DNA from: an uncultured Verrucomicrobiota bacterium
Lineage (GTDB): Bacteria; Auribacterota; JABMQX01
Reading direction: 5' to 3'
NCBI GenBank assembly: GCA_964640185.1
Contig: CAZXGF010000010.1
Coordinates: 162-64,161 of the forward strand
Length of the DNA stretch: 64,000 nt
Part shown: piece by piece, positions 1 to 64,000 of the stretch
How positions within the stretch are numbered: position 1 is the first letter of the stretch
Layout of the letters: each line of letters opens with the position of its first letter
The notes under the pieces: model-generated
What the model was told of the DNA's origin: nothing
Database searches by the model: none
Seen by the model: only the letters and a program-made list of their open reading frames with translations
Program-made: the position numbers and the translations under genes

Positions 1-2
1 CT

Positions 3-395
3 GTGGCAGCATTTTCGACTTTATCCGGGGAGGTGACAGAGATGCCAGGTTTCATCGAAGTGGATAGCCGAGGCGGCGCCGCCGCCCGGTTCATCGAGAA
101 CGCTATTTACACTCTGCGCGACGAATATGCAGAGGCGGGAATCAAAATTCGTCCTTTGGTCCTGGAGTCCGTTCCTCCGGTTCCTCAGGTTATCGTCGGG
201 ATCATTACGCCCGTGCCCTCTCCCTACATCGTCAAGCTCATAGACACCATCCTGAAAGCCTTAGCTGATGCTCAGAAAGAATTACAGAACCCGCAGGTAA
301 ATATCTTCGTCACGCACCAGGAAAGCAGCATGAGATTCAGCCTCCCAGAAGATAGGGAGAAGTGCGAAGCGTATTTCGCCTCCCTTCCCTCCTGA
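3..395 (+). CDS. hypothetical protein, 5'-truncated at window edge (C-terminal 130 aa)
   Basis: Open frame running from window start to stop at 395; no recognisable motif. Confidence 0.3.
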   Translation: MAAFSTLSGEVTEMPGFIEVDSRGGAAARFIENAIYTLRDEYAEAGIKIRPLVLESVPPVPQVIVGIITPVPSPYIVKLIDTILKALADAQKELQNPQVNIFVTHQESSMRFSLPEDREKCEAYFASLPS

Positions 396-784
396 GCCGG
401 CCACTTTTTCCTTGAGCTCGGCTCATCCTGGCAGAGTCCCGTCAGGAGATTCCCTTCAGCGTTCCTGCCGGGCGCGCCCGCGTCTTAGTGGCACGGAGGT
501 GCGCTCTCGTGTCCCTATAAAGGAGAGGTGTGGAAATGGGGACGGGGTTTTTTCACAGCCCGGAGTCCGAGGGCAATTCCGCCACTGAAATGGAGCCGCA
601 CCCATTCGCCGGACCGAGGTTGCTTTTCCGTGGCAAAAGTAACGTCGCGGAGCCAAAGCACCCGAGAAACCGCGTTGACGCTCGTTGTGAATCGGGTACA
701 ATCATCAAAAAATGGGGCGGTAATACGGCGATGAGATGCTTATCTGAGACATCTCGACCGAAACACAAATCGGGAGGAAAAGTC

Positions 785-2530
785 ATGAAAAGGCGGTCAT
801 TTTTGAAGCTCACGGGCGGTGCTTTCGCGTCAACGCTTTTGGGATCGGGCCTGTCTTTCGCCAAAGGCGGCAGTGGCATTGCAAGCGGCGACGGCGTGTT
901 TATCAATGAGGACAGGGTCCGCAGCAGAAATCAAAACCGCTCGACGGTCGTGTGCCAGCGGGGGCTTGTCTGCGCCAGCCAGCCTCTCGCCAGTATTGCC
1001 GGCGTTGACGTTCTCAAAGCTGGCGGCAACGCCATTGACGCGGCGGTCTGCGCCAACGCGATGCTGAGCCTCGTCGAGCCGATGATGTGCGGCCCGGGCG
1101 GCGACCTTTTCGCAATCGTCTGGCTCGAGAAGGAGCAGAAGCTGTTTGGCCTCAACGCCAGCGGCCGCTCACCGTACGACTGGAGTCTCGACGACGCCCA
1201 AGCTCTTGGGCTAAAGGAAATTCCTCCGTACAGCCCACTTGCCTGGAGCGTGCCGGGGTGCGTGAGCGGCTGGGCGGCGCTTCTGGAACGCTTTGGCACA
1301 TTGAGCATAGCGAAGCTTCTGGAGTCGCCCATCTTCTATGCCCGTGAAGGTTTCCCGGTCTCGCCGATTATCGCCAGGAGCTGGCCAGTGGATGCAAAGA
1401 AAGACTCCAACCTCGCAAAGACCTTTTCGCCCGAGGGCAAGCCGCCGAAATTCGGAGATATTTTCAGAAACCCTGACCTCGCGCGGTTCTTCGAGGTGAT
1501 CGCTCGCGGTGGTGCGAACGCTTTTTACAGGGGAGAACTCGCCGAGAAAATCGTCAAGTTCTCCCGTTCCCACGGCGGCCGGTTCTCCATGCGAGACTTC
1601 CGTGATCACACAGTCACCTGGGTTGACCCGGTGTGTGCCAATTATCGCGGCTACGACGTGTGGGAACTTCCCCCCAACGGGCAGGGAATCGCCGCCTTGC
1701 AGATGCTCAACATACTCGAAAACTTCGACATCGCTTCTTTGACCCCCAACTCTGCCGAGCATCTGCATCTTTTTATAGAAGCGAAAAAACTGGCTTTCGA
1801 GGACCGCGCTGTTTACTATGCGGACATGGATTTTGCGGACGTGCCGGTGAAGCAGCTTATCTCGAAGGAGTATGCCCGCCGGCGTGCCAAGCTCATCAAT
1901 CCCAGGCTTGCCTCCCAGAACGTCGCCCCCGGCAAACTCACCGACAGCTCCGAAACCATCTACCTGACCGCCGCAGATGACGATGGCAACATGATCTCCC
2001 TCATCCAGAGCATTTACTATGGGTGGGGCTCCCGCTTTGTGCCGGACGGTCTCGGGTTTTGCCTCCAGAACCGAGGGCAGCTTTTCTCGCTCGACCCGAG
2101 ACACCTCAACAAGCTACAGCCCCACAAGCGTCCTTTCCACACCATCATTCCCGCTTTTGTGACCAGAGACGGCAAGCCGGTCTTTTCCTTCGGAGTGATG
2201 GGCGGCGCCTTTCAGCCACAGGGACACGCCCAAGTCCTAATGAACATAATTGACTTCGGGATGTCCCCCCAGCAGGCCGGTGAACAGCCTCGCGTCCAGC
2301 ATTCGGAAAGCTCCACGCCTACCGGACGCAAAATGGTCGGCGGCGGCAGCGTCGCTTTTGAACGGCACATCCCTGAGAGGGTCAAACAAAAGCTCGCCGA
2401 TATGGGGCACAAGATAAGGCCCGGCGTGGGCGCATTCGGCGGCTATCAGGGAATCTGGCGGAAGGCGAACCCTCGCCGTTACTTCGGGGCTTCCGATCCC
2501 CGCAAGGACGGTTGTGCGATAGGCTACTGA
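785..2530 (+). CDS. ggt: gamma-glutamyltranspeptidase (GGT), Tat/Sec-secreted
   Basis: GGAGG RBS 8 nt upstream of ATG 785; N-term MKRRSFLKLTGGAFAS (twin-Arg signal). GGNAIDAAVCANAMLSLVEP block and nucleophile region ETIYLTAADDDGNMISLIQSIY match the E. coli GGT pattern (TTHYSVVDKDGNAV). Confidence 0.85.
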   Translation: MKRRSFLKLTGGAFASTLLGSGLSFAKGGSGIASGDGVFINEDRVRSRNQNRSTVVCQRGLVCASQPLASIAGVDVLKAGGNAIDAAVCANAMLSLVEPMMCGPGGDLFAIVWLEKEQKLFGLNASGRSPYDWSLDDAQALGLKEIPPYSPLAWSVPGCVSGWAALLERFGTLSIAKLLESPIFYAREGFPVSPIIARSWPVDAKKDSNLAKTFSPEGKPPKFGDIFRNPDLARFFEVIARGGANAFYRGELAEKIVKFSRSHGGRFSMRDFRDHTVTWVDPVCANYRGYDVWELPPNGQGIAALQMLNILENFDIASLTPNSAEHLHLFIEAKKLAFEDRAVYYADMDFADVPVKQLISKEYARRRAKLINPRLASQNVAPGKLTDSSETIYLTAADDDGNMISLIQSIYYGWGSRFVPDGLGFCLQNRGQLFSLDPRHLNKLQPHKRPFHTIIPAFVTRDGKPVFSFGVMGGAFQPQGHAQVLMNIIDFGMSPQQAGEQPRVQHSESSTPTGRKMVGGGSVAFERHIPERVKQKLADMGHKIRPGVGAFGGYQGIWRKANPRRYFGASDPRKDGCAIGY

Positions 2531-3009
2531 GAGCGAGTCGCCCGGAGCTTCCCTGTGGCCGCAGTCCCAGCAAACGCAGTGCCCGGATGGCACGCCTCCG
2601 AGAATGCGCGCCCGCAATCGCTGCTCAAGCGTCCGCGCTGCGCATCAATGATATTCGAGCCGTGACGAAGTGTGTTGTTTTGCTGTGCCCCGGTTCGCTG
2701 GAGACAAAGACGACCGTCCGGGCCCGCCGGACGTCTGCTCTCCTTAAACACGCCGCCTTTGCCGGTTTCGCCGCCCACGAAACGGGAAAGTTTCGGAACC
2801 GCTGTCTGGGGTAATGCCTCAGTTACCGGCGGCTGAGGTTCGGACCTCATAGGACGCAGAGTAGCCCTTGTGCCGGTGGCATCCTGCCCCCGCCCCGCGT
2901 TCCGCGGGGGACGCCCTCGGGGCAGCGTTACATAGACCGCAACACTGAGCTGCACCTGGCAATCAAGCGCCAGACGCCCAGGGAACGACAGCCCCGCCAT
3001 GGCGGGGTG

Positions 3010-3117
3010 TCCTTCTCACCTTATTCTCTGCGCCTTTGCGCCTTTGCGTTAATCTGCTGTTCCCTTCTTGCCTCCTCCGGCTCGGCCGGCTATCCGCCCG
3101 AGACTGAGGGATTACTA
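3010..3117 (+). repeat. ~80-nt conserved module M1 (same family as 35433-35546), preceded by 16-bp palindrome CCCCGCCATGGCGGGG (2990-3005)
   Basis: Direct alignment with M2; lies just upstream of the sigma70-like promoter at 3135. Confidence 0.8.
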
Positions 3118-3134
3118 TCTGGAAGAAGAAACCC

Positions 3135-3162
3135 TTGACCCGCTAATAGGTTGCGATATAAT
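3135..3162 (+). promoter_or_regulatory. near-consensus sigma70 promoter (TTGACC-16nt-TATAAT)
   Basis: TTGACC at 3135-3140, 16-nt spacer, TATAAT at 3157-3162; ~130 nt upstream of the 3290 ORF. Confidence 0.5.
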
Positions 3163-3289
3163 AAGTTCCGTGGTGCTCGTTTTTACTATTCTTGTGCGCT
3201 CGAGGTTAAAGCGCCGGGCATAGATGTAGGGCTTTTTCCCGTGGAGCAACAAGCGAGTTTGCGGTGAGGAATCTTAGCCTTGAGCTGGA

Positions 3290-6200
3290 ATGAGAAACCT
3301 CGCGGCAGCGACTGCCGTCCTTCGCAGAAGCAAACTTAGAACTGTTCTCCTACCCAAGCCTGTGAACGTGTACGCGTCATTTCGGAAAAGCGTGGCTATG
3401 CTCCCATTTCGGATTTCGGATTTCGGATTTCGGATTTGGCAGTCGGGACGCCGGATTGCCCGCAGGGCAGCCCGCAATCCGCAATCCGCAATCCACAATA
3501 CCAGTTCGAAACACCTTTCATGCCTTTCTCTCCTTGCCTTTGTGATGGTTTTGACATCTTCTCTGTGCGCGGGGGAGAAGAAGGAGAAGCACTCGCTCCC
3601 CCGTCTGATTTTTACGCAGATACCAGCGGGAACGGATTTCGGACTTCGGACCGGCGACACGACACTGCGCGCCCCACAATCAGCCTCCCTCAATCCGCAA
3701 CCGATATCGAAGCTCGCGAACCCGCAATCCGCAATCCGCAATCCGCAATTGCAATCGGCACTCCCCGATCCACGACTAATGCCGGTGGCTGCGAATCCGC
3801 AATCCGCAATCCGCAATCCGCAATCTCCAATTGCAATCGGCACTCCCCGATCCACGACTAATGCCGGTGGCCGCGAATCCGCAATCCGCAATCCGCAATC
3901 CGCAATTGCCGCCGGCGCCCCGTTTCTCCCTCCTCTCCGAAATATACCCGGAAGCCGCGTCGTTTCCCTTGACTTTTCAAAGGGAGGGAAGACGCTCAAC
4001 GTTCTCACGCCGGAATTTGCTTCGGCGTGCTCACCGGTCGTTTCTTTCGACGGCAAGCGAGTTGTCTTCGTGGGGAAGAAAGGCGCCGACGATCCCTGGA
4101 ACGTTTGGGAGATGAGCATCAGCGGCGACGAAAAGCGGCGTATCCTGGAAACGCCGTGGGATTGCGTGACGCCCACGTATTTACCGAGCATTTACACCCT
4201 CGACAATCTCAACCCGCGAGACCAGGTCGTTTTCGCAGGGGCGGCGAGCGGCGAGGTGAACGAGTACGGCACGGGTCCGGCATGGTCTTTTTATACCTGC
4301 GAATTGAGCGGAAAAAACCTTCGGCGAATCACCTTCAACCTGAGCGCAGATTTCGACCCAGCGGTTCTTCCCGACGGGAGGATTGTGTTCAGTAGCTGGC
4401 AGCGGTTCGGAACCCGATATTACCCCACCGGGCTGTTTTCGCTTTTGACGGTGATGACTGACGGCACGGACCTCTTTCCGTTTTATGGAAACCACGAGCT
4501 GCCGATAATCAAATGCAAGCCCAGCCCCGGGCTGGGCGAGGGTGGCTGGGTTTATTTCGTGGAATCGCGCCCCGGGGAGGACCCGCTCGGCGGCGGGTCC
4601 ATTGCAGCGGTCAATCTCCGACGCAACTTCAAGACGTACACGCCGATTGCGAGCGACCGGCGAGGCATTTTCTATTCACCTTTCCCTCTTCACGGGGGAA
4701 ATCTCCTCGTCTCCTACAGAAAAAGAAGGCCCGGCGCGACGTATGGTCTGTACGAACTCTCGCCGCAGAGCGGGAGAATAGTCAAAAAGCTTTTCGACGA
4801 GCCCCGCTGGCACGATGTGGAAGCCCACACTGCCCTCCCCCGACCCAGACCCAAGGGGCGGTCGAGCGTCGTGAATTACGAGGTCCAGACCGCGGACATA
4901 TTCTGCCTTGACTGCTACTTGTCGGACTGGCCGGGAATGGAAAAGGTCGCTGCGGGCTCGCTCCGGCGGTTGCGGATTATTGAAGGCATTCCTCTGCGAG
5001 ATGACACGCCGATTGCGCATCGCGGATTGCGGATTGCGAAATCTGGAATACCGAGTGGGAAATCCGAAATCCGAAATCCGAAATCCGAGGTCCAAAATCG
5101 CAGGTCCGCAGTCGGAGGTCCGCAGTCGGAGGTCCGCAATCCGAAATCCGAAATCCGAAATGCGAAACGCGGCGAGGGTAGCGCGCTCTCCGGCACGGCG
5201 GCGAAAAAGTACTCCGCGACTCCCTTCGGTCCGAGGCGAATTCTGGGAGACATTCCACTGCCGAGCGACGGATCGTTCTACATCAAAGTGCCGTCGGAAA
5301 CTCCCATTGCGTTCCAGGTTCTCGACAAAAACGACATGGCGGTTCTCACGCACCAGAATTGGATGTGGGGCATGCCAAAAGAGAACCGTGGCTGCATCGG
5401 CTGCCACGAAGACCGAGAACGCACGCCCCCCAACCGGTTGGCGGAGGCGCTGAAGAAACCGGCGCCGAACCTGAACGTCCCCCCGGAAAAACGCCGGACA
5501 GTTGACTTCCAGCACGACATCGCGCCGCTGATCAAGACCCGCTGCCTCCAATGTCACACTCGGGAGCATCCGCGACTGGATCTAACTGACATCGCGAAGG
5601 CAGGGGTGAGCAGGGATTACCACGGGCGATTCCCGAGGGCTTACGAGGTTCTCCTTTCTCCGAGGGACCGAGGGGCGAAAGAATTAGCCGGACGTTACAT
5701 AAAGCCCGGCAGCGCCCGGGAAAGCCCGCTGATATGGCGCCTTTTTGGATTTAGCATTTCGGATTGCGGATTGCGGACTTCCGATTCGGCACTGCGCGCT
5801 CCGCAATCGGCGCTCCCCAATCCACAACCGCTGCCGGGACTCGCAATCCGCATTCCACAACCGCCGTCAGGACTCGCAATCCGCATTCCACAACCGGCGT
5901 CAGGGCTCGCAAATCCGCATTCCGCAATCCGCAATCCGCAATCCGCAATGGATGCCGGGGCCGCTGAACTCATGCCCCCGAAGATGCCTCTGAGCGACTC
6001 GGAGCGGAAGCTTTTTGTGGAGTGGATTGACCTCGGCGCGCAGTGGAGCAATCGCCCCTCGCCCGAAGATGTAGCATCGGATTTCAGACTCCGGATTTCG
6101 GATTTCAGACTGCCGACTTCGGACTTGGCAGTGCGCCCTCCGCAATGGGCACTCCCGAATCCACAACCGCTCCCGGGACTTGCAATCCGCATTCCACAAC

Positions 6201-6346
6201 CGCCGTCAGGGCTCGCAAATCCGCATTCCGCATTCCGCAATCCGCAATTTACAACTGATGCCGAGGTCGGCGAATCCGCAATCCGCAATCCGCATTCCGC
6301 AATCAAGGAGCCGGTTTCTGCCAGAGCCGCTGAGAAGGAAAAGTGA
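3290..6346 (+). CDS. TolB/PD40-like beta-propeller protein with two CxxCH heme motifs, interrupted in-frame by heptanucleotide-repeat-encoded low-complexity tracts (NPQSAIR/RISDFGF). N-terminus uncertain
   Basis: Propeller segment (VVSFDGKRVVFVGKK...PDGRIVFSSWQRFG), CIGCHED and CLQCHT, and the C-terminal LFVEWIDLGAQW block are collinear with paralog 29355-31988. Stop-free heptamer arrays are inserted at domain junctions. Stop at 6346 abuts the next gene with an AAGGAAAAG RBS. Confidence 0.55.
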   Translation: MRNLAAATAVLRRSKLRTVLLPKPVNVYASFRKSVAMLPFRISDFGFRIWQSGRRIARRAARNPQSAIHNTSSKHLSCLSLLAFVMVLTSSLCAGEKKEKHSLPRLIFTQIPAGTDFGLRTGDTTLRAPQSASLNPQPISKLANPQSAIRNPQLQSALPDPRLMPVAANPQSAIRNPQSPIAIGTPRSTTNAGGRESAIRNPQSAIAAGAPFLPPLRNIPGSRVVSLDFSKGGKTLNVLTPEFASACSPVVSFDGKRVVFVGKKGADDPWNVWEMSISGDEKRRILETPWDCVTPTYLPSIYTLDNLNPRDQVVFAGAASGEVNEYGTGPAWSFYTCELSGKNLRRITFNLSADFDPAVLPDGRIVFSSWQRFGTRYYPTGLFSLLTVMTDGTDLFPFYGNHELPIIKCKPSPGLGEGGWVYFVESRPGEDPLGGGSIAAVNLRRNFKTYTPIASDRRGIFYSPFPLHGGNLLVSYRKRRPGATYGLYELSPQSGRIVKKLFDEPRWHDVEAHTALPRPRPKGRSSVVNYEVQTADIFCLDCYLSDWPGMEKVAAGSLRRLRIIEGIPLRDDTPIAHRGLRIAKSGIPSGKSEIRNPKSEVQNRRSAVGGPQSEVRNPKSEIRNAKRGEGSALSGTAAKKYSATPFGPRRILGDIPLPSDGSFYIKVPSETPIAFQVLDKNDMAVLTHQNWMWGMPKENRGCIGCHEDRERTPPNRLAEALKKPAPNLNVPPEKRRTVDFQHDIAPLIKTRCLQCHTREHPRLDLTDIAKAGVSRDYHGRFPRAYEVLLSPRDRGAKELAGRYIKPGSARESPLIWRLFGFSISDCGLRTSDSALRAPQSALPNPQPLPGLAIRIPQPPSGLAIRIPQPASGLANPHSAIRNPQSAMDAGAAELMPPKMPLSDSERKLFVEWIDLGAQWSNRPSPEDVASDFRLRISDFRLPTSDLAVRPPQWALPNPQPLPGLAIRIPQPPSGLANPHSAFRNPQFTTDAEVGESAIRNPHSAIKEPVSARAAEKEK
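3407..3487. repeat. inverted heptamer arrays: (TTTCGGA)x3 at 3407-3430 and (GCAATCC)x3 at 3467-3487, 36-nt spacer (imperfect long hairpin)
   Basis: Direct reading of the sequence; unit GGATTTC versus reverse-complement unit GGATTGC gives 6/7 pairing. Confidence 0.85.
3717..3906. repeat. 75-bp tandem repeat x2.5, each unit = (CGCAATC)x3-4 + caattgcaatcggcactccccgatccacgactaatgccggtggc
   Basis: Units 3717-3791 and 3792-3866 near-identical, third unit partial; encodes repeated ANPQSAIRNPQSPIAIGTPRSTTNAGG. Confidence 0.85.
5023..5167. repeat. heptamer arrays (CGGATTG)x2, (GAAATCC)x4, (CGAAATC)x3 plus 14-mer (GGTCCGCAGTCGGA)x2
   Basis: Direct reading; stop-free in all six frames. Confidence 0.85.
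5746..5949. repeat. heptamer-rich tract with 33-bp tandem unit (ggactcgcaatccgcattccacaaccgccgtca) x2.5; ~190-bp segment duplicated at 6077-6303
   Basis: 5837-5869 and 5870-5902 near-identical; tract aligns with 6085-6270 (protein GLAIRIPQPPSGLA... repeated). Confidence 0.8.
6077..6303. repeat. second copy of the ~190-bp heptamer-rich segment (paralogous to 5746-5949)
   Basis: Collinear motifs: tccgcaatgggcactcccgaatccacaaccgctcccgggacttgcaatccgcattccacaaccgccgtcagggctcgcaaatccgcattccg. Confidence 0.8.
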
Positions 6347-6347
6347 T

Positions 6348-8078
6348 ATGCGATGGTTCCCCTCCCCCTCCGCGCCTTTGCGTCTCCCGCTCTCAGCCGC
6401 TTTGCGTGTTTGCGCCTTTGCGAGAGGTCTCCCCGGTGTGGTTTCTCACGCCAAGACGCCAAGACGCCAAGCGTTTCTCCTGCTCGCGATTTGCTGGCCG
6501 TTCGTGCTGGAAGGGGCGGAAAGCCTTCCTCAATATACCAACGTAACAGAGAAAGCGGGAATCGAGTTCGTCCACTGTTTCGGCGACGACAAACTGGATA
6601 CTATTGTTGAGACGACCGGCGCCGGCTGTGCCTTCTTCGACTACGACAACGACGGATACCTTGACGCATATTTTGTGAACGCCTGTTACAACAGAGTCGT
6701 CAATCATCCCAGCGGGAGGCGTTTTGCCGGAAAGCTCAAAAACGCTCTCTACCGCAACAACGGCGACGGCACTTTCACCGATGTGTCCCGGGAGTCCGGC
6801 GTTGACGACGGAGGCTTCGGCATGGGCGCCTATGCGGCTGATTACGACAACGACGGGCACACTGACCTTTTCGTGAGCAACTACGGCCCAGATGTCCTCT
6901 ACCACAACAACGGCGACGGCACCTTCACCGACGTGACCAAGAAAGCTGGCGTCAATAGCGACCTGTGGGGTATCGGGGCGACCTGGCTCGATTACGACAA
7001 CGACGGCTTCGTGGACCTTTACGTGGGCAACTACCTGACCTACGACCCCGACTATCGTTACTTCTACGCCGCCGAAAACTTCCCCGGTCCCGCCTCCTAC
7101 AAGGGGCAGCCGGACGTGCTCTATCGCAACAGGGGCGACGGCGCCTTTGAGGACGTAACCCGTAAAGCCGGCGTTTACAACCCGCAGGGCCGCGCTATGG
7201 GAATAACTTCCGGAGACTTCGATGACGACGGAGACATGGACATCTTCGTCAGTAACGACGACATGGAGAACTACTTGTACGCTAACAACGGGGACGGGAC
7301 CTTCCGCGACATCGCTCTTCTTTCCGGCACCGCCTTCGGCGCCAGCGGCGATATGACCTCCGCCATGGGGCCGGAGTTCGGCGATATTGACCGCGACGGG
7401 CTGATGGACCTGACCGTTCCGGATTTAATCTATGGCTGCATCTATCGCAACGTCGGAAATTCGATGTTCGAGGAGAAAAGCAACCTCATGGGGCTGGCTC
7501 CCGTCGTTGGCCAGTATGAGAGCTGGGCAGGCAACCTTTTCGATTACGATAACGACGGATACCTCGATTTCTTTGTCAGCAACGGCAACCCCCACCGGCT
7601 CGAGGAACAGGAGGATGTCCTCCTCCGAAACGACCGCGGCAAGAGGTTCGTTGACGTGTCCTCGATTTCGGGCGACTATTTCGCTGAGAAGTACGTGGGC
7701 CGCGGGGCGGCTGTCGGCGACTACGACAACGACGGCGATTTGGACATTCTCATTGTCAATCTGAACGGCCCCGGCCTCCTCGTCCGTAACGACGGTGCAA
7801 ATCGCAATCACTGGCTCACCATCCGCACCGTCGGGACAAAGAGCAACCGGTGCGGAATAGGCGCACGGTTTCGCCTCACGGCGGGCGATATGGTACAATT
7901 AGGGGAAGTCAAATCGGGTTCATCATATCTTTCCACGAGCGATTTGCGGGTGCACTTTGGCCTCGGACAGGAGACCGAAGCCTCCAAAATCGAAATCCGT
8001 TGGCCGAGCGGTCGGGTGCAAGTTCTGACGCGAGTGAAAGCAGACCAAATCCTGACCGTCGAGGAACCCGGGAAATAA
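6348..8078 (+). CDS. CRTAC1-family secreted protein: FG-GAP/VCBS repeats + C-terminal ASPIC/UnbV domain
   Basis: Repeated FDYDNDGYLDAYF / YAADYDNDGHTDLFVSN / LDYDNDGFVDLYVGN Ca-binding FG-GAP blocks; C-terminal NRCGIGARFRLTAGD...IEIRWPSGRVQVL. ATG 6348 sits 1 nt after the upstream stop with AAGGAAAAG RBS; long signal-like N-region (RRQAFLLLAICWPFVLEGAES). Confidence 0.75.
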   Translation: MRWFPSPSAPLRLPLSAALRVCAFARGLPGVVSHAKTPRRQAFLLLAICWPFVLEGAESLPQYTNVTEKAGIEFVHCFGDDKLDTIVETTGAGCAFFDYDNDGYLDAYFVNACYNRVVNHPSGRRFAGKLKNALYRNNGDGTFTDVSRESGVDDGGFGMGAYAADYDNDGHTDLFVSNYGPDVLYHNNGDGTFTDVTKKAGVNSDLWGIGATWLDYDNDGFVDLYVGNYLTYDPDYRYFYAAENFPGPASYKGQPDVLYRNRGDGAFEDVTRKAGVYNPQGRAMGITSGDFDDDGDMDIFVSNDDMENYLYANNGDGTFRDIALLSGTAFGASGDMTSAMGPEFGDIDRDGLMDLTVPDLIYGCIYRNVGNSMFEEKSNLMGLAPVVGQYESWAGNLFDYDNDGYLDFFVSNGNPHRLEEQEDVLLRNDRGKRFVDVSSISGDYFAEKYVGRGAAVGDYDNDGDLDILIVNLNGPGLLVRNDGANRNHWLTIRTVGTKSNRCGIGARFRLTAGDMVQLGEVKSGSSYLSTSDLRVHFGLGQETEASKIEIRWPSGRVQVLTRVKADQILTVEEPGK

Positions 8079-8079
8079 G

Positions 8080-10968
8080 ATGAAGAAAAGCGCCAAAACG
8101 CGATATTTCGCGATTGCAATCCTCATTTTCGCCGCGTGCGTGCTCGTCATCACCTTCCGCGCTTGGGCGCCGCAACGGCAGCGGCCCTCCTACTTCATGG
8201 GCGTGCGAGTATGCTTTCCATGCCACGGAGGAAGCAAAAATTGCGACCAATACAGCCTCTGGCGACTCTCCGAGCACGCCAAGGCTTATGCGGCGTTGAG
8301 TTCCCCGGAGGCTTTCGAGATCGCCGAGATTTCAGGTGTGGACATTGACCCGAGGAAAAGCCCTATTTGCTTAGGATGTCACGCAACCGCCTCCAGCGCT
8401 GAGCCGTGGCAACTGGACCCCACATTTCATCGAGAGGACGGCGTCCAGTGCGAGGTCTGCCACGGGCCGGCGAGCAATCACGTGGAAGCCTTGCGGAGCG
8501 GAAAACCTTCCCGTCAGTCCATGCTTCCTATCCCGACCCCGGACGATTGCATGGTTTGCCATCGGCATAAGGATACTCACAAGAAGGTGCTCAACACCGA
8601 AGAGTTCGACTACCAGGAAGCTCTCAAGCAAATCTCTCACGCCGGCAGCCCCGCCGCGGGCGGGGTCATGCGCCCGTCGGTCACACCCCCCTCCGCGAAG
8701 ACCAATCCGCGCCTCGTGGGGGTCAGGATGTGCTCGCAATGCCATTCCGAGGTGGAGAAGGGGGACCAGTTCGCCATGTGGGTGCAGTCAGCGCACGCCC
8801 AATCTTACGCCGTTCTCGCAACTTCCCGTGGCTGGGAAGCAGCCGCAAAGCTCGGGCTTCAAGGCAGTCCCCAGGGCAAAACCGAATGCCTTCGCTGCCA
8901 CGCAACCGGTTTCAGCAATAAGCCTTCGAGTTTCGCGGAGTCTTTCCAGGCGGAGGAAGGCGTGCAGTGCGAGTCGTGCCACGGCCCGGGAAGCGATTAC
9001 TCGAAAGAGCGCATTATGCGAGACAAGGAGGCGGCAGTAGCCGCCGGGCTTGTTATTCCGAACGAAAAAACATGCCTCGCTTGCCACAGCGGGGAATGTC
9101 CCGCGGCGCCCGAAAAGTTTGATTATGCGGCCGCCTTGAAGACAATTGAGCACCCCCGCAAGTCCCTCAGGCCCCACTCTGTTTCCATCGAGTACAAGAC
9201 GCCATTCAACTTGATCCTTTCGAAAGATGGCCGACTCGCTTACATCACCTGCGAAGGGTCCGACTCTCTGGCGATTGCCGACCTCGAAAGCCGAAAGGTC
9301 ATAGCCGAGCTCAAGGTCGGCCACCAGCCGCACGGCGTCTGCCTGAATCCCTCGGAAACCGTGGCGTACGTTTCCAACCGTGGCTCTGACACGGTTTCCG
9401 TCGTGGACCTCAACACGAACAAGGTCACGTCAACCATTGTCGTCGGGGACGAGCCTCACGGCATCATCACCGACACCAGCGGGGAAACCGTTTACGTAGT
9501 CAACGCGGGCACGAGTGACATTTCTGTGATTGACGCCCGTAAACGAACGGAAATCAAGCGGCTCGCGGCCGGGCGTGGTCCCTGGGCGATTGACCGCTCG
9601 CCCAACGGAGAATTGCTTTACGTAACCAACAATCTATCGCATTTCGTTAAGTTCCGGACTCCCTCCCTGTCGGAAGTGACCGTCATTGACATCGAAAAGA
9701 AGCAGATAGTCAACCGGATATGGGTGCGGGAAGCCAATCTTGTTCAGGGAATTGACTTCTCGCCCGATGGCGAGTTCGCCCTGGTGACCTTGCTACGAAC
9801 GAAGAACCTCGTCCCGGTGGTGCGTGTGGCGCAGGGCTGGGTTATCACAAACGGCCTCGGTATCCTCTGGAAGGACGGCCGCGTTGACCAGGTTCTCCTT
9901 GACGAGCCAAATGCCTCCTTCGCCGACCCGACAGATGTCATTATCACTCCCGACGGCAGATTCGCTTACGTGACCGGAGGCGGCGTTGACGCGGTCGCCG
10001 TCGTGGATTTGCCGAAGCTTTTCAGCATTCTGAAACGCGCGAGCGATGAAGCGCGCTCGAGGATAATGCCCAATCACCTCGGCTACGCCACCGAGTTCGT
10101 TGTCCGGCGAATCGCAACCGGCAGGAATCCGCGAGGCCTGGCCATCTCGCCCGATGGAAAACTGGTGTATGTCGCCGCCGGGCTCGATGACGCCATCACC
10201 ATAATAAACACAGATAGGCAGGAAGTCGTCGGCGCCATTGACCTCCGCGGGCCGAAAGAGATCACCCAAACGCGGTTCGGCGAGAGGGTCTTCCACAGCG
10301 CGGAAGTGACCTTCCAGAGGCAGTTCTCCTGCCATTCCTGCCACCCCGACGGAAACGTGGACGGCCTGACCTACGACCTCGAGCCGGACGGCATCGGGGT
10401 CAATCCCGTGGATAACCGAACGCTCCGAGGCATTCTTGACACCGCTCCCTTCAAGTGGACCGGTAAGAATCCTTCCCTGAGCCGCCAGTGCGGCGCGAGA
10501 TTGGCGGTCTTCTTTACGCGAATTGACCCCTTCACGCCGAAGGAGCTTGCAGCTCTCGATCGCTACATCACAACGATTCCCCGTCCGCCAAACCGCTATC
10601 GGCACCCGGAAGGTCTCACCCCCGCGCAGTCTCGCGGAAAAGCCCTCTTCGAGCGCACCGTCACTAACGATAGCAGACCGATCCCTCCGGAAGGGCGCTG
10701 CATCTTCTGCCATCCCTCTCCCTACTACACGAACTGCCGAAGCATGGATGTCGGCACTAAATCGTGGTTGGATGACCATCACCACGATTTGCTCGATGTC
10801 CCGCACCTCAACAATATCTACGAAACGCCGCCGTTTCTGCACGACGGGCGGGCTGAAACCCTCGAAGAGATTTGGACGACCTTCAACGACGAAGATAAGC
10901 ATGGCTTCGTCAACGATATGACAAAGGACCAACTGAACGATCTGGTCGAGTATATCAAAAGCCTGTGA
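8080..10968 (+). CDS. deca-heme c-type cytochrome fused to YVTN-type beta-propeller and di-heme cytochrome-c-peroxidase-like domain
   Basis: Ten CxxCH motifs (CFPCH, CLGCH, CEVCH, CMVCH, CSQCH, CLRCH, CESCH, CLACH, CHSCH, CIFCH); YVTN repeats (AYVSNRGSDTVSVVD, VYVVNAGTSDISVID). C-terminal region is homologous to 27355-29202; N-terminal TM/signal. Confidence 0.8.
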   Translation: MKKSAKTRYFAIAILIFAACVLVITFRAWAPQRQRPSYFMGVRVCFPCHGGSKNCDQYSLWRLSEHAKAYAALSSPEAFEIAEISGVDIDPRKSPICLGCHATASSAEPWQLDPTFHREDGVQCEVCHGPASNHVEALRSGKPSRQSMLPIPTPDDCMVCHRHKDTHKKVLNTEEFDYQEALKQISHAGSPAAGGVMRPSVTPPSAKTNPRLVGVRMCSQCHSEVEKGDQFAMWVQSAHAQSYAVLATSRGWEAAAKLGLQGSPQGKTECLRCHATGFSNKPSSFAESFQAEEGVQCESCHGPGSDYSKERIMRDKEAAVAAGLVIPNEKTCLACHSGECPAAPEKFDYAAALKTIEHPRKSLRPHSVSIEYKTPFNLILSKDGRLAYITCEGSDSLAIADLESRKVIAELKVGHQPHGVCLNPSETVAYVSNRGSDTVSVVDLNTNKVTSTIVVGDEPHGIITDTSGETVYVVNAGTSDISVIDARKRTEIKRLAAGRGPWAIDRSPNGELLYVTNNLSHFVKFRTPSLSEVTVIDIEKKQIVNRIWVREANLVQGIDFSPDGEFALVTLLRTKNLVPVVRVAQGWVITNGLGILWKDGRVDQVLLDEPNASFADPTDVIITPDGRFAYVTGGGVDAVAVVDLPKLFSILKRASDEARSRIMPNHLGYATEFVVRRIATGRNPRGLAISPDGKLVYVAAGLDDAITIINTDRQEVVGAIDLRGPKEITQTRFGERVFHSAEVTFQRQFSCHSCHPDGNVDGLTYDLEPDGIGVNPVDNRTLRGILDTAPFKWTGKNPSLSRQCGARLAVFFTRIDPFTPKELAALDRYITTIPRPPNRYRHPEGLTPAQSRGKALFERTVTNDSRPIPPEGRCIFCHPSPYYTNCRSMDVGTKSWLDDHHHDLLDVPHLNNIYETPPFLHDGRAETLEEIWTTFNDEDKHGFVNDMTKDQLNDLVEYIKSL

Positions 10969-10982
10969 GGAGAGATGACGTT

Positions 10983-12182
10983 ATGAGCTCGTGGCAAAGC
11001 TTGTTTTGCGGGGTTGTTCTGGTGACAATGGCCGGGGTTCTTTGGGCGGCCGAATCTTTGCCGCAGGAGCCTCCGTCGCCGGGCATGCCCTTCGTTTACA
11101 AAAAGTGGGAGGTTTTCACGACCAAGAGCACGAAGGGTGAGCTTCCCAACGACCACATCTTTTTTGTCAGGGTGGACGGCGACCGCGTATGGATCGGCAC
11201 GGAGAATGGGCTTGCCTGCTACGTGGGCGGAAAACTCAAGCAGTGGGGCGAGAAGGATGGCCTGCCCTGGCACGTCGTCTCTGCGATAGACGTCAGCCCC
11301 CTCACAGGAGACGTGTGGCTGGGTTTGTTCGGCGGCGGATTGGCTCGGTTCAGCGGGGGGCGCTTCGACCATTTCCACCAGCTCAACAGCGGCCTGGTCA
11401 ACGATGTTGTTTACGGCGTGGCGGTGCAAGACCACGTGATATGGGTCGCCACCACCGCAGGCGTCAGCTCCTACGACACAGTCACCGGCGAATGGGGCAT
11501 CTACACGGAAAAGAACGCCCCCATGGAAGAGATTTGGTGTTACAGCATCTGCTACGCCGATGGCAAGATTTACGTGGCGGTGTGGGGCGGAGGAGTGCTC
11601 GAGTGGGACGTCAAGTTGAAGCGCTGGAAAGCCTACATTGACCCGGACCGCGAGATGGAAATTGACCTCTACCGCGACGATGGGCTTGTTCACATCATCA
11701 CCACGTCTGTTGCCTACGAATCGGGTATCTTATGGGCCGCGACCTACTTCGGCCTGAGCCGCTATGACGGGAGGCACTGGCGAGGATACATGGAGCATGA
11801 GAGCGGCCTGGCGAGTGATTTCATCAACTTCAACAAGGCGAGAGGAAAGGAAGGTTGGATTTGCACCGATAAGGGGCTGTCGGTTTTGGTTGACTTCCCC
11901 ACGGACACCTGGGTAACATATAAAAAGAACGAAGAAAACGACGACGGCGTTGCTATCATCCAGCGAGGAATGCACGTCATCAAGACTGCCCCTACGAAAG
12001 GGTCCATCCCTCAGAAGTTTGTGATGTGTGTTGATTTTCAGGGCGATGACGTTTGGGTTGGAACATCCAAGGGCCTTGCCCGCGGAATTGGCAAGGGACG
12101 CTGGGTGGGGCTGAAACAGAGCAAGCCTTTCGCCTCCAAACAGTTGGCGCCGGCACAGGGCTTGGCAAGGGAAAAACCATAG
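10983..12182 (+). CDS. secreted two-component-regulator-propeller (Reg_prop) repeat protein
   Basis: GGAGAG RBS then ATG 10983; repeated VWIGTENGLACY / IWVATTAGVSSYD / ILWAATYFGLSRYDG / VWVGTSKGLARG blocks. Confidence 0.6.
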   Translation: MSSWQSLFCGVVLVTMAGVLWAAESLPQEPPSPGMPFVYKKWEVFTTKSTKGELPNDHIFFVRVDGDRVWIGTENGLACYVGGKLKQWGEKDGLPWHVVSAIDVSPLTGDVWLGLFGGGLARFSGGRFDHFHQLNSGLVNDVVYGVAVQDHVIWVATTAGVSSYDTVTGEWGIYTEKNAPMEEIWCYSICYADGKIYVAVWGGGVLEWDVKLKRWKAYIDPDREMEIDLYRDDGLVHIITTSVAYESGILWAATYFGLSRYDGRHWRGYMEHESGLASDFINFNKARGKEGWICTDKGLSVLVDFPTDTWVTYKKNEENDDGVAIIQRGMHVIKTAPTKGSIPQKFVMCVDFQGDDVWVGTSKGLARGIGKGRWVGLKQSKPFASKQLAPAQGLAREKP

Positions 12183-12193
12183 GAGGCTGGAAA

Positions 12194-13579
12194 ATGTCCC
12201 CGGGGAAATTGTTCAGTTCAATTGTGCTTATCCTTTTCGTTCTTTCCCACGTTGCGGCGGTGTTAGCCGAGGAGCAAAAGACCCCATCCGTCCAGGCAAG
12301 CATCAGCTACGGCAACACCCCGGACCGCTACAAACCGTTCGGGCGTTTCGCCGAGCCTTACAAGAGATTCTTCCTCGAGCCGATCGAATACACCGGTCCA
12401 GGGCGCGAAAAACCGGAGCCCAAAGGGCTGAAGTCGGTCAAAATCGGTTTCCTCGGCCCCATCGAGCAGACGGTTTCGGTCGCGACCGGCGGCATGTCCC
12501 ACGAGAAACCACTCGGCACCAAGATGCTTCAGGGGGTCCAGCTCGCCATTGAGCAAGCCAATGCTCGCGGAGGATACCGAAATCGCATCCCCTATAAGCT
12601 CATCGTCCGAAACGATAACGGACTATGGGGCGCCTCCGGCAACGAGATCATCCATCTGGCGTACAGAGAGAAGGTTTGGACCATTATCGGCACCATTGAC
12701 GGCGCCAACAGCCACATCGCCATTCGTGCATGTCTCAAGGCGGAACTCCCCATCGTGAACACGGGAGATACAGACCCCACGTTCATCGAGACAAATATCC
12801 CCTGGGTGTTCAGGTGCATCAGCGACGACCGCCAGATGTGTTACCTTCTGTGCGATTACGCGTACAAGAAGTTGGAGCTCAAACGCATCGCGGGCCTGCG
12901 AGCAAGCAACCGATATGGACGTGTCAATATGGATGAATTCCGGGACGGCTCTCGCCGACTCGGCCATCCCCTCGCCGCAGAACTTCAGTACATGGTCGGC
13001 AACACCGACTTCCGCCCCCAGCTTGAGCGTATAAAGAGTATGCGTGTGGATGGCGTGGTGACCTATGGGGATGCCCAGGAATCCGGCCTCATTCTCAAGC
13101 AGATGCGAGAGATAGGAATGACCGAGCAGGTGTTCCTCGCAAGCGACCGCATCGTCTTCGATGAGTTCCTCAAAATAGTGGGCGAAAACCCGGGTCCCGT
13201 TGTTGCAGGTTATCCTTACGACCCCACTCGCGATGACCCAAAACTTCGTGCTTTCAGAAAGGCATTCCGCGAGGAGTTCAAAGAAGAGCCCGAGCAATAC
13301 GCCGCTCACGGCTACGACGGCGCCTCCATTATTATCGAAGCTATCGAGAAAGCCGGCCTCAATCGGGCGCTCATTCGCGACGCCATGGCTGAGGTGCAGC
13401 GCTACCACGGCGTTACCGGCGAGATCATCTTCGACGCCGCCCACAATGATATAAGTCCCGCATCCCTGGCAATTCTTGAGAATGGGAAGTTCGACTTCTA
13501 CACTCGCGAGGAGCTTTTCGGGCCCGCCGCAACTGAAACGCAACAGGCTTCAATTACAGATAGTCCTGGGAAGTTATGA
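12194..13579 (+). CDS. periplasmic substrate-binding protein, LivK/branched-chain amino-acid-binding family (Peripla_BP_6)
   Basis: AGGAGG RBS before ATG 12194; signal peptide; KIGFLGPI...GVQLAIEQANARGGYRNRIPYKLIVRNDNG...WTIIGTIDGANSHIAIRA pattern. Confidence 0.75.
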   Translation: MSPGKLFSSIVLILFVLSHVAAVLAEEQKTPSVQASISYGNTPDRYKPFGRFAEPYKRFFLEPIEYTGPGREKPEPKGLKSVKIGFLGPIEQTVSVATGGMSHEKPLGTKMLQGVQLAIEQANARGGYRNRIPYKLIVRNDNGLWGASGNEIIHLAYREKVWTIIGTIDGANSHIAIRACLKAELPIVNTGDTDPTFIETNIPWVFRCISDDRQMCYLLCDYAYKKLELKRIAGLRASNRYGRVNMDEFRDGSRRLGHPLAAELQYMVGNTDFRPQLERIKSMRVDGVVTYGDAQESGLILKQMREIGMTEQVFLASDRIVFDEFLKIVGENPGPVVAGYPYDPTRDDPKLRAFRKAFREEFKEEPEQYAAHGYDGASIIIEAIEKAGLNRALIRDAMAEVQRYHGVTGEIIFDAAHNDISPASLAILENGKFDFYTREELFGPAATETQQASITDSPGKL

Positions 13580-14832
13580 TTAGCACCGGCCTCGCCATTT
13601 CCTCGACCGGCAGCCGGCGGGGTGCAATAAGGTGTGTCACCGGCGTCACGCTCGGCCTTGCCATTGCAATTTCCCTCGCGGCCCAAACAGGCGGCGGGAC
13701 CGCCCCCCCCATTCACAAAAGTATCCTCGATAATAAAGCGGAGTATTACGGCCCGGAAAGAGACGAGCCTGAACCTTCAAACATCCAGGAAGTTCGTATT
13801 GGTTTTTTCTCGCCGCGCGATTCGCAAAACCTCGTCGGGCGTAATATGTGGCGCGGAGCGACGCTCGCCGTCGAAAGAGCTAACGCCGAAGGAGGCTATC
13901 GGGGAAAGCCTTTTCGGCTGGTCTGCCGCTGGGCGGACGACCCCTGGGGCGCGGGTTCAAGAGAAATGACCCGCCTCGTCTATGAGGACAAGGCGTGGGC
14001 GATAATCGGCTCAATTGACGGCGCCTCAACCCATGTCGCCGAGCAGGTCGCCACCAGAACGCGCATCACCCTCCTCTCCCCTTTGTCCGGCGACCCGAGC
14101 CTCACCCATGCCGCGGTCCCCTGGATGTTCAGGCTGCCGCCCGACGATTCTTCCGTCGCCGAAGCACTTGCCGGAATCGCCGTCCGCGAGAGGGGCTTTC
14201 GGCGAATCATCGTTTTAAGTTCCGCCGACCATGATGGCAGGACAGGCAGCATAGAAATACTTCCCGCCCTGGCTCGCCTCCGCGTAGCCCCCGTCCTCCA
14301 TCTGACTTTCGACCCATCCCAGACCGACTTTTCACAGCAGCTCAATCTGATTTCTTCCACATCGAGCGAGGCCATCTTCCTATGGGGCCTGCCCGATTCA
14401 TCCCTGCGCCTCCTCCTCGCTTTACGCGGGCGGAGAATAGACCTGCCAGTCTTCGGCCCGGCCGTTTTCTCTCTGCCATCCTTCATTCGCAAAGCTGGGG
14501 GCGCTGCTGAAGGACTCACGACCTGCCGACTCGCGTGGGGACGCGACAATCCTCGCTGGAACAGCTTCAGCAGAGAATTCGAGGCCCGCTTTGGCGAAAA
14601 GCCCGCCGATGACGCAGCCCTCACCTACGACGCAGCAAGCATCATCATCAAGGCTGTCCGTAGCGCAGGTCTCAACCGCGCACGGATACGCGACGCGGTC
14701 GCAGAGATGAGCGCATTCGTGGGTCTCGCAGGAAAGGTCGCATGGGACAATGGCGGCGGCAACATCGCCGCCCCTCAGCCGGTGAGAGTTCGCGGCGGGC
14801 GCCTTTGCCAGATCGTCCTTAGCCCCGGATAA
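13576..14832 (+). CDS. LivK-like periplasmic binding protein paralog
   Basis: ATGA start/stop overlap with upstream gene; VRIGFFSP...ATLAVERANAEGGYRGKPFRLVCRWADDPWG...WAIIGSIDGASTHVAEQV parallels the upstream paralog. Confidence 0.65.
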   Translation: MISTGLAISSTGSRRGAIRCVTGVTLGLAIAISLAAQTGGGTAPPIHKSILDNKAEYYGPERDEPEPSNIQEVRIGFFSPRDSQNLVGRNMWRGATLAVERANAEGGYRGKPFRLVCRWADDPWGAGSREMTRLVYEDKAWAIIGSIDGASTHVAEQVATRTRITLLSPLSGDPSLTHAAVPWMFRLPPDDSSVAEALAGIAVRERGFRRIIVLSSADHDGRTGSIEILPALARLRVAPVLHLTFDPSQTDFSQQLNLISSTSSEAIFLWGLPDSSLRLLLALRGRRIDLPVFGPAVFSLPSFIRKAGGAAEGLTTCRLAWGRDNPRWNSFSREFEARFGEKPADDAALTYDAASIIIKAVRSAGLNRARIRDAVAEMSAFVGLAGKVAWDNGGGNIAAPQPVRVRGGRLCQIVLSPG

Positions 14833-14952
14833 GTCCCGCAGACTACCTTCTCTCACAGCTTTCTCAGTGATGATCCGCGTTGCGTCCAACTCATTGCCGA
14901 GAGGAAACCAACGCGCTGTCTTGACAATCAAGTTCAAGCCCTGGTTCGGGAG

Positions 14953-16095
14953 TTACTTCTTTTGCGGAAGGTATTTCTGGATCAGTTGCCAAACTGCTTG
15001 ATCACATGCTGTCTCCGCCTTCTTCCCTCCGATATTGCACGCCGCTACGACTGCAAAGTCCTTGTTGGGTGCGAGCCACATGACGGCAAAAAACATTTTG
15101 TTTGATCCGTTGTGCGTCAAGACGGTCCCGTTCCCCCAGTCTCGCCTGGTCACAACCCAGCCGAGGGCGTAAGCCTGTCCCGAAACAGGAGTATGTAGTT
15201 TCCGGAAAGATGCCTTTGACAACAACTTCTCGTTTCCTTTTATGCCGTTGAGGTGAAAGGCCGCCCACCTGGCGAGATCACTGATTGAACAGTGAACTGT
15301 CCCTGCCGGCCCAATCGCTGGCGGGTTGTCGGCTTGGGGTCCGGGAGGAATCGGCTTCGGTTTGCCGTTTTCGAGGACGTGCCCCCAAGGCTGGTCTATT
15401 TGTCCCGGTTTTGCAGGGGGGCCAAAACCCGCAGATGTCATCCCGAGCGGAGTGAAGATATGACGCTTCATAAGAGATTCCCAGGACTCGCCTGTGACTT
15501 TCTCCATCATTGCCCCGGCAATAGCATACCCCGCGTTCGAGTAGATGAATCTCTCACCCGGTGTTGCCTCAGGCTTATGCTTAACGACCTCTTCCAGGAG
15601 AAACAATCTCTGCTGGGTGGGCGTCAAGGATTCAGACTTCTGCCATATTCTGCTCCACAGATTGTCCCTATCCAGGTGAGCTGGCACGCCGCCGCGATGG
15701 GCCAGAAGCTGTTCGATAGTCACGAGCTGATAATCCTTCTGCATGGACTCCTTCAGTTCCGGAAACGCGTCCGCCACGGTCATGTCCCAGGATAGCTTGC
15801 CCTGTTCTACTAAGATAGCTGCCAGCGTCGCGGTCATCGCCTTGGTGCATGAGCCAATGTGGAACTTGTCATCTACGGACACACGTTTCGGGCAACCGCT
15901 CTTTCTATATCCCACCGCACCCACGGCAACGAGCTGGTTATCCTTGACGACCGCCGCCGCCAGGGCCGGAAGCTGGTATTCCTTGCGAAGTGGTCCCAGA
16001 ATCTCGCTGATGTTCTTTGGCGCGCATTCGGCAGACAACAAATAACCGGCGAAGAACAGAACAGCATATCGGTGTATGGCCATGCTTCGTGCCAT
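14953..16095 (-). CDS. beta-lactamase-family serine hydrolase (class C / esterase EstB-like)
   Basis: S-x-x-K motif FHIGSCTKAMTA, Y-x-N motif IYSNAGYAIAG, N-terminal signal peptide. Confidence 0.8.
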   Translation of the reverse strand: MARSMAIHRYAVLFFAGYLLSAECAPKNISEILGPLRKEYQLPALAAAVVKDNQLVAVGAVGYRKSGCPKRVSVDDKFHIGSCTKAMTATLAAILVEQGKLSWDMTVADAFPELKESMQKDYQLVTIEQLLAHRGGVPAHLDRDNLWSRIWQKSESLTPTQQRLFLLEEVVKHKPEATPGERFIYSNAGYAIAGAMMEKVTGESWESLMKRHIFTPLGMTSAGFGPPAKPGQIDQPWGHVLENGKPKPIPPGPQADNPPAIGPAGTVHCSISDLARWAAFHLNGIKGNEKLLSKASFRKLHTPVSGQAYALGWVVTRRDWGNGTVLTHNGSNKMFFAVMWLAPNKDFAVVAACNIGGKKAETACDQAVWQLIQKYLPQKK

Positions 16096-16223
16096 CTACG
16101 CCCCTCCGTCTGCCAGACTATTCATTATCTGGGTTCCGTATAGCAGCCTTCTTCTGGCAGATGTACCGCATAATCGCCTACCTCGTCGCGTGACGCTCAT
16201 CATCTAACTATCGCATTCCGAGT

Positions 16224-16490
16224 GGGTGTGGCCGCGTCGCCGTGGCGTGTCCTCACGGCTCGTTTTGAACCTCTCCCGTCGCACGTTGACGCCGTGGATC
16301 TGTGCCCTCTGTCCCTCTATCATAGAAAGGAAAGGGCCACCGCCTCCTTTTCGCCCGCCCTCGGCGGGGGCCGCAGTCAGCCACCGGCTTTAGTCGGTGG
16401 TATGGATACGAGATTCTTCTCGTGGGAGCCGGCTTCAGCCCCGCCGAGGCGGGGCTTCTCGACCACAGGATTCATGCGAATTTCGCCACG
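16224..16490 (+). repeat. dispersed ~260-nt structured intergenic element, copy R1
   Basis: ~85% identical to 22263-22516 and to the reverse complement of 42845-43212. Conserved hairpin CCACCGGCTTTAGTCGGTGG; second hairpin has a compensatory extended stem (GCCCCGCC/GGCGGGGC). Confidence 0.8.
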
Positions 16491-16506
16491 CAGATACAGC
16501 CGCGCC

Positions 16507-17067
16507 CTATTCGCTGAGCTTGACGGCCGTCCCGTAAGCTAAAAGTTCAGACGCACTTGCCACAACACTCGTGGTCATATAGCGAACATTGATTATCGCG
16601 TCCGCCCCCATCTTTCCAGCCTGGGCGACCATCCTATTAGTAGCTGCTGCCCGAGCCCTTCGCATCATCTCTGTGTATTCAGTCAATTCGCCGCCGAGGA
16701 TCAACCGGACTATGGCGGATAGGTCTTTGCCAAGCCAGATAGCAAATACCGTCTGGCCCTGGACGAGACCGAGAATCTCCGTGATCTCTCGGCCAGGTAT
16801 TTCTGCCGAATTCATCAGCAAAACCGTGCGGTCGAACTCAGTGGGCAGCGGCCCCTCTCCTGATGCCTTCTTTTTCCTTTGTTCGAGAGCCACTGTCAGC
16901 AGAACCACAAGGATACCCCCCAGAAGGCAGAAAATTGCCGTCCGGAGCCACCAGGGCACAGGCGCCGGATCATCGGCAACGACCACGTGCCACGGTATCC
17001 CAACAAATACTGCCGTGAACAGCCCGACCACGAACGCCAGCGACCCAATCTGTCGAATCGTTTTCAT
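16507..17067 (-). CDS. YbjQ/UPF0145 (DUF74) family protein with N-terminal TM helices
   Basis: ITEILGLVQG...GADAIINVRYMTT...ELLAYGTAVKL core; RBS GGAGGAACT 5 nt before ATG. Confidence 0.7.
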   Translation of the reverse strand: MKTIRQIGSLAFVVGLFTAVFVGIPWHVVVADDPAPVPWWLRTAIFCLLGGILVVLLTVALEQRKKKASGEGPLPTEFDRTVLLMNSAEIPGREITEILGLVQGQTVFAIWLGKDLSAIVRLILGGELTEYTEMMRRARAAATNRMVAQAGKMGADAIINVRYMTTSVVASASELLAYGTAVKLSE

Positions 17068-17114
17068 AGTTCCTCCTTAGACCAGTAGAATCCGAAAAAT
17101 CTCAGCTAACCAGC
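17027..17114 (-). repeat. ybjQ 5' module copy A (RBS + first codons + upstream CAGCTAAC box), part of intact gene
   Basis: ~90% identical over ~80 bp to 18870-18949; diverged homolog at 20129-20290. Confidence 0.8.
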
Positions 17115-17181
17115 GAGCTGACCGCCGCAGCAGAACCTCCCGCGGCTTTTCAACCCCTAGGTTCAAGCCGTTGTTCCAAGT

Positions 17182-18672
17182 CTATCGCCACTTAAGGTTA
17201 CGCAAATCTTTTTCGACTTCACAAAGGAGTTTTGCTTGGACCACTACGAACTTCTCAGGGGCAGGGGTCGACGGAGTCGTCACTCCCGCGTACTTCTTGA
17301 AGCAAGTCGCGATCTTGGCACGCTTGGACTTCACCTTGCTCTTTTTGCCGTGGTCTACGTCGTGCTGCTCGGCAGTTCTCAATATGTTTACATCTGCAAA
17401 GCTTGCGGGCCAATCGCCCTGGAGTCGAGTTCCCACACTCTCCCGAAAAACGAAGTACAGTCCGTCAATCCAGTCTCGGTATCCCGTGTAGTTCTTAATG
17501 CACTGACCAATGTTCGCGAGCGCATTTGCGGTCTTGCTCGTGGCCCTAAACAGGTCTTCGCGCTTTTCTCCTGCGTACTCCTCATTTCGCTGCTCAACAA
17601 GATTACGAATGCGCCTGGCACGTTCAGCGAGGGACTTGTGGATCGCGCTCTCTGCGACGACGCTGACGCCTAGGATGTCAACAAAAGTAGGATCGTAAGC
17701 CAGAAGTTTGCCCAGGAGTATTTCGTTACGGATCTGTGCACCGCGACGGATGTTGGCGTTGACTGTTTTCTGGAAGGCCAGGTATTCAGGATCAGTGGCT
17801 TTCTGCCCCAGGGTAACTTGCCTCGAGAGTTCTTCCATGAAGAACTCAAAAAATTGCCTCAGCCGTTTCGCTGTTCCTTTGTGCTTACCTCTCTGAATGA
17901 CGCGCGACACCAACGTGGCGAATGATTGGACGATCGTGCGTTTTCGGAGTATACGACTCGCCGTTGGAAACACGTCGTCTAAGAAATTGAAGGTGGCGAC
18001 CAGCCTCTTTGCGGCTGTCGACTCCCCACTGAAACTTGCTTGGCTCAAAAATGTCGTGTTTAGGTCCTTGTAGCGAAGACTGGTTTCTATGCCCTCAATC
18101 TCAATCGCCGCAACCTTGGCGACTATATCGAAATGGCCGTACCGCTTATCAGTTGCGGTGACTTTCTCCTCGAAGAACTTGTGCGTTGACAGGTTCTTGC
18201 TGAAGTCTCGCAGCTTGCTTTGGACAGAATTAAGCTTCTCACTGCTTGTCAACGGGAGTCCTCCTTGGAGCCGCTGGAAGAACTCCTTCAACTCCTCTTC
18301 GTCAGCGTCACTGATTTCATCGAACTCGATCTCAAAGTCATCAAATAGGTCGGCCAGATGCTCCGGGAGACCCTTATAGTATTGCGCGCCGAATTCTTCT
18401 GCTGACGACGCGTTCAGCGCGAGTTCATTGTCGAAGAACTCGAACACCGCCACGAGTCGTTGTTGCCCGTCGACGACCTCGTACTCATTGGGCTGTGAAG
18501 AGGTTTTCAGGACATAGAATTTGGGCAACTTCCATCCGCGGAGGATCGAGTCGATAAGCAACTGCTTCTTGCTCTTTGGCCAGACCTTCTGGCGCTGCCA
18601 ATCTGGAATCTCGTACCGGTCCCGACGTTTGTATATTTTGTCCAGTGCCCTCTTTTCCGCTCGCATTTGCAT
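17182..18672 (-). CDS. DUF262 (ParB-like nuclease superfamily, GmrSD N-terminal domain) protein
   Basis: IPDWQRQKVW and VVDGQQRLVAVFEF hallmark motifs; AGGAGGT RBS 7 nt before ATG at 18672; C-terminal half unassigned. Confidence 0.75.
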   Translation of the reverse strand: MQMRAEKRALDKIYKRRDRYEIPDWQRQKVWPKSKKQLLIDSILRGWKLPKFYVLKTSSQPNEYEVVDGQQRLVAVFEFFDNELALNASSAEEFGAQYYKGLPEHLADLFDDFEIEFDEISDADEEELKEFFQRLQGGLPLTSSEKLNSVQSKLRDFSKNLSTHKFFEEKVTATDKRYGHFDIVAKVAAIEIEGIETSLRYKDLNTTFLSQASFSGESTAAKRLVATFNFLDDVFPTASRILRKRTIVQSFATLVSRVIQRGKHKGTAKRLRQFFEFFMEELSRQVTLGQKATDPEYLAFQKTVNANIRRGAQIRNEILLGKLLAYDPTFVDILGVSVVAESAIHKSLAERARRIRNLVEQRNEEYAGEKREDLFRATSKTANALANIGQCIKNYTGYRDWIDGLYFVFRESVGTRLQGDWPASFADVNILRTAEQHDVDHGKKSKVKSKRAKIATCFKKYAGVTTPSTPAPEKFVVVQAKLLCEVEKDLRNLKWR

Positions 18673-18869
18673 GAGATACCTCCTGTTGCGCCTGACGCTC
18701 CCAAAGATTGGCTCAGGGCCGCCTCGCACGCGGCGTGCAAGTGCAGCCGCTGCTTCCGTAGCATTGGCTCTTAGTCACAGGTCCAAGTGTACTCTTATGG
18801 TTTCGTCAAGGGACCCTGCCAGCCATTTCTCCGTCTTGGAAGGTTTCCCTAATAACCCGAGCACGGACC

Positions 18870-18949
18870 CCAGCGAGCCAATCTGTCGAATCGTTTTCAT
18901 AGTTCCTCCTTAGACCAGTAGAATCGGAAAGCCTCAGCTAACGGCGTGC
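18870..18949 (-). repeat. ybjQ 5' module copy B (hairpin, CAGCTAAC box, RBS, first 10 codons MKTIRQIGSL then diverges to a stop)
   Basis: Sequence identity with 17027-17114; upstream imperfect hairpin GAGCGGCGCGG..CCGCGTCCGGCTC at 18929-18966. Confidence 0.75.
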
Positions 18950-19007
18950 CGAGCGGCGCGGCCGTTAGCCCGCGTCCGGCTCCAGCGATGGTTTAGGGAT
19001 TCTACTT

Positions 19008-19640
19008 CTATTCCCCGATGATTCCAATGCTAATGATGGCGAACAGAACCAAGACTAAAGTACTCCAAAGGCCCAGGGGGCCAAGCATCCTTGTAGTCCT
19101 CTTATATGCGTCGTATTGTTCGCGAAATCTCATGCCAATGTCGTATTTCTCCTCAAGGACCGCTTGTACGATGTTGAGGCCCTGGACCAGGGGGAACATC
19201 AGCAGACCATCCAGGTTCCTCGTGATGAGTGGCAACCCCAGCGCGACCCAAACGATGCCCGTATAGATAGGATGCCTGAAATAGCGATAAGTCCCAGTTG
19301 TGAGTAGTCCTGCTTTTACGTCCCGCCCGCCAAGGGCTTTTCTCTTTGCGGCAGTGGTAACCGCCAGGGCGATTCCGGAAATAACTAAAGTAGAACCGAT
19401 CACCGGGAAACCGTAACGGACACTGGTGCTTCGCATAAAGGCGGCTGGAGGGATGCCGTCGCTGGCAGGCGGCAGGACAACTATAAGGTAGCAGAGAAGG
19501 TTATATGTTAGCACAGCCAGCAGATTGGCGATCTTGTTCTCAAGGATTCTCTGATATCTCCTGCGATCCCTGAGGAACCATGCGAAGACCCCGACGAGGG
19601 CTCCAAGCATTGCGAATAGGCTAAATCGAATGATCCACAT
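19008..19640 (-). CDS. isoprenylcysteine carboxyl methyltransferase (ICMT)/PEMT-family membrane methyltransferase
   Basis: Multi-TM; RHPIYTG motif plus downstream EE..L acidic patch typical of the ICMT family. Confidence 0.65.
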   Translation of the reverse strand: MWIIRFSLFAMLGALVGVFAWFLRDRRRYQRILENKIANLLAVLTYNLLCYLIVVLPPASDGIPPAAFMRSTSVRYGFPVIGSTLVISGIALAVTTAAKRKALGGRDVKAGLLTTGTYRYFRHPIYTGIVWVALGLPLITRNLDGLLMFPLVQGLNIVQAVLEEKYDIGMRFREQYDAYKRTTRMLGPLGLWSTLVLVLFAIISIGIIGE

Positions 19641-19680
19641 TGGGCTTTAGTGCATTCCCCCATACCTGCTTTGCCGATGC

Positions 19681-20085
19681 CTAACGCTGCGGCTTCTCCG
19701 CGCCCGCTGGAGCGACTTGCTGGGGTTTGGATTGTCTTTTGCGCTCAATCCATAAACTTGAAACGATTCCTGCCAACGAAAAGACGAAGATCGGAAGGAG
19801 ATCACTTGTAGTACGCTCGACATGATGGGCTGTTCCCAACGTTGTTACCCGAACGTAGAATTTTTCATCTTCAGACTTTTGATAGTCACCACTTTCCCCA
19901 ATCACTTGAGAGGCTGTCGCGACGGGTTCAACCTTTGCGGTGTAATGGGTTGGCTTCAAGACTCGATACTGAGCGTGATAGTGGACAAAACGCGCAAATA
20001 CCCATGTGCTAACAGTCCAAAAACAGATCATCGCAAAAATGACCAGAGGAAGCATGTGATAAAACCTCTCTTGCTGCCTTTTCAT
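19681..20085 (-). CDS. small membrane protein, hypothetical
   Basis: Two predicted TM segments flanking a polar core; no motif recognised. Confidence 0.4.
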   Translation of the reverse strand: MKRQQERFYHMLPLVIFAMICFWTVSTWVFARFVHYHAQYRVLKPTHYTAKVEPVATASQVIGESGDYQKSEDEKFYVRVTTLGTAHHVERTTSDLLPIFVFSLAGIVSSLWIERKRQSKPQQVAPAGAEKPQR

Positions 20086-20128
20086 GCCTGTCTCCTTTCA
20101 TTGCCGAACTATTGATTATCCTGAGCTG

Positions 20129-20242
20129 TCAGGCCACGGCCGGATCATCGGCAACCATCACGTGCCACGGGATCCCGGCAAATACTGCTGTGAAGAGCCC
20201 CAACACGAACGCCACCGAGCCAATTTGTCAAAGTATTTTCAT
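20129..20242 (-). pseudogene. ybjQ-like N-terminal gene fragment (copy C of the 5' module) with in-frame TGA at codon 5
   Basis: Translates MKIL*QIGSVAFVLGLFTAVFAGIPWHVMVADDP, versus MKTIRQIGSLAFVVGLFTAVFVGIPWHVVVADDP in the intact gene at 16507-17067. Confidence 0.7.
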
Positions 20243-20304
20243 AGCGCCTGCTTAGGCAACTAAAATCCAAAATGTCAGCTAACGACATAGCTCAGCGGCG
20301 CGCC

Positions 20305-21702
20305 TTATTGCGCGTCCGGTGGAGCGTTGTGTTGGGTGGAAGAATCGTCTCTTTCCCGAGCCGACAGTACTTTCAGCGCACCCTCGCATGCCTCCAGAAT
20401 CTGTGGGCTCTTGTAGTTGATCGCCTTCCATCGTCGTTGTGTCTCTTCGATTACGCTCCTGGTTCTGGGATCCCCGATACGCAGAAATGCGTAGACAGCC
20501 GCATAAGTCTCGCAGTACGCCCGCATATTGGCCCCGGACTTGTACGCATGCTTGCTCTCCCAATCAGGTTTAGCCATCTGCTGCTTCCAATGCTCGTTGT
20601 GTTTGTTCAACAGATCAATAAGAAAGGGCACAGCGCTCTCGCACCGGATCTCGCCTAAGAGATGTATAACACGCCTCCTGAGGAAGTCGCGCAGACTGAC
20701 TTTGGCTCCTTCGATATGTGAAGCAAGCTCGGCGCTGTCTAAATCGAGCCCTTGGTCTTTCCATTCTCTCTGGAGCTTGCGTTTGGTATTCTCGTACAAC
20801 GCGTTGAGATGAGGGGTGGCGAGTCGTTGCTCTGATCCGGGTCCATCTTTGAGTCCCTTGCGTCTCAGGATGTCCTGGTCAGTTTCCTCAAAAAGTTTGA
20901 TAAGCTCAGGGCATGCAGCATCACCACATGCCACAAGGCCATCTCTGGGTTCGTTTTTCATCCCCCACTGAAAAGATTCTATGAAGTATGGAAGCAATCT
21001 CACAACTCTGGTTTTGGGGTCACGGATCCTGAGCAGGCGTTGGAGTTTTAGATGATCCAGGTACCGCTGGGCACGCTCCTCTATGGCAACGTTCTTTTCC
21101 AGTTGCTGTCTGACAGCCGCTTCCGGATCTTCGGCTAAGTACGCCAAGAAGTAGCTTTTCAGAGACAGCGGTTGGATATCCTGCGGGTCTATGATCCCCA
21201 ACATTTGGGTATTTGAACGCTCGCTTCCCCAACGGTCAGTGCGTTTGCGGAGGAACCAGAGATTGTCTTCCCGTGCGTCCTTCAAAAGAGGCTCACAACT
21301 GAACGAACTGTTACCAGTGTCGAGTATGTAGATTGGGCCTGTCGGGGCGTGTTTCCGGCCCTTCTGCTCTTGAGGTCTGAAACCGTGTCCCCAGTATTTC
21401 CCGCCCACGCGGGGATCGAGGCCATAATGAATAATGATCATGATCTCCTTCTTGTGACATGTTCCCTTTATGACCTCAGTGATGACCAGCCTCGCGTGAT
21501 GTTCCCAGCTTATCCCCTCTTGTCGTTTCCGCTTGTGGGAAACATACTTGATGGAGCGTTCCTTCAAGTGCCCCACAACCATCAGTTCAGCCCGTTCCAC
21601 TACCGTCGCATCCTCGTATCTCGGTCGTAGCTCCGCGTTAGCGGTACTCGAACAGGCAATAAGCATCGGGAGAAACATCGCCAATCTTTTTGCAAGGGTC
21701 AT
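20305..21702 (-). CDS. lipoprotein, hypothetical (lipobox LIAC)
   Basis: GGAGAAAAG RBS; MTLAKRLAMFLPMLIACSS signal/lipobox. Start ATG overlaps the HicB-like stop (ATGA), implying translational coupling. Confidence 0.55.
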   Translation of the reverse strand: MTLAKRLAMFLPMLIACSSTANAELRPRYEDATVVERAELMVVGHLKERSIKYVSHKRKRQEGISWEHHARLVITEVIKGTCHKKEIMIIIHYGLDPRVGGKYWGHGFRPQEQKGRKHAPTGPIYILDTGNSSFSCEPLLKDAREDNLWFLRKRTDRWGSERSNTQMLGIIDPQDIQPLSLKSYFLAYLAEDPEAAVRQQLEKNVAIEERAQRYLDHLKLQRLLRIRDPKTRVVRLLPYFIESFQWGMKNEPRDGLVACGDAACPELIKLFEETDQDILRRKGLKDGPGSEQRLATPHLNALYENTKRKLQREWKDQGLDLDSAELASHIEGAKVSLRDFLRRRVIHLLGEIRCESAVPFLIDLLNKHNEHWKQQMAKPDWESKHAYKSGANMRAYCETYAAVYAFLRIGDPRTRSVIEETQRRWKAINYKSPQILEACEGALKVLSARERDDSSTQHNAPPDAQ

Positions 21703-21974
21703 CGTCTTTTCTCCGCACAACAATGATTATCTTGTTCCGTATAACGTCCCAAGTCGGGACGTTTTGCAGTATAAGACGCCGGCAAATCATGGCAAGAGTC
21801 GCACGCAAGCCGTTGGTTTTCAGTGGCTTGCATCATCGTCTTGCATTCCGCTTTGAGGCTCTCGAGCAGTTCCTCTCGCGTTCTTTCCTGGCAGTTCACA
21901 CCCGGAATCTCCTCTATCCATCCAATCCACCAATCTCCGTCCTTTTGCGTTATGGCTGTGTATGAGTTTGGCAT
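21699..21974 (-). CDS. HicB-family antitoxin-like protein (UPF0150); no recognisable HicA partner
   Basis: YTAITQKDGDWWIGWIEEIPGVNCQERTREELLESLKEA resembles the HicB N-domain. Confidence 0.55.
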   Translation of the reverse strand: MPNSYTAITQKDGDWWIGWIEEIPGVNCQERTREELLESLKAECKTMMQATENQRLACDSCHDLPASYTAKRPDLGRYTEQDNHCCAEKRR

Positions 21975-22262
21975 CTGAACACTCGCTTTCCCTGCACAGA
22001 TCTACAAAGAGTCTATCTGTGTACAAACGCCCCCACGCTTGATTGACTGGATGGGCCCATATTGCTGCACTCTTGACGCCATTACGGCCAACACGTGGCA
22101 TCCCGCCTTTGGCGGGACCCGTGAACCGTCATGAGCAAGATGCCCATGCCACTGAGGGAAAAATGCTATTCCAGCTACTGATGATCATCCTGCCCCTTCT
22201 GAGTCTAAGAACCATGCTCCCACACAGCTCTCCGAGCTGTCAAGCACTGTCTGGCAAATGGG

Positions 22263-22516
22263 TGTGGCCGCGTCTCCGTGGCATCCTCCGACGCCTGGTT
22301 TTGAACGTGTCCCGCCTCACGTTGACGCGGTGGATATGTCCAGCCTTTCGCTCTGTCGCAGAACGGAGAACGCCAGGGTTTCCTTTTCGCGTGCCCTCAG
22401 CGGGCGCCGGACTTAGCCACCGGCTTTAGTCGGTGGTATCGGATACGGGTTTTTTCTCGTGAGAGCCGGCTTCGGCCGGGCTTCTCGACCAGAGGATTCA
22501 TCCGAATTTCGCCACG
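22263..22516 (+). repeat. dispersed ~260-nt structured intergenic element, copy R2
   Basis: Aligns end-to-end with R1; hairpin GCCGG-C-UUCG-G-CCGGC present here. Confidence 0.8.
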
Positions 22517-22836
22517 GGAATACGACCACAACCCCCTTGAATGCAAGTGGCGGCCGCACGTTTGGAGATAAGCACATTCGTGACCGTTCACGGCACAGTC
22601 ACGAGGAAAGTGTCGCGCGTCCAGGGTGAGGCGGCGAGGACCGAGTCCTTCTCATCTTTCTCTCTGCGCCCCTGCGCCTTTGCCTTACTCCCCTTTTCCC
22701 TCTAAAACCCTTCAAGAGCGAGAAAGACCGCCGCACCGCCCTCTCCATCTACCGCAAAGCCCGCCGAATCTACGCCGACATCGAAAAACGCGCCCTCGCC
22801 AGCGGCAAACAGCCGGATTCGAAAACCCGCGTTCTA

Positions 22837-23745
22837 CTAACTGGGATGCTTTGGTTCCCAGCCCCCGATCTTGTCCCCCGTCCTCAAAAGCTGTTCGGGG
22901 AGCTTTCGCAGTGTGATTTCATGCTCCTCTCGGTCCCAGCGCGTAACCTTCACTTTGCGTTTGAGCATCCGCCTTTCGCCCACATCCATGCCTATAAGCA
23001 GCCCCAGGATATAGACCGGGAGAAGAATAGCGAGGGCAAGGCGCGGGTCCTGGCCGCAGGAGCTTGCGAGCCGGGACACGAGGACTACTGCCAAGAGGCT
23101 CAAAACCACCATGACGGTTATACACGCCCGGAGGGAGGGCCACCTCTTGACAAACTGCTCATACTTCGGGTGGAAGACCACCGGGTTCGTCTTATGGGCG
23201 TAGGTGTAGCTTATGTACACCTTGCGACTGAGAGTGCGGGCTTGCGAAGCCTCTGCGCCAATGGCCGCCGCGGGCACGAGCATGAGAAGAAAGACGCCGG
23301 TTTGAACAAAGCCGTCCTGCGCGCTCCGTCCCGAAAGACACCCTGCCGTCAGGACTACCGCCAATGTCAGGACGACGATGACGCCCACGCGCATCGCGAT
23401 ACCAAATAGGCTCCTCCCGGGCTTTATGCTGTGGGTCCATCCGCGCTGCTTTAGGAGCTCATGATGCCGGTCCCTGAGCCAATAGTAAGTGCTTCTTCGG
23501 GCGCAGAAATGCCAGATGAGAAGTGCCGCGAGCAGCAGGGAAAGGTGAAACAACACCCGAAAGGTCTCAGAGGCCCAAAAGCTATGGCCAGCCCTGACCA
23601 GCCCGTTGATGACTAGGCCGTAAGCGGCTATAACAAACCCCATCTCGGTCGCTTCCAGCGTCTGGAGGTGGCGCATGCTCTCCAAGTAGTCGAGCTGCTT
23701 TAGCTTCTCCCTCGCAATCTCTTCATCGCCTGAGTTTCCTGACAT
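22837..23745 (-). CDS. polytopic membrane protein, hypothetical
   Basis: AAAGGAGGT RBS then ATG (MSGNSGDEE...); ~6 hydrophobic segments. Confidence 0.45.
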   Translation of the reverse strand: MSGNSGDEEIAREKLKQLDYLESMRHLQTLEATEMGFVIAAYGLVINGLVRAGHSFWASETFRVLFHLSLLLAALLIWHFCARRSTYYWLRDRHHELLKQRGWTHSIKPGRSLFGIAMRVGVIVVLTLAVVLTAGCLSGRSAQDGFVQTGVFLLMLVPAAAIGAEASQARTLSRKVYISYTYAHKTNPVVFHPKYEQFVKRWPSLRACITVMVVLSLLAVVLVSRLASSCGQDPRLALAILLPVYILGLLIGMDVGERRMLKRKVKVTRWDREEHEITLRKLPEQLLRTGDKIGGWEPKHPS

Positions 23746-23777
23746 TGCACTACCTCCTTTCGACAATCGGACCGCCC

Positions 23778-25670
23778 TCACTCCTGACTCAGGACGAGAA
23801 TGCTGACGCTCAGCTTGTCGAACGTCATCTTCCGGTTCCATTCGGGCACGTCCTCTTCGCGGATGGTGACGGCTGGGGGCTTGCCGGGCTCGTTGTAGGA
23901 GTTTTGGTTCGGGCCGGTCATTACGAGGCGCCTGACGTGGGTCACTTTACCCAAGCCGGTGGTCTCGAGCAAAGCCTCCACGGGAGCCGTGCTGCCGTTG
24001 ACGACGCCGATGTACGCGGTCTTGCGGTCGTCGCTGAGGCTTGCCACGGCATCGAGGGGGCCGTTGCCTTCCGCCTTGACGCGCACTGGGCCGAAATTGT
24101 TGCGGTACATGACGAGCGGCAAAGCGATGGTGTCAAATGCGGCATGAGTCCGTGTGGTCTTGATTGCGCCGAGAACGTTTACGGTCTGGGCGAGGTTCGC
24201 CATGTAAAGCATGTCGTTGTTGCGGAACATTTCGTGGAGCGCGAGGGCGATTCCAATGGCGTCCCTGAGCTCGTAGCGAATACCCGCCTGCCCGTAAATC
24301 TCCGTCCCGTGCCAGTAGTTCCACTCGTCCATCGCAATGGGAATCCTTTTCCCTTTCAGCGCCGGAATGCTCTCGTGATACTTCCTCACCGCGCGGACTA
24401 TTCTCCTGACCTGATTGCGAGCCTGCACGATGTCCTCCGCCAACTTCGGCTTCCTGCCGACGTAGAAATGCTCGCTGAGATAGTCCATGCGGTCGGCGCA
24501 GTTGCTCAGCATCGCCTCGTCCCACTTCCCGACGTTTCCGACGGCGACCAACTTGATGCTGGGGTCCGCGGCGCGCATCTTTTCCGCAAACAGATTGTGC
24601 TTTTTGACATACTCCCCGACGGGCATGTGCCCCAGTTGCCAATTGCCGTACATCTCGTTGCCGATGCCCCACCATTTCACACCGTACGGCGTCAGATGCC
24701 CGTTCTTCGCGCGAACCCTCCCCCATTTGGAGTCCGCGCTTCCATTGCAGTACTCCAGCTCCTCGAGGGCAAGCTGCACGTCACCCAGGCCGGAATTGAC
24801 GACCACAAGAGGCTCGGTATCAAGCAGCCGGCAGAAGGTCAGGAACTCGTCAATGCCGAAATCGTTGTGCTCGATCCCTCGCCATGCCGGATTTTTGCGA
24901 GGGGGCCGTTTGTCGGGGTCGCCGATACCATCCCTCCAGTCGTATCCGCTGACGAAGTTGCCGCCCGGCCAGCGATAGATCGGCGAGTTGAGCTGCCGCA
25001 GCAAACTGAGAGTGTCCGCTCGCATTCCGTCTATGTTGTCCGCGGGCATCAGCGAAGCAGCTCCGATAGATAGCTTCCCTTTCTTCCCGAAACCGATAGC
25101 CATCTCACCCTCGCCCGTCGTCTCTCCGGCCGTGAATCGAAAGTTGAACTTGGCGAACTCGCCGGAAGGCTTCAACTTCGCGACGATCTGGGACGTTTTT
25201 CTATGCTTTCCGGCTCCTACGAGCACAAGGACTTGGCTCACCTCCCCTTCCGCCTTGAGAACAGCTCTGCCGACATATTCCTTCCCCTCGACAAATGCGA
25301 GGTTTCCGTGTGCGATGCTATAAATATTCCCGTTGCCCTTCTCCAGCGATAGAACAGGCGTCCACTTCCCGAGGTACGGATTGCGCTCATCCATCGTAAC
25401 CTTGAAATCGTCGCTCTTCCCCTTAACCTTCCAGGGCGATTCCTTACTCCCGACCTCGTAAAAGAACTTCCGATCCTCGAGCATCTCGGCCCAGATGCCG
25501 CCGTAAATGCACCGCCCCAGATGCTCGATAAACTGCCCATACACATACTTCGAGATTCTTCCCTGCTCCTGCGAGAAATCAACGGCGACCACCCTTTCCT
25601 CTCCGGCGAATGAGCAATCAGCCGCCACGGCCAACAGAAGCACAGGCACAATTACGCAGATGTATTTCAT
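23778..25670 (-). CDS. alpha-L-arabinofuranosidase, GH51
   Basis: GQFIEHLGRCIYGGIW and WGIGNEMYGNWQ catalytic blocks typical of AbfA; signal peptide. Confidence 0.85.
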   Translation of the reverse strand: MKYICVIVPVLLLAVAADCSFAGEERVVAVDFSQEQGRISKYVYGQFIEHLGRCIYGGIWAEMLEDRKFFYEVGSKESPWKVKGKSDDFKVTMDERNPYLGKWTPVLSLEKGNGNIYSIAHGNLAFVEGKEYVGRAVLKAEGEVSQVLVLVGAGKHRKTSQIVAKLKPSGEFAKFNFRFTAGETTGEGEMAIGFGKKGKLSIGAASLMPADNIDGMRADTLSLLRQLNSPIYRWPGGNFVSGYDWRDGIGDPDKRPPRKNPAWRGIEHNDFGIDEFLTFCRLLDTEPLVVVNSGLGDVQLALEELEYCNGSADSKWGRVRAKNGHLTPYGVKWWGIGNEMYGNWQLGHMPVGEYVKKHNLFAEKMRAADPSIKLVAVGNVGKWDEAMLSNCADRMDYLSEHFYVGRKPKLAEDIVQARNQVRRIVRAVRKYHESIPALKGKRIPIAMDEWNYWHGTEIYGQAGIRYELRDAIGIALALHEMFRNNDMLYMANLAQTVNVLGAIKTTRTHAAFDTIALPLVMYRNNFGPVRVKAEGNGPLDAVASLSDDRKTAYIGVVNGSTAPVEALLETTGLGKVTHVRRLVMTGPNQNSYNEPGKPPAVTIREEDVPEWNRKMTFDKLSVSILVLSQE

Positions 25671-25774
25671 AGGTCACTTCTCCCACTGATAACGACTTGA
25701 CATCCTCGCCATTAACCGTCGCCTTCGCCCGGCCTCCCTCGAAGCCGGACTGCGACGACACACACTTCTCTCCT

Positions 25775-26203
25775 TCAGGACTCCTCCGGCGAGCCGGCGT
25801 CCTCGCCCTGACCAAGAAGCTTTCTCAAAGCGTCCGAACCTTCCGGTTTCTCCTCCTTTCTTTTCTCTTTCCGCCGGACAAAATCCGGGCATGTGTCGGT
25901 GGCTTCCACCTCCTTCATGTGCAACATGCAGCGCTGGGTGAAAGGATTCACCACGTAGTGCGCGCAATGAAGGCACAGCCTCACGCCATCTTCTTCCGAA
26001 AAGACTTTTGGCGCCTGCCTTTCGACGAACTCGACTTCCTCGTCCTCCGTGAATTCCGTCCGGCACACCGAACAGACCAATTTCTCTCCGACTTTCTTCA
26101 GCCCCTCAAACACGGGGCGGCGAATCACGAGAGTTACCTTCCCGCAGAGGGGGCAGAAAATCTCCGCCTTTCTCGAATCCTTTCCCATAGCACAATCCTC
26201 CAT
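25775..26203 (-). CDS. zinc-ribbon protein, hypothetical
   Basis: CPLCG...CSVCR...CLHCAHY cysteine pairs; lysine/glutamate-rich tail. Confidence 0.35.
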   Translation of the reverse strand: MEDCAMGKDSRKAEIFCPLCGKVTLVIRRPVFEGLKKVGEKLVCSVCRTEFTEDEEVEFVERQAPKVFSEEDGVRLCLHCAHYVVNPFTQRCMLHMKEVEATDTCPDFVRRKEKRKEEKPEGSDALRKLLGQGEDAGSPEES

Positions 26204-27354
26204 GCGGCAGCACGTCGCAAGATTTCCGCATGCTTGCTCGGATGATAGCCTCGCCCTATCCGCTTGTCAACGTGCACGGCCCTGAAGATGTGGCTGTGTT
26301 TCGCTGCCATGCCAGGTGGCTTTCCTTGTTTGAAACGACCTGAGCTGCAACGTTATGGGCGTCCACGGACGGCCTTGACACCGAAGCGGCGTCAGCGCAG
26401 CGCGGGCGGAAAGCCTCATTTATACGTAGTTTTGACGCAAATAGTGCCTTTTTTTCGCGCGTAATTCATTGTTACAGAAGGAAATGCAACCCGGCCTTTA
26501 ACCCCGAAAAGGGGCGAAAACTCCAGTAAATTCCAGTAGTCTCTCGACGAGAGGGCATACTGGAATGCCCGCTTTTCGGAAGGCTGGATCGGTTACGGTT
26601 GCGACTGCCATTCTTTTGGCACATTCATATCACAATTGCTGCCATTTGTCAAGAAGGGGGAATCTCGGTGGGTAACGCATCAGTCTCGGGGGGAGAGGAA
26701 CTCACCGCAGAGAGCGCAGAGGGCGCGGAGAAAATATTTACCCATCTTCGATGGACGCACAGGACAGCCCCATGGGCGGCTGACGAGCCTCGGGGGAGTT
26801 CCGTTTTCCTTTTTGGCCAGCGCCCGTCACTGTGTGCTCTGAAGGAACAATGATAGCGCGTGGCTCGGATCTGACGAAGCGCCCTCGTGGCATCTCGGCG
26901 GAGGTCCCGCGGAACGCGGGATGAACACTCATGGGCAAGATGCCCATGCTACGTCCCTCTACGTGCTCTGCGCACTCTGCGGTTTCACCCTTAGCCACCG
27001 GTAAGTGAGGGGTTACCTCGATGGGGCCGTATTTGCGTGGGATAATTCTCGCAGCCTGCAACGGCAGCACTCCTGCCGGTGAAAGTCCGGCGACGGTATC
27101 TGCCCGATGATGCCGTGTAGTCATACCCGACTCAGGGCAAGGGGGACCTTTCCCGGGGAAAGCTCGGGTGTAGAACCTCCATAAGCGGTGAAGAGCCGTG
27201 AAGTGGGAAGGAGCTGCCAGGAGAGGCGGCTCGGGCTGTAGTAGCGAAGATGCGGGTGGACAACATAACCCCCGCGGAGGGAAGGGCCTGTGGGCTCGGG
27301 GTGCTTGTGAGCTCCGGAAAGGGCTGTGCGTAGTGCCCTGTGGAGGCTAATCGC

Positions 27355-29202
27355 TTATTGGGACAGAACAAACTCGACGAGGTCCGCGAGCTCCTTGTCG
27401 CTCAGTTGCGAGGTGGTCCCGTGGGTGTCGTTCTCGTTAAACTTAGTTACAACTTCGCTCATGGTCGCGGCACGGCCATCGTAGAGGTATGGCGCCGTTC
27501 GCCACGCCTCAACCAGGGTTGGGGTGTCGAACTGGCGGTTCTCTTCCATGCCCCTGCCAGTGCCCACATCGTGTTTGCGCATGTCTGTGTACAACGGCGG
27601 AGGATGGCACCTCGCGCAGCCAGCTTTCTCAAAGACCTTTTTGCCTCGGACGGCCGAGGCGCTCAACGTCCCCTCGACCAGAAAGGGACTCGGAATCGGT
27701 TGCAGCGACTGGAGGTATTGGTCAATCGCAACGGCATCCGCTTCCGGGCGCACAGCGAACTGAATATGTTCGATGCCCGCGCGCACGGCGGACTCGGCAT
27801 TCTCACGCACGCCGGTGACCATCGCAGGCGGGGTTTTGTGCGAGAGGAGCAGGCTTTTGGTGTTCTTCGGGTTGCCCATACCGTCGTTGAGGAGGTCCCA
27901 GTTCAGGGTGTCGGCGCGCCCCCCCGGATGACAGCTCGAGCAGCTCTGCCATTTCTGAAAGCACAGCCTCGCATCGTGGAAGAAGATCTCGCCCCTTCGC
28001 ACGGCACTCATGCGGAACTGTGCCGTCAGCGGCAGAGACCGAGCTTTGGGCCGCGCCAGGCTGACGTCCACGACGCCAATTGTGTCGGTGAAATACTCGG
28101 CGGTATATACCTTCGTGCCGACGATGGTTAGAGCGCGCGGGCCATTGCCGGGGAGACTCAGGCGGCGTCGCACATCCGGAAAAAACGACAGGTCGTTTGG
28201 AACATCGGCGGCTGATGATGACACCTGGGAGACCCTTTCACCGCGAGCGACCCGGGCGAGCTTCTCGTGGAGCTTCGCTCTGTCAATAACGCTCACCTCG
28301 TGGGAGCCAGCGTGGGCGACGCAGATGTACTTGCCGTCAGCCGTGCACGCGACGCCCCAGGGGTTAGCCCCGCCGGAGGCCACATCATCCAGAAGGACCG
28401 TGTTCAAAACTGTTCGCTCCGCGACATCGAGAATGCTGAGGGCGTTGGTGTTCATCCAGCCCCGCTCGAGTTGCGTGGTTGGAAGCGGATACCGAGCCAG
28501 GATGTGGGTTACGTACGCGTGGCGGCCATGGGGCGAGATGCAGATACCCCTCAGCGCGGTGCTGCCGTTGTGCAACCGGACGCTGTTGACCACCTTCCGC
28601 GAAGATGTGCCGATGACCGAAACAGCCGCCGCCACGTAATCTTCGTCGGCAGCCCCCTCGGGCAAATGGTTCGCAACAAACAAATACTCGCCGTCCGGGG
28701 TCATGGCCGCGGCGATGGGCTCGCGCATCACGGGGACCCGGGCAACCTCCGTTTTCGAGGCAAGGTTGATGACCGAGACGTCGTTGTCGAACCGGTTGCA
28801 GACGTAGAGCGTTTTGCCATCGGGGCTGACGACGGGCGCCATAGGGGTGTGCCCCGCCGGAATACGGCACGTGATCTTTCCGTTTTTCGAGTCAATTACG
28901 TACACGCCGCCTCTGGGAAAGCAACCAGCCACGTACAAGCGGCTCTCGTCGGGAGAGAGCGCGAGTCCGGCGGGGCGGCCCGGGAGCAAAATGGTCCGGC
29001 TGACTTTCCCACTTGCGATGTCGAACACGGCGATGCGTTTCGCCGTGGCTTCGGCGACGTAAAGCGTCGTGCCTTCCATATCTGAGGCCAATGCCGTCGG
29101 CGAAGCGTAACTTTCCTGGACGGCGCCCGCGCTTGCCGCAAAAATGATGGATGCGCAAAGCCCGCCCTCGAGCAGCGTTGCATTGCGGAGCACTCGCCTC
29201 AT
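27355..29202 (-). CDS. YVTN beta-propeller / di-heme cytochrome-c-peroxidase-like protein
   Basis: YVTN repeats (LYVAEATAKRIAVFD, LYVAGCFPRGGVYVID, LYVCNRFDNDVSVIN); CSSCH and CARCH heme motifs; homologous to the C-terminal part of 8080-10968. Confidence 0.75.
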   Translation of the reverse strand: MRRVLRNATLLEGGLCASIIFAASAGAVQESYASPTALASDMEGTTLYVAEATAKRIAVFDIASGKVSRTILLPGRPAGLALSPDESRLYVAGCFPRGGVYVIDSKNGKITCRIPAGHTPMAPVVSPDGKTLYVCNRFDNDVSVINLASKTEVARVPVMREPIAAAMTPDGEYLFVANHLPEGAADEDYVAAAVSVIGTSSRKVVNSVRLHNGSTALRGICISPHGRHAYVTHILARYPLPTTQLERGWMNTNALSILDVAERTVLNTVLLDDVASGGANPWGVACTADGKYICVAHAGSHEVSVIDRAKLHEKLARVARGERVSQVSSSAADVPNDLSFFPDVRRRLSLPGNGPRALTIVGTKVYTAEYFTDTIGVVDVSLARPKARSLPLTAQFRMSAVRRGEIFFHDARLCFQKWQSCSSCHPGGRADTLNWDLLNDGMGNPKNTKSLLLSHKTPPAMVTGVRENAESAVRAGIEHIQFAVRPEADAVAIDQYLQSLQPIPSPFLVEGTLSASAVRGKKVFEKAGCARCHPPPLYTDMRKHDVGTGRGMEENRQFDTPTLVEAWRTAPYLYDGRAATMSEVVTKFNENDTHGTTSQLSDKELADLVEFVLSQ

Positions 29203-29354
29203 TTCTTCTCTTCTCCTCTCCTATTTTAGTGCCTCGGCATTTCAACAAAGATATGTTTGTCGAGTAACGCGGAGTTATCGGAAAGTGAGTCAGGTTCGAC
29301 GATGAATGCAGAATGAACAGCCCGCGCGCGCTCGTTGGGCGGTGTCAGGAGTTG

Positions 29355-31988
29355 TTACTCTTGTTTGTCATTCCGACTTTGTGGCCTTTCCGCCATTATG
29401 GATTCGCGGTCGGCGACCTCGCTATGTTGGCTTTGCTTTGCGATAAGCTTCTCGATATTGTTTCGCTCGATTTCCTCCATGCGCTTGCGTTTCTGCGTGA
29501 AGTGGTTGTACTTGCGAACATCGTCGGGCGACCATGCGTTGGCTTCTGTATAGTCGCCGCAATACGGAACTAACAGGTCTATCCAGCAAGCGAGCTTGTC
29601 GAATTCCTCTCGGGTCATTTTTACACCCTCATGCCCTGTTTCGAGCAGTGTGATGAGCAGGCTCCTGGCGGCTCCCGCGTAGTACGGCGGAAGCGCAGGC
29701 GGCGCCGACTGGGCACTGATCCAGTTCACGAGCTCGCTCGACTGGCCTCGCCGCGTCAGCGCCAGATAGGAATCGCTCCACTTTCGCCCTGCTACAGTGT
29801 CCTGCATTTGCTTGCCCAAAAGACTGAAGGAGGTCTCGCTGCCACGGCCCTGTCGCGGGTCTTTGGGAGTGCCGGACTGAGCCCCGCCATTGTGGCAGCG
29901 GATGCAGTGCCGGTCAAGAATCGGCTGGATTTCCCCGATAAAACTAAATCCCCTCGGGGGTCCGTAAAAGGGCTCGAGCTGCCTCGGCCCCGCTGCCATT
30001 GCGAGGGTCGCTTTTGTGACGAGTGGCGTGGAGTTCTTGCTTTCGTGGCAGCCAACGCAGGAGAACACCTCCCCCGGCTGGAGGGTGGACCAGCTCCGCA
30101 TGGTCTGGACAGCGTGCCGCTTTTCATCGAGGGCCTGAAAGTAAACAGGTGTGCGCGCCGGCACGGTGAAGCAGGCTGAGCCGTCCTCGTACACTTGGGC
30201 GTCGCCCAGCACAATCTTAATGTCCCAGCTCCCGTTGCCAATCGCGATGGGGGTGCTAATGAGGGCACTCCCGGCGGGGCCGCGATTTCGGTTTTCCCCA
30301 ATGCCCGCCGCACGGTATTCGAGCGCCACCACGCGAAGTCGCTTGACAGTTCCGCGAGGAACGCCTCGCAGGCTCGGCCCGGCGTAAATGTCCTGGACAT
30401 AGTAGGCGCCTGTCTTCTTGCGGTAATCCACGACGCTCGGACGCACGTGCGGCCTCTTGCGCGGCGAGAGCGGCACGGGCTGGTTGCAGGAGATGCGCGG
30501 GTCAGATACCAAAAGCTCTCGCCGGCCGTCAATGGTCATGAAATAGATGGCGTAGGGCCGCACATACCTTTTGCTCCCGCTGCCGTAAGGGTCGTAGGTC
30601 ACAAGGAAGCACGTCTCACTCAGCGGGTAGGGATATTGAAACTGGTCGCCGTCCTGGCCGTACTGGTCAACGCGAACGGCCCGGGTCTCGCGAACCGGGG
30701 CGACCAACTGCACGCCGGCGGCTTCTTGGCGGCCCCGCCGGATGTCTATGATGGCCAGCTTCCCCCGCTGGTGAGTGTGGTGCCCGGACAAAACCGCGAC
30801 GATCTCACTTGAGGCGGGGATGCCCCTGGCGTGCATGATGGTGGTGGGAAACCAGGAGTTGTTCCCATAACACTCGGTTTGACCCGTTCCGTCGGGGTTC
30901 ATCCGGAACAGGGGTTGGGTGTAGATTTGACCCCGATCGCTGTATTCCCAGCGAGTATAGATGACCTGACCATCATCCCGCACGGACGGATAATTGGTGT
31001 GGACCTGGTCGAAGGTCAACCGGCGGAGATAGCTTCCGTCCTTGTCGCAAGTGTAAAGGTTACTGACCTCGGTCCACCAGCAGTCCACCGTTTGCACACA
31101 GCGGGTTGAGCTAAACACGATGTCGCCATTGGGTAGGTACGCTGGCTCGTAATCTGCGAAGCCCAGGCCGAAGGTGAGCTGGCGGACAGTCCCGCTCGCC
31201 ACGTCCATCTCGTAAAGATGGTAGTCGTCCTTGCGGTCAGATTTCTTCCACGCGAAGAGGATACGTTTGGCATCGTACGAGACAGCGGGGTCGCGGATGA
31301 CGCCATTCGGGTCGTGGATGAGGGTCTGCACATCGCCGTAGTTGCCGTTCATCTTCAGAAGGCAGAGGCTGGCGCCCGGTATGAAATGCCGCTCGCTCTG
31401 GGCGTCAGACTGGCCCTCGGTATAGGCATAATGTGATCCGCCCAGATTGTAATGTTTCGTGAAAACGATCTTCGCGCAGTGCTCGAGCAGAGGTTTGAGG
31501 CGCATCCCTCGCCGTCGTTCGCAGGCTTTCACGTAAAGGTCCAGCCAGCGGTGGTCATCCGGCGCGGACCCGCCGGCGCAAAGCTCCTCGAGTTCCCCCC
31601 GGAAATCCCCGCCGCCCGGGCCAATTTCGTCCAAAACCCGGGCGACCATCTTCTTCTCGAGCTCGGTGTCGCTGGCATTGCCAAACCAGTTGTGGAAGTC
31701 TTTGCCCACGTCCTGAAGTGCCCAGTCACATCGAATTGGAAAATCGGTCTCAACCTGCGACCAAAGCTTCGCTTGCCGCTGGCGTTTGTCCTTCTCTGAA
31801 ACCTCCAGCTTCTCCAACGCTTCGCGTGAGGCAAGCATTGTCTCGCTCCAGGTATCCCGCTTGATATAGCATCGTGGCTTTTCACTCCGTTGCGCCCGCC
31901 CACCTGTAGCGGCGCTCTCGACGCTGAGAAAAGAGCTGAAGAAGAAATAAACCAGTCCAGCCCCACAAGCGGCGATTGTTACTCTCAT
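29355..31988 (-). CDS. TolB/PD40-like beta-propeller protein with CxxCH motifs (repeat-free paralog of 3290-6346)
   Basis: CVGCHES and CIRCHNG; propeller (PNGDIVFSSTRC, DGQVIYTRWEYSD); C-terminal FDKLACWIDLLVPYCGDY block; signal peptide. Confidence 0.75.
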   Translation of the reverse strand: MRVTIAACGAGLVYFFFSSFLSVESAATGGRAQRSEKPRCYIKRDTWSETMLASREALEKLEVSEKDKRQRQAKLWSQVETDFPIRCDWALQDVGKDFHNWFGNASDTELEKKMVARVLDEIGPGGGDFRGELEELCAGGSAPDDHRWLDLYVKACERRRGMRLKPLLEHCAKIVFTKHYNLGGSHYAYTEGQSDAQSERHFIPGASLCLLKMNGNYGDVQTLIHDPNGVIRDPAVSYDAKRILFAWKKSDRKDDYHLYEMDVASGTVRQLTFGLGFADYEPAYLPNGDIVFSSTRCVQTVDCWWTEVSNLYTCDKDGSYLRRLTFDQVHTNYPSVRDDGQVIYTRWEYSDRGQIYTQPLFRMNPDGTGQTECYGNNSWFPTTIMHARGIPASSEIVAVLSGHHTHQRGKLAIIDIRRGRQEAAGVQLVAPVRETRAVRVDQYGQDGDQFQYPYPLSETCFLVTYDPYGSGSKRYVRPYAIYFMTIDGRRELLVSDPRISCNQPVPLSPRKRPHVRPSVVDYRKKTGAYYVQDIYAGPSLRGVPRGTVKRLRVVALEYRAAGIGENRNRGPAGSALISTPIAIGNGSWDIKIVLGDAQVYEDGSACFTVPARTPVYFQALDEKRHAVQTMRSWSTLQPGEVFSCVGCHESKNSTPLVTKATLAMAAGPRQLEPFYGPPRGFSFIGEIQPILDRHCIRCHNGGAQSGTPKDPRQGRGSETSFSLLGKQMQDTVAGRKWSDSYLALTRRGQSSELVNWISAQSAPPALPPYYAGAARSLLITLLETGHEGVKMTREEFDKLACWIDLLVPYCGDYTEANAWSPDDVRKYNHFTQKRKRMEEIERNNIEKLIAKQSQHSEVADRESIMAERPQSRNDKQE

Positions 31989-32186
31989 GGTGCCTTCCTC
32001 GCCTCAAAACCGGGCAGCGTTTGCGGAATGCGTTTATGGAATGTCGGGCTCGCCTGTCCCTGTGGAGCACAGACTCCAAGACCAACCAGAAGCCTCTCTG
32101 AGATTTGCGCGTTTTGGACTCGGCCTTGATGGGTGACAGCGCGCGCAGAGACGTCGGCATGCCGCAGGCCATTCTCTGCTACGTCG

Positions 32187-33616
32187 CTACTTTCTCTGGC
32201 GGCAGATGTACAGGACTGCATCGCCGCGGAAGGGCGCCGTGAACTTCCGTTTGGCGCCGCCGGAGGTCTTTTTTGCTCTTAACGGCTTGCCGGTGCTGGG
32301 GTTGAACCACTCGACAAAGAGCGGACCCTTGCCCGCGGACAGGTCCACTGTCACCGTGCCCCCGGAGGGTAGATAAACGAGGTATTCTGAGCCCCGATTC
32401 GCCAGGCAGTACTTCGTCGAGGCAAGCCCGTTGTGCGGGACCATTTTCACGAGGTTCATGCGCCTGGCGTACTGGAGAGTGTATCCCATGCTGCGGCGGA
32501 TGGGGTCGAACTTCGGGTCTAACTGACTGCCGAGGACGACGCCTTTGTAGGGGTCCATGAAGATGGGATTGAAACCCCTGACGAAGCTTTTCCACACCCA
32601 TGCCTGATTGCCGCCGATTCCCCAGAGGTGGTCGGTGTCGCTGAGGACAACTTTGCGTCCATCGGCCGCCGGCGGATTGTCGCGATAGCCTCCCTCCGGA
32701 TTGGGAGAGACCCACTCGGCGGGACTCTCGAAAAGCGTGCTGTTTTTCCCGCCCCTGTACTGGAATGTCATGCCGACGGGATGCTGCTTCGGCTTGCCTT
32801 TCTCGTACTTGTGAATGGAATCAATCATGTGATACTGCCACTTTGTGGATGGCGGATGGTTCTCGTTCGATATCTCGTAGAGGACGTTGTCGAGGTCGTT
32901 GACGGTGTCAATGACCTTTCTGACATACGCTTCCTGCAAGGCGGTGATGGCCGGGTTAGCGAGGGTGTGGATTTCAAGCCCCTTGCTGTCGCTGTTCAGG
33001 TCGCCATTTATGCCGTTGACGTTGTTGTCGCGGTTGAAAGGATGTCCTTCCCAGGCGCCGGGCGAAAACTGGACGCCCCATCCCTCGAAGAGCATGACGG
33101 AGACGTAGATGCCCCGGTCACGCGCGGCGGTTACTCTGGCTCGCAACCGATTGAAGTAGTCTTGATTGAATTTCTTTAGATTGAACTTCGGCTTTCCATC
33201 CAAAGCCTTACCCGGGCCCGTGCGCGCCCACGGTTGGAAAGTGGCATGGTGAACGTCTTTTTTTCGAAAAGCGGGGTTATTCCCTCTGGTGTCCCAGGTC
33301 GTTGACTCCCAGGTCCACATCCGAATGAAATTGTGATTGAGCCGCCGCATCCAGCCGAGATAGGCGGGGAAGTCGAAGCGAGGCGGGGGATCGCTCGGGC
33401 CCATATCCACGAGGTTGCTCCAGGTATGTGAACCGGTGAGGTAAACTGCTTTGCCGCTACCGTCCGTGAAGTAGCGGGGATTCTTCTTACAGACCCTGAG
33501 GGGGCCGGTGGTTTTGGCGGCATGTCCCACTGCGAGGAGAGCCGCGAATGTGAGCAGTAGCAACAGTACGAATTTTGTGACTTCCTTCATTCGTCTCTCC
33601 GGTACACGCATCTGAT
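32187..33616 (-). CDS. GH5-like glycoside hydrolase (DUF4038/GH140-like catalytic TIM barrel), secreted
   Basis: GAGGAGGT RBS; signal peptide; YEISNENHP (catalytic NE) block. Confidence 0.65.
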
Positions 33617-33693
33617 ACCTCCTCTCTGATTTTTCTTGATTGCCTGATGGCAACTCTGGTGCTGCTGATGCCAAACTCATTCTGCCAATATCT

Positions 33694-34329
33694 CTAAATC
33701 TTGGGAAAGCCCTTGCCGTTCGAAAGGGTCGAACGTTGTTGCTCTATTGCGGAAGCGTGCACCTCGGCCTCCATAACGCTTAGAGCGATCTGGGCTGTCT
33801 CCTCTAAGCTTCGCGTGACGGGGACAACTGTGAGGGCTTCCAGGTCGTGTGAGGTAACTGCCAAATACAATAAGCCCTCAAGGTCAAGAACCGTGGACGG
33901 GTCAAAACGGAAGCATGCTATGTTGTCAAGCAGCCCTTTCTGCTTCTTCAACCGAGTGTAGTGCTCCATGATCTGTCCCATCGCCACCGGCCGTTCAAAC
34001 ATGTAGAAAGCGTTCCAACCGTACTCCATCGGAAAGTCGGGTCTGTCGGGTTTCCAAACCAAATCGCTGGTGGGGATTGTTACCCGTCCTCCGAACAACC
34101 AGAACGGCCGCCTCAGCCTGGTCTCCACCAATGCATCCTGCGCTCTAATTACCTTCCATATCCCACGATCTATCGAATCGCGGGGCACGACCATGTAGAG
34201 AGTCCCCTTCTCGCGCTGGCAAACTCCCATAACCACCTTAAGCTCCGCGTTTGCAGCGACGGACTCGAAATCTATCCGGATCTCTTCAGTTCCGTTGGAT
34301 ATCACGAAGATATAGCCGCCAGCCCTCAT
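33694..34329 (-). CDS. hypothetical protein
   Basis: AAGGAGAG RBS; no motif recognised. Confidence 0.4.
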   Translation of the reverse strand: MRAGGYIFVISNGTEEIRIDFESVAANAELKVVMGVCQREKGTLYMVVPRDSIDRGIWKVIRAQDALVETRLRRPFWLFGGRVTIPTSDLVWKPDRPDFPMEYGWNAFYMFERPVAMGQIMEHYTRLKKQKGLLDNIACFRFDPSTVLDLEGLLYLAVTSHDLEALTVVPVTRSLEETAQIALSVMEAEVHASAIEQQRSTLSNGKGFPKI

Positions 34330-34523
34330 ACTCTCCGCTCTCCTTCGCTGACGTTGCTGCCAGGAGGCGCGCTGGTCTCGCGGTCCATGGGCGCGTTCAC
34401 CAATTATCATGCCGCATTTTCTACTTTGCGGCGCCGACCCAACCGGTCTTCTGAATTGAGACGATGTTCTTCAGAGTCAAAGCCCCCGAGCTGTCCGTCT
34501 TGCTGCCATAGACACGTATCTCG

Positions 34524-35144
34524 TCAATGAGTCCCCGGAAGATTCGGTCGGCCGTTCCGGGGCTGCGAGTGGCGGTGTTGAAATGGCCGAGGGTTGACTT
34601 TCAGCGATTGGAGGCGGTCTATGCTTCTTCTGATGGTTTCATCGTCCCATCCCATGAGGTAATAGGTCGTGGTACCGTTCCAGAAATAGTGCTCGCCGGT
34701 CCCCTCCCAGACGAAATGCCACGGATATTTCTTGTCAAGCCTCAGAATGCCCCGCCGTTTGCCCTCTTTTGCGCGGAAGGTTCCTTTGTGCGATTTTTCA
34801 AAGCTTCCCTGGCGGTAGTTGACAGAAAACGAATACTTCCCGAGTTCGTCCGGCATGAAACGGATGCGGAATAGGCTTCCGTCCTGCGAATCGCAGAAGC
34901 CAACCACTCGGATGGACCTGCCTCCCTCGCGCTGAAAACTTCCCTCGACGACGACATCGGTGAAGGGATTGCGTGCATCGGGTCTTTCGACATTCAGCGT
35001 GACCTCGGCAAAATCATACGCTTCAACCACCGGGGCAGATTGGGAAAAAGTGACGCTTTTGGGGGCAGCTTTCAGTAGCGCGGGCTGGGTCAAGGCTGTC
35101 AAGAAGATAGCGGGCAACAACAAAGCTTGTGGGCGGCAGTGCAT
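34524..35144 (-). CDS. DUF5060 domain protein (N-terminal module usually fused to DUF4038 glycosidases), possibly truncated
   Basis: HYFWNGTTTYYLMGWDDETIRRSIDRL block; ends shortly after the domain. Confidence 0.5.
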   Translation of the reverse strand: MHCRPQALLLPAIFLTALTQPALLKAAPKSVTFSQSAPVVEAYDFAEVTLNVERPDARNPFTDVVVEGSFQREGGRSIRVVGFCDSQDGSLFRIRFMPDELGKYSFSVNYRQGSFEKSHKGTFRAKEGKRRGILRLDKKYPWHFVWEGTGEHYFWNGTTTYYLMGWDDETIRRSIDRLQSLKVNPRPFQHRHSQPRNGRPNLPGTH

Positions 35145-35432
35145 AGTGGCCTCTTTTTCTATCGTGCTGTCAAGAGCCGGGAAAGGCAGGAAAACCGTTT
35201 CCCGCGTGCGAGGGCTATATTGGCTATTTTCGCCTGGAGGGAGGGCAAAGTCAAGCGCTTCCCGGAAGAAGGGTGCGGCTGTGTTTCGGTGGGAAGGAAA
35301 GGGGGGAGAAACCTTAACGCAGAGACGCAGAGAGGGGCTGAATGGCAAAAGCCGGACCACTCCTTTGTGGCGCGGGCGTCTCGCCCGTGAAGAATCATGG
35401 GCAAGATGCCCATGCCACGGGACAGGCGAGGA

Positions 35433-35546
35433 CGGACTCCTTCTCATTCTTCTTCTCTCTGCGACTCTGCGCCTTTGCGTTAATCTGCTGTTCCCTTCTT
35501 GCCTCCTCCAGCTCGGCCAGCTATCCGCCCGAGACTGAAGGGTTAC
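35433..35546 (+). repeat. ~80-nt conserved module M2 (GCGCCTTTGCGTTAATCTGCTGTTCCCTTCTTGCCTCCTCC...CCGCCCGAGACTGA)
   Basis: Differs from 3033-3117 by three transitions over ~80 nt; preceded by hairpin CATGGGCAAGATGCCCATG at 35395-35413. Confidence 0.8.
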
Positions 35547-35634
35547 ATACAGCCGCACATTCCGATTGCCTCGGTGTTGTTCTATTTGATACTTTCAGAG
35601 GAAAATCGAGGTTTCAATCTGGCTGGAAAGGGGT

Positions 35635-37047
35635 GTGATGATGCATTGGCCACGTAAGGTAATCGTGTGCGCGTTAAGTGTGGCGGCGCTGTGGAGTCTC
35701 GGCACGCGGTCGGCGACCGGTCTTGAGGTCGCAGACATCGGAAATCGGTTGGAACTGTTCGTTGATTCGCATCGAATCGAATCGCTGGATGGCGTGCGGC
35801 TCGTGGTCCATCACCCGAAGCGGATGGAGACGGCCTTGAAACTAAACGACGCCTGGGACGGAAAGTATAGCGCGTATTTCACCGTTTTTGAGGACAAAGG
35901 CTTGTTCCGAATGTACTATCGCGGCTGGGCGCAACTCAAGGGCGGGGAACAGGTTACCTGCTACGCGGAGAGCAAGGACGGAATCCACTGGCGCAAACCG
36001 AAGCTGGGGCTTTTTGAGCTCGTCGGTTCGAAGGAGAACAACATCATATTGAGGGCGCCGGGCGACAAGGGGACGCACAATTTCACGCCGTTTAAGGATA
36101 CGCGACCGGGCGTGCCTGCCGACCAGCGGTACAAGGCGCTGGGGGGCAAGCCGTCGTATGCGTTCTTGTCGGGCGACGGTATCCATTGGCGGCGGCTTGG
36201 TGACGAACCCGTCCTTACGAAGGGGGCGTTTGATTCGCAGAACCTCGCGTTCTGGGACCCAAACAAACAAAAGTATGCGACGTACTATCGCATTTTCACC
36301 CGAGGAGTGCGCGCCGTCGCAACGGCAAGCTCCGAGGACTTTATCCATTGGACAGACCCTAAACCCATCGAGCTGGGAGACACTCCGCCAGAGCATTTTT
36401 ACACTAACGCGACGCTCCCCTACTTCCGCGCCCCGCACTATTATTTTTCGTTTCCGAAGCGGTTCATCCCTGCTCGGAAGCGATTGCCGACCCACAAAGG
36501 GCGAGGGATTTCGGAAGGCATTTTTCTGAGCAGCCGAGACGGGCTGCACTTTGACCGAACGTTTATGGAGGCTTTCATCCGCCCCGGTCGCGACCGTTTG
36601 AACTGGGGTGACCGCAGCAACATGCCGGTATGGGGCATCCTACAAACGGCGCCGGACGAGATGTCCATCTACTTCAGCCAGAACTATAGCTACCCGACGC
36701 ACCACATTCGTCGTGGAGTTCTTCGGCTCGACGGCGTCGCGTCGGCCTCAGCCGGTTACGAGGGCGGGGAACTGGTGACGAAACCTATCCGCTTCAGCGG
36801 CAGGAAGCTCATACTCAACTATGCGACGGCTGCTTCCGGGAGCATTCGCGTTGAGATTCAGAGCCTCAAGGGCAAACCGTTTCCGGGCTTCTCGCTTGCG
36901 GAGGCAAAAGAATTGTATGGGGACGACATCGCGGAGGCTTATTCCTGGAAGTCCGGCGGCGATGTCTCCGCGCTCGCCGGGATGCCGGTGCGCCTGCGGT
37001 TCGCGATGAAGGATGCAGACCTGTATTCCTATCGCTTCGGCGAATGA
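35635..37047 (+). CDS. secreted BNR/Asp-box beta-propeller protein, glycosidase (sialidase/GH-propeller)-like
   Basis: Three S-x-D-G-x-x-W Asp-boxes (SKDGIHW, SGDGIHW, SEDFIHW); signal peptide. Confidence 0.6.
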   Translation: MMMHWPRKVIVCALSVAALWSLGTRSATGLEVADIGNRLELFVDSHRIESLDGVRLVVHHPKRMETALKLNDAWDGKYSAYFTVFEDKGLFRMYYRGWAQLKGGEQVTCYAESKDGIHWRKPKLGLFELVGSKENNIILRAPGDKGTHNFTPFKDTRPGVPADQRYKALGGKPSYAFLSGDGIHWRRLGDEPVLTKGAFDSQNLAFWDPNKQKYATYYRIFTRGVRAVATASSEDFIHWTDPKPIELGDTPPEHFYTNATLPYFRAPHYYFSFPKRFIPARKRLPTHKGRGISEGIFLSSRDGLHFDRTFMEAFIRPGRDRLNWGDRSNMPVWGILQTAPDEMSIYFSQNYSYPTHHIRRGVLRLDGVASASAGYEGGELVTKPIRFSGRKLILNYATAASGSIRVEIQSLKGKPFPGFSLAEAKELYGDDIAEAYSWKSGGDVSALAGMPVRLRFAMKDADLYSYRFGE

Positions 37048-37276
37048 GCTTCCATTTGTTCCCGATTCGGCTCGGAATTGTGAGTAGATTCTGAAATGCT
37101 CTGCGTCTTGGCGCCTTTGCGTTAAAAAGCAAGGGGGTGGCTTGACAGGATGAACAGCATTGAGAGCATGCACGCTACGCTGTTATGTTGTCCACACAAA
37201 CTGCGCCGCGCGAACGCGCGGAAGGAGGGCCAATGAGCAGGGCGGATAAACGCAGAGGCGCAGAGGGCATCCCAGG

Positions 37277-40066
37277 ATGAAACTGAAAAAGGGAGTTTTG
37301 CTATCTATGGCAGCACAGGTTTTGATTCCGTCGGCGTCGGTTATGGGAGAGGTGAGGCCGACCCGCCTGCGGTGCGAGTATGCGGCGAATCCTTTGAGTA
37401 TTGATGTGGCGAGGCCGCGGCTGAGCTGGGTTCTCGTTTCCAACGAGCGTGCTGAAGCGCAGACGGCGTATCGGGTACTCGTGGCAAGCGAGGAAGCGAA
37501 GCTCGCAGCCGGACTCGGAGACCTCTGGGACAGCGGGAAGGTCGCGTCCGCCCAATCCATCCACGTGGTCTATGGAGGCAAGCCGCTGCGTTCGCGAATG
37601 CGGGTACATTGGAAGGTGCGTGCGTGGGATAGGGAAGGCAAGGCATCGCCGTGGAGCGAGAACGCTATGTGGCAGATGGGTCTGCTTGAGCCCGCAGATT
37701 GGAAAGCGAAGTGGGTCGGCGCCGGCGGCTCATCGTCCGTGGCGATGTTGCGGAAGACGTTTCGTGTCCCCTCGCGGGTCAAGTGTGCCACTATCTACGT
37801 GTCAGCACTGGGGCTATACGAGCTTCGGCTCAGCGGGAAACGTGTCGGTGAGAACCTGCTGGCGCCCGAGTGGACGAACTACGGCAAACGGGTGCAATAT
37901 CAGACGTACGATGTCACGGATATGCTCCAACCGGGCGAGAACGCTATCGGGGCGATTGTGGGCGAAGGGTGGTATGCCGGTCGGATCGGAATCGCCCAAA
38001 TCGTTGTTCCCGCTGGGCCGTCGCGGGGTCTGTACGGACCGCGGCCGCGGTTTCTGTTTCAGATGGAGGTCAAACTCGCCGACGGCGGCACGCGGATTAT
38101 CGTCTCGGACAAGACCTGGAGGGTGACGACGGACGGTCCCATCCGCAGCTCGTGCCTGCTGGACGGCGAGGTTTATGACGCGCGATTGGAGATGCCGGGA
38201 TGGGACCTGCCGCGATTCGATGACTCGCGGTGGAAACCCGTGGATGTGGGGCCGGGGGTCCCCGTTAAGCTCGTCGCGCAGCCCAACGAGCCGATACGTA
38301 TCGTCGAGGAATTGAAGCCGACTGGGATGACCGAGCCGACGCCTCGGGTCTTCGTGTTCGACTTCGGTCAGAACATGGTCGGTTGGTGTCGGCTGAAAGT
38401 TCGAGGCCCGGCCGGCACGGCGGTAACGCTCCGGCATGCCGAAGTCCTCGACGACGACGGGAATATTTATACGGATAACCTTCGAGTACCGAAGGAAGGC
38501 GGGGCAGCGGGCGCCCGTCAAACGGACAAGTACATGCTCCGCGGTAAGGGCGAGGAGGTGTTTGAGCCGCATTTCACCTATCACGGCTTCCGCTACGTTG
38601 AAGTGCGGGGTCTTTCCCAAAAGCCTTCGCTTGATTCGCTGACTGGCTGCGTCATCCACTCGGCGGTTTCACCCGCAGGCCGGTTCGAGTGCTCAAGCCC
38701 GATGCTCAACAAGCTGATGGAAAACATCCGGTGGACGCAGCGAGGGAACATGCACAGCATTCCGACCGACTGCCCGCAAAGGGATGAGCGAATGGGGTGG
38801 TTGGGCGATGCGCAGGTCTTCTCGCAGACGGCATGCTTCAATATGGACATGGCAAGGTTCTTCACGAAATGGCTGCGCGATATTCGCGACGCCCAAGCGG
38901 ATGACGGGCGATACCCCGATTTCGCCCCACATCCTTTCGACCCGAACGCGAGGTTCTCGGGGTCGCCGGGGTGGGCTGATGGCGGCGTAATCATCCCCTG
39001 GCGGGTCTATGTGAATTATGGCGATAAGAGAATCCTCGAAGAGCATTTCGATTCGGCGAAACGCTGGGTTGAATATGTCCGCGGCCAAAGCCCGGAGCTT
39101 ATCTGGACGGGGCATCGCGGCAACGATTACGGCGACTGGCTTAACGGGGACACGCTTCTCCTCGACGGGTGGCCCGACTCCGGCGGCGCGGTCCCGAATG
39201 AGGTCTTGGCGACGGCTTTCTTCGCTCGCTCCACGGAGTTGCTTTCCAGGATGGCAGCGGTCATCGGGCGCGCGGATGATGCCGCACGTTACGCGTCTCT
39301 GGCGAAGTCCATCAAAACCGCTTTCAACCGCGCTTTCGTAAAGCCCGACGGCTGCATCCAGGGCGATACGCAGGCCGGTTACGCCCTGGCGCTTCGCTTC
39401 GACCTGATTCCTGATGCGCGCCGAGACATCGCGGCGAAACTCATGGTCGAGCGCATTAAGGAACGCAACTGGCGCCTCTCGACGGGAATTCAGAGCACCA
39501 CGCGGCTCATGCTCGAGCTAACACGCAACGGGCGTAACGATGTGGCGTACCGGCTTATCAACGAGCGGACGGTCCCGTCGTGGGCTTATATGGTCGAGCA
39601 CGGTGCGACAACCATTTGGGAGCGGTGGGACGGCTACGTGGAAGGCCGCGGCTTCCGGGACCCCTCGATGAACTCTTTCAACCACTGCGCCTTTGGGGGC
39701 GTGGGTGAGTGGATGTTTCGGACCATCGTAGGGATCAATCCCGATGAAGAAAGCCCCGGGTTTAAGCACTTCACGATTCGCCCGCGCCCGGGTGGGGGCC
39801 TTGAATGGGCCAGGGGAACGTACGAGTCTATATATGGCGCAGTCGTTTCTGACTGGAAGATGAACGCCGATTTGTTCACGCTCGACGTGACGGTCCCCGT
39901 CAACACAACGGCCACGGTTTATGTGCCAGCCAGCGGACGAGCCGCTGTTACCGAGAGCGGTAAACGAGCGGAAAAGAGTGAGGGCGTCGAGTTTTTGCGG
40001 ACGGAAGATGGCTCGGTGGTTTACAGAGTGGGTTCTGGGAAGTACCGGTTCGTGGCTCGCCAGTGA
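37277..40066 (+). CDS. alpha-L-rhamnosidase, GH78
   Basis: N-terminal PTRLRCEYAANPLSIDVARPRLSW and six-hairpin region GDAQVFSQTACFNMDMARFFTKWLRD are characteristic of GH78. Confidence 0.85.
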   Translation: MKLKKGVLLSMAAQVLIPSASVMGEVRPTRLRCEYAANPLSIDVARPRLSWVLVSNERAEAQTAYRVLVASEEAKLAAGLGDLWDSGKVASAQSIHVVYGGKPLRSRMRVHWKVRAWDREGKASPWSENAMWQMGLLEPADWKAKWVGAGGSSSVAMLRKTFRVPSRVKCATIYVSALGLYELRLSGKRVGENLLAPEWTNYGKRVQYQTYDVTDMLQPGENAIGAIVGEGWYAGRIGIAQIVVPAGPSRGLYGPRPRFLFQMEVKLADGGTRIIVSDKTWRVTTDGPIRSSCLLDGEVYDARLEMPGWDLPRFDDSRWKPVDVGPGVPVKLVAQPNEPIRIVEELKPTGMTEPTPRVFVFDFGQNMVGWCRLKVRGPAGTAVTLRHAEVLDDDGNIYTDNLRVPKEGGAAGARQTDKYMLRGKGEEVFEPHFTYHGFRYVEVRGLSQKPSLDSLTGCVIHSAVSPAGRFECSSPMLNKLMENIRWTQRGNMHSIPTDCPQRDERMGWLGDAQVFSQTACFNMDMARFFTKWLRDIRDAQADDGRYPDFAPHPFDPNARFSGSPGWADGGVIIPWRVYVNYGDKRILEEHFDSAKRWVEYVRGQSPELIWTGHRGNDYGDWLNGDTLLLDGWPDSGGAVPNEVLATAFFARSTELLSRMAAVIGRADDAARYASLAKSIKTAFNRAFVKPDGCIQGDTQAGYALALRFDLIPDARRDIAAKLMVERIKERNWRLSTGIQSTTRLMLELTRNGRNDVAYRLINERTVPSWAYMVEHGATTIWERWDGYVEGRGFRDPSMNSFNHCAFGGVGEWMFRTIVGINPDEESPGFKHFTIRPRPGGGLEWARGTYESIYGAVVSDWKMNADLFTLDVTVPVNTTATVYVPASGRAAVTESGKRAEKSEGVEFLRTEDGSVVYRVGSGKYRFVARQ

Positions 40067-40069
40067 ACA

Positions 40070-41449
40070 CTACCTGGCGGGGTTCGTGCTGTTCAGGTAT
40101 TCCTCGATATTGGTGTAGCCATCTCCGTCTTTGTCCGCGGCACTGTCGGACGCGTCGTGGGGATTTAACTCATGCTTTATTTCCCACGCATCCGGCATGC
40201 CGTCATGGTCGCTATCTTTAGGCGAGGGAAGGGACTTCAGTTCTGGCCACCCGCCGACTTCCCTTTGCGAATCAATTATTCGCCCTTTCCCTGTCCGAAT
40301 CTCGTCCATTATGCGGGCGTCCACGGCGTCGCGCTCTGGCAGGTTGGCGCCGCAGGAAGCGAGGATTCTTTCGTAAGCCCTTAGAGCACTGTCCGTCTTG
40401 ACTGCCGCCACCGGATAAGCCTTCTTCATCTTGTTGCATTCTTTCGCACGGGAAATGAGGTTCCAGTTGTCCCGGTTAGCGTCCCCACCGCCGGCCAGAT
40501 AATTACCTTCGACGTACATCTGTGTCGCCTCGCCGCCAACGCGAAACGCGTAGCCGGTCGGCCGCTTGATGTAGTTGCCAATGTAATTGATTCTCGCAGG
40601 ATCCTTCGCCGTATAGCCGTATGAATTGTAGATAAGGTTGTTCCGAAAATCGAGCATGATGCTTCCCTTCCCGTACGTTCCCGGGCGAGGGCTGCGAGAG
40701 CTGTGATGTGCGTAAACGTTATGGTGGAAGGTGATATTTCCATTGCATCTGAGGAGCGAGCCGTAACCGTGGGGGCCCTTTTGGTGATAGCTCCGGTTCA
40801 GCGATTCGCTGATGATGCACCACTGCACTGTCACGTTGGTGATGCCTTCGCCGGAGACGGAAAGCGCCTCGTCAATCGCCCAACTCGTCGAGCAGTGGTC
40901 CAGGATGACATCCCGGCTGGGCACGCCCATCGAAAGAGCGTCCGGCTGGAAACTTTTGCCCCGTTTCTTGTACGCTGGGCCGAGCTCGTCCCCCGGGCGA
41001 AAACGGACGTAACGCACAATCACGTCGTGGGCGCGAATTGTGGTCTCATGGTTTTTCAGGCAGATTCCTTCGCCCGGTGCGCTTTGACCGGCGATGGTGA
41101 TGTAAGGTTTCGTGATGTCGAGTGCGATCTTGAGCGGTATTGCCCCCGAGACCCGGAAGACCACAATGCGAGGCCCTTCTGCGTCGCACGCCGCGCGGAG
41201 GCTGCCCCGGACCGGCTGCTCGTCACCCGGAAGATAGTCGTCCAGCTTCGTGACGAACAGCACTTTCCCGTGCCGTCCGCCGAGGGCGTACCTCCCGAAG
41301 CCCTCCGCCCCGGGGAAAGCGAGGGTTCGTGCATTCGCAGCCAGCTCTTCAGCTCCCAGCCGGGGCGCCGCACAAAACGCGAGCGGCGATGCCACGACCA
41401 TCAGCGCAACAAAACCGTCCCTACGCATAGTTCCTACAAAACCTTCCAA
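40070..41449 (-). CDS. pectate lyase (PL1) with C-terminal TSP3/dockerin-like Ca-binding tail
   Basis: FPGAEGFGRYALGGRHGKVLFVTKLDDY...GSLRAACDAEGPRIVVF is the classic PL1 N-terminus; beta-helix NN/WIDH-like repeats; tail DSDHDGMPDAWE...DKDGDGYTNIEEY. Confidence 0.8.
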   Translation of the reverse strand: MEGFVGTMRRDGFVALMVVASPLAFCAAPRLGAEELAANARTLAFPGAEGFGRYALGGRHGKVLFVTKLDDYLPGDEQPVRGSLRAACDAEGPRIVVFRVSGAIPLKIALDITKPYITIAGQSAPGEGICLKNHETTIRAHDVIVRYVRFRPGDELGPAYKKRGKSFQPDALSMGVPSRDVILDHCSTSWAIDEALSVSGEGITNVTVQWCIISESLNRSYHQKGPHGYGSLLRCNGNITFHHNVYAHHSSRSPRPGTYGKGSIMLDFRNNLIYNSYGYTAKDPARINYIGNYIKRPTGYAFRVGGEATQMYVEGNYLAGGGDANRDNWNLISRAKECNKMKKAYPVAAVKTDSALRAYERILASCGANLPERDAVDARIMDEIRTGKGRIIDSQREVGGWPELKSLPSPKDSDHDGMPDAWEIKHELNPHDASDSAADKDGDGYTNIEEYLNSTNPAR

Positions 41450-41468
41450 ACTGTACTCCCGCGAGAAT

Positions 41469-41487
41469 CATGGGCAAGATGCTCATG
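41469..41487. promoter_or_regulatory. hairpin/palindrome CATGGGCAAGATGCTCATG, 20 nt upstream of the pectate lyase start codon
   Basis: Same 8-bp-stem palindrome at 22130-22148, 26930-26948 and 35395-35413. Confidence 0.5.
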
Positions 41488-41521
41488 CCACGGCGAACTC
41501 TTGCAGAGGCGGCGGACACGT

Positions 41522-42568
41522 TCACCGGTTTTTGCTCGGCTTCACAGTGGGGCCGGTCACCCTCTTGACCAGGAGGTCCTCAAACGCCGCCATATCCTTC
41601 CACTCCGTCGCCACCCTTATGACCTTTGCGGCGGGGTCAATGACTGTGTAGCCGTCGTCCGTTACGCGGATGCCCAACTTCTCGACCCGGACAAGCTTTT
41701 CGGAGAATGCGAGGTACACGGCTACCGTATCGAAGAGCGTGCTGCTTGCGGACTTGGGCTGCTCTTTGTTCCCCGACCAGATGCGATAGTTCTCGATGAC
41801 CGCGGCAGCGACCCTGTCCTTTGAGTCGCGAACCGTCCTGTACTTTTCGCCTTTTAGGTGAACAAGGCCGCACGTGTCCAGCGGCGTGATGGTTATCCTC
41901 CACGGAGCGGTGAGCACCTTCTGGCATGATTTGGGGTCGGCGCGCACGTTGTACTCCGCGGCAACCTTCTTGCTCCCGCCGTAGCCGCGACGCACGCTGC
42001 CGTGCATGCCGACGAAGCGGGCTTTGCGGGCGATCCTGGGCTCGAGCTCGAGCGCGGCAGCAACGTTCGGAATTGGCCCGGTCCCAATCAGCGTCACCCG
42101 CCGCGGCGACTTCATTATGGTATCAACGATGGCTTTGACGCCGTTCTGGTGTACCTTGCCCGGGTACGACTTCAACTCGTAGCCCTCAATCCAAGCCGAT
42201 TGGCCGCCGCTGCCGCTCTTCGGGCCGGCGCCGACCCCCACGGGGATGTCCGTTCTCCCGGCTGTCTCGAGGAGTTTTGCGAGCAGGCGCGCCCGGTAAA
42301 GCGATTTGCCTTGGTCGCCGACGACCAGTTTGATGTCCACTTCGGGGGACTTCAGCAGCAGCGCCAGCGCCCAAGTGTCGTCAATATCATCACCAATATC
42401 AGTGTCGAAAATCACTGGAATCTTCCTCGATGCTCGCGGGACTTTCGCGGCGCCGGATGCGGCGTTGCTCTTCAATCCATAGGTGCAGGCAGACCCTATC
42501 ACGAGGAGGCCTACGATGGCTCGAATCGGGATTGCCGACAAGATGATCTGACACACTGCTCGTTTCAT
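41522..42568 (-). CDS. inosine-uridine-preferring nucleoside hydrolase (IUNH family), secreted
   Basis: IPVIFDTDIGDDIDDTWALALLL (DxDxxxDD) signature. Confidence 0.85.
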   Translation of the reverse strand: MKRAVCQIILSAIPIRAIVGLLVIGSACTYGLKSNAASGAAKVPRASRKIPVIFDTDIGDDIDDTWALALLLKSPEVDIKLVVGDQGKSLYRARLLAKLLETAGRTDIPVGVGAGPKSGSGGQSAWIEGYELKSYPGKVHQNGVKAIVDTIMKSPRRVTLIGTGPIPNVAAALELEPRIARKARFVGMHGSVRRGYGGSKKVAAEYNVRADPKSCQKVLTAPWRITITPLDTCGLVHLKGEKYRTVRDSKDRVAAAVIENYRIWSGNKEQPKSASSTLFDTVAVYLAFSEKLVRVEKLGIRVTDDGYTVIDPAAKVIRVATEWKDMAAFEDLLVKRVTGPTVKPSKNR

Positions 42569-42844
42569 TGCGCGCTCCTTTCTTTCCGCTCAACCGGAAT
42601 TTCACGTTTTTGCGGGCAGCTTTTATACATGGAGGTTGTCGCAACATTCACCCGGCGAGGAACGATGAGCCGAGTCTCTCCCGAGCAGCCCACTCTACCC
42701 AAGAGTATGGTGCATTCGCTCTCGAAAGTCGAGCTATTTGATGAATCGGGAAGATCCTGCCTCCGGGACGGCGTTACTCTTGCCAAACCTACCTACTGGA
42801 ATGCAAACCGGCGCCGTCAACAGGTGCGGCTATATTTGCGAGGG

Positions 42845-43212
42845 GGAATTCGGATGAATCCTCCGGTCGAGAAGCCCGGCTAAAGCCGGCTCTCACGAGA
42901 ACAATCCCGAATCCGATACCACCGACTAAAGCCGGTGGCTAAGTACAACTGTTCGTAAATACGGCCACGTATTGTGGATTCAAAATCTGATATGTTTCAT
43001 GGCCTTTTGGTCATTGCAACATCCGAATACGTTACCGAGTTTATGAATCAGAACACTAAGCCCGGTGCCCGCTGGGGGCACGCGAAAAGGAAGCCGTGGC
43101 GTTTTCCGTTGTACGGTAAAGGGCCAAACTGAACGAATGCACAGCATCAACCTCGGGCAGGAGAGCTTCAAAACGAGGCGTCAGAGCATGCCAGCGACTG
43201 GCGGCCACACCC
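42845..43212 (-). repeat. dispersed ~260-nt structured element, copy R3 (reverse orientation), interrupted by a 112-bp insertion
   Basis: Reverse complement aligns with R1/R2 on both sides of the insertion at 42944-43055. Confidence 0.8.
42944..43055. mobile_element. 112-bp AT-richer insertion inside R3, flanked by 5-bp direct duplication CTAAG/CTTAG (MITE-like?)
   Basis: R2 has a single cttag at the homologous point; R3 has cttag-[112 bp]-cttag (42939-42943 and 43056-43060 on the plus strand). Confidence 0.55.
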
Positions 43213-43363
43213 GCGTCAACGGCGGGCTTTACATCTGCGGGGCGGATGGCATATACTTTCACTGCTCGAGAGTGTCCGACGGGAAATGTGGCGCAGCAAG
43301 AGCGTGGCCGCACTGCCCCTGTAAGTTGAAACCATTATTTCACTACAAGCAAAGGAGTTAAAA

Positions 43364-44377
43364 ATGTGCACGATGAAACATGCGTTCCAACTTTCGGCGC
43401 TGGTGATTGTGGCCCTGATAGGTTTGCCCGGCAACCGCGTCAAGGCGGAAAAGCAGTGGATTGTCTTCGACGGTTATGAGGGCCCGGGCAAGGGGAAACA
43501 CATCGTCCTTGTAAGCGGGGATGAAGAGTATCGTTCCGAAGAATTGATACCGCAACTGGCAAAGATTTTGGCCAAGCATCAGGGATTCAAGTGTACGGTG
43601 CTGTTTGCGATTGACAGAGAAGACGGCACCATCAACCCGGAACAGCTCGACAACATCCCCGGCCTTGAAGCGCTCAAAACCGCGGACCTGATGGTGATTT
43701 TCACCCGTTTCCGAGACCTCCCCGACGAGCAGATGAAGTACATCGTGGATTACATCAACTCCGGCAAGCCCGTCATCGGATTGAGAACGTCAACGCATGC
43801 GTTCAATTTCAGAAGGCATAAGACCTATGCGAAGTACAGTTTCAACGACAGAGATTTCAAAGGGGGATTCGGGAGGCAGGTTTTGGGCGAGACCTGGATA
43901 AGCCACTATGGGCATCACCAGCGAGAAAGCACGCGCGGACTCGTCGCAAAGGGCATGGAGAACCATCCGATCGTCAAAGGCGCCAAAGACATCTGGGGAC
44001 CGTCTGACGTTTACGGCATCACGACGTTGAGCGGCGACAGCAAGCCGGTAATCATGGGGCAAGTTCTTGCGGGTATGAATCACGACGACAAACCGCAACC
44101 CGGCAAGAAACTCGTCCCCGTCGCATGGATCAAGACCTATACGGGCGACAAGGGCAAGACCTGTCGCGTTTTCTCCACCACCATGGGGCACGGCGGCGAC
44201 CTTAAGAGCGAGGGATTCCGCCGCCTCCTCGTCAACGCCTGCTACTGGGCGATGGGGTTGGAGGACAGAATCCGGCCCAAGAGCAAAGTTGACCTTGTCG
44301 GCGAGTACAACCCCAACAGGATTGGCGTCGGTCGGCACAAAAAAGGATTGAAGCCTTCGGATTATAGGATCAAGTGA
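43364..44377 (+). CDS. ThuA-like (class I glutamine-amidotransferase-like fold) secreted protein
   Basis: HIVLVSGDEEYRSEE...DLMVIFTRF...TMGHGGDL layout resembles ThuA/GATase1-like proteins. Confidence 0.45.
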   Translation: MCTMKHAFQLSALVIVALIGLPGNRVKAEKQWIVFDGYEGPGKGKHIVLVSGDEEYRSEELIPQLAKILAKHQGFKCTVLFAIDREDGTINPEQLDNIPGLEALKTADLMVIFTRFRDLPDEQMKYIVDYINSGKPVIGLRTSTHAFNFRRHKTYAKYSFNDRDFKGGFGRQVLGETWISHYGHHQRESTRGLVAKGMENHPIVKGAKDIWGPSDVYGITTLSGDSKPVIMGQVLAGMNHDDKPQPGKKLVPVAWIKTYTGDKGKTCRVFSTTMGHGGDLKSEGFRRLLVNACYWAMGLEDRIRPKSKVDLVGEYNPNRIGVGRHKKGLKPSDYRIK

Positions 44378-44441
44378 CCCGCGGGCCCATACGTCGCATA
44401 AAAGGCCTCGGGCTGAACCGTCTCCCACTGGAGGGAGGAAA

Positions 44442-45578
44442 ATGCACAAGGAAAAATCACGCACCTTCGCGATGGCGGCGAGAATGTGTGCTGCGCTGGC
44501 AACGGGAGCTCTTGTTGCTACGAGTCTGCTATCGAGCGGTCGTGCCGAAAAAGGGTCTGGCAAAAGTGTCCCCGTCATTTACTGCAGCGACCTCTTTCAC
44601 CCGCCGGATGACCCGGACGATTGGTTTGATCTGGCGACGGTTTTTTCGATTGATGAGCTCGACGTTCGCGGGATCGTGCTCGACCAGGGTGAAAAACAGA
44701 TGCGAAAGCCGGGAAGAATCCCCATCGAGCAGATGATGGCAATCACGGGCAAGAAGGTTGCGTTCGCCTGCGGGCTGCCGAACAAGCTGAAGTCTCCGTC
44801 CGATAAAGGACTCGACCAGCCGGAGAGATTCCAGGAAGGAGTGAAGCTCATCATCAACGTCCTCCAAAACTCCGAAAGGAAAGTCACGTTGATAACTGTT
44901 GGCAGCCTGCGCGATGTGTGCGCAGCTTTCAACCGGGCGCCACAACTCCTCAAAGAAAAGGTAGAAAAGCTTTACATGAGCGCGGGGAATTCCGGCGGCG
45001 GGAATGAATATAACGTGGGACTCGATGCACACGCGTACGTCGGGGTGATGCGATCCGGTTTGCCGATTTACTGGCTGCCCTGTTTCGGGAGGGAACCGTT
45101 CGTTTCAAAATGGGGGTTCAAGCAGGGCGACCTCTTGGGCAATTGGTCTGTGAAAATGCAGGACTATTTCGCCTACGGACTGATGAAAGTTGACCCTGAG
45201 AAGGTTGATCCTGTCGTGGCTCTCCAAAAACCTATTGCGGACAAAGTGAAGAAGAGGATTTGGGGGATGAACCGCTCGATGTGGTCAACGGCATCCTTCA
45301 TAGACGCCGCGGGTAGGACGTTGCAGGTCAAGGACGGGCGTTGGCGCGCTCTGCCCCGGAGCCGCCCCGGGGAAAATCCAGCGGGAGAAAAACCGGTGTT
45401 CCGGTTTGTCCCTGCGAAGGTTACCGTCAGCGACAAGGCAAGGACGCCCTTTGAGCACATTGAGGTCAACTCCTCCGAGCCCAACATGCGCGTTTTTCGA
45501 TTTGAAGGCACGCTGTCCGACTACAATGAGGCTATGAAACAGTCCCTGGACGGCTTGCTAAAAAACCTCGGTCGCTGA
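44442..45578 (+). CDS. nucleoside-hydrolase-like fold protein (DUF1593/IUNH-like), secreted
   Basis: VIYCSDLFHPPDDPDDWFDLATV resembles the Asp-cluster of the NH fold. Confidence 0.4.
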   Translation: MHKEKSRTFAMAARMCAALATGALVATSLLSSGRAEKGSGKSVPVIYCSDLFHPPDDPDDWFDLATVFSIDELDVRGIVLDQGEKQMRKPGRIPIEQMMAITGKKVAFACGLPNKLKSPSDKGLDQPERFQEGVKLIINVLQNSERKVTLITVGSLRDVCAAFNRAPQLLKEKVEKLYMSAGNSGGGNEYNVGLDAHAYVGVMRSGLPIYWLPCFGREPFVSKWGFKQGDLLGNWSVKMQDYFAYGLMKVDPEKVDPVVALQKPIADKVKKRIWGMNRSMWSTASFIDAAGRTLQVKDGRWRALPRSRPGENPAGEKPVFRFVPAKVTVSDKARTPFEHIEVNSSEPNMRVFRFEGTLSDYNEAMKQSLDGLLKNLGR

Positions 45579-45733
45579 CGGCATGTCCCGGTTGAGGGTG
45601 AAACCGCAGACCTCCCTTCCGCGCTCTCTGCCGTGGGTTTACCTCCCGCTGAAACTGGGCGATTACGCACAATCTGTTGACATCGAAGGCGCGCAAGGCG
45701 CAATATGATGTCAATGACGCGGCCCCTGAAAAC

Positions 45734-45808
45734 GCGCCTGTAGCTCAGTTAGGATAGAGCACGGGATTCCTAATCCCGGTGTCGGAGGTTCAAATCCTCT
45801 CAGGCGCA
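45734..45808 (+). tRNA. tRNA-Arg (anticodon CCT)
   Basis: Cloverleaf by hand: acceptor GCGCCTG/CAGGCGC, D-arm GCTC..GAGC, anticodon arm CGGGA-TTCCTAA-TCCCG, T-arm GGAGG-TTCAAAT-CCTCT, discriminator A; 75 nt. Confidence 0.85.
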
Positions 45809-45931
45809 ATTGCTTATGACTTCCACTAACCCCACTGGGACGGTTTCGGGACGGTTTTTTCTTGACAAGACTCCCCCCTGTAATACGCTTCTCATAGTTG
45901 ACTAACCTCCAGTGGAGGCTCCGAAAGGACT

Positions 45932-46761
45932 GTGAGAAGGCGTCCCGATTCCCGCTTTTGGCACTATGATTTCTGGTATCGCGGGTGGCGGTATAAGGGT
46001 TCTACGAAGCAGACCTCCAAGGCCCGCGCGCAAGAATACGAAGCACACCAGCGCGAACTCGTCAGGGGAGGGTGGGAGCCGCATTTCACATCGCCCCACT
46101 TGAAAGACCTGCTCTCGCAATATATGGAGTGGCTTGAGGCGAACAACAAATCACCCGCGCACATAGACAGGGCACGGCGGGGATTGAGGAACGTTCTCAG
46201 TCGGATGAAACGGGTGAGGGTTGCCGAGGACATCAGGCCGAAGGAAATAGACGAGTATAAGAAGCAGCGCTTGGGGGAGTGTTCGCCCTTCACAGTCAAC
46301 ACGGAGCTTCGCTACTTGCGAGCCTTCCTCAAGCGTTGCGTTAAACAGGGCTGGTTACAATCCATGCCAGCGGAGATCGAGCAAGTAAGCACACCCCAGG
46401 TCAGGGGCGGGTCGTTTTCCTATCAGAGAGCGAAATAGGCCCCTTCCTTGCCCAGTTGAAGCCGTGGGCGCGGAGAGCGGCAGGCTTGATATTGCGGACA
46501 GGATTGCGGCTTGGCGAGGCGAGATTCCTTCAGTGGGAGGACGTTGACCTTGAGGCCGGCGAGCTATGGGTTCCCAAGAAGCCGGACTTGGGGTTCGCCC
46601 CTAAGAGCCGGAGGGAAAGGTGCATTGCGCTCCCCCCGAACTTAATAGAAGAACTCGCGGCCCGTAGAAAGCAAAAGGGTTGGGTGCTTCGCGGCCCCAG
46701 AGGTGAACCGGGAAAGGCGAGCCATTGTCAGGCGTGGCGAGTGAGACGGTTGACAGGGTGA
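45932..46761 (+). pseudogene. tyrosine recombinase (phage integrase) remnant: N-terminal SAM-like domain (45932-46438), frameshift, start of catalytic domain (46456-46761), truncated before H-R-Y
   Basis: LILRTGLRLGEARFLQWEDVDLEAGELWV box-I motif; the two ORFs are in different frames; located directly 3' of the tRNA. Confidence 0.7.
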
Positions 46762-46852
46762 TCCGCTTATGGCGAATTAGAACGACGAAAGCTGGGGGAC
46801 GTACCCAAAAGTAACCGATGAAAGCCTCTACGACCCCGACGAATTGAAGAGA

Positions 46853-47737
46853 TTATCGGGATGAAATTGAGGCATATTCCTGGGATTTCGCGCGATTGAT
46901 TGCCTTCTGTTCTTTTTCCTTCAGTTCCTCGATCATTCTTGCCAAGAACCGAGCGTCTATAGGTTCCTGACCTTTCGGTGTCTTTTCATATAGTCGTTTC
47001 ATCAGATGAAAGACACGTCTGCGCGTTTCCTCGGACATTGCACTGGTCGCAGCACTGAAAGAGCCGTAGTACTCTCTTATCTTCGCATTGATACATTCCA
47101 TTGCAAAGTAGGCTCGGCGTAGTTTTTCTATTGTGGAACCCAGCAAATGAGCGAGAGCGTTCACTTTGCTTTTCCCAGAAACAGAGAAAGAGATAAGAGG
47201 AACTTTTGTATCTTTTTCGGTGCGGTCATCGGCGAGATATTTCCAAATTCTGCAATTCTCTTCTGCTTCATATCGTATGTTAGAAAGTATAGCTTTCTCA
47301 CCCTCTGCTTTTTCCTTTTGCCGCTCCATTCTCGCCGCTTCAGCCTCATCTACCATACGCTTTGTGGAAGCAGCATATTCAAGGGTAACACTAATCAGGA
47401 CAATGATTGCAGATGCTTGGATCGCCTCCGGGAATTTCGCACCGAAGATGAGCGACAAGATGAACACCAAAAAGGCGACAGAGACACCGCAGCACAAAGC
47501 TCTATATCCGCTCCAAGACCGTTTGAGCCAAGCACCTATTCCCTTCGTAGCCTTTTGAAGGTTCTGTTTGTGTGGGCAACACATGATTTTCAGGCAAGGA
47601 TACCACAAGAGCCAAAGCGATCCCAGACCTTTTTTCTCCTCTGTGGGCAAGCGCGTAACCGCCCGCTTTCTCGGATGGCCGAAAGCATTGAGCATCCTTT
47701 GGGACACCATAATGCTTTCGCAAACGATGTACGGCAA
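46853..47737 (-). CDS. hypothetical membrane protein (AT-richer islet)
   Basis: ORF with two central TM helices; local GC clearly lower than surroundings. Confidence 0.4.
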   Translation of the reverse strand: MPYIVCESIMVSQRMLNAFGHPRKRAVTRLPTEEKKGLGSLWLLWYPCLKIMCCPHKQNLQKATKGIGAWLKRSWSGYRALCCGVSVAFLVFILSLIFGAKFPEAIQASAIIVLISVTLEYAASTKRMVDEAEAARMERQKEKAEGEKAILSNIRYEAEENCRIWKYLADDRTEKDTKVPLISFSVSGKSKVNALAHLLGSTIEKLRRAYFAMECINAKIREYYGSFSAATSAMSEETRRRVFHLMKRLYEKTPKGQEPIDARFLARMIEELKEKEQKAINRAKSQEYASISSR

Positions 47738-47847
47738 ATCTCAACGTTGATCTGGAGTTATTGCCCTGAGCAAGATCATTGACAGATATTGACAATGCAA
47801 GGTTCGCCACAGAAGAGATGATGCTCGCTCGCGCCGGGTCGCAGGAC

Positions 47848-48048
47848 TTAGTGTTCTGAATACACGATCAAGACTGCCAGGTTAGCTCCCCCGTATGGGC
47901 CTTCCCCGAAACCACCTTCACCATATCCTGGCCCTTTTTGAATATCAGACGCATATTCAATATGAAATACGTTTTCTGTGGACAGGAACTCATTCATGTT
48001 CTTCTCTAATTCAAGGATGTCATTCCCCATTACGAGCTTCGCCTTCAT
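47848..48048 (-). CDS. small hypothetical protein (66 aa)
   Basis: GAGGAGGG RBS 8 nt upstream of ATG; Gly-rich tail. Confidence 0.3.
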   Translation of the reverse strand: MKAKLVMGNDILELEKNMNEFLSTENVFHIEYASDIQKGPGYGEGGFGEGPYGGANLAVLIVYSEH

Positions 48049-48451
48049 CGTACTGCCCTCCTCTCTTTAGCTTGAAAGATATTTTTGCCACAGATGAGTT
48101 TACTTTCACAGGATTTTGTTCCCTACGCAAAAGAAAAAGCATTCTCCTATCCAGGGAAGCTGCTTGTGTTCCACAAGGGAAAAAGGAAGATTAAATCTCC
48201 CACTCCTCCGACATTTCACCTTTCTCTCCCTGTCAGACCTTTTCCGTGCCTTTCCGGTCAAGCTGTGTCGCTTGTGGATTGGCGGGGTGATACAAAAATT
48301 TCGGAACGATCAGGAATAAGAAGGTGTTCTAAAAATGCGGGAAAAAAATGGCAAAAAAAGAAAAAAAACTTGACAAAAAGCTGCTGGTATGCGATATGCT
48401 AACATCACATTTCATAAGAAAGAGGCCCCTTGTAAAGGGAGGAAACAGAAG

Positions 48452-48769
48452 GTGGAGCCGCTGGGATTTGTCATCCTTACTATTGAATATCGTCAAGAAC
48501 AAGACCGCGTGCTTGCCAGATGTCGCGAATTGAGCACTTCTACGTTCGGTGATACATTTGAAGAAGCTCAAGAAGCCATTCTTGAGGCCATTGTGCTACA
48601 CGTAAACACTTTGGAAGATGTTGGCGAACGGGAGCGCTTTTTCAAGGAACATAACATTAAGTTTTACCGTACAAGGCCTCGTCGCCACAGTTCAATAAGC
48701 ATCCCACCGGATAAGCATCTCTTCTATCAGCGTGTAATGCAGCCTGTGTTCCAAGCGGCAAGCGCGTAA
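48452..48769 (+). CDS. HicB-family antitoxin-like protein
   Basis: GGGAGGA RBS then GTG 48452; FVILTIEYRQEQDRVLARCRELSTSTFGDTFEEAQEAILEAIVLHVNTLED fits the HicB N-domain. Confidence 0.5.
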   Translation: MEPLGFVILTIEYRQEQDRVLARCRELSTSTFGDTFEEAQEAILEAIVLHVNTLEDVGERERFFKEHNIKFYRTRPRRHSSISIPPDKHLFYQRVMQPVFQAASA

Positions 48770-49026
48770 TGGGGGAATCTCTTCCAGCAATCAGCGGCAA
48801 GCAGTTAATAAAGCTTCTCGTGAAAGACGGCTGGGAAATCAGAAGAAAAGCGAAACATGGGTTTTCGTTGGCAAAATGCCTACCAGCTCGAACGCTCGTT
48901 ACCCTTGTTCCCAATAAATCCAAACCTCTGCCCATAGGCACACTTTCCGACATCTGGGGTGTTGACCAAACTCGTTATGGCAGAAAGGGAATTCAAAAAC
49001 TCATAGAAAAACACGGCCTCAAATGA
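48769..49026 (+). CDS. HicA-family toxin-like protein (YcfA-like)
   Basis: TAATG overlap with upstream gene; GKQLIKLLVKDGWEIRRKAKHGFSLAK...TLVTLVPNK...PIGTLSDI parallels the HicA pattern. Confidence 0.5.
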   Translation: MGESLPAISGKQLIKLLVKDGWEIRRKAKHGFSLAKCLPARTLVTLVPNKSKPLPIGTLSDIWGVDQTRYGRKGIQKLIEKHGLK

Positions 49027-49905
49027 TCTTGGCCTTCTATCGCACATCGCATGTATCACTACGTAAGGCTCAAGGCGTTACCAGGCACAGCTTTCCACAA
49101 TCCTACCACATTCCTGTTCCTCGTATGGGCGATTAAGCCGACGCCAAGACTCGGACGGTCTATGTATTAAGCAACAAAGATTTCAAGCAAATTTTCCTAT
49201 TTTTGGGGAAAGCTTGCTTTGCGTTGTTTTCTTTGGAAAAACTTTTTGCGGGGGAGATCAAATTCCCGTTTTGTGCCCCCCCTTCCGAAAGGCAATTTTG
49301 GGTTGCCCGCCGCCTGCTTGATTCACTAAGCCCCGAATCACCTCCATGCAGGTCTGCTATCCTTTTCCCTGTGAGGTTGCGCTATGGCGACCAGGACTGT
49401 GCCACTTTGCCCCTCCACATGCAACAAACGCCTTGTTCTAAGAGGTTTCCCTTCTGTGCGCTGTGAGCGTTGCAGTCCTCAGAGGGAAACTTTACAGGAG
49501 TTTCCCCAAAAACGGCGAGGATGGCGTTGTAACCTATTGGTACCAAGGCAGAAATCGAAACTGCCAACTGTGAGGCCTTTCTTTTGCATAAAAAATGGGG
49601 AAACTTTTTGATGAAGAAGGAGACCTCCTGAGGTGAAAGTTGTGGGTTTGAAAAACAACACAACCACCTGAAGGTCGGAGATGAACCGTAGCCAAGTAGA
49701 GGACAGATTCGAAAGGGCGAATTGGAGAATTTTGGGGGAGACTTTCCGAGGGAAATACTTCTTGACAACACGGTTTGCATTGTCGTATTCGGTGTCGGGG
49801 GTGGCCGGCGGCATAATCCGGAAACATCGGCGGCACAATCGAGGTCAGCAGTGTAATCGGAAAGGGAGCGGCTTTTATCATCTGATTGCGACGGAGCGTG
49901 AGTAA

Positions 49906-50325
49906 ATGAGCGAAGCCAGCGCACGCCAATGCGAAAAGCAAAAAGGCAAAATCCTGGTTGTGGACGACGAGCTGATCGTTTGCAAGAGCTGCGTCAGGGT
50001 GCTTGCCCCGGAAGGATATTCCGTCACGACCACTCAAAGCGGACGTGAGGGAATCGAGAGGGGCGCCTCCGGCGATTTCGATGTAGCAATTGTGGATCTG
50101 AAGATGCCCGACATGGACGGAATGGAGGTTCTTCACGCAATAAAGGAAAAGCAGCCCGAGGTGCAGGTCATTGTGATAACCGGTTATTCGACGGCATCCA
50201 CAGCGGTTGATGTTATCAAGCTCGGGGCTGGTGAGTACCTCCCTAAGCCTTTCACTCCGGATGAGCTTCTCGCTGCAGTCAGCAGGGCTATGAAGAGTAG
50301 AAGAGCGATCGCCGAGAATCGTTAG
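49906..50325 (+). CDS. stand-alone response-regulator receiver domain (CheY-like)
   Basis: ILVVDDE, phospho-acceptor AIVDLKMPDMDG, conserved T/K (VIVITGY...LPKPF). Confidence 0.8.
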   Translation: MSEASARQCEKQKGKILVVDDELIVCKSCVRVLAPEGYSVTTTQSGREGIERGASGDFDVAIVDLKMPDMDGMEVLHAIKEKQPEVQVIVITGYSTASTAVDVIKLGAGEYLPKPFTPDELLAAVSRAMKSRRAIAENR

Positions 50326-50665
50326 CTCAGGGACTAACCACAGGAGAAGTTTGGTCCTGAGCACATCGGCGGCAACAGCAGGGGCGTGCAGTGAGCCTAT
50401 ACGCCCGTCCGGAAGATGACGCCCAGCAGCACCGCTTCCGGTTTAAAGCGCGCCCCGCTTCCGCCTCCCCTGGAGCGACTTACGCTCACAAGAATGCACC
50501 ATCTTGTGCGTAAAATGACCATATATGCTATAAATAAGCAAGGGCAAAGAATCGTAGCGCCCAGGCATCGCCACCGGCCCAAATTGCCGTTCCGGACGGC
50601 TTGATGGCCCCACTGAGGAAATCACCCGTGCCGGGCATTTAACCCACTTTTTTGGGGTCGAACAG

Positions 50666-53600
50666 GTGGAGCAGTTGAAATTCTTCGATGTCGGTCAAGA
50701 AGGAATTGGGGAGGTGCGGGAGGGCCCGCCGTCCTTGCCGAGTTCCCCAGATGAACTCGCCTATTGGTTCTCAGAGGCTGTTAAGGCTGAGATCGAGGAG
50801 TTGTCAAAGAAGGGGGGACAGCAATCTTATGAGCTGCTATCGGGGGAGTTAATCAAGACAATAGGTTCCAGCCAAGGGATTTTTTCATTTATACTCGCTG
50901 ATGGCACAAGGATTCCTGAGGATGCAACCGGGCAACTAAAGACGGAAAGTGCAGAATACACCGCCACTGTAATACGCCAGGAAGTTAACCGTATCCAAAT
51001 CCAGCTCGAAGCGAGTTCCCGACTTCCCGATGCCATTTCCAGGGCGATTCTTTTAATCGACGACACGGCTCTCCTTCGACGACTGGCGGATGTACTTGAC
51101 GCTAAGGCTGAGAACCCAACGGGAGTTCGACCTTTAGCGGTAAAAGTATTCCATCCCGTCCAGGCAGAAATTGGGACTGCACTTTTACCTGACATCCCAG
51201 CGTTGGTTGATAAGAATCCCCGGAACCGCCACGTGTGGGAAAAAGCGTGTGGCTCCTCCGTCACGTATATATGGGGACCGCCGGGTACCGGAAAAACGTT
51301 CTCAATCGCTCATCTTGTGGCCACCCTCATCGCATTGCATGAGAGAGTTCTTGTACTCAGCCATACGAATGCGGCCGTAGATCAGTCCCTATATGAGGCG
51401 GTAAAACGCGCGGGTTCAGAAGAGGAGCAAGATGGACCGCTCGCCGTACATCCCTTCCTTCAGGAGGGCAAGATACTTAGGATCGGGCCAACAACGAATC
51501 AGAAGATTCCCGACCCCGTTCGGTTGGACTGGGTGGTCGGCCAAAAGACCAGCGACATAAGCAAAGAGATCGTAGCTCTGGAGTCAAAAGCGAAACCACT
51601 TAGGGAGCAACTTGAATACGGCAATGCCATAATTGCAGAGTGGGACAAACTTTCGGATCTCGCGAACCGCTACGAATCAGCCGCTGAATCCGAAAGCTCC
51701 TGCAAAGACAAAACGAGAGCCGCCAGAGACCAGTTAAGAAACCACGGGAATATAGTTAGGCAGCGAGGCCTCGAACTTGAAGAGGCCAAAGGCGCCTGGC
51801 TTTTTCGGAAGAGAAAGATACAACGCGCTTCCAACGCCTTGCGTGTAGCGCATGAACTATTCACGCATTCCAAAGAAGCGTTGGAACTCCTTCACGCAAA
51901 GCAGACCGCGGCTCGCGACTTAGCTGTTACGCTTAAGTTAGCACTCGATAGACAACGGAGTGCATGTCAACAGCTGCTGCCCCGGGAAATCCTTGAGAAC
52001 GAGGTGGGAAATATAGCCAAGCGCTTGGAACCGCTGGAGACAAGGATTCAATTGCTCCAACAAGAACTCTCGGAACTTGAGCAGAAGCTGGTTGAAAAAG
52101 CCCGAGCGATTTTCTGCACCCTGACCAAGAACTATACCGACAGAACGTTGGAAGATCAGGCCTTTGACGCGGTAATCGTCGATGAGATTTCCATGGCACT
52201 TCCACCTTTGATTTTCCTGGCTGCGGCTCGGGCAATCAAACGCATTATTTTGGTCGGGGACTTTTGTCAACTTCCTCCAATTGTCCGGAGCGATACGCCT
52301 ATAAGCGATGAGAGACTTGGGACGGATGTCTTTCATCTGGCTGGTGTCGCACACGATTGTAAACCAGCAGAAGGATGCGTTGTTTTGGAAAGGTTGACCG
52401 AGCAGCGAAGAATGCTGCCCGAAATTGCCAACATTGCGCGGCATCTGGTTTACGACCAGACCGGTGTTAGACTCGAAGATCATCAGTCGCTGAAGAAGCG
52501 CCTGAAGCAAATTCACGAACACCCCACGCACGCTTGGCTTAGGTCTCTCCCGGGCAGCACGCTACTCATAGTCGATACTGCGGACTTGCATTGTTGGAGC
52601 GGCAAACAACCTGGTAGCCTCAGCCGTTTTAATTTCTATTCAGCAACAGTCGCTGTAGAGACTGCAGCCCTGGCCGTATCAGATCTCCCAAGGCCCGACC
52701 GTGTTAGTAGCCCCAGACCTATTGGCATCGTCACTCCTTTTGTGGCTCAACGAAGGCTCATTACGAAGATGCTGAGGAACTTAGACCTGGAAGATTGGGT
52801 TCAAGCAGGAACAGTTCATACGTTTCAGGGGGGGCAGGCCGATCTGATCATATTCGATTCCGTTTTGGATGAACCGTATTGGTCCGCCAGGCTCGTCACA
52901 CCTAGGTACCTCAAAGAGGTTAGACGCGAGCTCAACGTTGCAGTGACCCGGGCCAAGAACAAATTCATTCTCATAGGGTCCTCTGAATGGCTCAACGAGC
53001 GCGCCAGGGCAGCCAGTGGTCTTGGCCAACTTTGGATGTATCTCAGAAACCATGCCGATCTCGTGTCAGCCGCGGACTTGCCCATAGAGGATCTTCCGAA
53101 CCGGATATTTGGCTTCTCTGTCGATAGTACGAAGTGGTGCGTCCCAAGACAAAGCCATGGCTTGGCTTGGGAACCCCTTGACGAAAATACCTTTTTCCAT
53201 CGTTTCATAGCCGATATCAATTCAGCTTCTAAGAGCATCCTCGCATTCGCCCCTTATTTCGGCAGCTATCGCTGGCCCAGAGTCCAGCCAGCCTTCTATG
53301 CCGCCCTGAACAAAAAGCCCCGAGTCGAGATCACCATCGTCACTCCGCGGCTTAATGATGTTGACCCGGCAGCAAGAGCCTACACGAAAAAGGCCCTCCT
53401 GAATTTAAAAGAGCAGGGGGCGACCGTAGTTCCCGCAAGTGGTATGCATGGAAAGGACGTAATTATCGATGAGCGGATTCTTTATACCGGCAGCATGAAT
53501 TGGTCCAGCCATCGAGGCAGGCAGGAAACCGCGCATCGGTTCGAGGCGCCCGAATATGTGAAGTGCTACTTGGAATTGCTCCAGGCAAAGCATTTTCGTC

Positions 53601-53920
53601 AGGCAGTAATTCTTGAGGACGGCTCGCCGCGAGTCTGCCCCTTCTGCCACGAGCCCACCTGGGTCGTTAATCAAGGGAGGCAACACGGCGCTTGGGACTT
53701 CCAGGCGGTCAAAGTGGGCTGCAGCAATAAGGATAGGGCCGATTGTCCGGGGTATCTGAGGAATATCGATGAGCGCCCTCCATTTACCGCCATTCCAAGG
53801 TGCGAAATTGACGGTCGCACGAAATACAGGCGTGTACGGAGAGGCAGGGGCGAAAGATGGCAGTGCCCCAAGCACCCGAAACAATGTCCACTCATCAAGG
53901 TTGTCCCGGGAGATCCATGA
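50666..53920 (+). CDS. SF1 Upf1-like (AAA_11/AAA_12, COG1112) helicase fused to C-terminal phospholipase-D (single HKD) nuclease domain and Cys-rich Zn-ribbon tail; type II Mokosh (MkoC)-like defence candidate
   Basis: Walker A WGPPGTGKTF (~aa 204); motif II FDAVIVDEISM; motifs V/VI TVHTFQGGQADLIIFDSV / NVAVTRAKNKFILIG; HKD motif HGKDVIIDERILYTGSMNWS (~aa 927); CPFCH..C..CP cysteines at the C-terminus. GTG start assumed. Confidence 0.8.
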   Translation: MEQLKFFDVGQEGIGEVREGPPSLPSSPDELAYWFSEAVKAEIEELSKKGGQQSYELLSGELIKTIGSSQGIFSFILADGTRIPEDATGQLKTESAEYTATVIRQEVNRIQIQLEASSRLPDAISRAILLIDDTALLRRLADVLDAKAENPTGVRPLAVKVFHPVQAEIGTALLPDIPALVDKNPRNRHVWEKACGSSVTYIWGPPGTGKTFSIAHLVATLIALHERVLVLSHTNAAVDQSLYEAVKRAGSEEEQDGPLAVHPFLQEGKILRIGPTTNQKIPDPVRLDWVVGQKTSDISKEIVALESKAKPLREQLEYGNAIIAEWDKLSDLANRYESAAESESSCKDKTRAARDQLRNHGNIVRQRGLELEEAKGAWLFRKRKIQRASNALRVAHELFTHSKEALELLHAKQTAARDLAVTLKLALDRQRSACQQLLPREILENEVGNIAKRLEPLETRIQLLQQELSELEQKLVEKARAIFCTLTKNYTDRTLEDQAFDAVIVDEISMALPPLIFLAAARAIKRIILVGDFCQLPPIVRSDTPISDERLGTDVFHLAGVAHDCKPAEGCVVLERLTEQRRMLPEIANIARHLVYDQTGVRLEDHQSLKKRLKQIHEHPTHAWLRSLPGSTLLIVDTADLHCWSGKQPGSLSRFNFYSATVAVETAALAVSDLPRPDRVSSPRPIGIVTPFVAQRRLITKMLRNLDLEDWVQAGTVHTFQGGQADLIIFDSVLDEPYWSARLVTPRYLKEVRRELNVAVTRAKNKFILIGSSEWLNERARAASGLGQLWMYLRNHADLVSAADLPIEDLPNRIFGFSVDSTKWCVPRQSHGLAWEPLDENTFFHRFIADINSASKSILAFAPYFGSYRWPRVQPAFYAALNKKPRVEITIVTPRLNDVDPAARAYTKKALLNLKEQGATVVPASGMHGKDVIIDERILYTGSMNWSSHRGRQETAHRFEAPEYVKCYLELLQAKHFRQAVILEDGSPRVCPFCHEPTWVVNQGRQHGAWDFQAVKVGCSNKDRADCPGYLRNIDERPPFTAIPRCEIDGRTKYRRVRRGRGERWQCPKHPKQCPLIKVVPGDP

Positions 53921-53985
53921 CAATAATGCGGGCCACTCACCGCACAACCTCCTGTGGACCAAGGGGTTTCTTGGAGCAGCACCGC

Positions 53986-54837
53986 TCAATACTCCGCAGG
54001 GAGAGCTTGGAGCTGTTCAAGGGTGAAGACGGGGCCGTCTTTGCATACGTAGAGGTTGCCGATGTTGCATCGGCCGCATTTGCCGATGCCGCACTTCATA
54101 CGCATTTCTAAGGATACCACGATGTTCTCCGGCGGGAAGCCGAGGTCACTGAGGACGGGGAAGGTGAATTTCAGCATGATGGGGGGGCCGCAGACGAGAC
54201 AGATGGCGCTCTCGGAGGAAGGGGCGACCTCTTTCAGGACAGTGGGCACGAACCCCTCCCTGCCGGTCCACGACTCGTCCCCTTTGTCAACGGTCACGTA
54301 CATCTCGATATCGTCGCGCTCCTCCCACTCCTTCAGCTCTTCCTTGTAAATCAGCTCTCCGGGGCTTCTGGCGCCGTAGATGCAGGTCAGGTTGTTGATG
54401 CGTCCCCGGTTCTCCGGAGCGAGCAGATAGCGGATGGCGCTTCGCAGCGTCGTGAAGGCGAATCCGCCGCCGACGATGAGGACATTTTTTCCCTCTATCT
54501 GGTCGAGCGGATACGATTTCCCGAGAGGGCCTCTCACACCGATGATTCTCCCTTCCTCCGAATTGTGGAGGTCGGAAGTAACCACGCCCATCCTCTTGAC
54601 AGTGAAAAGGAGGTAGCCTTCTTCTGTCGGGGAGGAGGCGATGCCGATGGGCGATTCTCCCTTCCCGAAGATGGACAGTTCCGCAAACTGACCGGGGAGG
54701 TACTGGAAGGCTTCCTCATGTTCCTTATTGAGGAAGGCCAGTTTGAAGGTCTTGATGTCTCGGTCGGCGTTTTCGACCGTTACCTTCTGAATCTCCACCG
54801 GATATGGTAGATATGGATTTCCGTGGTTTCCCTTCAC
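53986..54837 (-). CDS. FAD/NAD(P)-binding [2Fe-2S] oxidoreductase subunit (FlxA/AsrB/HydG-like)
   Basis: FNR-like fold (RMGVVTS, NVLIVGGGFAFTTLRS) and C-terminal CGIGKCGRC cluster. Confidence 0.7.
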   Translation of the reverse strand: MKGNHGNPYLPYPVEIQKVTVENADRDIKTFKLAFLNKEHEEAFQYLPGQFAELSIFGKGESPIGIASSPTEEGYLLFTVKRMGVVTSDLHNSEEGRIIGVRGPLGKSYPLDQIEGKNVLIVGGGFAFTTLRSAIRYLLAPENRGRINNLTCIYGARSPGELIYKEELKEWEERDDIEMYVTVDKGDESWTGREGFVPTVLKEVAPSSESAICLVCGPPIMLKFTFPVLSDLGFPPENIVVSLEMRMKCGIGKCGRCNIGNLYVCKDGPVFTLEQLQALPAEY

Positions 54838-55847
54838 GGTGCTATTACCTCTCTGAGGTCAATGTTGACCGGACAGTTCACGATGCAGCGCCCGCAGCCC
54901 ACGCAGAACAACTGGCCGCTGTTGTCCACCGCGTAGCTGAACTTGTGCATGAATCGCTGACGAACCCTCTCCTTCTGGCTCGGGCGAGGATTGTGCCCGG
55001 AAGCGTGCAGTGTGAACGGGGAATACATGCAAGAATCCCATGTCCGCACTCTCCTTCCATTCTCCCTGAGCGTCTCATCGGTCACGTCGAAGCAATAGCA
55101 CGTCGGGCAGAAATAGGTGCATATCCCGCAGCCGAGACATTTCTGCGAGGGAGCTTCCCACAGGTCTGAATCGAAAGCCTTCGCAAGCCTCTCCGCAACG
55201 CCATCCAGGGGTAATTTCTCCATGCGCGAAGCTGCCTCCTCGGCGATTTTTTTCTTCTGGGCGACCTGTTTCTTGGTCGCGTCCTTCGTCATCTTCGAGA
55301 ACTGATTGAGGAACTCTTCCCCGCGTTCGGAGACTGCCTCAAGGAGGAAAGCCTCACCCAGATCGAAGAGGAGAATGTCTGAGCCTTCCGCAGCAGCCGG
55401 TCCCCCACCGACGGAAGTGCAAAAGCATGTGGTTGCCGGGTTAGCACATGCCACCGAAATGACCACGGTGTTCTCGCGCTTTTGCTTGTAGTAGAAGTCC
55501 TCCGGCTCCTCCAGGAACACTTTGTCGAGCAGCCAGATAGCTCTTGCGTCGCAGGGTCGAAGCCCCAGCAGAACCCTTTTCTGCGGGGCAGGGGCGGCGT
55601 CCTCAGCCAGCTCCCCCCGGCAGAAGCGGCAAAGAACCTCGGACTGAGGCAGGAAGAACTCCTTCGGTGACATCTTAAAGTTGCGGTAGTCGAAGTCAAA
55701 CTCCGGTTCTTCCCCGACTTCGCCCAAAGTTACCTCGCCGCCGTTACGGACAGGCCCGTACAAACGGTAACCGCGCGAGACGATGGCTTTCGCAAGGTCG
55801 GCGAACTTTTTTTTGTCAACGGTTTTTGCAATCATGATTTCCGGCAT
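54834..55847 (-). CDS. 4Fe-4S dicluster subunit (FlxB/AsrA/HydB-like)
   Basis: CLGCGICTYFCPTC and CVGCGRCIVNCP ferredoxin motifs; 4-nt overlap with downstream gene. Confidence 0.7.
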   Translation of the reverse strand: MPEIMIAKTVDKKKFADLAKAIVSRGYRLYGPVRNGGEVTLGEVGEEPEFDFDYRNFKMSPKEFFLPQSEVLCRFCRGELAEDAAPAPQKRVLLGLRPCDARAIWLLDKVFLEEPEDFYYKQKRENTVVISVACANPATTCFCTSVGGGPAAAEGSDILLFDLGEAFLLEAVSERGEEFLNQFSKMTKDATKKQVAQKKKIAEEAASRMEKLPLDGVAERLAKAFDSDLWEAPSQKCLGCGICTYFCPTCYCFDVTDETLRENGRRVRTWDSCMYSPFTLHASGHNPRPSQKERVRQRFMHKFSYAVDNSGQLFCVGCGRCIVNCPVNIDLREVIAP

Positions 55848-55850
55848 CGG

Positions 55851-56855
55851 CTATGGTTCTGTGATGAAAGACTGATCGTCCTCCATCTTAAAGGTGCACA
55901 ACGGCGGAGGCTCTTCAAGGGAAACGCCCGCCTCGTATCCGAACAATTCCTTGACGTCTTTGAGGATTTTTCGCGTGAAGAGGCGAAGGTCAATGTCCAT
56001 GGGGCAAGCCCGTACACAGGCGCCGCAATCAACACACCGCCCCGCCTGGTGAAAAATCCGCCCCAGATGGTAAATCATAACCTCTGTGAGGTCCTTGCCG
56101 ACGCCGATCCACCTGGGTTGGGTTTGCTCCGCGAAGCAGGTCGTGCAGTAGCAATTGGGGCACGCCTGACGGCAGGCGTAACACCGAATGCACTTGGAAA
56201 TCTCGGCGACGAACGCATCCCACCTCTCCTGCGACGATTTCGCTTCAAAATCGGCAATGTCCCCGAAATCGGCTTCAGCTTGCTTTTCGGCGAGTTCCTG
56301 TCCGACACGAATATCACAGACGGGCGCATCGGGATGGGGACAGCCCTTGCACGAATCGAAAATGACTTCATCCCTGCCGAGGCGGATGTCCTTGCCTCCG
56401 TCAACATGCACGGTGAGCGTACCATCTTCGGCGATCTCTCCGCCCGCCGGTTCCTTTCCATCCAGAGCTGCCTGGACTTTCTTCAGGTCAACAACTCCTC
56501 GGCACGGGACGCCCACGATGATAAGGTTGTCACGCGGCGCCTGCTTTTCCTTGACCAGTCCCACCAGAGACCGCCCGTCGCAACCCTTTGCGACAACCGC
56601 AACCCTGGGAGGTCTCCAGTCTTTCGGGCGTCCCTCCCTGGAGAAGAGGCGGGGCAGATACACGGCGAGATTGTTCGAGCAGAAGCCATCCCAGACAAGC
56701 CTGTCACAGTCTCCGGCACTGGTCACGAAACAGGGGGTCGTTCTCAAGGGGAGTGTCCCCTTCTCATAGCCGATGAGAAGGTCTATTTTCTTCTCCTCGA
56801 AGAGCTTTTTTGCGACAGCTTTCAGGTCGTCGGACATCTTCACGTTCTCGCTCAT
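55851..56855 (-). CDS. iron-sulfur subunit (FlxC-like; FrhB-N-like + 2x[4Fe-4S])
   Basis: KCIRCYACRQACPNCYC and CVDCGACVRACP; ATGA overlap with mvhD stop. Confidence 0.55.
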   Translation of the reverse strand: MSENVKMSDDLKAVAKKLFEEKKIDLLIGYEKGTLPLRTTPCFVTSAGDCDRLVWDGFCSNNLAVYLPRLFSREGRPKDWRPPRVAVVAKGCDGRSLVGLVKEKQAPRDNLIIVGVPCRGVVDLKKVQAALDGKEPAGGEIAEDGTLTVHVDGGKDIRLGRDEVIFDSCKGCPHPDAPVCDIRVGQELAEKQAEADFGDIADFEAKSSQERWDAFVAEISKCIRCYACRQACPNCYCTTCFAEQTQPRWIGVGKDLTEVMIYHLGRIFHQAGRCVDCGACVRACPMDIDLRLFTRKILKDVKELFGYEAGVSLEEPPPLCTFKMEDDQSFITEP

Positions 56856-57331
56856 AGTTTTTTCGTCAGCTTCTGGATCGGCCCCACACGCTTGACGCTT
56901 TCGATCACTTTCTGCAGAATCTGCGCGAACCTTCCACCTTCGGCGGCAGAGACCCATGAAAATTGAACTCGCTCCGCCTCAATTCCGACGTACTCCAGCC
57001 AGTTTTTGAGAAGGGCGAACTTTCTTCTGGCGACCAGGTTGCCGCTGATGTAATGGCAATCTCCCGGGTGGCATCCGGATACCAGGACGCCATCAATCCC
57101 TTGCCGCAGGGCGCTGAGAATGAAAAGTGGATTGATCCTGCCCGAACAGGGGACACGTATGACACGGACGTTCGGCGGATACTGGATTCGGCTCACTCCC
57201 GCCAGGTCGGCGCCCGCGTACGAGCACCAGTTGCACAGAAACGCCACAATCCGAGGTTGCCACTCCTCCGCAGGTGTTTCCTCTTGCTTTTTGGTTGTCT
57301 CTTGTTTCTCAGCAGTCTTCATTTTCGTCAC
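56852..57331 (-). CDS. mvhD: methyl-viologen-reducing hydrogenase delta subunit MvhD/FlxD
   Basis: IVAFLCNWCSYAGADLAG...VIRVPCSGRINPLFILSALRQGIDGVLVSGCHPGDCHY. Confidence 0.85.
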   Translation of the reverse strand: MTKMKTAEKQETTKKQEETPAEEWQPRIVAFLCNWCSYAGADLAGVSRIQYPPNVRVIRVPCSGRINPLFILSALRQGIDGVLVSGCHPGDCHYISGNLVARRKFALLKNWLEYVGIEAERVQFSWVSAAEGGRFAQILQKVIESVKRVGPIQKLTKKL

Positions 57332-60300
57332 AATTCTGCAATCGCTGCCAGTATCTGCTCATCGGCGAAGCCTTTCAGGTCAATGGCGTTCGACCGGCAC
57401 GAAGCCGCGCATGCTCCACAGCCCTTGCACAGCGCCTCGTTCACGACAGCCACTTGTTTTTCGGCGTCCAGTTCGATAGCCTGGTAGGCACACACCTCCA
57501 CGCACACGCCGCAGCCCTGGCACCTTTCCTCAAGAACTCGAGAGACTTTCCCTTCGGCTTCGATCTCGGTCTTGGCCAAGATGGTGCCGGCTCTGCCCGC
57601 CGCGGCGCGAGCCTGAGAGATAGTCTCGGGAATGTCCTTCGGATAGTGAGCCAGCCCGCAGACGAACACACCGTCGGTGGCGAAATCCACGGGCCGCAGT
57701 TTCACGTGGGCTTCGAGGAAGAATCCATCGGCGTCCAGCGGCACCTTCAGCAATTGCGATAACCAGGGATTGTCCGGATTGGCGACGACGCCTTCGCTGA
57801 GTACCACCAAGTCCGGATGGAAGGAGAGAACGCGACTCAGGATTCTGTCCTTCACTTGAACTTGGAGTTTCTGGGCGTTTCTGCCGACGGTGGGCTTGGC
57901 ATCCTCCTCGTAGCGTATGAACACGACACCCTTCTCACGAGCCTTCTGGTAGTAATCTTCCTTCAGACCGTACGTGCGCACATCCCTGTACAGGACGTAA
58001 ACCGCCAGGTCGGGATTGATTTCCTTGAGTTTCAAGGCGTTCTTCACGGCGGTACCGCAGCAGACGCGGCTGCAATAGGGATGAGATTCATCGCGGGAGC
58101 CGACGCACTGAATCATCACCACCGATTTCATTTCGCTAAAGCAGGAGTCGGAGCCATCACCATTCTTCAGGAACATCTGTTCGAGTTCCACCTGGGTCAT
58201 CACGCGGGAGTCCTCGCCGTAGAGGTATTCTTGCGGCTCGTAGGGTAACCCGCCGGTCGCGACGATAACTACGCCGTGCTCGATAGGCTCAGCGACACCC
58301 TCAAGGGCAGTTTTGAAGTTCCCAACGTAGCCCGCTATCTCCTTGATTCTGGCGCCGGCATGGACGGCGATCCTGTCGTTTGCGGTCACCTTCTCTATCA
58401 AGGATTCCAGGAAAGGACCAGTTTCCAATCCGTCGAGCGTGTAGCGAACTTTCCTCAGGTTGCCGCCCAGCTCGTTTTCCTTTTCGACGATAGTCACCGG
58501 GAAGCCCTGCGCGGCTAAGTCGAGAGCGGCAGTCATACCCGCTAATCCGCCCCCAATAACGAGGGCGGATTGCACGACGGGCAAGCTCATCTTATGGAGC
58601 GGCTCAAGCCGAGCAACCTTGGCCACCGCCATGCGCATCAAGTCCTTGGCTTTTTCCGTAGCTGCTTCCGGTTGCTTCTGGTGGACCCAGGAGCACTGCT
58701 CTCTTATGTTGGCAAATTCGAACAAATAGGGATTCAACCCGGATTCCCTGAGAGTGCTCTGGAACAGAGGCTCGTGGGTTCGGGGCGTGCAGGCACACAC
58801 GACCACACGATTCAACTCTTTTTCTTTGATAGCCTCTCCAATGACCTTCTGGGAATCCTGCGAGCAGGCGAAAAGGAGATGATCGGCGTGGACAACGTGG
58901 GGCAATGACCGACCATATTCCGAGACGCTCTCCACATCCACTGTGCTGGCGATGTTGATGCCGCAGTGACAGACGAACACGCCGATGCGGGGCGGCTCGC
59001 CCCGGATGTCCCGTTCGGGTGGAAATTCCTTCTTGATTATTCTGACTTCCTGACCAGCCACCGTGGCCGCGGCAGCGGACGCCGCCGCGCTCGCCTGCAT
59101 GACCGACTCCGGAATGTCCTTCGGCCCGGCAAGGCTTCCACAGACGAAAACGCCCGGTCTGTCGGTATCCACGGGGGCGAACATGTCGCTGGCGATGAAC
59201 CCGTCGTCGTTGAGGTTGACGCCCAGTCTCCTGGCGAGCTCCTTGTGGGCTGGCGAGGTCACCAACCCCACGGACAGAACCACAAGCTCGAACGATTCCT
59301 CGAGCAGACGTCCATCATCGCTACTGTGACGAATGATGAGGTTCTCGGTTTTGGGGTCCACTTCCACGGAGGAGATGCGACCGTGGATGAAGCGGGTGTG
59401 GTGCTGGTCCCTGGCACGATCAATGAAGTTGTCGAAGTGTTTCCCATAGGCGCGGATGTCCATACTGAAAATGGCCACGTCCACATCGGAGGAGTGCTCT
59501 TTGGTAATGATGGCGTCCTTGGCTGCCTGCATACAGCAGATGGCGGAACAGTATCTATTGCCGAGCTGCATGTCCCGCGAGCCGACGCATTGTAAGAAGG
59601 CGATGCTCTCCGGTTCCTTCCCGTCCGAAGGACGACGAACCTGGCCTGCGGTGGGACCGGAAGCGCTGAGAATCCGCTCGTACTCGATACTGGTCATCAC
59701 GTTGGGAAACGTTTTGTAGCCGTACTCATCCTTGAGAGTGGCGTCGAATTCCGCCGAGCCCGCCGCCAGGACGATAGCTCCGACATCCAGGTCGAGCAGT
59801 TGCTCCTTCTGCTCGAAATCCACGGCATTTAGCTCACAAAACTTCTCGCAGACGCGGCATTTCCCCCTCTGGAGGTAGATGCAGCTTTCCTTGTCAATGA
59901 CGGGGATGGCGGGGACCGCCTGCGGGAAAGCAATATGAATGCACTTGGTTTTAGTGAGGCCTTTGTTGTATTCGTCAGGGATTCTTACCGGACACTTGGT
60001 CATGCACACGCCGCAGCCGGTGCATTTCTCCTCATTCACATAGCGGGGCCTTTTGAGGACCCTGACGCGGAAGTTGGGCGCCTTCCCCTCTACGCTCTGG
60101 ACATCGGCGTTGGTAACGATGGTGATATAGGGATGGCTTGCCGCCTCGACCAGTTTCGGAGAGAGAATGCACATGGCACAGTCATTGGTGGGGAAGGTCT
60201 TGTCCAACTGGGCCATTCTCCCCCCGATGCTGGGTCCCTTTTCCACCAGCCACGTCTGGACGTTCATCTCCGCCAGGTCAAGCGCCGCTTGAATCCCGGC

Positions 60301-60336
60301 AATCCCCCCGCCAATAACGAGCGCACTTTTCTTCAT
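57328..60336 (-). CDS. hdrA: heterodisulfide reductase subunit A (long, tandem HdrA modules)
   Basis: ALVIGGGIAGIQAALDLAE...GGRMAQLDKTFPTNDCAMC at the N-terminus, repeated as ALVIGGGLAGMTAALDLA mid-protein; multiple Cx2Cx2Cx3C clusters. Confidence 0.85.
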   Translation of the reverse strand: MKKSALVIGGGIAGIQAALDLAEMNVQTWLVEKGPSIGGRMAQLDKTFPTNDCAMCILSPKLVEAASHPYITIVTNADVQSVEGKAPNFRVRVLKRPRYVNEEKCTGCGVCMTKCPVRIPDEYNKGLTKTKCIHIAFPQAVPAIPVIDKESCIYLQRGKCRVCEKFCELNAVDFEQKEQLLDLDVGAIVLAAGSAEFDATLKDEYGYKTFPNVMTSIEYERILSASGPTAGQVRRPSDGKEPESIAFLQCVGSRDMQLGNRYCSAICCMQAAKDAIITKEHSSDVDVAIFSMDIRAYGKHFDNFIDRARDQHHTRFIHGRISSVEVDPKTENLIIRHSSDDGRLLEESFELVVLSVGLVTSPAHKELARRLGVNLNDDGFIASDMFAPVDTDRPGVFVCGSLAGPKDIPESVMQASAAASAAAATVAGQEVRIIKKEFPPERDIRGEPPRIGVFVCHCGINIASTVDVESVSEYGRSLPHVVHADHLLFACSQDSQKVIGEAIKEKELNRVVVCACTPRTHEPLFQSTLRESGLNPYLFEFANIREQCSWVHQKQPEAATEKAKDLMRMAVAKVARLEPLHKMSLPVVQSALVIGGGLAGMTAALDLAAQGFPVTIVEKENELGGNLRKVRYTLDGLETGPFLESLIEKVTANDRIAVHAGARIKEIAGYVGNFKTALEGVAEPIEHGVVIVATGGLPYEPQEYLYGEDSRVMTQVELEQMFLKNGDGSDSCFSEMKSVVMIQCVGSRDESHPYCSRVCCGTAVKNALKLKEINPDLAVYVLYRDVRTYGLKEDYYQKAREKGVVFIRYEEDAKPTVGRNAQKLQVQVKDRILSRVLSFHPDLVVLSEGVVANPDNPWLSQLLKVPLDADGFFLEAHVKLRPVDFATDGVFVCGLAHYPKDIPETISQARAAAGRAGTILAKTEIEAEGKVSRVLEERCQGCGVCVEVCAYQAIELDAEKQVAVVNEALCKGCGACAASCRSNAIDLKGFADEQILAAIAEL

Positions 60337-61469
60337 CTCTGCTCACCAAGCGTGCGTTTCGCCCTTTTCTTCTTGCGCAGGGCAAACGACACAATTTTGG
60401 CCATCATCTGTGTCTTATGAAGACGTGATTGATCTTTGCCCCGGGGCGACCATTCCCGGATGTACTTCTCCTGCCTGGCTCCGTTGTAGATTTTCTCGCC
60501 GACACCTGTGCGGACGATGGTGGTGGTGTATCCGTCGGGCGAGCCCAGCCCACCGCAAGATATGTCGGCGTAATCGCAGGCGAAGTCGGAACAGGCGAAG
60601 CAAGCCGGCCTCGCAACATCATCCACCGCCTCGAAAGGAACGTGGACAACCTCGCCGTTCTCCTGCGTGACGATGACGTTATCTTTGATGTTAAGTTTTC
60701 GGATGCTCTTCAGCCTCACGCCGATATTCCTCTCCAGCTTTTTTCGAGCCTTTTCGTCGAAGGAGAAGTTTTCCATGCAGAACAAACCTATCGTCAGGGC
60801 TATGGTGTCGGAAGGAACGACCCTCAATAGCTGCATCTTGCGAAAGGTATAGATCTGACAGGGTGTCCCCACCAGAGCGATCCGGTCGAAGTTTTGCTCT
60901 CCGAGACGTTTTATGTCCCGGATGGAGGGGACGAAGCTGGTGTATTGCTTGCCGATTTCGTCGAGATGGAAGGTTTCCTCGAAATGGGAACCCGCGGCTT
61001 CGAGGAGATCCTCCGGCTTGGTGGCCACCATCGGCTGACGGGCAAAGGGGCCGACTCTCCTGGAAACGATTGCCCCCTGAATCAGCTTCTTCTCGAGGGC
61101 GTATGTCAGGAGGGAGGTGACGACACCGCCGTCGGTGCAAACGTCCATGATTTTCGGGGAAGTCGTCCTGGCGGAAACGAGCTTGCGGTAAGGCCCGATG
61201 GGGGCCTTCCATCCCATCTTCTCATCGAGCTCGTTGTTGAGGGCCTTTATCTGCGGGCAAATGAGGTAGCAGATGCCGCACTTGACGCACTTTTCCTCGT
61301 CCGCGAACCGTGGAGAGCCGTCCTCGCCTGTCTCGAGGGCGTCGAACTCACCCGCGGAGCAGAAGGAGACACATCCTCCGCATCTGCCGCAGATACCTCT
61401 ATCCTGAACCTCCACGATCAGGTCGCGGAAGGTCTTCACTTCGTCAAGTGTTGGAGTGCTTTTTCCCAT
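60333..61469 (-). CDS. coenzyme F420 hydrogenase/dehydrogenase beta-subunit family protein (FrhB/FdhB-like)
   Basis: N-terminal 2x4Fe-4S (CGRCGGCVSFC, CVKCGICYLICP) + FrhB core (ALVGTPCQIYTFRK...GLFCMENFS). Confidence 0.7.
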   Translation of the reverse strand: MGKSTPTLDEVKTFRDLIVEVQDRGICGRCGGCVSFCSAGEFDALETGEDGSPRFADEEKCVKCGICYLICPQIKALNNELDEKMGWKAPIGPYRKLVSARTTSPKIMDVCTDGGVVTSLLTYALEKKLIQGAIVSRRVGPFARQPMVATKPEDLLEAAGSHFEETFHLDEIGKQYTSFVPSIRDIKRLGEQNFDRIALVGTPCQIYTFRKMQLLRVVPSDTIALTIGLFCMENFSFDEKARKKLERNIGVRLKSIRKLNIKDNVIVTQENGEVVHVPFEAVDDVARPACFACSDFACDYADISCGGLGSPDGYTTTIVRTGVGEKIYNGARQEKYIREWSPRGKDQSRLHKTQMMAKIVSFALRKKKRAKRTLGEQR

Positions 61470-61944
61470 AGTCGTCTATCTTCTTTTTGAGTTCGTTGAG
61501 GATCTCTTTTCTGCCATCGAAGCTGTGCGTGACGAGGTCGTGGCGAAGCATTTGGGAGAACCGTTCCACCTCATCCATTCTGTCCAGGATATCCGGCGGG
61601 GCGTGCTTACCCTTGATCGCCAGATACCTCAGCGCCCGCATCACGTCGGTAAAGTTGACTTTCTGCGGGCATCGGGCGTAGCAACGGTAACAGATCATGC
61701 AGAACCAGATCAGGGGCGAGCCGAGAACCTCCTCCCTCATGCCGAAGAGAATCTGCCGGATGATTTTTCGGGGATTGTATTCCTCGTCTATATCGGTCAC
61801 CGGACAGCCAGCGGCGCAGGTGCCGCAGGCGAAACATCTCCTGACATGCTGGCCGCCCGGCTGCGAAGCCACCTCATCGCAGAAAGTGGGATCAAGTTCC
61901 TCAACGACGATGGTCTTTTCGCTCGTTTCTTTTTCAGACTCCAT
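61444..61944 (-). CDS. heterodisulfide reductase subunit C-like 4Fe-4S protein
   Basis: CFACGTCAAGCP and CMICYRCYARCP. Confidence 0.65.
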   Translation of the reverse strand: MESEKETSEKTIVVEELDPTFCDEVASQPGGQHVRRCFACGTCAAGCPVTDIDEEYNPRKIIRQILFGMREEVLGSPLIWFCMICYRCYARCPQKVNFTDVMRALRYLAIKGKHAPPDILDRMDEVERFSQMLRHDLVTHSFDGRKEILNELKKKIDDYGKKHSNT

Positions 61945-61960
61945 GTTTTCACCTCTTGCT

Positions 61961-62551
61961 TTATATCCGACGCAAATCGCTTAGCTGGTCTTGGGCGTTG
62001 GCGCCTCGGTGAGTGTCGTCACTCGCCGCCCGGAGAATCATTTCTACTGCCCTTGAAACGGCGTCCTGGACGGGCGGTGACAAACCCGGAGCAACTTTCC
62101 CCGGAATAGTCTGCACCTGGCAGGCGAGCAACTCCACATCCAACCGGCACAATTCCTTCAGCTCGTAAAGCAGGTTGGACGTCGGAACCTGATGCATGGA
62201 GAAGTCGTCCAGTTTTTTCAAGGGCACCGATTTCAGCGATGGCCGAAACAGGACTCCTGGCTTTAACCCCTTGTCAATGGCGTCCACAATGATGATTCTC
62301 CGGGGTCTCGTCTTGCTGAGAGTTATATCGAAAAGGATTTCCCTGACCGAAGTGCCTGCATCAATGACACATAATCCCTCGGGCAGGTCCGCCTTCGCCA
62401 GCAAGCTTTGAGCGACGGCTGGCCCAAAGCCGTCATCTCCGAATAGAATGTTCCCGCACCCCAGCACCAGAATCGGACTGGAGCAATACTCCGGGATAAA
62501 ATCGCTTATCACTTCACTCTCCGCATTTGCCTGCGCGCCTTTGCGCCTCAC
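61961..62551 (-). CDS. [NiFe] hydrogenase maturation endopeptidase (HycI/HoxW family)
   Basis: ILVLGCGNILFGDDGFGPAVAQSL...IIIVDAID. Confidence 0.8.
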   Translation of the reverse strand: MRRKGAQANAESEVISDFIPEYCSSPILVLGCGNILFGDDGFGPAVAQSLLAKADLPEGLCVIDAGTSVREILFDITLSKTRPRRIIIVDAIDKGLKPGVLFRPSLKSVPLKKLDDFSMHQVPTSNLLYELKELCRLDVELLACQVQTIPGKVAPGLSPPVQDAVSRAVEMILRAASDDTHRGANAQDQLSDLRRI

Positions 62552-62594
62552 CGTTCCACATCTTTAACATTCTTCACCGCAGACGGGCAGAGCA

Positions 62595-64000
62595 TCAGTT
62601 CTCAAGTTTCGCCAGCACGTTTCCGGATGCGTCCACGATATCCATCTTCACCGAGAGTGTCTCGTCGAAGGCATGCGTCGCACAGGAGAGGCATGGATCG
62701 TACGCGCGGATGGCCATCTCCACGCGGTTCAGAATGCCCTGATCGTATTTTCCGTCTTTGATCAGAGACATTGCCGCCTGCTTGACGGACATATTGATCG
62801 GCGCGTTGTTATGCGTTGTGCCGACGATGAGGTTGCAATTGGTAACCAGACCGTTCTCGTCGGTTTCATAATCGTGGATCAAGGTTCCTCTTGGAGCCTC
62901 GACGCAGCCGACTCCCCTCGCGGCGCGGGGCGTCACCGGTACCCTTGTCTCCTTGCTTGTGATTTCCGGATCGTTCAGCAGCTCCACCGCACGCTCAGCG
63001 GCATAGACCAGCTCGATAAGCCGCGCCCAATTGTAGAGCAAGGTCTGCTGAGCGGGCCGCCCGAACTTCTCTCGAAACTCCTCCAGCTCGGCCTGAGCGA
63101 GCGGTGTCGCAATCTTCTCGCAGACGTTGATGCGAGCCAGCGCGTTGGTGCGATAAATGCCGCTGGGCGAATCCAGGTCCATGGAGAAATCGCCCCACTT
63201 CTTCGCGTAGGGGAACTTCAGGTACGACCACGGCTCGATATGCTCGCCGATGTACTCCGTGTAGTCCTTGGGCTCGAACTCCTCATAGCTGCCGTCGGGC
63301 TTCATCAACCTGAGTTTCCCGTCATAGATCTCCAGACTGCCGTCATCGGCCACCAGGCCCAAAAAGCCGGTTTCGATGACCCCGAGGCTATTGATGGCAT
63401 CGAGGTACTTGGAGAACAGGTTCTCCTTGGCGAAAGAGATGGCGAACTTCGCAAACTCCAGTACCTCGATCGCCATGGGCAGGACTTTCTGCCGCTCTTC
63501 CTCAAGAAGAGGCTTGCTGAAACCTCCCGGCACGGCGGTCACCGGATGAATGGACTTGCCGGAGATGATGTTGAGCATCTGAGTGCCGAGGTATCGGGCG
63601 TGGACGACCTTTTTGCCCACTTCGGGGTTCGCCTGCAAAATGCCGAACACGTTGCGAACGGAGTAGTCGGCATCCGGGCCCATCACGAAGTCGGGCCCCG
63701 CCAGGAAGAAGAAGTGGAGAATTTTGTCCGAGCAGTAAGCGATGTTCTGGCAAAGCTCTCGCAGCTTTCTGCCGGCAGGCGGTATTTCCACTCCAAACAC
63801 CGCATCGTTGGCCTTTGCGGAAGCGAGGTGGTGGTGCCAGGGGCATACCCCGCAGATGCTGGTGACAATTCGCGGCATTTCTTCCACCGGCCGGCCGATG
63901 ACAAACTGCTCGAAACCTCGCAGTTCGACGACGTTCACGAAGGTATCGGCGACGTTGCCGGAATCATCGAGGTAAATCGTGACCTTGGCGTGTCCCTCTA
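62595..64000 (-). CDS. mvhA: [NiFe] hydrogenase large subunit, Mvh/group-3c-like; 5' end beyond window
   Basis: N-terminal metal site RIVTSICGVCPWHH and C-terminal DPCLSCATHA. Upstream in-frame EGHAKVTIYLDDSGNVADTF matches the MvhA N-terminus, so the ORF runs off the window. Confidence 0.85.
   Translation of the reverse strand, partial: EGHAKVTIYLDDSGNVADTFVNVVELRGFEQFVIGRPVEEMPRIVTSICGVCPWHHHLASAKANDAVFGVEIPPAGRKLRELCQNIAYCSDKILHFFFLAGPDFVMGPDADYSVRNVFGILQANPEVGKKVVHARYLGTQMLNIISGKSIHPVTAVPGGFSKPLLEEERQKVLPMAIEVLEFAKFAISFAKENLFSKYLDAINSLGVIETGFLGLVADDGSLEIYDGKLRLMKPDGSYEEFEPKDYTEYIGEHIEPWSYLKFPYAKKWGDFSMDLDSPSGIYRTNALARINVCEKIATPLAQAELEEFREKFGRPAQQTLLYNWARLIELVYAAERAVELLNDPEITSKETRVPVTPRAARGVGCVEAPRGTLIHDYETDENGLVTNCNLIVGTTHNNAPINMSVKQAAMSLIKDGKYDQGILNRVEMAIRAYDPCLSCATHAFDETLSVKMDIVDASGNVLAKLEN

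Follow-up and report, generated by a model that had tools for sequence, protein, structure and literature searches.

Stop-free heptamer hairpin repeats that probably colonised the linkers of an HzsA-related cytochrome gene

The gene at 3290-6346 of the 64-kb stretch of DNA analysed here, which we refer to as the window, contains heptamers of the AATCCGC/AAATCCG type, which Tandem Repeats Finder and an exact scan for period 7 resolve into at least 13 exact tandem arrays, some in one orientation and some in the other. The account we favour, and consider probable, is that these arrays derive from a stop-free hairpin element that inserted into the gene, multiplied inside it and left it functional with translated linkers, and that they do not constitute a programmed on/off switch. 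An earlier sequence-only reading had counted at least eight arrays of 7-nt units in one long open reading frame, a count that is borne out and exceeded, but had taken them for a classic contingency locus in a surface protein, which is where our analysis departs from it.

The arrays are short, with 2 to 4.6 units in each exact run and a maximum of 4.6, and they are confined to this one gene. Scanning the 64-kb window for AATCCGC dimers with up to two mismatches returned 40 matches, all of them inside 3409-6300, against a chance expectation of 0.74 over the full length of the window and fewer than 40 in every shuffle; no heptamer arrays were found in the 64-kb window outside the reading frame 3290-6346. 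The units are, as had been pointed out before, free of stop codons in all six frames, but this was rejected as a special property of theirs, since 50.4% of all possible heptamers share it. A G-quadruplex explanation for the arrays was likewise rejected, the units having no G-runs. The GC content of the window is 56.7% and thus moderate, which does not fit the high-GC lineage that had been supposed.

Table 1. Features of the host gene, its repeats and its surroundings (window coordinates)
Feature	Position	Strand	Details
8-nt array TGCGCCTT x2.5	3029..3048	.	about 260 nt upstream of the host gene
Sigma-70-like promoter TTGACC-16-TATAAT	3135..3162	+	upstream of the host gene; 11/12 consensus positions; putative, consensus match only
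Host gene, HzsA-related beta-propeller and c-type cytochrome protein	3290..6346	+	1018 aa as called; frame open
Insert 1, simple hairpin element	3406..3501	+	left arm (ATTTCGG)x4.6 3406-3437, loop, right arm (CCGCAAT)x4 3472-3499
Signal-peptide-like hydrophobic segment ending in Cys, KHLSCLSLLAFVMVLTSSLCAGE	3509..3577	+	downstream of insert 1
Insert 2	3623..3908	+	short left arm CGGATTTCGGACTTCGGAC 3633-3651, core, three right arms
82-nt tandem repeat x2.3 in insert 2	3722..3906	+	Tandem Repeats Finder, 97% matches
Insert 3	5011..5167	+	left arm (GATTGCG)x4 5011-5042, (GAAATCC)x4.3 5059-5088
Insert 4	5754..5951	+	left arm (CGGATTG) 5754-5781, core, right arm (AATCCGC)x5.4 5911-5951
33-nt repeat x3.5 in core of insert 4	5814-5932		tandem-repeat scan
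Insert 5	6077..6305	+	degenerate left arm (TCGGATT/TCAGACT) 6077-6126, core, right arms 6217-6250 and 6271-6305
Exact heptamer runs, first part	3406-3437, 3472-3494, 3722-3749, 3794-3825, 3876-3906, 5022-5038, 5059-5088		period-7 scan
Exact heptamer runs, remainder	5138-5161, 5760-5777, 5921-5949, 6092-6106, 6220-6248, 6273-6294		period-7 scan
FG-GAP/ASPIC gene downstream of host gene	6348..8078	+	starts one base past the host stop
Distant paralog	29355..31988	-	877 aa, 25% identity, without any array

The arrays are organised in five inserted blocks (Table 1), in every one of which a G-rich arm precedes a C-rich arm and the two pair in the predicted fold. Insert 1 separates the presumptive signal peptide from the likely start codon at 3398, its first base lying 8 nt downstream of the latter, and the arms pair in an RNA fold of -40.3 kcal/mol (z=-2.4). 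Insert 2 has right arms of (GCAATCC)x4-4.6 at 3719-3749, 3792-3825 and 3874-3906 and a core that shares homology with the cores of inserts 4 and 5, while insert 3, a 49-aa block (z=-1.2), continues beyond its left arm with GGTCCGCAGTCGGA repeats and a right arm (AATCCGA)x3.4 at 5138-5161. The arms of insert 4 are 87% complementary over 30 nt, with a stem of about 24 bp closing the fold (z=-2.3), and insert 5 (z=-1.4) is a paralogous copy of it, 5743-5879 being 85% identical to 6082-6218 and 5843-5968 being 84% identical to 6149-6274. The z-scores of the inserts, from -1.2 to -2.4, are altogether modest, and an Rfam scan of 2900-6600 gave no match at E<=1. The higher-order repeats differ somewhat from how they had been described: a duplication of about 190 bp (5746-5949 and 6077-6303) is real but pairs 5743-5968 with 6082-6274 at 84-85% identity, a 33-bp repeat at 5837-5949 has the right period but x3.5 rather than x2.5 copies over a different extent, and a supposed 75-bp x2.5 repeat at 3717-3906 proved to have a period of 82.

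All five inserts preserve the reading frame, for which the arithmetical chance is (1/3)^5 or about 0.4%, and the peptides read from them are of the types NPQSAIR, RISDFGF and RIADCGL. It was correctly foreseen that the gain or loss of a single unit would shift the frame, since a one-unit change computed at any of the heptamer arrays truncates the product, and because 82 = 3x27+1 the same frame shift follows from one 82-nt copy gained or lost. The five blocks are absent from 12 of 12 orthologs (640-713 aa, 44-69% identity), which at the insert sites show only 4-15 variable residues, marking these sites as variable linkers, and the blocks furthermore fall in the gaps between those host segments that align to the HzsA structure 5C2V. 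The proposal that the arrays are in-frame insertions at domain junctions is thereby upheld. The paralog within the window indeed lacks arrays, as had been observed, though at 25% identity the closer orthologs make the point far more strongly, and the comparison of array length among related genomes that had been recommended as a check ended in 12 orthologs with no arrays altogether.

The host protein belongs among the HzsA-related proteins. It matches the Pfam family PF18582 (HZS_alpha) with 80.7 bits against a cut-off of 26.6 and the HzsA structure PDB 5C2V chain A with E=5e-52 in six collinear segments, and it combines the HZS_alpha middle domain with a TolB-like propeller, collinearity with hydrazine synthase alpha and two CxxCH haem motifs, CIGCH and CLQCH, which are invariant across the ortholog alignment; indeed all invariant columns of the family alignment are retained in the window protein. 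Since no HzsB or HzsC partners are seen, we do not claim hydrazine synthase activity for it. The gene heads a redox operon, and the surface protein first suggested is not supported, its product being a c-type cytochrome/propeller protein that is predicted to be exported or periplasmic. The alternative start ATG at 3398 fits the ortholog N-termini better than the called one, and the hydrophobic segment downstream of insert 1, a presumptive signal peptide, aligns with the N-terminal hydrophobic segments of the orthologs and ends in a Cys at the same alignment column in five proteins (P0002-P0004, P0007 and the window protein). The frame of the FG-GAP/ASPIC gene is open backwards into insert 5.

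These observations are consistent with the following course of events. The heptamer arrays are the two arms of small hairpin repeat elements with a short loop or core between them, the 5' arm consisting of about 4.5 tandem copies of a GCGGATT-type unit and the 3' arm of about 4.5 copies of its complement AATCCGC. One or a few such elements may have entered variable linker regions of the HzsA-related gene and been copied inside it, probably by recombination or template switching between arrays, and this intragenic copying would have given rise to the five blocks, to the 82-nt and 33-nt higher-order repeats and to the core common to inserts 2, 4 and 5. With units that are free of stop codons in every frame, the gene stays open after any copying of a net length divisible by three, and selection may have allowed only such frame-keeping copies to survive. 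The gene would then still be functional and translated through its inserts, as the preserved frame suggests, and the inserts would add low-complexity, probably disordered and presumably neutral segments outside the conserved domains.

Elements of the same form, (GCGGATT)~4.5, loop, (AATCCGC)~4.5, were seen at at least 120 loci in at least 10 phyla, including Acidobacteriota, Planctomycetota and Verrucomicrobiota, and occur in long-read contigs of 1 Mb as well as in isolate genomes, among them those of Stagnimonas aquatica, Bordetella hinzii and Chitinophaga niastensis. Adjacent foreign arrays within 400 nt of each other are G-rich-first in 51 cases, reversed in 3 and direct in 14, with loops mostly of 10-20 nt, whereas composition-matched control heptamers gave 0 inverted pairs in 62 arrays. 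The length of exact runs peaks at 31-34 nt at coding and non-coding sites alike. No difference in run length modulo 3 separates coding from non-coding arrays, because the boundaries of runs are not those of insertions. In-frame copies confirmed by Pfam are found in UvrA (two), PurL (at the same site in two genera), IleRS, TruB, UvrC and a Ser/Thr kinase, and the foreign arrays are oriented 43:15 towards the polar NPQSAIR reading. Between family copies we found no conserved loop sequence, at the family loci no consistent flanking or target-site duplication, at the arm ends no GTAG/CGTC tag, and, in a search that covered less than a whole genome, no RAYT or other transposase partner; array pairs 400-4000 nt apart show no polarity (13:11), and hence no autonomous element is visible. 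In IMG/VR, AATCCGC arrays occur at 29 loci, only moderately more than one of four control heptamers (19 loci). A protein search with the insert peptide returned mostly spurious reading frames of 40-120 aa made of arrays, and it revealed no other hosts of the composite insert core. The spacing in certain other genomes is about 3 kb per element. In the present genome, about 81 kb hold the host gene and a second, intergenic family locus 7.3 kb upstream, and five inserts in one 3-kb gene as against one other locus in about 81 kb count against random colonisation.

Several known systems are reminiscent of these elements. Rickettsia palindromic elements (RPEs) are described as repeats of about 150 bp with a conserved family sequence that are confined to Rickettsia (Ogata et al. 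2000, reviewed in PMC10969869). As far as that review describes them, they are likewise small palindromic repeats lying in frame in many unrelated coding genes and also in non-coding DNA, and they are translated as extra peptide segments in apparently functional hosts, where translation of the present inserts is suggested by their frame; unlike RPEs as portrayed there, however, our elements conserve the arms alone, as tandem heptamers of about 4.5 units, vary in their loops, extend over many phyla and have multiplied locally within a host gene (PMC10969869). They thus share with RPEs and miniature elements (MITEs) the inverted, hairpin-forming ends and the in-frame insertion in conserved coding genes, but not a conserved full-length family sequence. 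REP/REPIN sequences and bacterial MITEs (PMC3733652, PMC3184786) are similarly short, dispersed hairpin repeats with inverted arms, some found every few kb and some intragenic, and REP/REPIN are palindromes of 20-40 nt that bear a GTAG or CGTC tag and are associated with a RAYT transposase; our elements differ from REP/REPIN in being devoid of a GTAG/CGTC tag or target-site duplication and in having arms that are internally periodic with a 7-nt unit.

Heptanucleotide families have also been reported, namely the cyanobacterial STRR, TAACTGA in Beggiatoaceae, cyanobacteria and Bacteroidetes (PMC4679880) and GGGAATC in Xanthomonas (PMC4692102), which lie mostly between genes and are depleted in coding regions, the unit TAACTGA itself containing stop codons (PMC4679880, PMC4692102). 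The present arrays resemble these in being short 7-nt tandem arrays of one unit at many loci per genome, distributed patchily over distant lineages, and some of the published families likewise occur as inverted pairs; the preference of the GGGAATC family for about four units is furthermore similar to our arms of about 4.5 (PMC4692102). They differ in their unit (AATCCGC/GCGGATT and variants), in the strict polarity of the pairs and in that a G-quadruplex is inapplicable, and they are not predominantly intergenic: 58% of the foreign arrays are flanked on either side by at least 60 codons of open frame, as against 72% of random control positions, so that arrays fall in coding sequence nearly as often as random positions do, and five blocks lie in a single gene. 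No description of the repeat strings or of their peptides was found in the full-text literature searched, keyword searches leading to the other heptamer families. We therefore suggest, more tentatively than our account of the gene itself and with somewhat less than even confidence, that the AATCCGC/GCGGATT elements may be an undescribed, coding-compatible, multi-phylum family with stop-free, G-rich-first arms of about 4.5 heptamers, spread or generated by a sequence-specific mechanism and routinely adding peptides to essential proteins, of which the host gene would be an extreme local amplification.

The pairing of the arms in each insert might instead reflect a functional nucleic-acid structure, with hairpins in mRNA or DNA regulating translation, mRNA decay, ribosome pausing at domain boundaries or DNA topology. 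This notion agrees with a 51:3 polarity that goes beyond what duplex stability alone would produce, with the start codons often found in the hairpin loop and the occupied sites conserved between species in Pyrinomonadaceae and other genomes, and with the position of insert 1 so close to the likely start. It seems unlikely nonetheless, since the fold z-scores are weak and no Rfam family matches, many foreign pairs have a regular arm mismatch every 7 nt, about half of the foreign arrays are unpaired, and the orthologs of the host function without any such structure.

A contingency locus, in which slippage in heptamer unit number or 82-nt copy number would switch the gene on and off, must be judged by the variation between assemblies. 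At each heptamer array the number of units is the same as here in all the other assemblies that overlap it, a comparison of consensus sequences in which minority variants are not visible; contigs from two JGI samples span the gene completely, as do 7-8 contigs encoding the identical 1018-aa protein, and there is agreement over part of the gene with partial contigs of another JGI sample, with one further JGI contig and with two sequencing runs. The sole length variant seen within the repeats of the gene is the loss of one 82-nt unit: one JGI contig has an allele, its DNA reconstructed from protein P0001, that lacks exactly one such unit and is shifted in frame, so that signal peptide and mature protein are no longer read in one frame, and P0001 is reproduced exactly by an 82-nt deletion in the window sequence. 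Another assembly has a second frameshifted allele with 1 nt missing in a T-run, and the two alleles imply that part of the population may keep the gene under weaker selection. The TGCGCCTT array upstream is the only short repeat with a unit number that differs between assemblies, being one unit shorter (at window 3026-3033) in three JGI contigs. Assemblies from short reads are interrupted at the 3' end of the host gene.

Contingency tracts in Haemophilus, Neisseria and Campylobacter are single, long and polymorphic between close relatives, and belong to surface or restriction-modification genes (PMC8262952). What the present gene has in common with them is a non-triplet repeat in a reading frame that a one-unit change shifts, and the 82-nt allele, the variable 8-nt array and the contigs ending at the 3' end may be cited in the same direction. 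It differs, however, in having at least 13 short arrays in inverted arms that are invariant between the consensus assemblies, including those 7-8 contigs, and in being a periplasmic redox gene and not of the surface, host-interaction or restriction-modification class typical of phase variation. Hypermutable contingency tracts usually have well above five units. The longest array here has 4.6; arrays of the same size, about 4.5 units, lie in frame in the housekeeping genes for UvrA, PurL, IleRS, TruB and UvrC, in which an on/off change would do harm, the lengths of the runs form a narrow peak and are not spread as expected from slippage, and the 82-nt variant might result from a 185-bp repeat collapsed in assembly. 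The classification as a classic contingency locus is accordingly not supported, and we regard switching as decidedly improbable, although the 82-nt-unit allele and the upstream 8-nt variant leave it a small opening.

The inserts could also be adaptive, their NPQSAIR-type segments being selected as flexible spacers or interaction motifs, and their location at domain junctions, the cross-phylum bias towards the polar reading and a pLDDT below 50 over the insert regions in an AlphaFold2 model would be in keeping with this. That model (from a 14-sequence alignment) is however poor overall, with a mean pLDDT of 43.8, which makes the argument from disorder weak, and since the left arms encode Cys- and Phe-rich peptides (RIADCGL, RISDFGF) that are poor linkers, arm size is equal at non-coding sites and 12 orthologs manage with 4-15 residues, such selection is very unlikely. 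An assembly artefact or decaying pseudogene, finally, as might be suspected from the breaks in short-read assemblies and the two frameshifted alleles elsewhere, is hardly tenable given that the identical sequence was assembled independently many times, that the family occurs in long-read contigs and isolate genomes, and that the main allele has five in-frame inserts and every invariant residue.

The insertion and local copying of a stop-free hairpin element hence remains our preferred explanation, and the locus illustrates that non-triplet repeats in a gene are by themselves no proof of phase variation. The arrays are a source of practical trouble, causing contig breaks, apparent frameshifts and array-only reading frames that are misnamed, 'fimbrin' being one example. 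A specific mechanism is indicated by the strict polarity and the fixed size of the arms. If the interpretation is correct, a small repeat open in all six frames can colonise coding genes in many soil and sediment phyla, and would lengthen proteins by tens of residues without destroying them, thereby providing a source of new linker sequence.

The heptanucleotide arrays of the host gene (the ORF at 3290-6346, forward strand) are best read as the arms of a hairpin-type repeat element. The ORF is a single open frame of 1018 codons. Between 3406 and 6294 it contains at least 13 arrays, each of 2-4.6 units, as located by Tandem Repeats Finder and by a scan for exact runs of period 7; the units are AATCCGC and AAATCCG, with GCATTCC and CGGACTT as minor variants, and both orientations occur. 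An AATCCGC dimer (at most two mismatches) is matched 40 times, always inside 3409-6300, with 0.74 matches expected by chance over the whole window, the GC content of which is 56.7%. The units are free of stop codons in all six frames, as an earlier sequence-only reading had stated, and 50.4% of all heptamers share this property. That reading also described higher-order repeats, of which the supposed 75-bp unit turns out to have a period of 82 nt, the 33-nt unit keeps its length but not its copy number (x2.5) or bounds (5837-5949), and the segmental duplication is present with limits other than 5746-5949 and 6077-6303. The arrays are assembled into five repeat blocks, inserts 1-5. In each, a G-rich arm (CGGATTT, CGGATTG or CGGACTT units) comes first and at least one C-rich arm (GCAATCC or GAAATCC) comes last, and in RNA folds of the inserts these arms pair together (-40 to -74 kcal/mol, z-scores -1.2 to -2.4). 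Since inserts 2, 4 and 5 have a homologous core in common, with 84-85% identity between the last two, these three blocks are copies of one another and not independent products of slippage. Part of the core furthermore resembles the ortholog linker at site 2, which hints that host sequence may have been copied along with the arms.

Coordinates of repeats and related features (nucleotide positions in the window unless marked aa)
Feature	Position	Remark
Inserts 1-5	3406-3501; 3623-3908; 5011-5167; 5754-5951; 6077-6305	
Insert blocks, host protein	~aa 22-68, 112-201, 575-623, 834-889, 932-1008	defined by absence from 12 orthologs
82-nt repeat unit	3722-3906	x2.3
33-nt repeat unit	5814-5932	x3.5
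Internal duplication	5743-5968 vs 6082-6274	84-85% identity
Sigma-70-like promoter	3135-3162	near-consensus, upstream of host gene
8-nt-unit arrays	3029-3048; 6400-6422; 6448-6471; 35317-35333; 35457-35479; 37251-37266	
Further dispersed repeats	16223-16508, 22259-22523, 42823-43212; 16964-17097, 18797-18930, 20139-20272	direct and inverted, 110-180 nt, 72-90% identity

The host product scores 80.7 bits against Pfam HZS_alpha (cut-off 26.6) and aligns with the hydrazine synthase alpha subunit structure 5C2V_A in six collinear segments (E=5e-52), keeping two CxxCH haem motifs and all invariant family columns. Its gene heads a tightly packed operon that continues with an FG-GAP/ASPIC protein, a multihaem propeller protein and periplasmic binding proteins. 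ATG 3398 is the probable start codon, in agreement with the N-termini of orthologs, and insert 1 lies between it and the signal peptide. The five blocks are absent from all 12 orthologs (44-69% identity, 640-713 aa), in which the insert sites amount at the DNA level to only 4-15 variable codons, and they fall in gaps between the segments aligned with 5C2V. All five keep the frame, for which the chance expectation is about 0.4%, and the main allele is therefore under selection to stay open. The arrays are thus in-frame insertions, as had been claimed, and frame retention is most simply read to mean that the inserts are translated; predicted insert-spanning tryptic peptides are APQSALPNPQPLPGLAIR, IPQPPSGLAIR and NPQSAIR.

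Arrays of this type form a wider family. A 26-nt probe, (AATCCGC)3.7, matches at least 120 loci in species-representative genomes, and the matches listed, assigned to groups by record titles, comprise at least about 47 loci in Acidobacteriota, at least 24 in Planctomycetota, 16 in Verrucomicrobiota, 7 in Bacteroidota, 6 each in Chloroflexota and Proteobacteria, 5 labelled Heliomicrobium/Heliobacteriaceae, 4 in Gemmatimonadota and, together, 4 in Binatia, Armatimonadota, Nitrospirota and unclassified records. Long-read contigs of 1 Mb are among the array matches, and isolate genomes also carry such arrays according to a peptide search. Among the matches listed, exact runs are most often 31-34 nt long, whether the array is coding or non-coding, neighbouring arrays less than 400 nt apart form 51 G-rich-first, 3 reverse and 14 direct pairs, and the loops between paired foreign arms are mostly 10-20 nt. 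Either polarity gives the same duplex, and stability alone therefore leaves the G-rich-first polarity unexplained. Of the arrays 58%, and of random positions 72%, lie in a frame that stays open for 60 codons or more to each side, and the polar NPQSAIR reading is favoured 43:15, again among the matches listed. In-frame copies confirmed by Pfam occur in UvrA (two phyla), IleRS, TruB, UvrC, a Ser/Thr kinase and PurL, where two Gemmataceae genera share the site, and several occupied sites are common to related species. In viral contigs (IMG/VR), to which the control comparison was confined, the AATCCGC probe finds 29 loci and AAATCCG 12, against 1, 4, 6 and 19 for four composition-matched control heptamers, and inverted pairs number none among 62 control arrays and five for AATCCGC, all G-rich-first.

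Own-genome family counts refer to about 81 kb of sequence, which holds a second family locus, two tandem hairpin elements in an intergenic position 7.3 kb upstream of the host gene (outside the window, at 5912-6106 of L133, a retrieved sequence extending to its left; called as a gene of 77 aa that matches no Pfam family). Pyrinomonadaceae MAGs (L010, L012, L096) carry a hairpin element about every 3 kb; in several of these the loop holds a start codon, and two species have occupied sites in common. Many ORFs of 40-120 aa consisting mostly of (AATCCGC)n, found among retrieved proteins P0129-P0242, bear the JGI name 'major type 1 subunit fimbrin (pilin)'; most likely the low-complexity NPQSAIR repeat has been misannotated here. 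In the Pasteurellaceae isolate [Pasteurella] aerogenes (P0140 / P0135) a glycosyltransferase fragment ends in an (AATCCGC)n array, and here the heptamer could truly serve phase variation.

A regulatory role of the hairpins is possible, since the loop of several foreign copies holds a start codon and insert 1 begins 8 nt after the likely start codon. The proposal of a contingency locus is not supported. Gain or loss of one unit does shift the frame, as had been pointed out, and a one-unit change in any array would truncate the protein, with the exception of insert 5, into which the frame of the FG-GAP gene is open (6180-6346), so that loss of a heptamer there would instead fuse the host protein to the downstream gene product (1593 aa). 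The identical 1018-aa protein is however encoded by 7-8 contigs, repeated assemblies of the same population. The whole gene is present in contigs from two JGI samples, and parts of it in those from a third JGI sample, in one further JGI contig and in two sequencing runs; together they match all heptamer arrays exactly, although as consensus assemblies they could let minority variants escape. Outside the heptamer arrays, assemblies differ by one 8-nt unit in the upstream TGCGCCTT array and one base substitution. One sample has a 1-nt deletion in a T-run (T5 at window 4288, in a unique part of the gene; L132, JGI sample 3300031650), giving 338-aa and 680-aa calls; this deletion could mark a true frameshift allele or come from a sequencing error. 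The protein of one contig is reproduced exactly by removing one 82-nt unit, a reconstruction from the protein; this deletion puts the signal peptide out of frame and could represent a true OFF allele or a repeat collapsed in short-read assembly. Arrays of at most 4.6 units, invariant between samples in consensus assemblies, are not contingency-locus-like. Nor is there any sign that the product is a surface antigen, as the surface-protein proposal would have it; to judge from a signal-peptide-like segment ending in Cys and the c-type haem motifs, it is probably exported.

Other repeats are found nearby. Short arrays of a second class are built from 8-nt units (TGCGCCTT, CTTTGCGC, ACGCCAAG, ACGCAGAG and related); that at 3029 is one unit shorter in three JGI contigs, and the 5' end of the FG-GAP gene contains those at 6400 and 6448, which are translated there as ...APLRLPLSAALRVCAFA...HAKTPRRQA... 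Directly upstream of the host gene (3025-3115) lies a dispersed repeat, about 90-125 nt long, which recurs 32 kb away at 35456-35546 (direct, 93% identical) and 1.9 kb left of the window at L133 9442-9565 (inverted, 98% identical), and the genome seems rich in small repeat elements. The genes in window 50333-64000 and L136, encoding NiFe hydrogenase, heterodisulfide-reductase-like proteins and FlpD, contain no heptamer arrays.

Rickettsia palindromic elements likewise sit in frame in many genes (PMC10969869), and the AATCCGC-type element belongs with the heptanucleotide repeat families, which are poorly understood (PMC4692102, PMC4679880). Unlike both, it shows conservation of the periodic arms alone, keeps a strict polarity, has members in several phyla and is common in coding regions. 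A target duplication, a conserved loop and a flanked autonomous copy were looked for, and none was found. Being open in all frames, the hairpin element would be tolerated in coding DNA; it would have entered linkers of the host gene and then been amplified locally within it, and the inserts would now be carried as extra, probably disordered peptide segments.

Follow-up and report, generated by a model that had tools for sequence, protein, structure and literature searches.

The window, a 64-kb stretch of DNA from an uncultured sediment bacterium, contains three homologous copies (R1, R2, and R3) of a non-coding element of ~275 nt. Three such copies had been proposed in the original prediction; a mechanical repeat listing (D8/D16 and I1-I3/I7) recovers them too, and their alignment bore the proposal out. 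The copies, their terminal inverted repeats (TIRs), hairpins, and target-site duplications (TSDs), and the associated elements are located as follows.

R1, 16224-16507, plus strand: full-length MITE of subfamily A1, 284 nt
R1 TIRs, plus strand: 5' TIR at 16224-16246, 3' TIR at 16485-16507
R1 hairpins, plus strand: H0 at 16355-16370, H1 at 16381-16400, variable hairpin (Hv) at 16408-16423, H2 at 16427-16456 with an 11-nt insertion at 16441-16451, H3 at 16468-16477
R1 TSD: degraded, 2/8 (TTCCGAGT / TATTCGCT)
R2, 22260-22533, plus strand: full-length MITE of subfamily A2, 274 nt
R2 TIRs, plus strand: 5' TIR at 22260-22282, 3' TIR at 22511-22533, degenerate
R2 hairpins, plus strand: H0 at 22391-22407, H1 at 22417-22436, Hv at 22445-22460, H2 at 22464-22482 with loop TTCG, H3 at 22494-22503
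R2 TSD: none recognizable, 1/8
R3, 43212-42822, minus strand: MITE of subfamily A2, a 274-nt element plus a 117-nt nested element
R3 TIRs, minus strand: 5' TIR at 43190-43212, 3' TIR at 42822-42844
R3 hairpins, minus strand: H0 at 43065-43081, H1 at 42919-42938, Hv at 42895-42910, H2 at 42873-42891 with loop TTTA, H3 at 42852-42861
R3 TSD, copy 1, 42814-42821: CCGTCAAC on the plus strand, a 7/8 match to 43213-43220
R3 TSD, copy 2, 43213-43220: GCGTCAAC on the plus strand
MITE-2, nested in R3, 42939-43055, minus strand: 117 nt, counting one CTTAG copy
"Family 2" element, 35271-35556, plus strand: R-family TIRs GGGTGCGGCTGTGTTTCGGTGG ... ACATACAGCCGCAC with an unrelated interior
Mini-element, 470-603, plus strand: 134 nt, same TIR type (GGGCGCGCCCGCGTCTTAGTGGC ... 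GCCACTGAAATGGAGCCGCACCC)

With the 117-nt insertion left out of R3, pairwise identities are 80.2% (R1/R2), 77.7% (R1/R3), and 80.3% (R2/R3), that is, 78-80% rather than the ~85% first claimed. The copies differ by indels of 1, 11, and 117 nt. R3 ends at 42822, 23 nt beyond its originally proposed end at 42845, a placement that caused the 3' TIR to be missed. The claim that the copies are non-coding was upheld by these indels and by the finding that, of 39 scored full-length family copies, none is contained in a long ORF. All scored copies are intergenic, and the intergenic location claimed for R1, R2, and R3 holds. Their neighbors (a beta-lactamase-fold protein, YbjQ, a HEAT-repeat protein, a nucleoside hydrolase, and ThuA) loosely fit the description "adjacent to accessory genes." We also considered R1 and R2 as the ends of a composite transposon around a low-GC 5.7-kb segment and rejected this arrangement, as their outer flanks match at only 3/8 positions.

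The TIRs are ~23 nt long and imperfect, with the consensus GGGTGYGGCCGCGTnTCnGTGGC. When the 3' end is reverse-complemented (GGGTGCGGCCGTATTTGCGTGGC), it matches the 5' end (GGGTGTGGCCGCGTCTCCGTGGC) at ~18 of 23 positions, and the TIR consensuses of subfamilies A1, A2, and B share an identity of 0.87-1.00. Six TIR-like matches were observed in the window, with 2.6 expected by chance. Among 45 unique TIR-bounded elements, copy-specific 8-bp TSDs matched at 8/8 positions in 13 elements, at 7/8 in 6, and at 6/8 in 4. A control with a 10-nt shift gave 6/8 as its best match, seen once, and none at 7/8 or above. Examples of perfect duplications are ATGCACCC (locus L092), GTTGCGTT (L051), GCACAAAG (L037), GTGCGGCC (L036), TCTTCCAC (L057), and GCCTGGTG (L025). 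The TIRs and copy-specific TSDs indicate that the copies arose by transposition, and the TSD statistics already settle their mobility. Due to the lack of recognizable TSDs in R1 and R2, the MITE status of these two rests on family membership; R2 would accordingly be an old copy.

The original prediction had called for a search for further copies and for terminal repeats or target duplications at the copy ends. Both were found: beyond the ~23-nt TIRs and 8-bp TSDs, a metagenome scan yielded at least 80 loci, and a 150-kb contig held as many as 4 matches. A search with nhmmer gave 128 matches, including 43 full-length copies. The window holds 3 copies in 64 kb, and contigs of the metagenome-assembled genome bin.280 break within the element. 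Family copies are 274-293 nt long and differ by indels of 1, 7, 11, and 117 nt. All family loci were retrieved by an exact match in H1, which biases the sampling of copies. There was no empty orthologous site among the fetched loci, as expected for loci chosen by presence of the element. Every near-identical strain carries R1 and R3, and a look-up of the R2 neighbor returned no record.

The family includes deletion derivatives, insertion derivatives, and sibling families with common TIRs. Modules are visibly shuffled, giving solo 3' halves, deletion derivatives that fuse H0 to H2, and elements with the same TIRs around other interiors, some of which have perfect TSDs. One deletion derivative (L087, 7910-8130) lacks H1 and Hv and still has a 7/8 TSD. 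Modules of the family 2 element recur at 3010-3115 and 22633-22701 and at many metagenome loci. MITE-2 has TIRs of ~30 nt (TGTTCTGATTCATAAACTCGGTAACGTATT / TACAACTGTTCGTAAATACGGCCACGTATT) and is inserted in R3 at the CTTAG at the 5' foot of H1, with CTTAG on both flanks. The same site has been struck repeatedly in other family copies.

The 3' half of the element is a strand-specific hairpin array comprising H0, H1, the variable hairpin, H2, and H3, all in the same orientation and placed 100-150 nt inside the element. The 8-bp stem of H1 includes a conserved G.T pair and is capped by a TTYA loop, and H2 is followed by CTTCTCGA. The predicted CCACCG...CGGTGG hairpin is present in 3/3 copies as CCACCGGC-TTTA-GTCGGTGG. 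The changes in a second hairpin, which had been read as compensatory, are really loop substitutions and an 11-nt insertion, with no compensatory pairs. The H2 loop is TTCG in R2, TTTA in R3, and TTCA in most family members, and the insertion in R1 (CCGCCGAGGCG, 16441-16451) marks a subfamily and occurs in many other copies.

We then compared divergence from the subfamily consensus across the element. H2 diverges by 0.017, 0.037, and 0.036 in the three subfamilies, versus 0.053, 0.137, and 0.173 for the 5' interior and 0.09-0.17 for the TIRs. H2 is thus 3-6x less diverged than other regions, TIRs included, in all three subfamilies (Fisher P = 4e-4 to 6e-9, values that are optimistic because differences among copies are phylogenetically non-independent). 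The invariance of H1 is built in, since loci were retrieved by an exact H1 match.

A covariance test, also proposed originally, gave a divided answer. Within the MITE family, covariation was about equal to or barely above the controls, and the RNAalifold covariation term was -0.52 kcal/mol. Across 27 diverse modules it was clear, with a score of 0.207 versus 0.093 ± 0.010 for shuffles (0/500 reached 0.207) and 0.035-0.073 for slid controls, for modules that were hand-picked for diversity and a structure derived from the same sequences. Pairing across these modules was 99% in H1, 97% in H2, and 100% in H3, with double changes at 5, 3, and 1 pairs, respectively. In distant genomes, paired compensatory changes occur in the stems, but TTYA and CTTCTCGA are constant. 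The claim of selection on structure is therefore supported by the low divergence of H2 and by covariation of H1-H3 across distant relatives, and not by covariation within the family, which is weak. That the hairpins are not decaying neutrally holds up. The covariation of H1-H3 is equally expected for single-stranded DNA (ssDNA) hairpins and for RNA.

Genuine IS200/IS605 elements that adjoin Y1 transposase genes in other phyla have a subterminal hairpin with exactly the sequence of the H1 20-mer. At L010 this sequence is found 55 nt downstream from a Y1_Tnp gene (Pfam E = 1e-42), at L023 it is 134 nt upstream of Y1_Tnp and HTH_OrfB_IS605, and at L004, L013, and L018 it lies beside Y1 genes. The layout of H0, spacer, and H1 agrees with the right end of IS200, and an ORF conserved upstream in L004, L010, and L018 encodes the C-terminal part of IS200 TnpA. 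By the identity of H1 and this layout, the array and the imperfect palindromes found subterminally in IS200/IS605 are homologous. The 5' foot of the palindrome reads TTAG in the MITE and TTTG, TCTG, or GAAG elsewhere; the GTAG (or CGTC) tag that classical REP super-families carry at this position is absent (PMC3733652). With TnpA from L010 as the query, tblastn found no Y1 transposase in the window or the PVC and metagenome loci (~0.8 Mb, a fraction of the genome). The TnpB fragment of L023 had no homologue in the other loci, and a literature search on the hairpin motif gave nothing beyond unrelated primer sequences. The proteobacterial context of H1 resembled the 3' region of Cas9/IscB RNAs. 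An omegaRNA or tracrRNA was dropped as a candidate because the neighbors at L005, L017, and L018 are RibD, an HTH protein, and a Tc-toxin-like protein and the upstream ORF is the IS200 TnpA C-terminus.

We also searched for a transposase that could act on the TIRs, pairing TIR matches at 900-3500 nt and examining the longest ORFs. Neither the window nor ~0.8 Mb of related loci yielded an autonomous element with R-family TIRs, and L102 contained no transposase. The ORFs between paired TIRs (a methyltransferase, an asparagine-synthase-like protein, and others) are not TIR-bounded transposases, and an IS with DDE_Tnp_1 and DUF6788 that adjoins a copy at L107 was rejected as the partner, as its ends do not match the TIRs. 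The R-family TIR had 0 matches in viral contigs and only chance matches at plasmid IS ends (E = 8). Candidate sources of the transposase are the IS1 and IS6/IS26 families, whose ends have the form GGnnnTG, where positions 1, 2, and 7 are G (PMC10425158 Table 8; PMC6807381). The R-family 5' TIR, GGGTGTG, is similar; the 3' TIR differs in having C at position 6 (GGGTGCG), and we take the remainder of the TIR to be unlike IS1 or IS26 ends. Target duplications are 8-9 bp for IS1 and 8 bp for IS6, as for the R family at 8 bp. ISL3, IS1595, and IS256 likewise make 8-bp TSDs; with several IS families doing so, TSD length does not fix the transposase family. No IS1- or IS6/IS26-type transposase gene was found in the window or the loci searched.

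Bacterial MITEs are 70-300 bp long, have 15-30-bp TIRs, and lack coding capacity (PMC3733652). Like Correia/NEMIS elements of Neisseria, ERIC of Enterobacteria, RUP of Streptococcus pneumoniae, and Nezha of cyanobacteria, the R family combines small size, TIRs, and TSDs with high copy number, intergenic location, and stable hairpin folding, and is presumably mobilized in trans by an IS transposase. It differs from all four in its TIR and interior, which are unrelated as far as the Rfam, plasmid, and viral searches show, and in an IS200/IS605-type hairpin array that is less diverged than the TIRs. Its 8-bp TSD also differs from that of Correia/NEMIS, which duplicates TA. With REP/REPIN sequences and their RAYT (TnpA-REP) proteins, and with PATEs, which are miniature elements derived from IS200/IS605, it shares short GC-rich imperfect palindromes, conserved loops, and compensatory stem changes. 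The H1 identity to Y1 elements and the inverted doublets in other PVC genomes extend this likeness. However, the R family has TIRs, 8-bp TSDs, and internal hairpins that all point one way, and it has neither a GTAG tag nor a Y1 gene near its copies in the loci searched. In the TIRtrons and TIR repeat families described by Di Nocera et al. in 2013, RAYT-like genes are flanked by long TIRs, TIR-defined repeat families coexist with Y1-type transposases, and, in Rhodopirellula baltica among others, REP units are joined to unrelated stem-loops as chimeras (PMC3733652). TIRtrons share the TIR motif GGGGWSAS and have no reported TSDs, whereas the R-family TIR begins GGGTGYGG and the family has 8-bp TSDs. 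No TIRYT gene was seen near the R family in the loci searched.

Based on these data, R1-R3 are very probably non-autonomous, cut-and-paste MITE copies that carry a hairpin array of Y1 type, with a DDE transposase as the presumed agent. Alternatively, the element could be of REP/REPIN or PATE type; a Y1 enzyme (IS200/IS605 TnpA or a RAYT) acting through H1/H2 would then move it as ssDNA, and the TIRs would be incidental. The identity of H1 to genuine IS200/IS605 end hairpins, the occurrence of the H1-H2 module as REPIN-like inverted doublets of ~190 nt in other PVC genomes, the covarying stems with their strand-specific G.T pair, and the known resemblance of REPs to IS200/IS605 subterminal hairpins (PMC3333891) would all be accounted for. 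We regard this alternative as very unlikely, since IS200/IS605 elements have neither TIRs nor target duplications (PMC3333891), the hairpins are far from the element ends, the derivative without H1 and Hv keeps its TSD, and both a Y1 gene (in the window and 0.8 Mb of related loci) and the GTAG tag are missing. Even less credit can be given to structured small-RNA genes or cis-regulatory RNAs that multiplied across the genome and were retained because they act as RNA. Conserved hairpins with UUYA and UUCG tetraloops, G.U pairs tolerated on one strand only, and the low divergence of H2 would suit such genes. Single-sequence folds also beat shuffles (z = -2.5 on the plus strand and -4.3 on the minus strand), and copies between co-directional genes show a mild orientation bias (12 antisense versus 3 sense, by crude ORF calls). 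However, fold stability is owed largely to TIR-TIR pairing, within-family covariation is at control level, the copies have no common promoter or terminator signal, R3 is interrupted by MITE-2 at a repeatedly struck site, and the TIRs and TSDs point to transposition. An Rfam scan, another check proposed originally, gave no match to R1-R3. At the gathering threshold, Rfam 15 detected one tRNA in the window and nothing else; at E ≤ 1 there was nothing over R1-R2 and two chance eukaryotic matches far below threshold over R3, and non-PVC loci carrying H1 had no match. Of the originally proposed "structured ncRNA/MITE family," the MITE half is thus supported by TIRs, 8-bp TSDs, and copy number, and the ncRNA half is not. 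The constraint is best explained by strand-specific hairpins of IS200/IS605 type and not by a free-standing RNA gene.

The conservation itself might have no function if an ordinary MITE had amplified very recently, with gene conversion or palindrome-templated repair homogenizing the hairpins. Gene conversion between copies could produce the low divergence of H2, members of one subfamily differ little (5% divergence in A1), the shuffled modules show exchange, and the H1 data are ascertainment-biased. We nevertheless consider this explanation unlikely: all regions of one copy are equal in age, yet H2 stands out in all three subfamilies, loops are conserved along with stems, and conversion alone does not predict compensatory stem changes around a fixed TTYA and CTTCTCGA across distant genomes.

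In the favored MITE model, a DDE-type transposase encoded elsewhere would recognize the ~23-bp TIRs and insert the element with 8-bp staggered cuts, which would give each copy its own 8-bp TSD. The DDE mechanism, like the assignment of the transposase, is inferred. The MITE would be a chimera that acquired a Y1-transposase-type (REP/PATE-like) hairpin module, and this module may still be constrained copy by copy, most likely because a protein binds the hairpin as ssDNA or RNA. Candidate roles are binding of a Y1/RAYT-type protein and stabilization or termination of transcripts. A more far-reaching version, which we find doubtful, is a dual-system chimera in which a DDE-mobilized MITE carries a working, Y1/RAYT-recognized module under purifying selection in single copies. 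A Y1-family protein or other host factor would bind the module as ssDNA or RNA, the MITE would be the vehicle dispersing functional REP-like sites through the genome, and these sites would double as preferred landing pads for MITE-2, at the CTTAG of the H1 foot.

The main use of these results is in annotation. The family accounts for a high-copy repeat that breaks assemblies of this uncultured sediment bacterium, and the element should be masked, as it would otherwise be miscalled as ORFs or sRNAs. The H1 hairpin shared with IS200/IS605 is a modest curiosity and not a new kind of RNA gene. Of similarly modest interest are a cut-and-paste MITE whose hairpins are identical to IS200/IS605 end hairpins across several phyla and a hairpin foot that is the repeated target of a second MITE. 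That the hairpins are less diverged than the element's own TIRs hints that an unrelated transposition system can disperse REP-like sites, which are then retained. If confirmed, this would bring a further case to the debated question of how REP/REPIN-like sequences are dispersed and domesticated.

A repeat search of the window returned direct repeats D8 and D16 and inverted repeats I1-I3 and I7, which align as one element of ~275 nt. The original prediction of three homologous copies (R1, R2 and R3) was thereby borne out, and their full extents were set by reading and alignment.

Copies of the element in the window and their neighbours
16224-16507, + strand: R1, between a YbjQ-like gene and a beta-lactamase-fold gene
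22260-22533, + strand: R2, between an unannotated gene and a HEAT-repeat gene
43212-42822, - strand: R3, between divergent nucleoside-hydrolase and ThuA genes

R3 had been drawn 23 nt too short at its 3' end, and the identity of ~85% first given was too high: pairwise values, computed after taking an extra 117 nt out of R3, are 80.2%, 77.7% and 80.3%. All three copies lie between genes, as had been claimed, and all three keep the hairpin CCACCGGC-TTTA-GTCGGTGG (H1, one of the hairpins H0-H3 of the 3' half). The window derives from the sediment metagenomes scanned below: its ThuA protein is encoded on 18 contigs of Ga03155xx and a Logan run, with an identical 795-nt spacer in all.

We aligned full-length copies together with their flanks. 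Every full-length copy begins with GGGTGYGGCCGCGTnTCnGTGGC and ends with its reverse complement, ...GCCACGCAAATACGGCCGCACCC; these terminal inverted repeats (TIRs) match each other at ~18 of 23 positions. The 8 bases immediately flanking both ends form a target-site duplication (TSD), which is the same within one copy and different among copies (for example, ATGCACCC, GTTGCGTT, GCACAAAG, GTGCGGCC, TCTTCCAC and GCCTGGTG). Among 45 unique TIR-bounded elements, the TSD matched at 8/8 positions in 13, 7/8 in 6 and 6/8 in 4, and control 8-mers taken 10 nt farther out reached a maximum of 6/8. These data show that the copies inserted with 8-bp duplications between TIRs. Examination of the copy ends, as the original prediction had suggested, thus revealed both inverted repeats and target duplications. 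R3 has a 7/8 TSD (CCGTCAAC / GCGTCAAC). R1 and R2 have lost theirs, and the 3' TIR of R2 is also degenerate, indicating that these are older copies.

Scanning GTDB species genomes with a 20-mer of the conserved hairpin yielded 29 loci, and a 25-mer scan of JGI metagenomes yielded at least 80, including several long contigs with 3-4 matches each. A profile search of the listed loci gave 128 matches, 43 of them full length and 32 of these unique. In the MAG "bacterium bin.280", the element is truncated by the contig end in three contigs, as expected of a high-copy repeat. No copy lies within a long ORF (0/39). MITEs are defined by TIRs, a TSD of fixed length that differs from copy to copy, small size without coding capacity, high copy number and location between genes (PMC3733652). 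All of these defining features are present, and the element is a MITE.

The extra 117 nt of R3 (42939-43055) is a nested second MITE (MITE-2) with its own ~30-nt TIRs (TGYTCYGATTCATAAAYTCGGnnACGTATT) and CTTAG on either side. Longer relatives of 430-500 nt are inserted at the identical site, CTTAG at the 5' foot of H1, in at least four other distinct host-element copies (insertions at L040 ~2855-3297, shared with L105 ~2029-2471; L105 ~6667-7123; L041 ~4711-5213; and L077 ~2864-3297, all retrieved by H1 match). Two host copies that carry such relatives retain perfect 8-bp TSDs. Repeated insertion at the same foot, in both orientations, points to a strong target preference of MITE-2 for that site.

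In the loci retrieved, the host TIRs also enclose other interiors; these elements measure 212-304 nt, and perfect TSDs flank some of them. The window itself contains two such elements with different interiors:

470-603: mini-element, 134 nt
35271-35556: "family 2" element, 286 nt

Further MITE-like elements with this TIR type and different interiors lie at 3010-3115 and 22633-22701, and the interior modules of "family 2" recur in dozens of metagenome loci. With shared TIRs around varied interiors and recurring modules, miniature elements of modular build seem to be abundant in this genome.

We then examined whether the hairpins are under constraint. The second-hairpin variation among R1-R3, originally described as structure-preserving, consists only of loop substitutions (TTCG, TTTA and TTCA) and an 11-nt insertion that marks a subfamily. 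Across 31 family members, the RNAalifold covariation term was only -0.52 kcal/mol, and a hand-specified seven-helix structure scored 0.089, versus 0.079 for shuffles and 0.03-0.07 for slid controls; covariation within the family is weak. No Rfam family matched the element at any threshold, so the Rfam scan lent no support to a structured RNA. H1 is invariant among family members, but this is built in, as the loci were retrieved by exact match within H1. H2 and its CTTCTCGA tail lay outside the search pattern, and their divergence can be compared with that of other segments.

Divergence from the subfamily consensus (subfamilies A1, A2 and B)
H2 block: A1 0.017; A2 0.037; B 0.036
5' interior: A1 0.053; A2 0.137; B 0.173
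TIRs, both ends: A1 0.09-0.11; A2 0.11-0.15; B 0.15-0.17

The low divergence of H2 gave Fisher P values of 4e-4 to 6e-9, which are optimistic because the copies share ancestry and are not independent. Secondary copies without the exact pattern and modules of other genomes provided more distant relatives. These carry compensatory forms of H1 (CCACCGGC/GTCGGTGG, CCACCAGC/GCTGGTGG, CCACCACG/CGTGGTGG and GCACGGGC/GCCCGTGC), H2 (GCCGGC/GCCGGGC, GCCGCC/GGCGGGC, GCTCGC/GCGAGGC and GCAGGC/GCCTGGC) and H3 (GGAT/ATCC and GGCT/AGCC), with the loop TTYA constant throughout. An alignment of 27 modules, which were picked for diversity and from which the structure itself was derived, had a covariation score of 0.207, compared with 0.093 ± 0.010 for shuffles (0/500 as high) and 0.035-0.073 for slid controls. 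Double changes occurred in 15 of 24 pairs, and pairing was 99% in H1, 97% in H2 and 100% in H3. On the R1-orientation strand, G.U/G.T pairs occur and A.C pairs are rare, indicating that the structure is strand-specific. H2 divergence and distant covariation show that the hairpin module is not in neutral decay; this part of the original prediction therefore stands, although not on the evidence first cited for it.

Because the module is low in divergence and deeply covarying, these comparisons suggest that it may still be bound or used as a hairpin, whether by a protein of the Y1/RAYT type or at the level of RNA. The main alternative for the low hairpin divergence is gene conversion among copies. 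The copies contain no consistent promoter or terminator signal, and between co-directional genes they lie antisense in 12 cases versus sense in 3, a weak bias based on crude ORF calls.

The origin of the hairpins was indicated by the non-PVC matches of the 20-mer scan (Alpha-, Gamma- and Deltaproteobacteria, a Peptococcaceae MAG, Nitrosomonas and an actinomycete). There, the 20-mer recurs unchanged within a conserved series of hairpins, ...CCGGCTTTTAGCCG-TAACnnGAAG-H1-AGTATTCAC. L010 (1-660) encodes a 150-aa Y1_Tnp protein (Pfam E = 1e-42); the block starts 55 nt past its stop codon, and the left end of that transposase-bearing element has a CCAGC-TTTA-GCTGG hairpin. In L023 (7141-8000), a Y1_Tnp gene (E = 2e-39) lies 134 nt downstream of H1 and is itself followed by the N-terminus of HTH_OrfB_IS605 (TnpB). 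Y1 genes also adjoin H1 in L004 (1900-2520), L013 (5364-6605) and L018 (880-1393). The identical 20-mer beside Y1 genes identifies H1 as the imperfect palindrome found subterminally in a widespread lineage of IS200/IS605, and the MITE has H0, spacer and H1 (GCCGGGCTTTAGCCGGC-11 nt-H1 in subfamily B) arranged as they are at the right end of IS200. The 20-mer CCACCGGCTTTAGTCGGTGG is exact in IS200/IS605 elements of Firmicutes, Actinomycetota and several Proteobacteria, a notable base-for-base conservation of a DNA hairpin across phyla; at other loci, such as L005, L007, L009 and L017, no Y1 gene lies near the 20-mer. The H1-H2 module forms REPIN-like inverted doublets of ~190 nt, without the MITE's TIRs, in MAGs of Planctomycetota and Verrucomicrobiota (L020 3340-3530, L021 5343-5523, L027 434-586, L003 1653-1848 and L029 2629-2881). 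From the taxa in which the module occurs, the bacterium of the window is tentatively placed in the PVC group.

Such hairpins are recognized on single-stranded DNA by IS200/IS605 TnpA (PMC3201880), and REPs resemble the hairpins of this family, which lacks TIRs and target duplications (PMC3333891). In contrast, the window element has both, which means that the Y1 route does not account for movement of the element as a whole. Neither the window nor ~0.8 Mb of related loci yielded a Y1 gene. We conclude that the element is probably a DDE-type MITE carrying a Y1-type hairpin array. A DDE transposase encoded elsewhere would bind the TIRs and make 8-bp staggered cuts. IS1- or IS6/IS26-like enzymes would be compatible with G at positions 1, 2 and 7 (5' TIR GGGTGTG) and with the 8-bp TSD, a length that other IS families also produce. 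No partner transposase with these TIRs was found in the loci, viral contigs or plasmids searched. An IS-like gene pair in L107 (3757-5311; DUF6788, then a 417-aa DDE_Tnp_1 transposase) lies ~180 nt from a MITE copy; lacking matching TIRs, it provides no evidence for a mobilizing role. The hairpin module probably entered the ancestral element by insertion or recombination, and module shuffling is evident in 3' halves that occur alone, in deletion derivatives joining H0 to H2 and in other interiors enclosed by the same TIRs.

Several other features of the window were observed. R1 and R2 bracket a region (16500-22200) with a GC content of 0.51-0.54, versus 0.57-0.60 around it, and their outer flanks form no TSD. 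Within it, a ~130-nt block (16964-17097, 18797-18930 and 20139-20272) is common to three neighbouring genes of the minus strand: a YbjQ-like gene, a GmrSD_N-containing gene and a 134-aa ORF. Read on that strand, the block spans the RBS and ATG and continues into a similar N-terminal segment. A ~35-nt palindromic repeat, CCCGTGAAnnnTCATGGGCAAGATGCCCATGCCAC, has four copies (22118-22152, 26918-26952, 35384-35418 and 41457-41491), the first within a ~58-nt unit (22090-22152) bounded by GTGGCAT...ATGCCAC, ~110 nt upstream of R2. Dense heptanucleotide arrays (ATTTCGG, CCGCAAT, GAAATCC and AATCCGC) in both orientations, with higher-order periods of 33, 55 and 82 nt, occupy 3406-6304, overlapping a mechanical 1018-aa ORF just upstream of an FG-GAP/VCBS-like repeat protein gene. 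After a tRNA-Arg(CCT) at 45734-45808 come, in order, a 168-aa ORF that weakly matches Int_N, a low-GC stretch (0.45-0.50, 47-50 kb) and a 1084-aa helicase (AAA_11/AAA_12) that also has a PLD nuclease domain; 45734-54000 is a possible island that integrated at the tRNA and perhaps carries defence genes. At 27355-31988, a beta-propeller/di-haem cytochrome c protein adjoins an 877-aa protein whose middle domain matches hydrazine synthase alpha (HZS_alpha, E = 3e-32), with glycoside hydrolases nearby and HdrA-like and NiFe-hydrogenase genes further along.

Chimeras between REP units and other stem-loops are already on record, as are TIR families with a link to Y1 genes (PMC3733652). Collectively, the repeat finding is essentially explained: the element is an undescribed family of a well-known kind, whose chimeric architecture and conserved hairpins are a modest curiosity.

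Follow-up and report, generated by a model that had tools for sequence, protein, structure and literature searches.

A probable decayed integron cassette array with three ybjQ cassettes and no neighbouring integrase in the chromosome of an uncultured sediment bacterium

Results

The 64-kb stretch of DNA analysed here, referred to below as the window, contains a 5.8 kb patch with a GC content of 51-54%, compared with 56-60% in its flanks. All of the genes in the patch, and the sites and gene fragments described with them, lie on the minus strand, and they are arranged in five units. In unit 1 a 91-aa ORF and a lipoprotein gene are followed by a candidate attC site, attC_C. Unit 2 consists of a truncated ybjQ gene (stump C) and a gene for a 134-aa protein, then a degenerate site, attC*; unit 3 of an ICMT-like gene and attC_B; and unit 4 of a second ybjQ fragment (stump B) and a DUF262 gene, then half of a site, attC_A. 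Unit 5 is an intact ybjQ gene whose stop codon is the insertion point of a MITE-like element, X1. The host beta-lactamase-family gene adjoining the patch has no relative above 65%.

Genes carried by the patch

The genes lying between the ybjQ copies are those listed in the preliminary description: a GmrSD_N/DUF262 protein, a PEMT/ICMT-like methyltransferase, a 134-aa membrane protein and a lipoprotein. The lipoprotein (20305..21702, 465 aa) has the lipobox LIAC in its translation and weak matches to HEAT repeats (Pfam HEAT_2 1e-4, below the family cutoff). The 91-aa ORF (21699..21974) resembles UPF0150/HicB weakly at most. It had been called an orphan HicB; the one match behind that call is Pfam UPF0150 at E = 0.1, no hicA-like ORF lies upstream, and on both counts we rejected the ORF as part of a HicAB toxin-antitoxin. 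The 134-aa membrane protein (19681..20085) has no family match. The ORF of the methyltransferase cassette (19008..19640, 210 aa) encodes a PEMT/ICMT-like membrane protein that matches Pfam PEMT at 1.3e-7 and ICMT at 3.7e-5, with weak NCBIfam matches.

The 496-aa DUF262 protein (17182..18675) had been described as a nuclease. Its N-terminal ParB-like DUF262 (GmrSD_N) domain, which carries the motif DGQQR, bears out one part of that description; the nuclease part found no support, as no DUF1524/HNH domain was detected in the protein. The best structural matches are BrxU and SspE, and the C-terminal half is all-helical, with a conserved QHDVDHG motif, and no fold is assigned to it. ParB-DUF262 proteins known from defence include GmrSD/BrxU, SspE, DndB and Menshen NsnA (PMC12065111), and the patch protein resembles them in its N-terminal DUF262 domain with DGQQR. 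It differs from GmrSD, a type IV restriction enzyme in which a DUF262 NTPase is joined to a C-terminal DUF1524 His-Me nuclease, in having no DUF1524/HNH domain. Assignment to Menshen (NsnABC) was rejected: the PADLOC match to NsnA covers residues 3-215 only, the next downstream gene is ybjQ, and the ATPase gene, NsnB and NsnC are absent. No Dnd or Ssp genes lie beside the DUF262 gene.

Three copies of the ybjQ 5' end

Three copies of a module containing the 5' end of ybjQ, separated by different genes, had been reported, and all three are present. Copy A (16507-17112) is a leader with an intact ORF (16507..17067), the cassette gene, which encodes a protein of about 185-186 aa with an N-terminal transmembrane anchor and a YbjQ_1 domain (Pfam, 1.3e-30). 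Upstream of the ORF, the 5' end of the cassette (17068..17110) comprises the R' core GTTAGCT (17104-17110), the leader and a GGAGG RBS. Copy B (about 18851-18962) shares 86% identity with A over 109 nt, rising to 91% over codons 1-15; for copy C (about 20117-20325) the identity with A is 80% over 165 nt. Stump B (18851..18941) retains the leader, the RBS and the first ~16 ybjQ codons, and its reading frame continues into a 41-aa ORF. Stump C (20117..20282) retains the leader, the RBS and the first ~42 codons and is a pseudogene: the premature TGA noted earlier is there, and an additional stop (CGA->TGA at codon 5) had been overlooked. The sequence ATCAATA-GTTCGGC (20103-20109) directly after stump C is possibly a relic of that stump's own R'. 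A profile built from the 5' ends of 85 ybjQ copies from other genomes matched copy C at E = 6.6e-41 and copy B at E = 3.5e-16 and found no further ybjQ 5' end in the window; recurrence of the module by chance is excluded by these E-values. Copies in other genomes (84-86%, with 86% for loci L005 and L006) resemble copy C more closely than copy A does; C is therefore not a local duplicate of A, which directly supports a foreign ancestry for stump C.

attC sites

Copies B and C share a further segment upstream, about 55 nt long and containing a hairpin, as had been observed. The hairpin had been read as a terminator; it has no T-tract, and is instead a canonical attC of the form R''-L''-stem-L'-R' with an extrahelical base. 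attC_C (20274..20338), which overlaps the end of the lipoprotein ORF, reads ACCCAAC-ACAAC-GCTC[C]AC-stem-GCTGAGC-TATGTC-GTTAGCT, and attC_B (18933..19001), at the 3' end of the ICMT cassette, reads CCTAAAC-CATC-GCTG[G]AGC-stem-GCTCGGC-ACGCC-GTTAGCT. The R'' and R' of both sites are each 1-2 bases off the consensus R''(RYYYAAC) and R'(GTTRRRY). The two sites align as one family with 7 sites from other genomes, and in this alignment the R''-L''-stem-L'-R' arrangement is 79% paired, compared with 22-41% for slid partners, and at 6 pairs both sides have changed. This is direct support for the architecture: as predicted from sequence, attC_B and attC_C both have the R'', L'', variable stem, L', R' and extrahelical base of an attC.

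The sites were also scored with a home-made covariance model of nine sequences that include attC_B and attC_C, so that the scores are partly circular. attC_C scored 60 bits (E = 1.6e-14) and attC_B 51 bits (E = 5.6e-12), each being itself in the training set; attC_C was also picked out by a crude independent pattern scan. Between the 134-aa and ICMT genes, attC* (19676..19729), with L'' GCTCCAG and a perfect R' GTTAGGC overlapping the stop codon, scored a weak 12.4 bits (E about 0.5). attC_A (17104..17135) is a 3' half only, CTGCGGCGGTCAGCTCGCTG|GTTAGCT; this half aligns with its counterparts in attC_B and attC_C and was undetected by the model. The model found nothing comparable in the 64 kb outside the three patch sites, which lie on the same strand within 1.4 kb. 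A single terminator-like match is present at 17102-17121.

The repeated module therefore has two joined parts, the attC belonging to the preceding cassette and the start of the ybjQ cassette (45-nt leader, RBS and N-terminal codons), and its CAGCTAAC box is the integron core site, the attC R' GTTAGCT, seen on the opposite strand. The earlier suggestion of a cassette array was right and can be made specific: the units are integron gene cassettes bounded by attC sites. Its companion suggestion, that each insertion left a copy of the recipient site, is unsupported. Integron recombination takes place at G|TT and does not duplicate the 5' end of the neighbouring gene, so the repeat is to be understood as a preceding attC followed by the 5' end of a cassette of which there are three copies, two of them truncated.

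Search for a recombinase

No site-specific recombinase that might act on the module, as had been envisaged, was found in the window. A tblastn search with an approximate IntI1 sequence as query and a motif scan for tyrosine recombinases gave no match, and the Pfam search for recombinases returned a truncated Int_N ORF only (45932-46438). Neither an integron integrase nor a pseudogene of one was found in the 64-kb window, nor was one found up to 6 kb from any of the roughly 85 ybjQ loci. The patch is thus directly seen to lie in an intI-free neighbourhood.

These results bear on the proposal that small integrative islands accreted in tandem, a tyrosine or serine recombinase targeting the 5' end of ybjQ and each element supplying a replacement 5' end, as SXT does when it integrates at prfC. 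The geometry of a displaced 5' end, cargo and a restored gene fits such islands, as does the low GC of the patch. We nonetheless consider the proposal very improbable, given that the patch and window lack a recombinase gene (the sole candidate, the truncated Int_N, lies by a tRNA-Arg 29 kb away), that cargo units of 0.6-1.8 kb are too small for autonomy, and that the extents of duplication (about 90 and about 165 nt) differ, unlike those of a fixed att core.

The ybjQ unit in other genomes

To judge by its sequence context, the membrane-anchored YbjQ gene is itself an integron gene cassette. The unit starts at G|TTAGCTG, where conservation begins in dozens of unrelated contexts; GTTAGCTGAG is the exact onset of DNA conservation among these copies, and the left boundary of the unit is GTTAGCTG. 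Elsewhere the cassette ends in an attC with R'' CAGCTAAC, the reverse complement of the unit start. This motif occurs within 130 nt after the stop codon in 10 of the 85 ybjQ copies, against 0.004 expected per such stretch, and the inverted repeat of the unit ends reaches ~17 nt in L037 and L045. The unit appears, in other words, to be bounded by G|TT, with first bases complementary to the R'' of its own attC. In L012 the attC 3' of ybjQ is AGCTAAC-CAACG-GCT[C]AAGC-...-GCTTAGC-CGTGAC-GTTAGAT; similar sites lie downstream of ybjQ in L031, L037, L045 and L071, and L084 has GCCTAAC...GTTAGGC there. In a Desulfobacterales-type clade the attC is 59 nt long; its R'' and the ybjQ stop codon overlap, and its L and central helix are 89% paired. 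These ends directly support the cassette nature of the unit, and the same is true of the closest relative of the DUF262 gene (L095), where DNA similarity to the patch runs from 18749 to 17188 and the gene is followed by an attC of the same family as the patch sites.

The spread of ybjQ across phyla is directly apparent. MAGs from more than 10 phyla carry the unit, its protein 72-89% identical and its genomic surroundings different in each case, and DNA identity across many sediment bacteria is 75-88%. Its relatives form more than 120 protein clusters at ≥80% identity, and ybjQ was found in 366 stretches from species-representative genomes of many phyla, the best 80 of which include MAGs labelled Phycisphaerae, Pirellulales, Desulfobacterales, Nitrospiraceae, Anaerolineales, KSB1, Aminicenantes, Bacteroidales and Omnitrophota. 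The dS to copies in other phyla is 0.24-0.4, and dN/dS is 0.15-0.3. The covariance model found few extra attCs in the other ybjQ loci, suggesting that most copies are solitary or have lost their attC.

An old segmental duplication of ybjQ in situ, followed by decay, with the hairpins as chance terminators or REP-like elements, is disfavoured by these comparisons, and we regard it as the least credible of the explanations considered. Copies A and B are mutual best matches over codons 1-15, and the match at 17102-17121 is terminator-like; against this, copy C resembles copies in other genomes more than it resembles A, the hairpins have homologues 3' of ybjQ in other phyla, the B and C hairpins have no T-tract, and the GC of the cargo is foreign.

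The MITE-like repeat and locus L005

X1 (16223..16505) is one copy of a dispersed, MITE-like repeat of 275 nt; it lies right against the stop codon of ybjQ, in place of the cassette 3'UTR and attC. A second copy, X2 (22259..22523), lies 285 nt upstream of the array, and a third, X3, is at 42823-43212. X1 and X2 bracket the patch, and the termini of the X copies are GGGYGYGGC, inverted. Both this bracketing and the low GC of the patch had escaped the preliminary description. In L005 an X-like element occupies the same position in ybjQ, with a 9-bp duplication, AGCGAATAG, on either side and then a normal ybjQ 3'UTR. The cargo had been expected to differ among relatives, and L005, the sole genome with the same junction of ybjQ and X, has entirely different upstream genes.

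Other loci also contain ybjQ stumps or repeated copies. In L038, and weakly in L057, 5' stumps lie upstream of intact copies, and no attC was detectable there, so another process may also make stumps; the stump in L038 is at the ancestral position, beside a conserved upstream neighbour. In L005 two full copies flank three genes. A rival reading of the patch is homology-anchored acquisition, in which ybjQ serves as portable homology for incoming DNA bearing a ybjQ 5' end and its neighbours. The DNA would enter by homology-facilitated illegitimate recombination, or as a circle in a single crossover dependent on RecA. Every such integration would shift the older 5' end upstream and leave the ORF intact, and the attC-like hairpins would be passengers. 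In its favour, every stump in the window, L038 and L057 is a 5' end that lies upstream of an intact ybjQ, the stump in L038 is at the ancestral position, stump C and copy A come from different lineages, and L005 has the arrangement just described. It leaves unexplained why every junction has a canonical attC architecture, why an attC follows the DUF262 homologue and why a degenerate attC lies between the 134-aa and ICMT genes; moreover, at an inter-copy identity of 80-86% homologous recombination is inefficient, no mosaic signal was found along copy A, and at the other ~85 loci the cargo genes show no linkage to ybjQ. We consider it an unlikely account of the patch.

Discussion

The patch is probably a short, decayed integron cassette array without a neighbouring integrase, that is, of the CALIN type, in the chromosome of an uncultured sediment bacterium. 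Among the observations that weigh against this reading are these: ybjQ cassettes that alternate with others require several separate events, and the window has only two strong attCs, the third being weak and the fourth half a site. An IntI-type integrase, either lost in the meantime or encoded at another place, may have brought in the cassettes and shuffled them; it would act on the bottom strands of attC sites in their folded form and cross over at G|TT. The abundant ybjQ cassette would have entered or duplicated three times, and both upstream copies would then have lost their 3' part and own attC by a deletion that fused each stump to the following cassette. That deletion might reflect integrase-mediated recombination of an attC with a secondary site, or plain illegitimate recombination. 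The breakpoints of the stumps are not cleanly at GTT, and a role for the integrase in the truncations is therefore not supported by the junctions.

[quoted passage not shown] 2016, PMC4889954), and CALINs, SALINs, attC × attG recombination with imprecise excision and cassettes with truncated attCs are established concepts (PMC4889954; bioRxiv 10.1101/2022.09.11.507474; PMC12901181). Like CALINs, the patch has at least two same-strand attCs less than 4 kb apart (attC_C and attC_B, both training-set members), no intI nearby, cassettes mostly of unknown function, and attCs that resemble each other within the array. Unlike CALINs, it has two chimeric cassettes, each the stump of one joined to another gene, as well as one degenerate attC, one half-site and a terminal attC lost to a MITE-like insertion, and it apparently lies in a sediment bacterium of the PVC group and not in a proteobacterium. 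Most ybjQ copies elsewhere, being single cassettes in unrelated contexts with a sharp G|TT left edge, are like SALINs or products of attC × attG recombination. Excision at nearby genomic sites has been reported to modify the genome (Loot et al., bioRxiv 10.1101/2022.09.11.507474), and by analogy an event of that kind could produce the ybjQ stumps, though the junctions here differ from a clean GTT. Mobile integrons contain unusual or fused cassettes with truncated or missing attCs (Partridge et al. 2009, as summarised in PMC12901181). In the patch, too, loss of an attC merges two cassettes into one unit, but here the deletion also took most of the upstream ORF, sparing the leader, RBS and N-terminal codons, and the fusion happened twice, with the same cassette type both times.

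Defence cassettes have been reported in integrons (bioRxiv 10.1101/2024.07.02.601719), and a DUF262 gene on a mobile cassette fits those reports. The CALIN-type array proposed for this bacterium is an already known kind of element; it would carry three ybjQ cassettes, two of them without their 3' part and own attC and fused to the next cassettes.

Results and discussion

All genes between 16.5 and 22 kb are carried on the minus strand, and the GC content across 17-22 kb falls to 51-54%, against 56-60% outside. The intact ybjQ-like gene, copy A (16507-17067), encodes a protein of 186 aa that is anchored in the membrane at its N-terminus and matches the Pfam domain YbjQ_1 (1.3e-30). Copy B (~18851-18962) matches copy A at 86% over 109 nt and at 91% over codons 1-15; copy C (~20117-20325) matches it at 80% over 165 nt and is a pseudogene in which codon 5 has changed from CGA to TGA. 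The part that recurs in B and C consists of the 45 nt upstream of copy A and its first codons, and an additional upstream segment of ~55 nt, which bears a hairpin, is common to B and C. When the window was scanned with a profile built from 85 copies in other genomes, C (E=6.6e-41) and B (E=3.5e-16) were recovered and no further match was found. The alignments and the profile thus bear out the preliminary description of three ybjQ 5' copies with differing cargo between them. The cargo comprises a GmrSD_N/DUF262 protein, a PEMT/ICMT-like methyltransferase, a 134-aa membrane protein, a lipoprotein with weak HEAT matches and a 91-aa ORF. The earlier DUF262, ICMT and lipoprotein assignments held; the label "HicB" for the 91-aa ORF did not, the match being to UPF0150 at E=0.1 only.

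The ybjQ-like gene stands apart from ordinary resident genes. Among 5.8 billion proteins searched, more than 120 clusters are 80-89% identical to its product, and a scan of one genome per species gave 366 ybjQ-matching stretches, the best 80 of which carry MAG labels that include Phycisphaerae, Pirellulales, Desulfobacterales, Nitrospiraceae, Anaerolineales, Brocadiia, KSB1, Aminicenantes, Bacteroidales, Omnitrophota and others. DNA identity among the copies is 72-88% with sharp edges, similarity setting in at GTTAGCTGAG, ~45 nt 5' of the ATG, and the genomic context is different in nearly all loci. For the beta-lactamase-family hydrolase adjoining ybjQ in the window, the best non-self relative stands at 65%. 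Between the window copy and copies from other phyla dS is 0.24-0.4 and dN/dS is 0.15-0.3, which points to a gene for a functional protein and to fairly recent movement between phyla. Phage carriage was rejected, the unit being absent from the viral contigs searched, and plasmids held only relatives below 60% identity that cover 52-57% of the protein.

Synteny around ybjQ is conserved in ~15 Pirellulales/Sedimentisphaerales-type loci: tadA lies convergently on the downstream side, and genes for an ECF sigma factor and an anti-sigma-like protein are often present upstream; in this clade the gene appears to be vertically inherited. Clustering of the ORFs around 84 ybjQ copies yielded no recombinase, the only recurrent neighbours being this tadA synteny clade and a loose ICMT association, and no relatives of the window's cargo genes were found near ybjQ in the other loci. 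ICMT/PEMT-like methyltransferase genes occur 0.6-2.5 kb 3' of ybjQ in the Desulfobacterales-type loci L032, L033, L048, L065 and L075 (and in L026); those of the Desulfobacterales-type loci are distant from the window's ICMT-like cassette, at ~27% identity.

In many genomes the sequence after the ybjQ stop, which was inspected for every copy, consists of a conserved 3'UTR and a canonical attC. In locus L012 the site reads AGCTAAC-CAACG-GCT[C]AAGC-CGACCGCC-GCTTAGC-CGTGAC-GTTAGAT, where [C] is the extrahelical L-box base; those 3' of ybjQ in L031, L037, L045 and L071 resemble it, and the site in L084 (GCCTAAC...GTTAGGC) has the textbook form. A second type, a 59-nt attC, is found in a Desulfobacterales-type clade (L016, L032, L040, L042, L047, L048, L051 and L078). 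Its R'' box, AGCTAAC, overlaps the TAA stop, the other boxes are L'' TCTT[G]CAG (with [G] extrahelical), L' CTGAAGA and R', for example, GTTAATC or GTTATGC, and its L and central helix is 89% paired. The layout of the ybjQ attC sites and their central CGGACGC...GCGCCGCC stem seem to resemble those of the classical aadA-type 59-base element. A conserved ~50-nt motif, ATCGCCTTGCGGGAGGATATTGATATCTGTRAGATTGCAGCCTTA, lies in the 3'UTR between the ybjQ stop and the attC in several phyla (L012, L037, L045, L084, L071, L031, L015, L019, L008, L059 and others) and is found in the vertically inherited clade too.

The R'' of these attC sites reads CAGCTAAC, which reverse-complements exactly to the unit's 5' boundary, G|TTAGCTG; a cassette opened at the G|TT within its own attC has to show this relation. 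Exact CAGCTAAC occurs within 130 nt after the ybjQ stop in 10 of the 85 copies, against an expectation of 0.004 per such stretch, and exact GTTAGCTG occurs upstream of ybjQ in 16 of 85. What the preliminary description called the "CAGCTAAC box" is therefore the plus-strand reading of the R' core site. An initial attC pattern scan was too strict and performed barely above shuffled sequence; with a looser score, 18 of 84 ybjQ downstream regions reached at least the 95th percentile of controls. As judged from these sequences, the ybjQ unit is an integron gene cassette, and none of the literature on YbjQ that we searched treats it as one. The leader was also considered as a sigma-70 promoter and rejected: no promoter-like match on the gene strand was present in any of the three leaders, and the nearby ones are on the opposite strand. 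Inserts of ~30-80 nt separate the leader GTTAGCTGAGATTTTGGAT from the RBS in L010, L014, L023, L030 and L044, and one of them, CCTTCGACGTTGCTCAGGACAAGTTTTAG, is common to L010 and L014.

Nine homologous attC sites could be aligned: five from downstream of ybjQ elsewhere, those of B and C in the window, and those of L024 and L056, which lie upstream of their ybjQ copies. The R''-L''-stem-L'-R' pairing is satisfied in 79% of cells, compared with 22-41% when partners are slid by 1-3 columns, and six pairs show changes on both sides. In an unfiltered scan of the 64 kb, a covariance model built from the nine sites found three matches within 1.4 kb on the minus strand and nothing comparable in the rest. 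They are attC_C (20274-20338, 60 bits), attC_B (18933-19001, 51 bits) and a weak, degenerate site, attC* (19676-19729, 12 bits, E ~0.5), which has an L'' of GCTCCAG and a perfect GTTAGGC overlapping the stop of the 134-aa ORF. The scores of attC_B and attC_C are partly circular because both belong to the training set; their homology to the seven foreign sites is not. On the same strand, 5' of copy A, just the 3' half of a site is left (attC_A, CTGCGGCGGTCAGCTCGCTG|GTTAGCT). The hairpins upstream of B and C are thus identified, by homology and pairing, as putative attC sites of the same family as those downstream of ybjQ; neither they nor the X repeat discussed below match an Rfam family at gathering or E-value thresholds.

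Read in gene orientation, the patch resolves into five cassette units: the 91-aa ORF and lipoprotein gene ending in attC_C; ybjQ stump C and the 134-aa gene ending in attC*; the ICMT-like gene ending in attC_B; ybjQ stump B and the DUF262 gene ending in the half site attC_A; and the intact ybjQ, with repeat X1 at its stop codon. A CALIN has been defined as at least two attC sites on one strand, within 4 kb, with no integron integrase (PMC4889954), and the locus, with its predicted sites, falls under this definition. Elements of this kind, arrays of integron cassettes that lack an integrase, are known. The cassette-array part of the earlier interpretation therefore stands. The idea that each insertion left a copy of the recipient site does not, since integron recombination at G|TT duplicates no neighbour's 5' end; the three copies are three cassettes.

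No site-specific recombinase or integron integrase was found in the window or the loci. A tblastn search with an IntI1 sequence gave no match in the window or any locus, a tyrosine recombinase motif scan was empty, and Pfam matched nothing integrase-like but a truncated Int_N ORF, next to tRNA-Arg at 45.9 kb. There, at 45734-46438, tRNA-Arg(CCT) is followed at once by this phage-integrase N-terminal ORF (168 aa); a stretch of 45-50% GC and then a 1084-aa SF1 helicase/PLD-like nuclease fusion come next, at 47000-53920. Together they have the look of a decayed tRNA-linked island that includes a gene of defence type. Contigs that represent the same population in other samples (L001, L002, L090, L091-L094) break inside the array or X1, the breaks in the array falling in the lipoprotein gene, the 134-aa gene or ybjQ; they could be repeat-induced or reflect strain heterogeneity.

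The origin of the stumps is the weakest step of our reading. Stump C is nearer to L005 and L006 (86%) and L008 (85%) than to copy A (80%), which falls outside its eight best matches in both coding segments, so at least two cassette lineages entered the array; A and B are mutual best matches over the first 15 codons. Both stumps are without the 3' part of the cassette, its 3'UTR and its attC, and the ATCAATA-GTTCGGC that follows stump C is possibly the last bases of its attC. The simplest account would be a deletion that began within the ORF and reached as far as the attC of the same cassette. Genome-altering excision by an integrase at non-att sites nearby has been reported (10.1101/2022.09.11.507474), as have cassettes with truncated attCs in mobile integrons (PMC12901181). 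Base-level alignment gave no clean GTT signature at the breakpoints, C breaking 4 nt before GTT and B having A rather than G before TT, and GTT placement was consequently dropped as evidence for an integrase. A homology-anchored or other mechanism may instead have produced the stumps, since 5' stumps also lie upstream of intact ybjQ copies in L038 and, weakly, L057, two loci with no detectable attC. In L038 (455-1740) the stump occupies the ancestral position and forms an in-frame fusion with a 97-aa ORF, after which comes a 304-aa ORF; in L057 (1180-2062) a 284-aa lipoprotein has a ybjQ-like RBS and N-terminus, and its stop overlaps the ybjQ ATG. No mosaic signal was seen along copy A.

The patch is bracketed by two ~80% identical copies of a 275-nt repeat, X1 (16223-16505) and X2 (22259-22523); a third copy, X3 (42823-43212), carries a 117-nt insert. 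The termini of X are inverted (GGGYGYGGC). Locus L005, whose ybjQ copies are the closest relatives of the window's (89%), has an X-like element (10559-11176) in the same place, directly after the ybjQ stop codon, flanked by a 9-bp duplication, AGCGAATAG, with the usual 3'UTR of ybjQ after it. X is accordingly a MITE-like element inserted at the stop codon of the cassette, and in the window the 3'UTR and attC beyond X1 have been lost. A group II intron fragment or non-coding RNA was also considered for X; Rfam gives no support, and the terminal inverted repeats and the L005 duplication point to a MITE. The common ybjQ::X junction makes copy A and the second L005 copy counterparts. Upstream of it L005 is entirely different (a 345-aa gene, an RraA-like gene, a gene for a 717-aa HEAT protein and a second full ybjQ), so that the expected polymorphism of cargo is found, between lineages rather than strains. 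A metagenome scan with the beta-lactamase-family gene gave only 35% relatives; no close relative genome was available for an empty-site comparison, the anchor being common to L005 only.

Two more families of short, dispersed intergenic repeats are present, one with the core CATGGGCAAGATGCCCATGCCAC. One family lies at 22118-22152, 26918-26952, 35384-35418 and 41457-41491 and the other at 3009-3115, 22645-22701 and 35440-35546, and a member of each is just upstream of the array. At 3400-6350, 7-nt repeats (AATCCGC / ATTTCGG and variants) form dense arrays in and around a 1018-aa ORF whose product has a precomputed match to HZS_alpha (hydrazine synthase alpha-like); multi-haem cytochrome and FG-GAP/ASPIC genes follow.

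The DUF262 protein belongs to a well-conserved family of ~495 aa whose members stand alone in varied contexts, often beside toxin-antitoxin genes. Downstream of its closest relative, in L095 (78% protein, 81% DNA identity), lies an attC that belongs with the sites aligned above (...CGGACGCCGCATACGCGGCGC...GAGC-TCTTC-GTTATGC), which indicates that this cargo is cassette-borne too. It had been described as nuclease-family; profile searches against Pfam, NCBIfam and PDB detected no DUF1524/HNH domain. The structure model is confident (pLDDT 87), and the C-terminal half is helical with an invariant QHDVDHG motif. The best PADLOC match is NsnA of the Menshen system, spanning the DUF262 part only; in Menshen NsnA is accompanied by NsnB and NsnC (PMC12065111), whereas neither follows the window gene. 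Defence cassettes have been reported in integrons (10.1101/2024.07.02.601719), and by analogy a defence role is plausible.

Conclusion

The YbjQ cassette spans more than 10 phyla, and most of its copies are solitary and lie outside integrons. Its leader, RBS and signal-anchor codons may time and again have served other genes as a portable head for expression or anchoring; if so, the chimeric cassettes would still be mobilisable, as they begin at G|TT and end in attC. The tadA-linked vertical clade could mark the chromosomal source where the cassette was born. That all of this holds jointly, with the YbjQ cassette among the most disseminated in anoxic sediments, its 5' end reused as a head and the tadA clade its source, we regard as rather improbable; if true, it bears on how cassettes originate.

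The locus leaves the present understanding of integrons unchanged. Through it, a repeat pattern that had no explanation can be recognised as an integron cassette array without an integrase, in a sediment lineage that has been little studied, and a stand-alone ParB-DUF262 protein joins the candidate cassette-borne defence genes. Three points deserve to be kept in mind: how extraordinarily far the YbjQ cassette has spread, the MITE that sits at its stop codon and the two natural chimeric cassettes headed by ybjQ stumps. The membrane-anchored YbjQ cassette is a convenient natural marker of cassette traffic and of solitary-cassette insertion in the environment.
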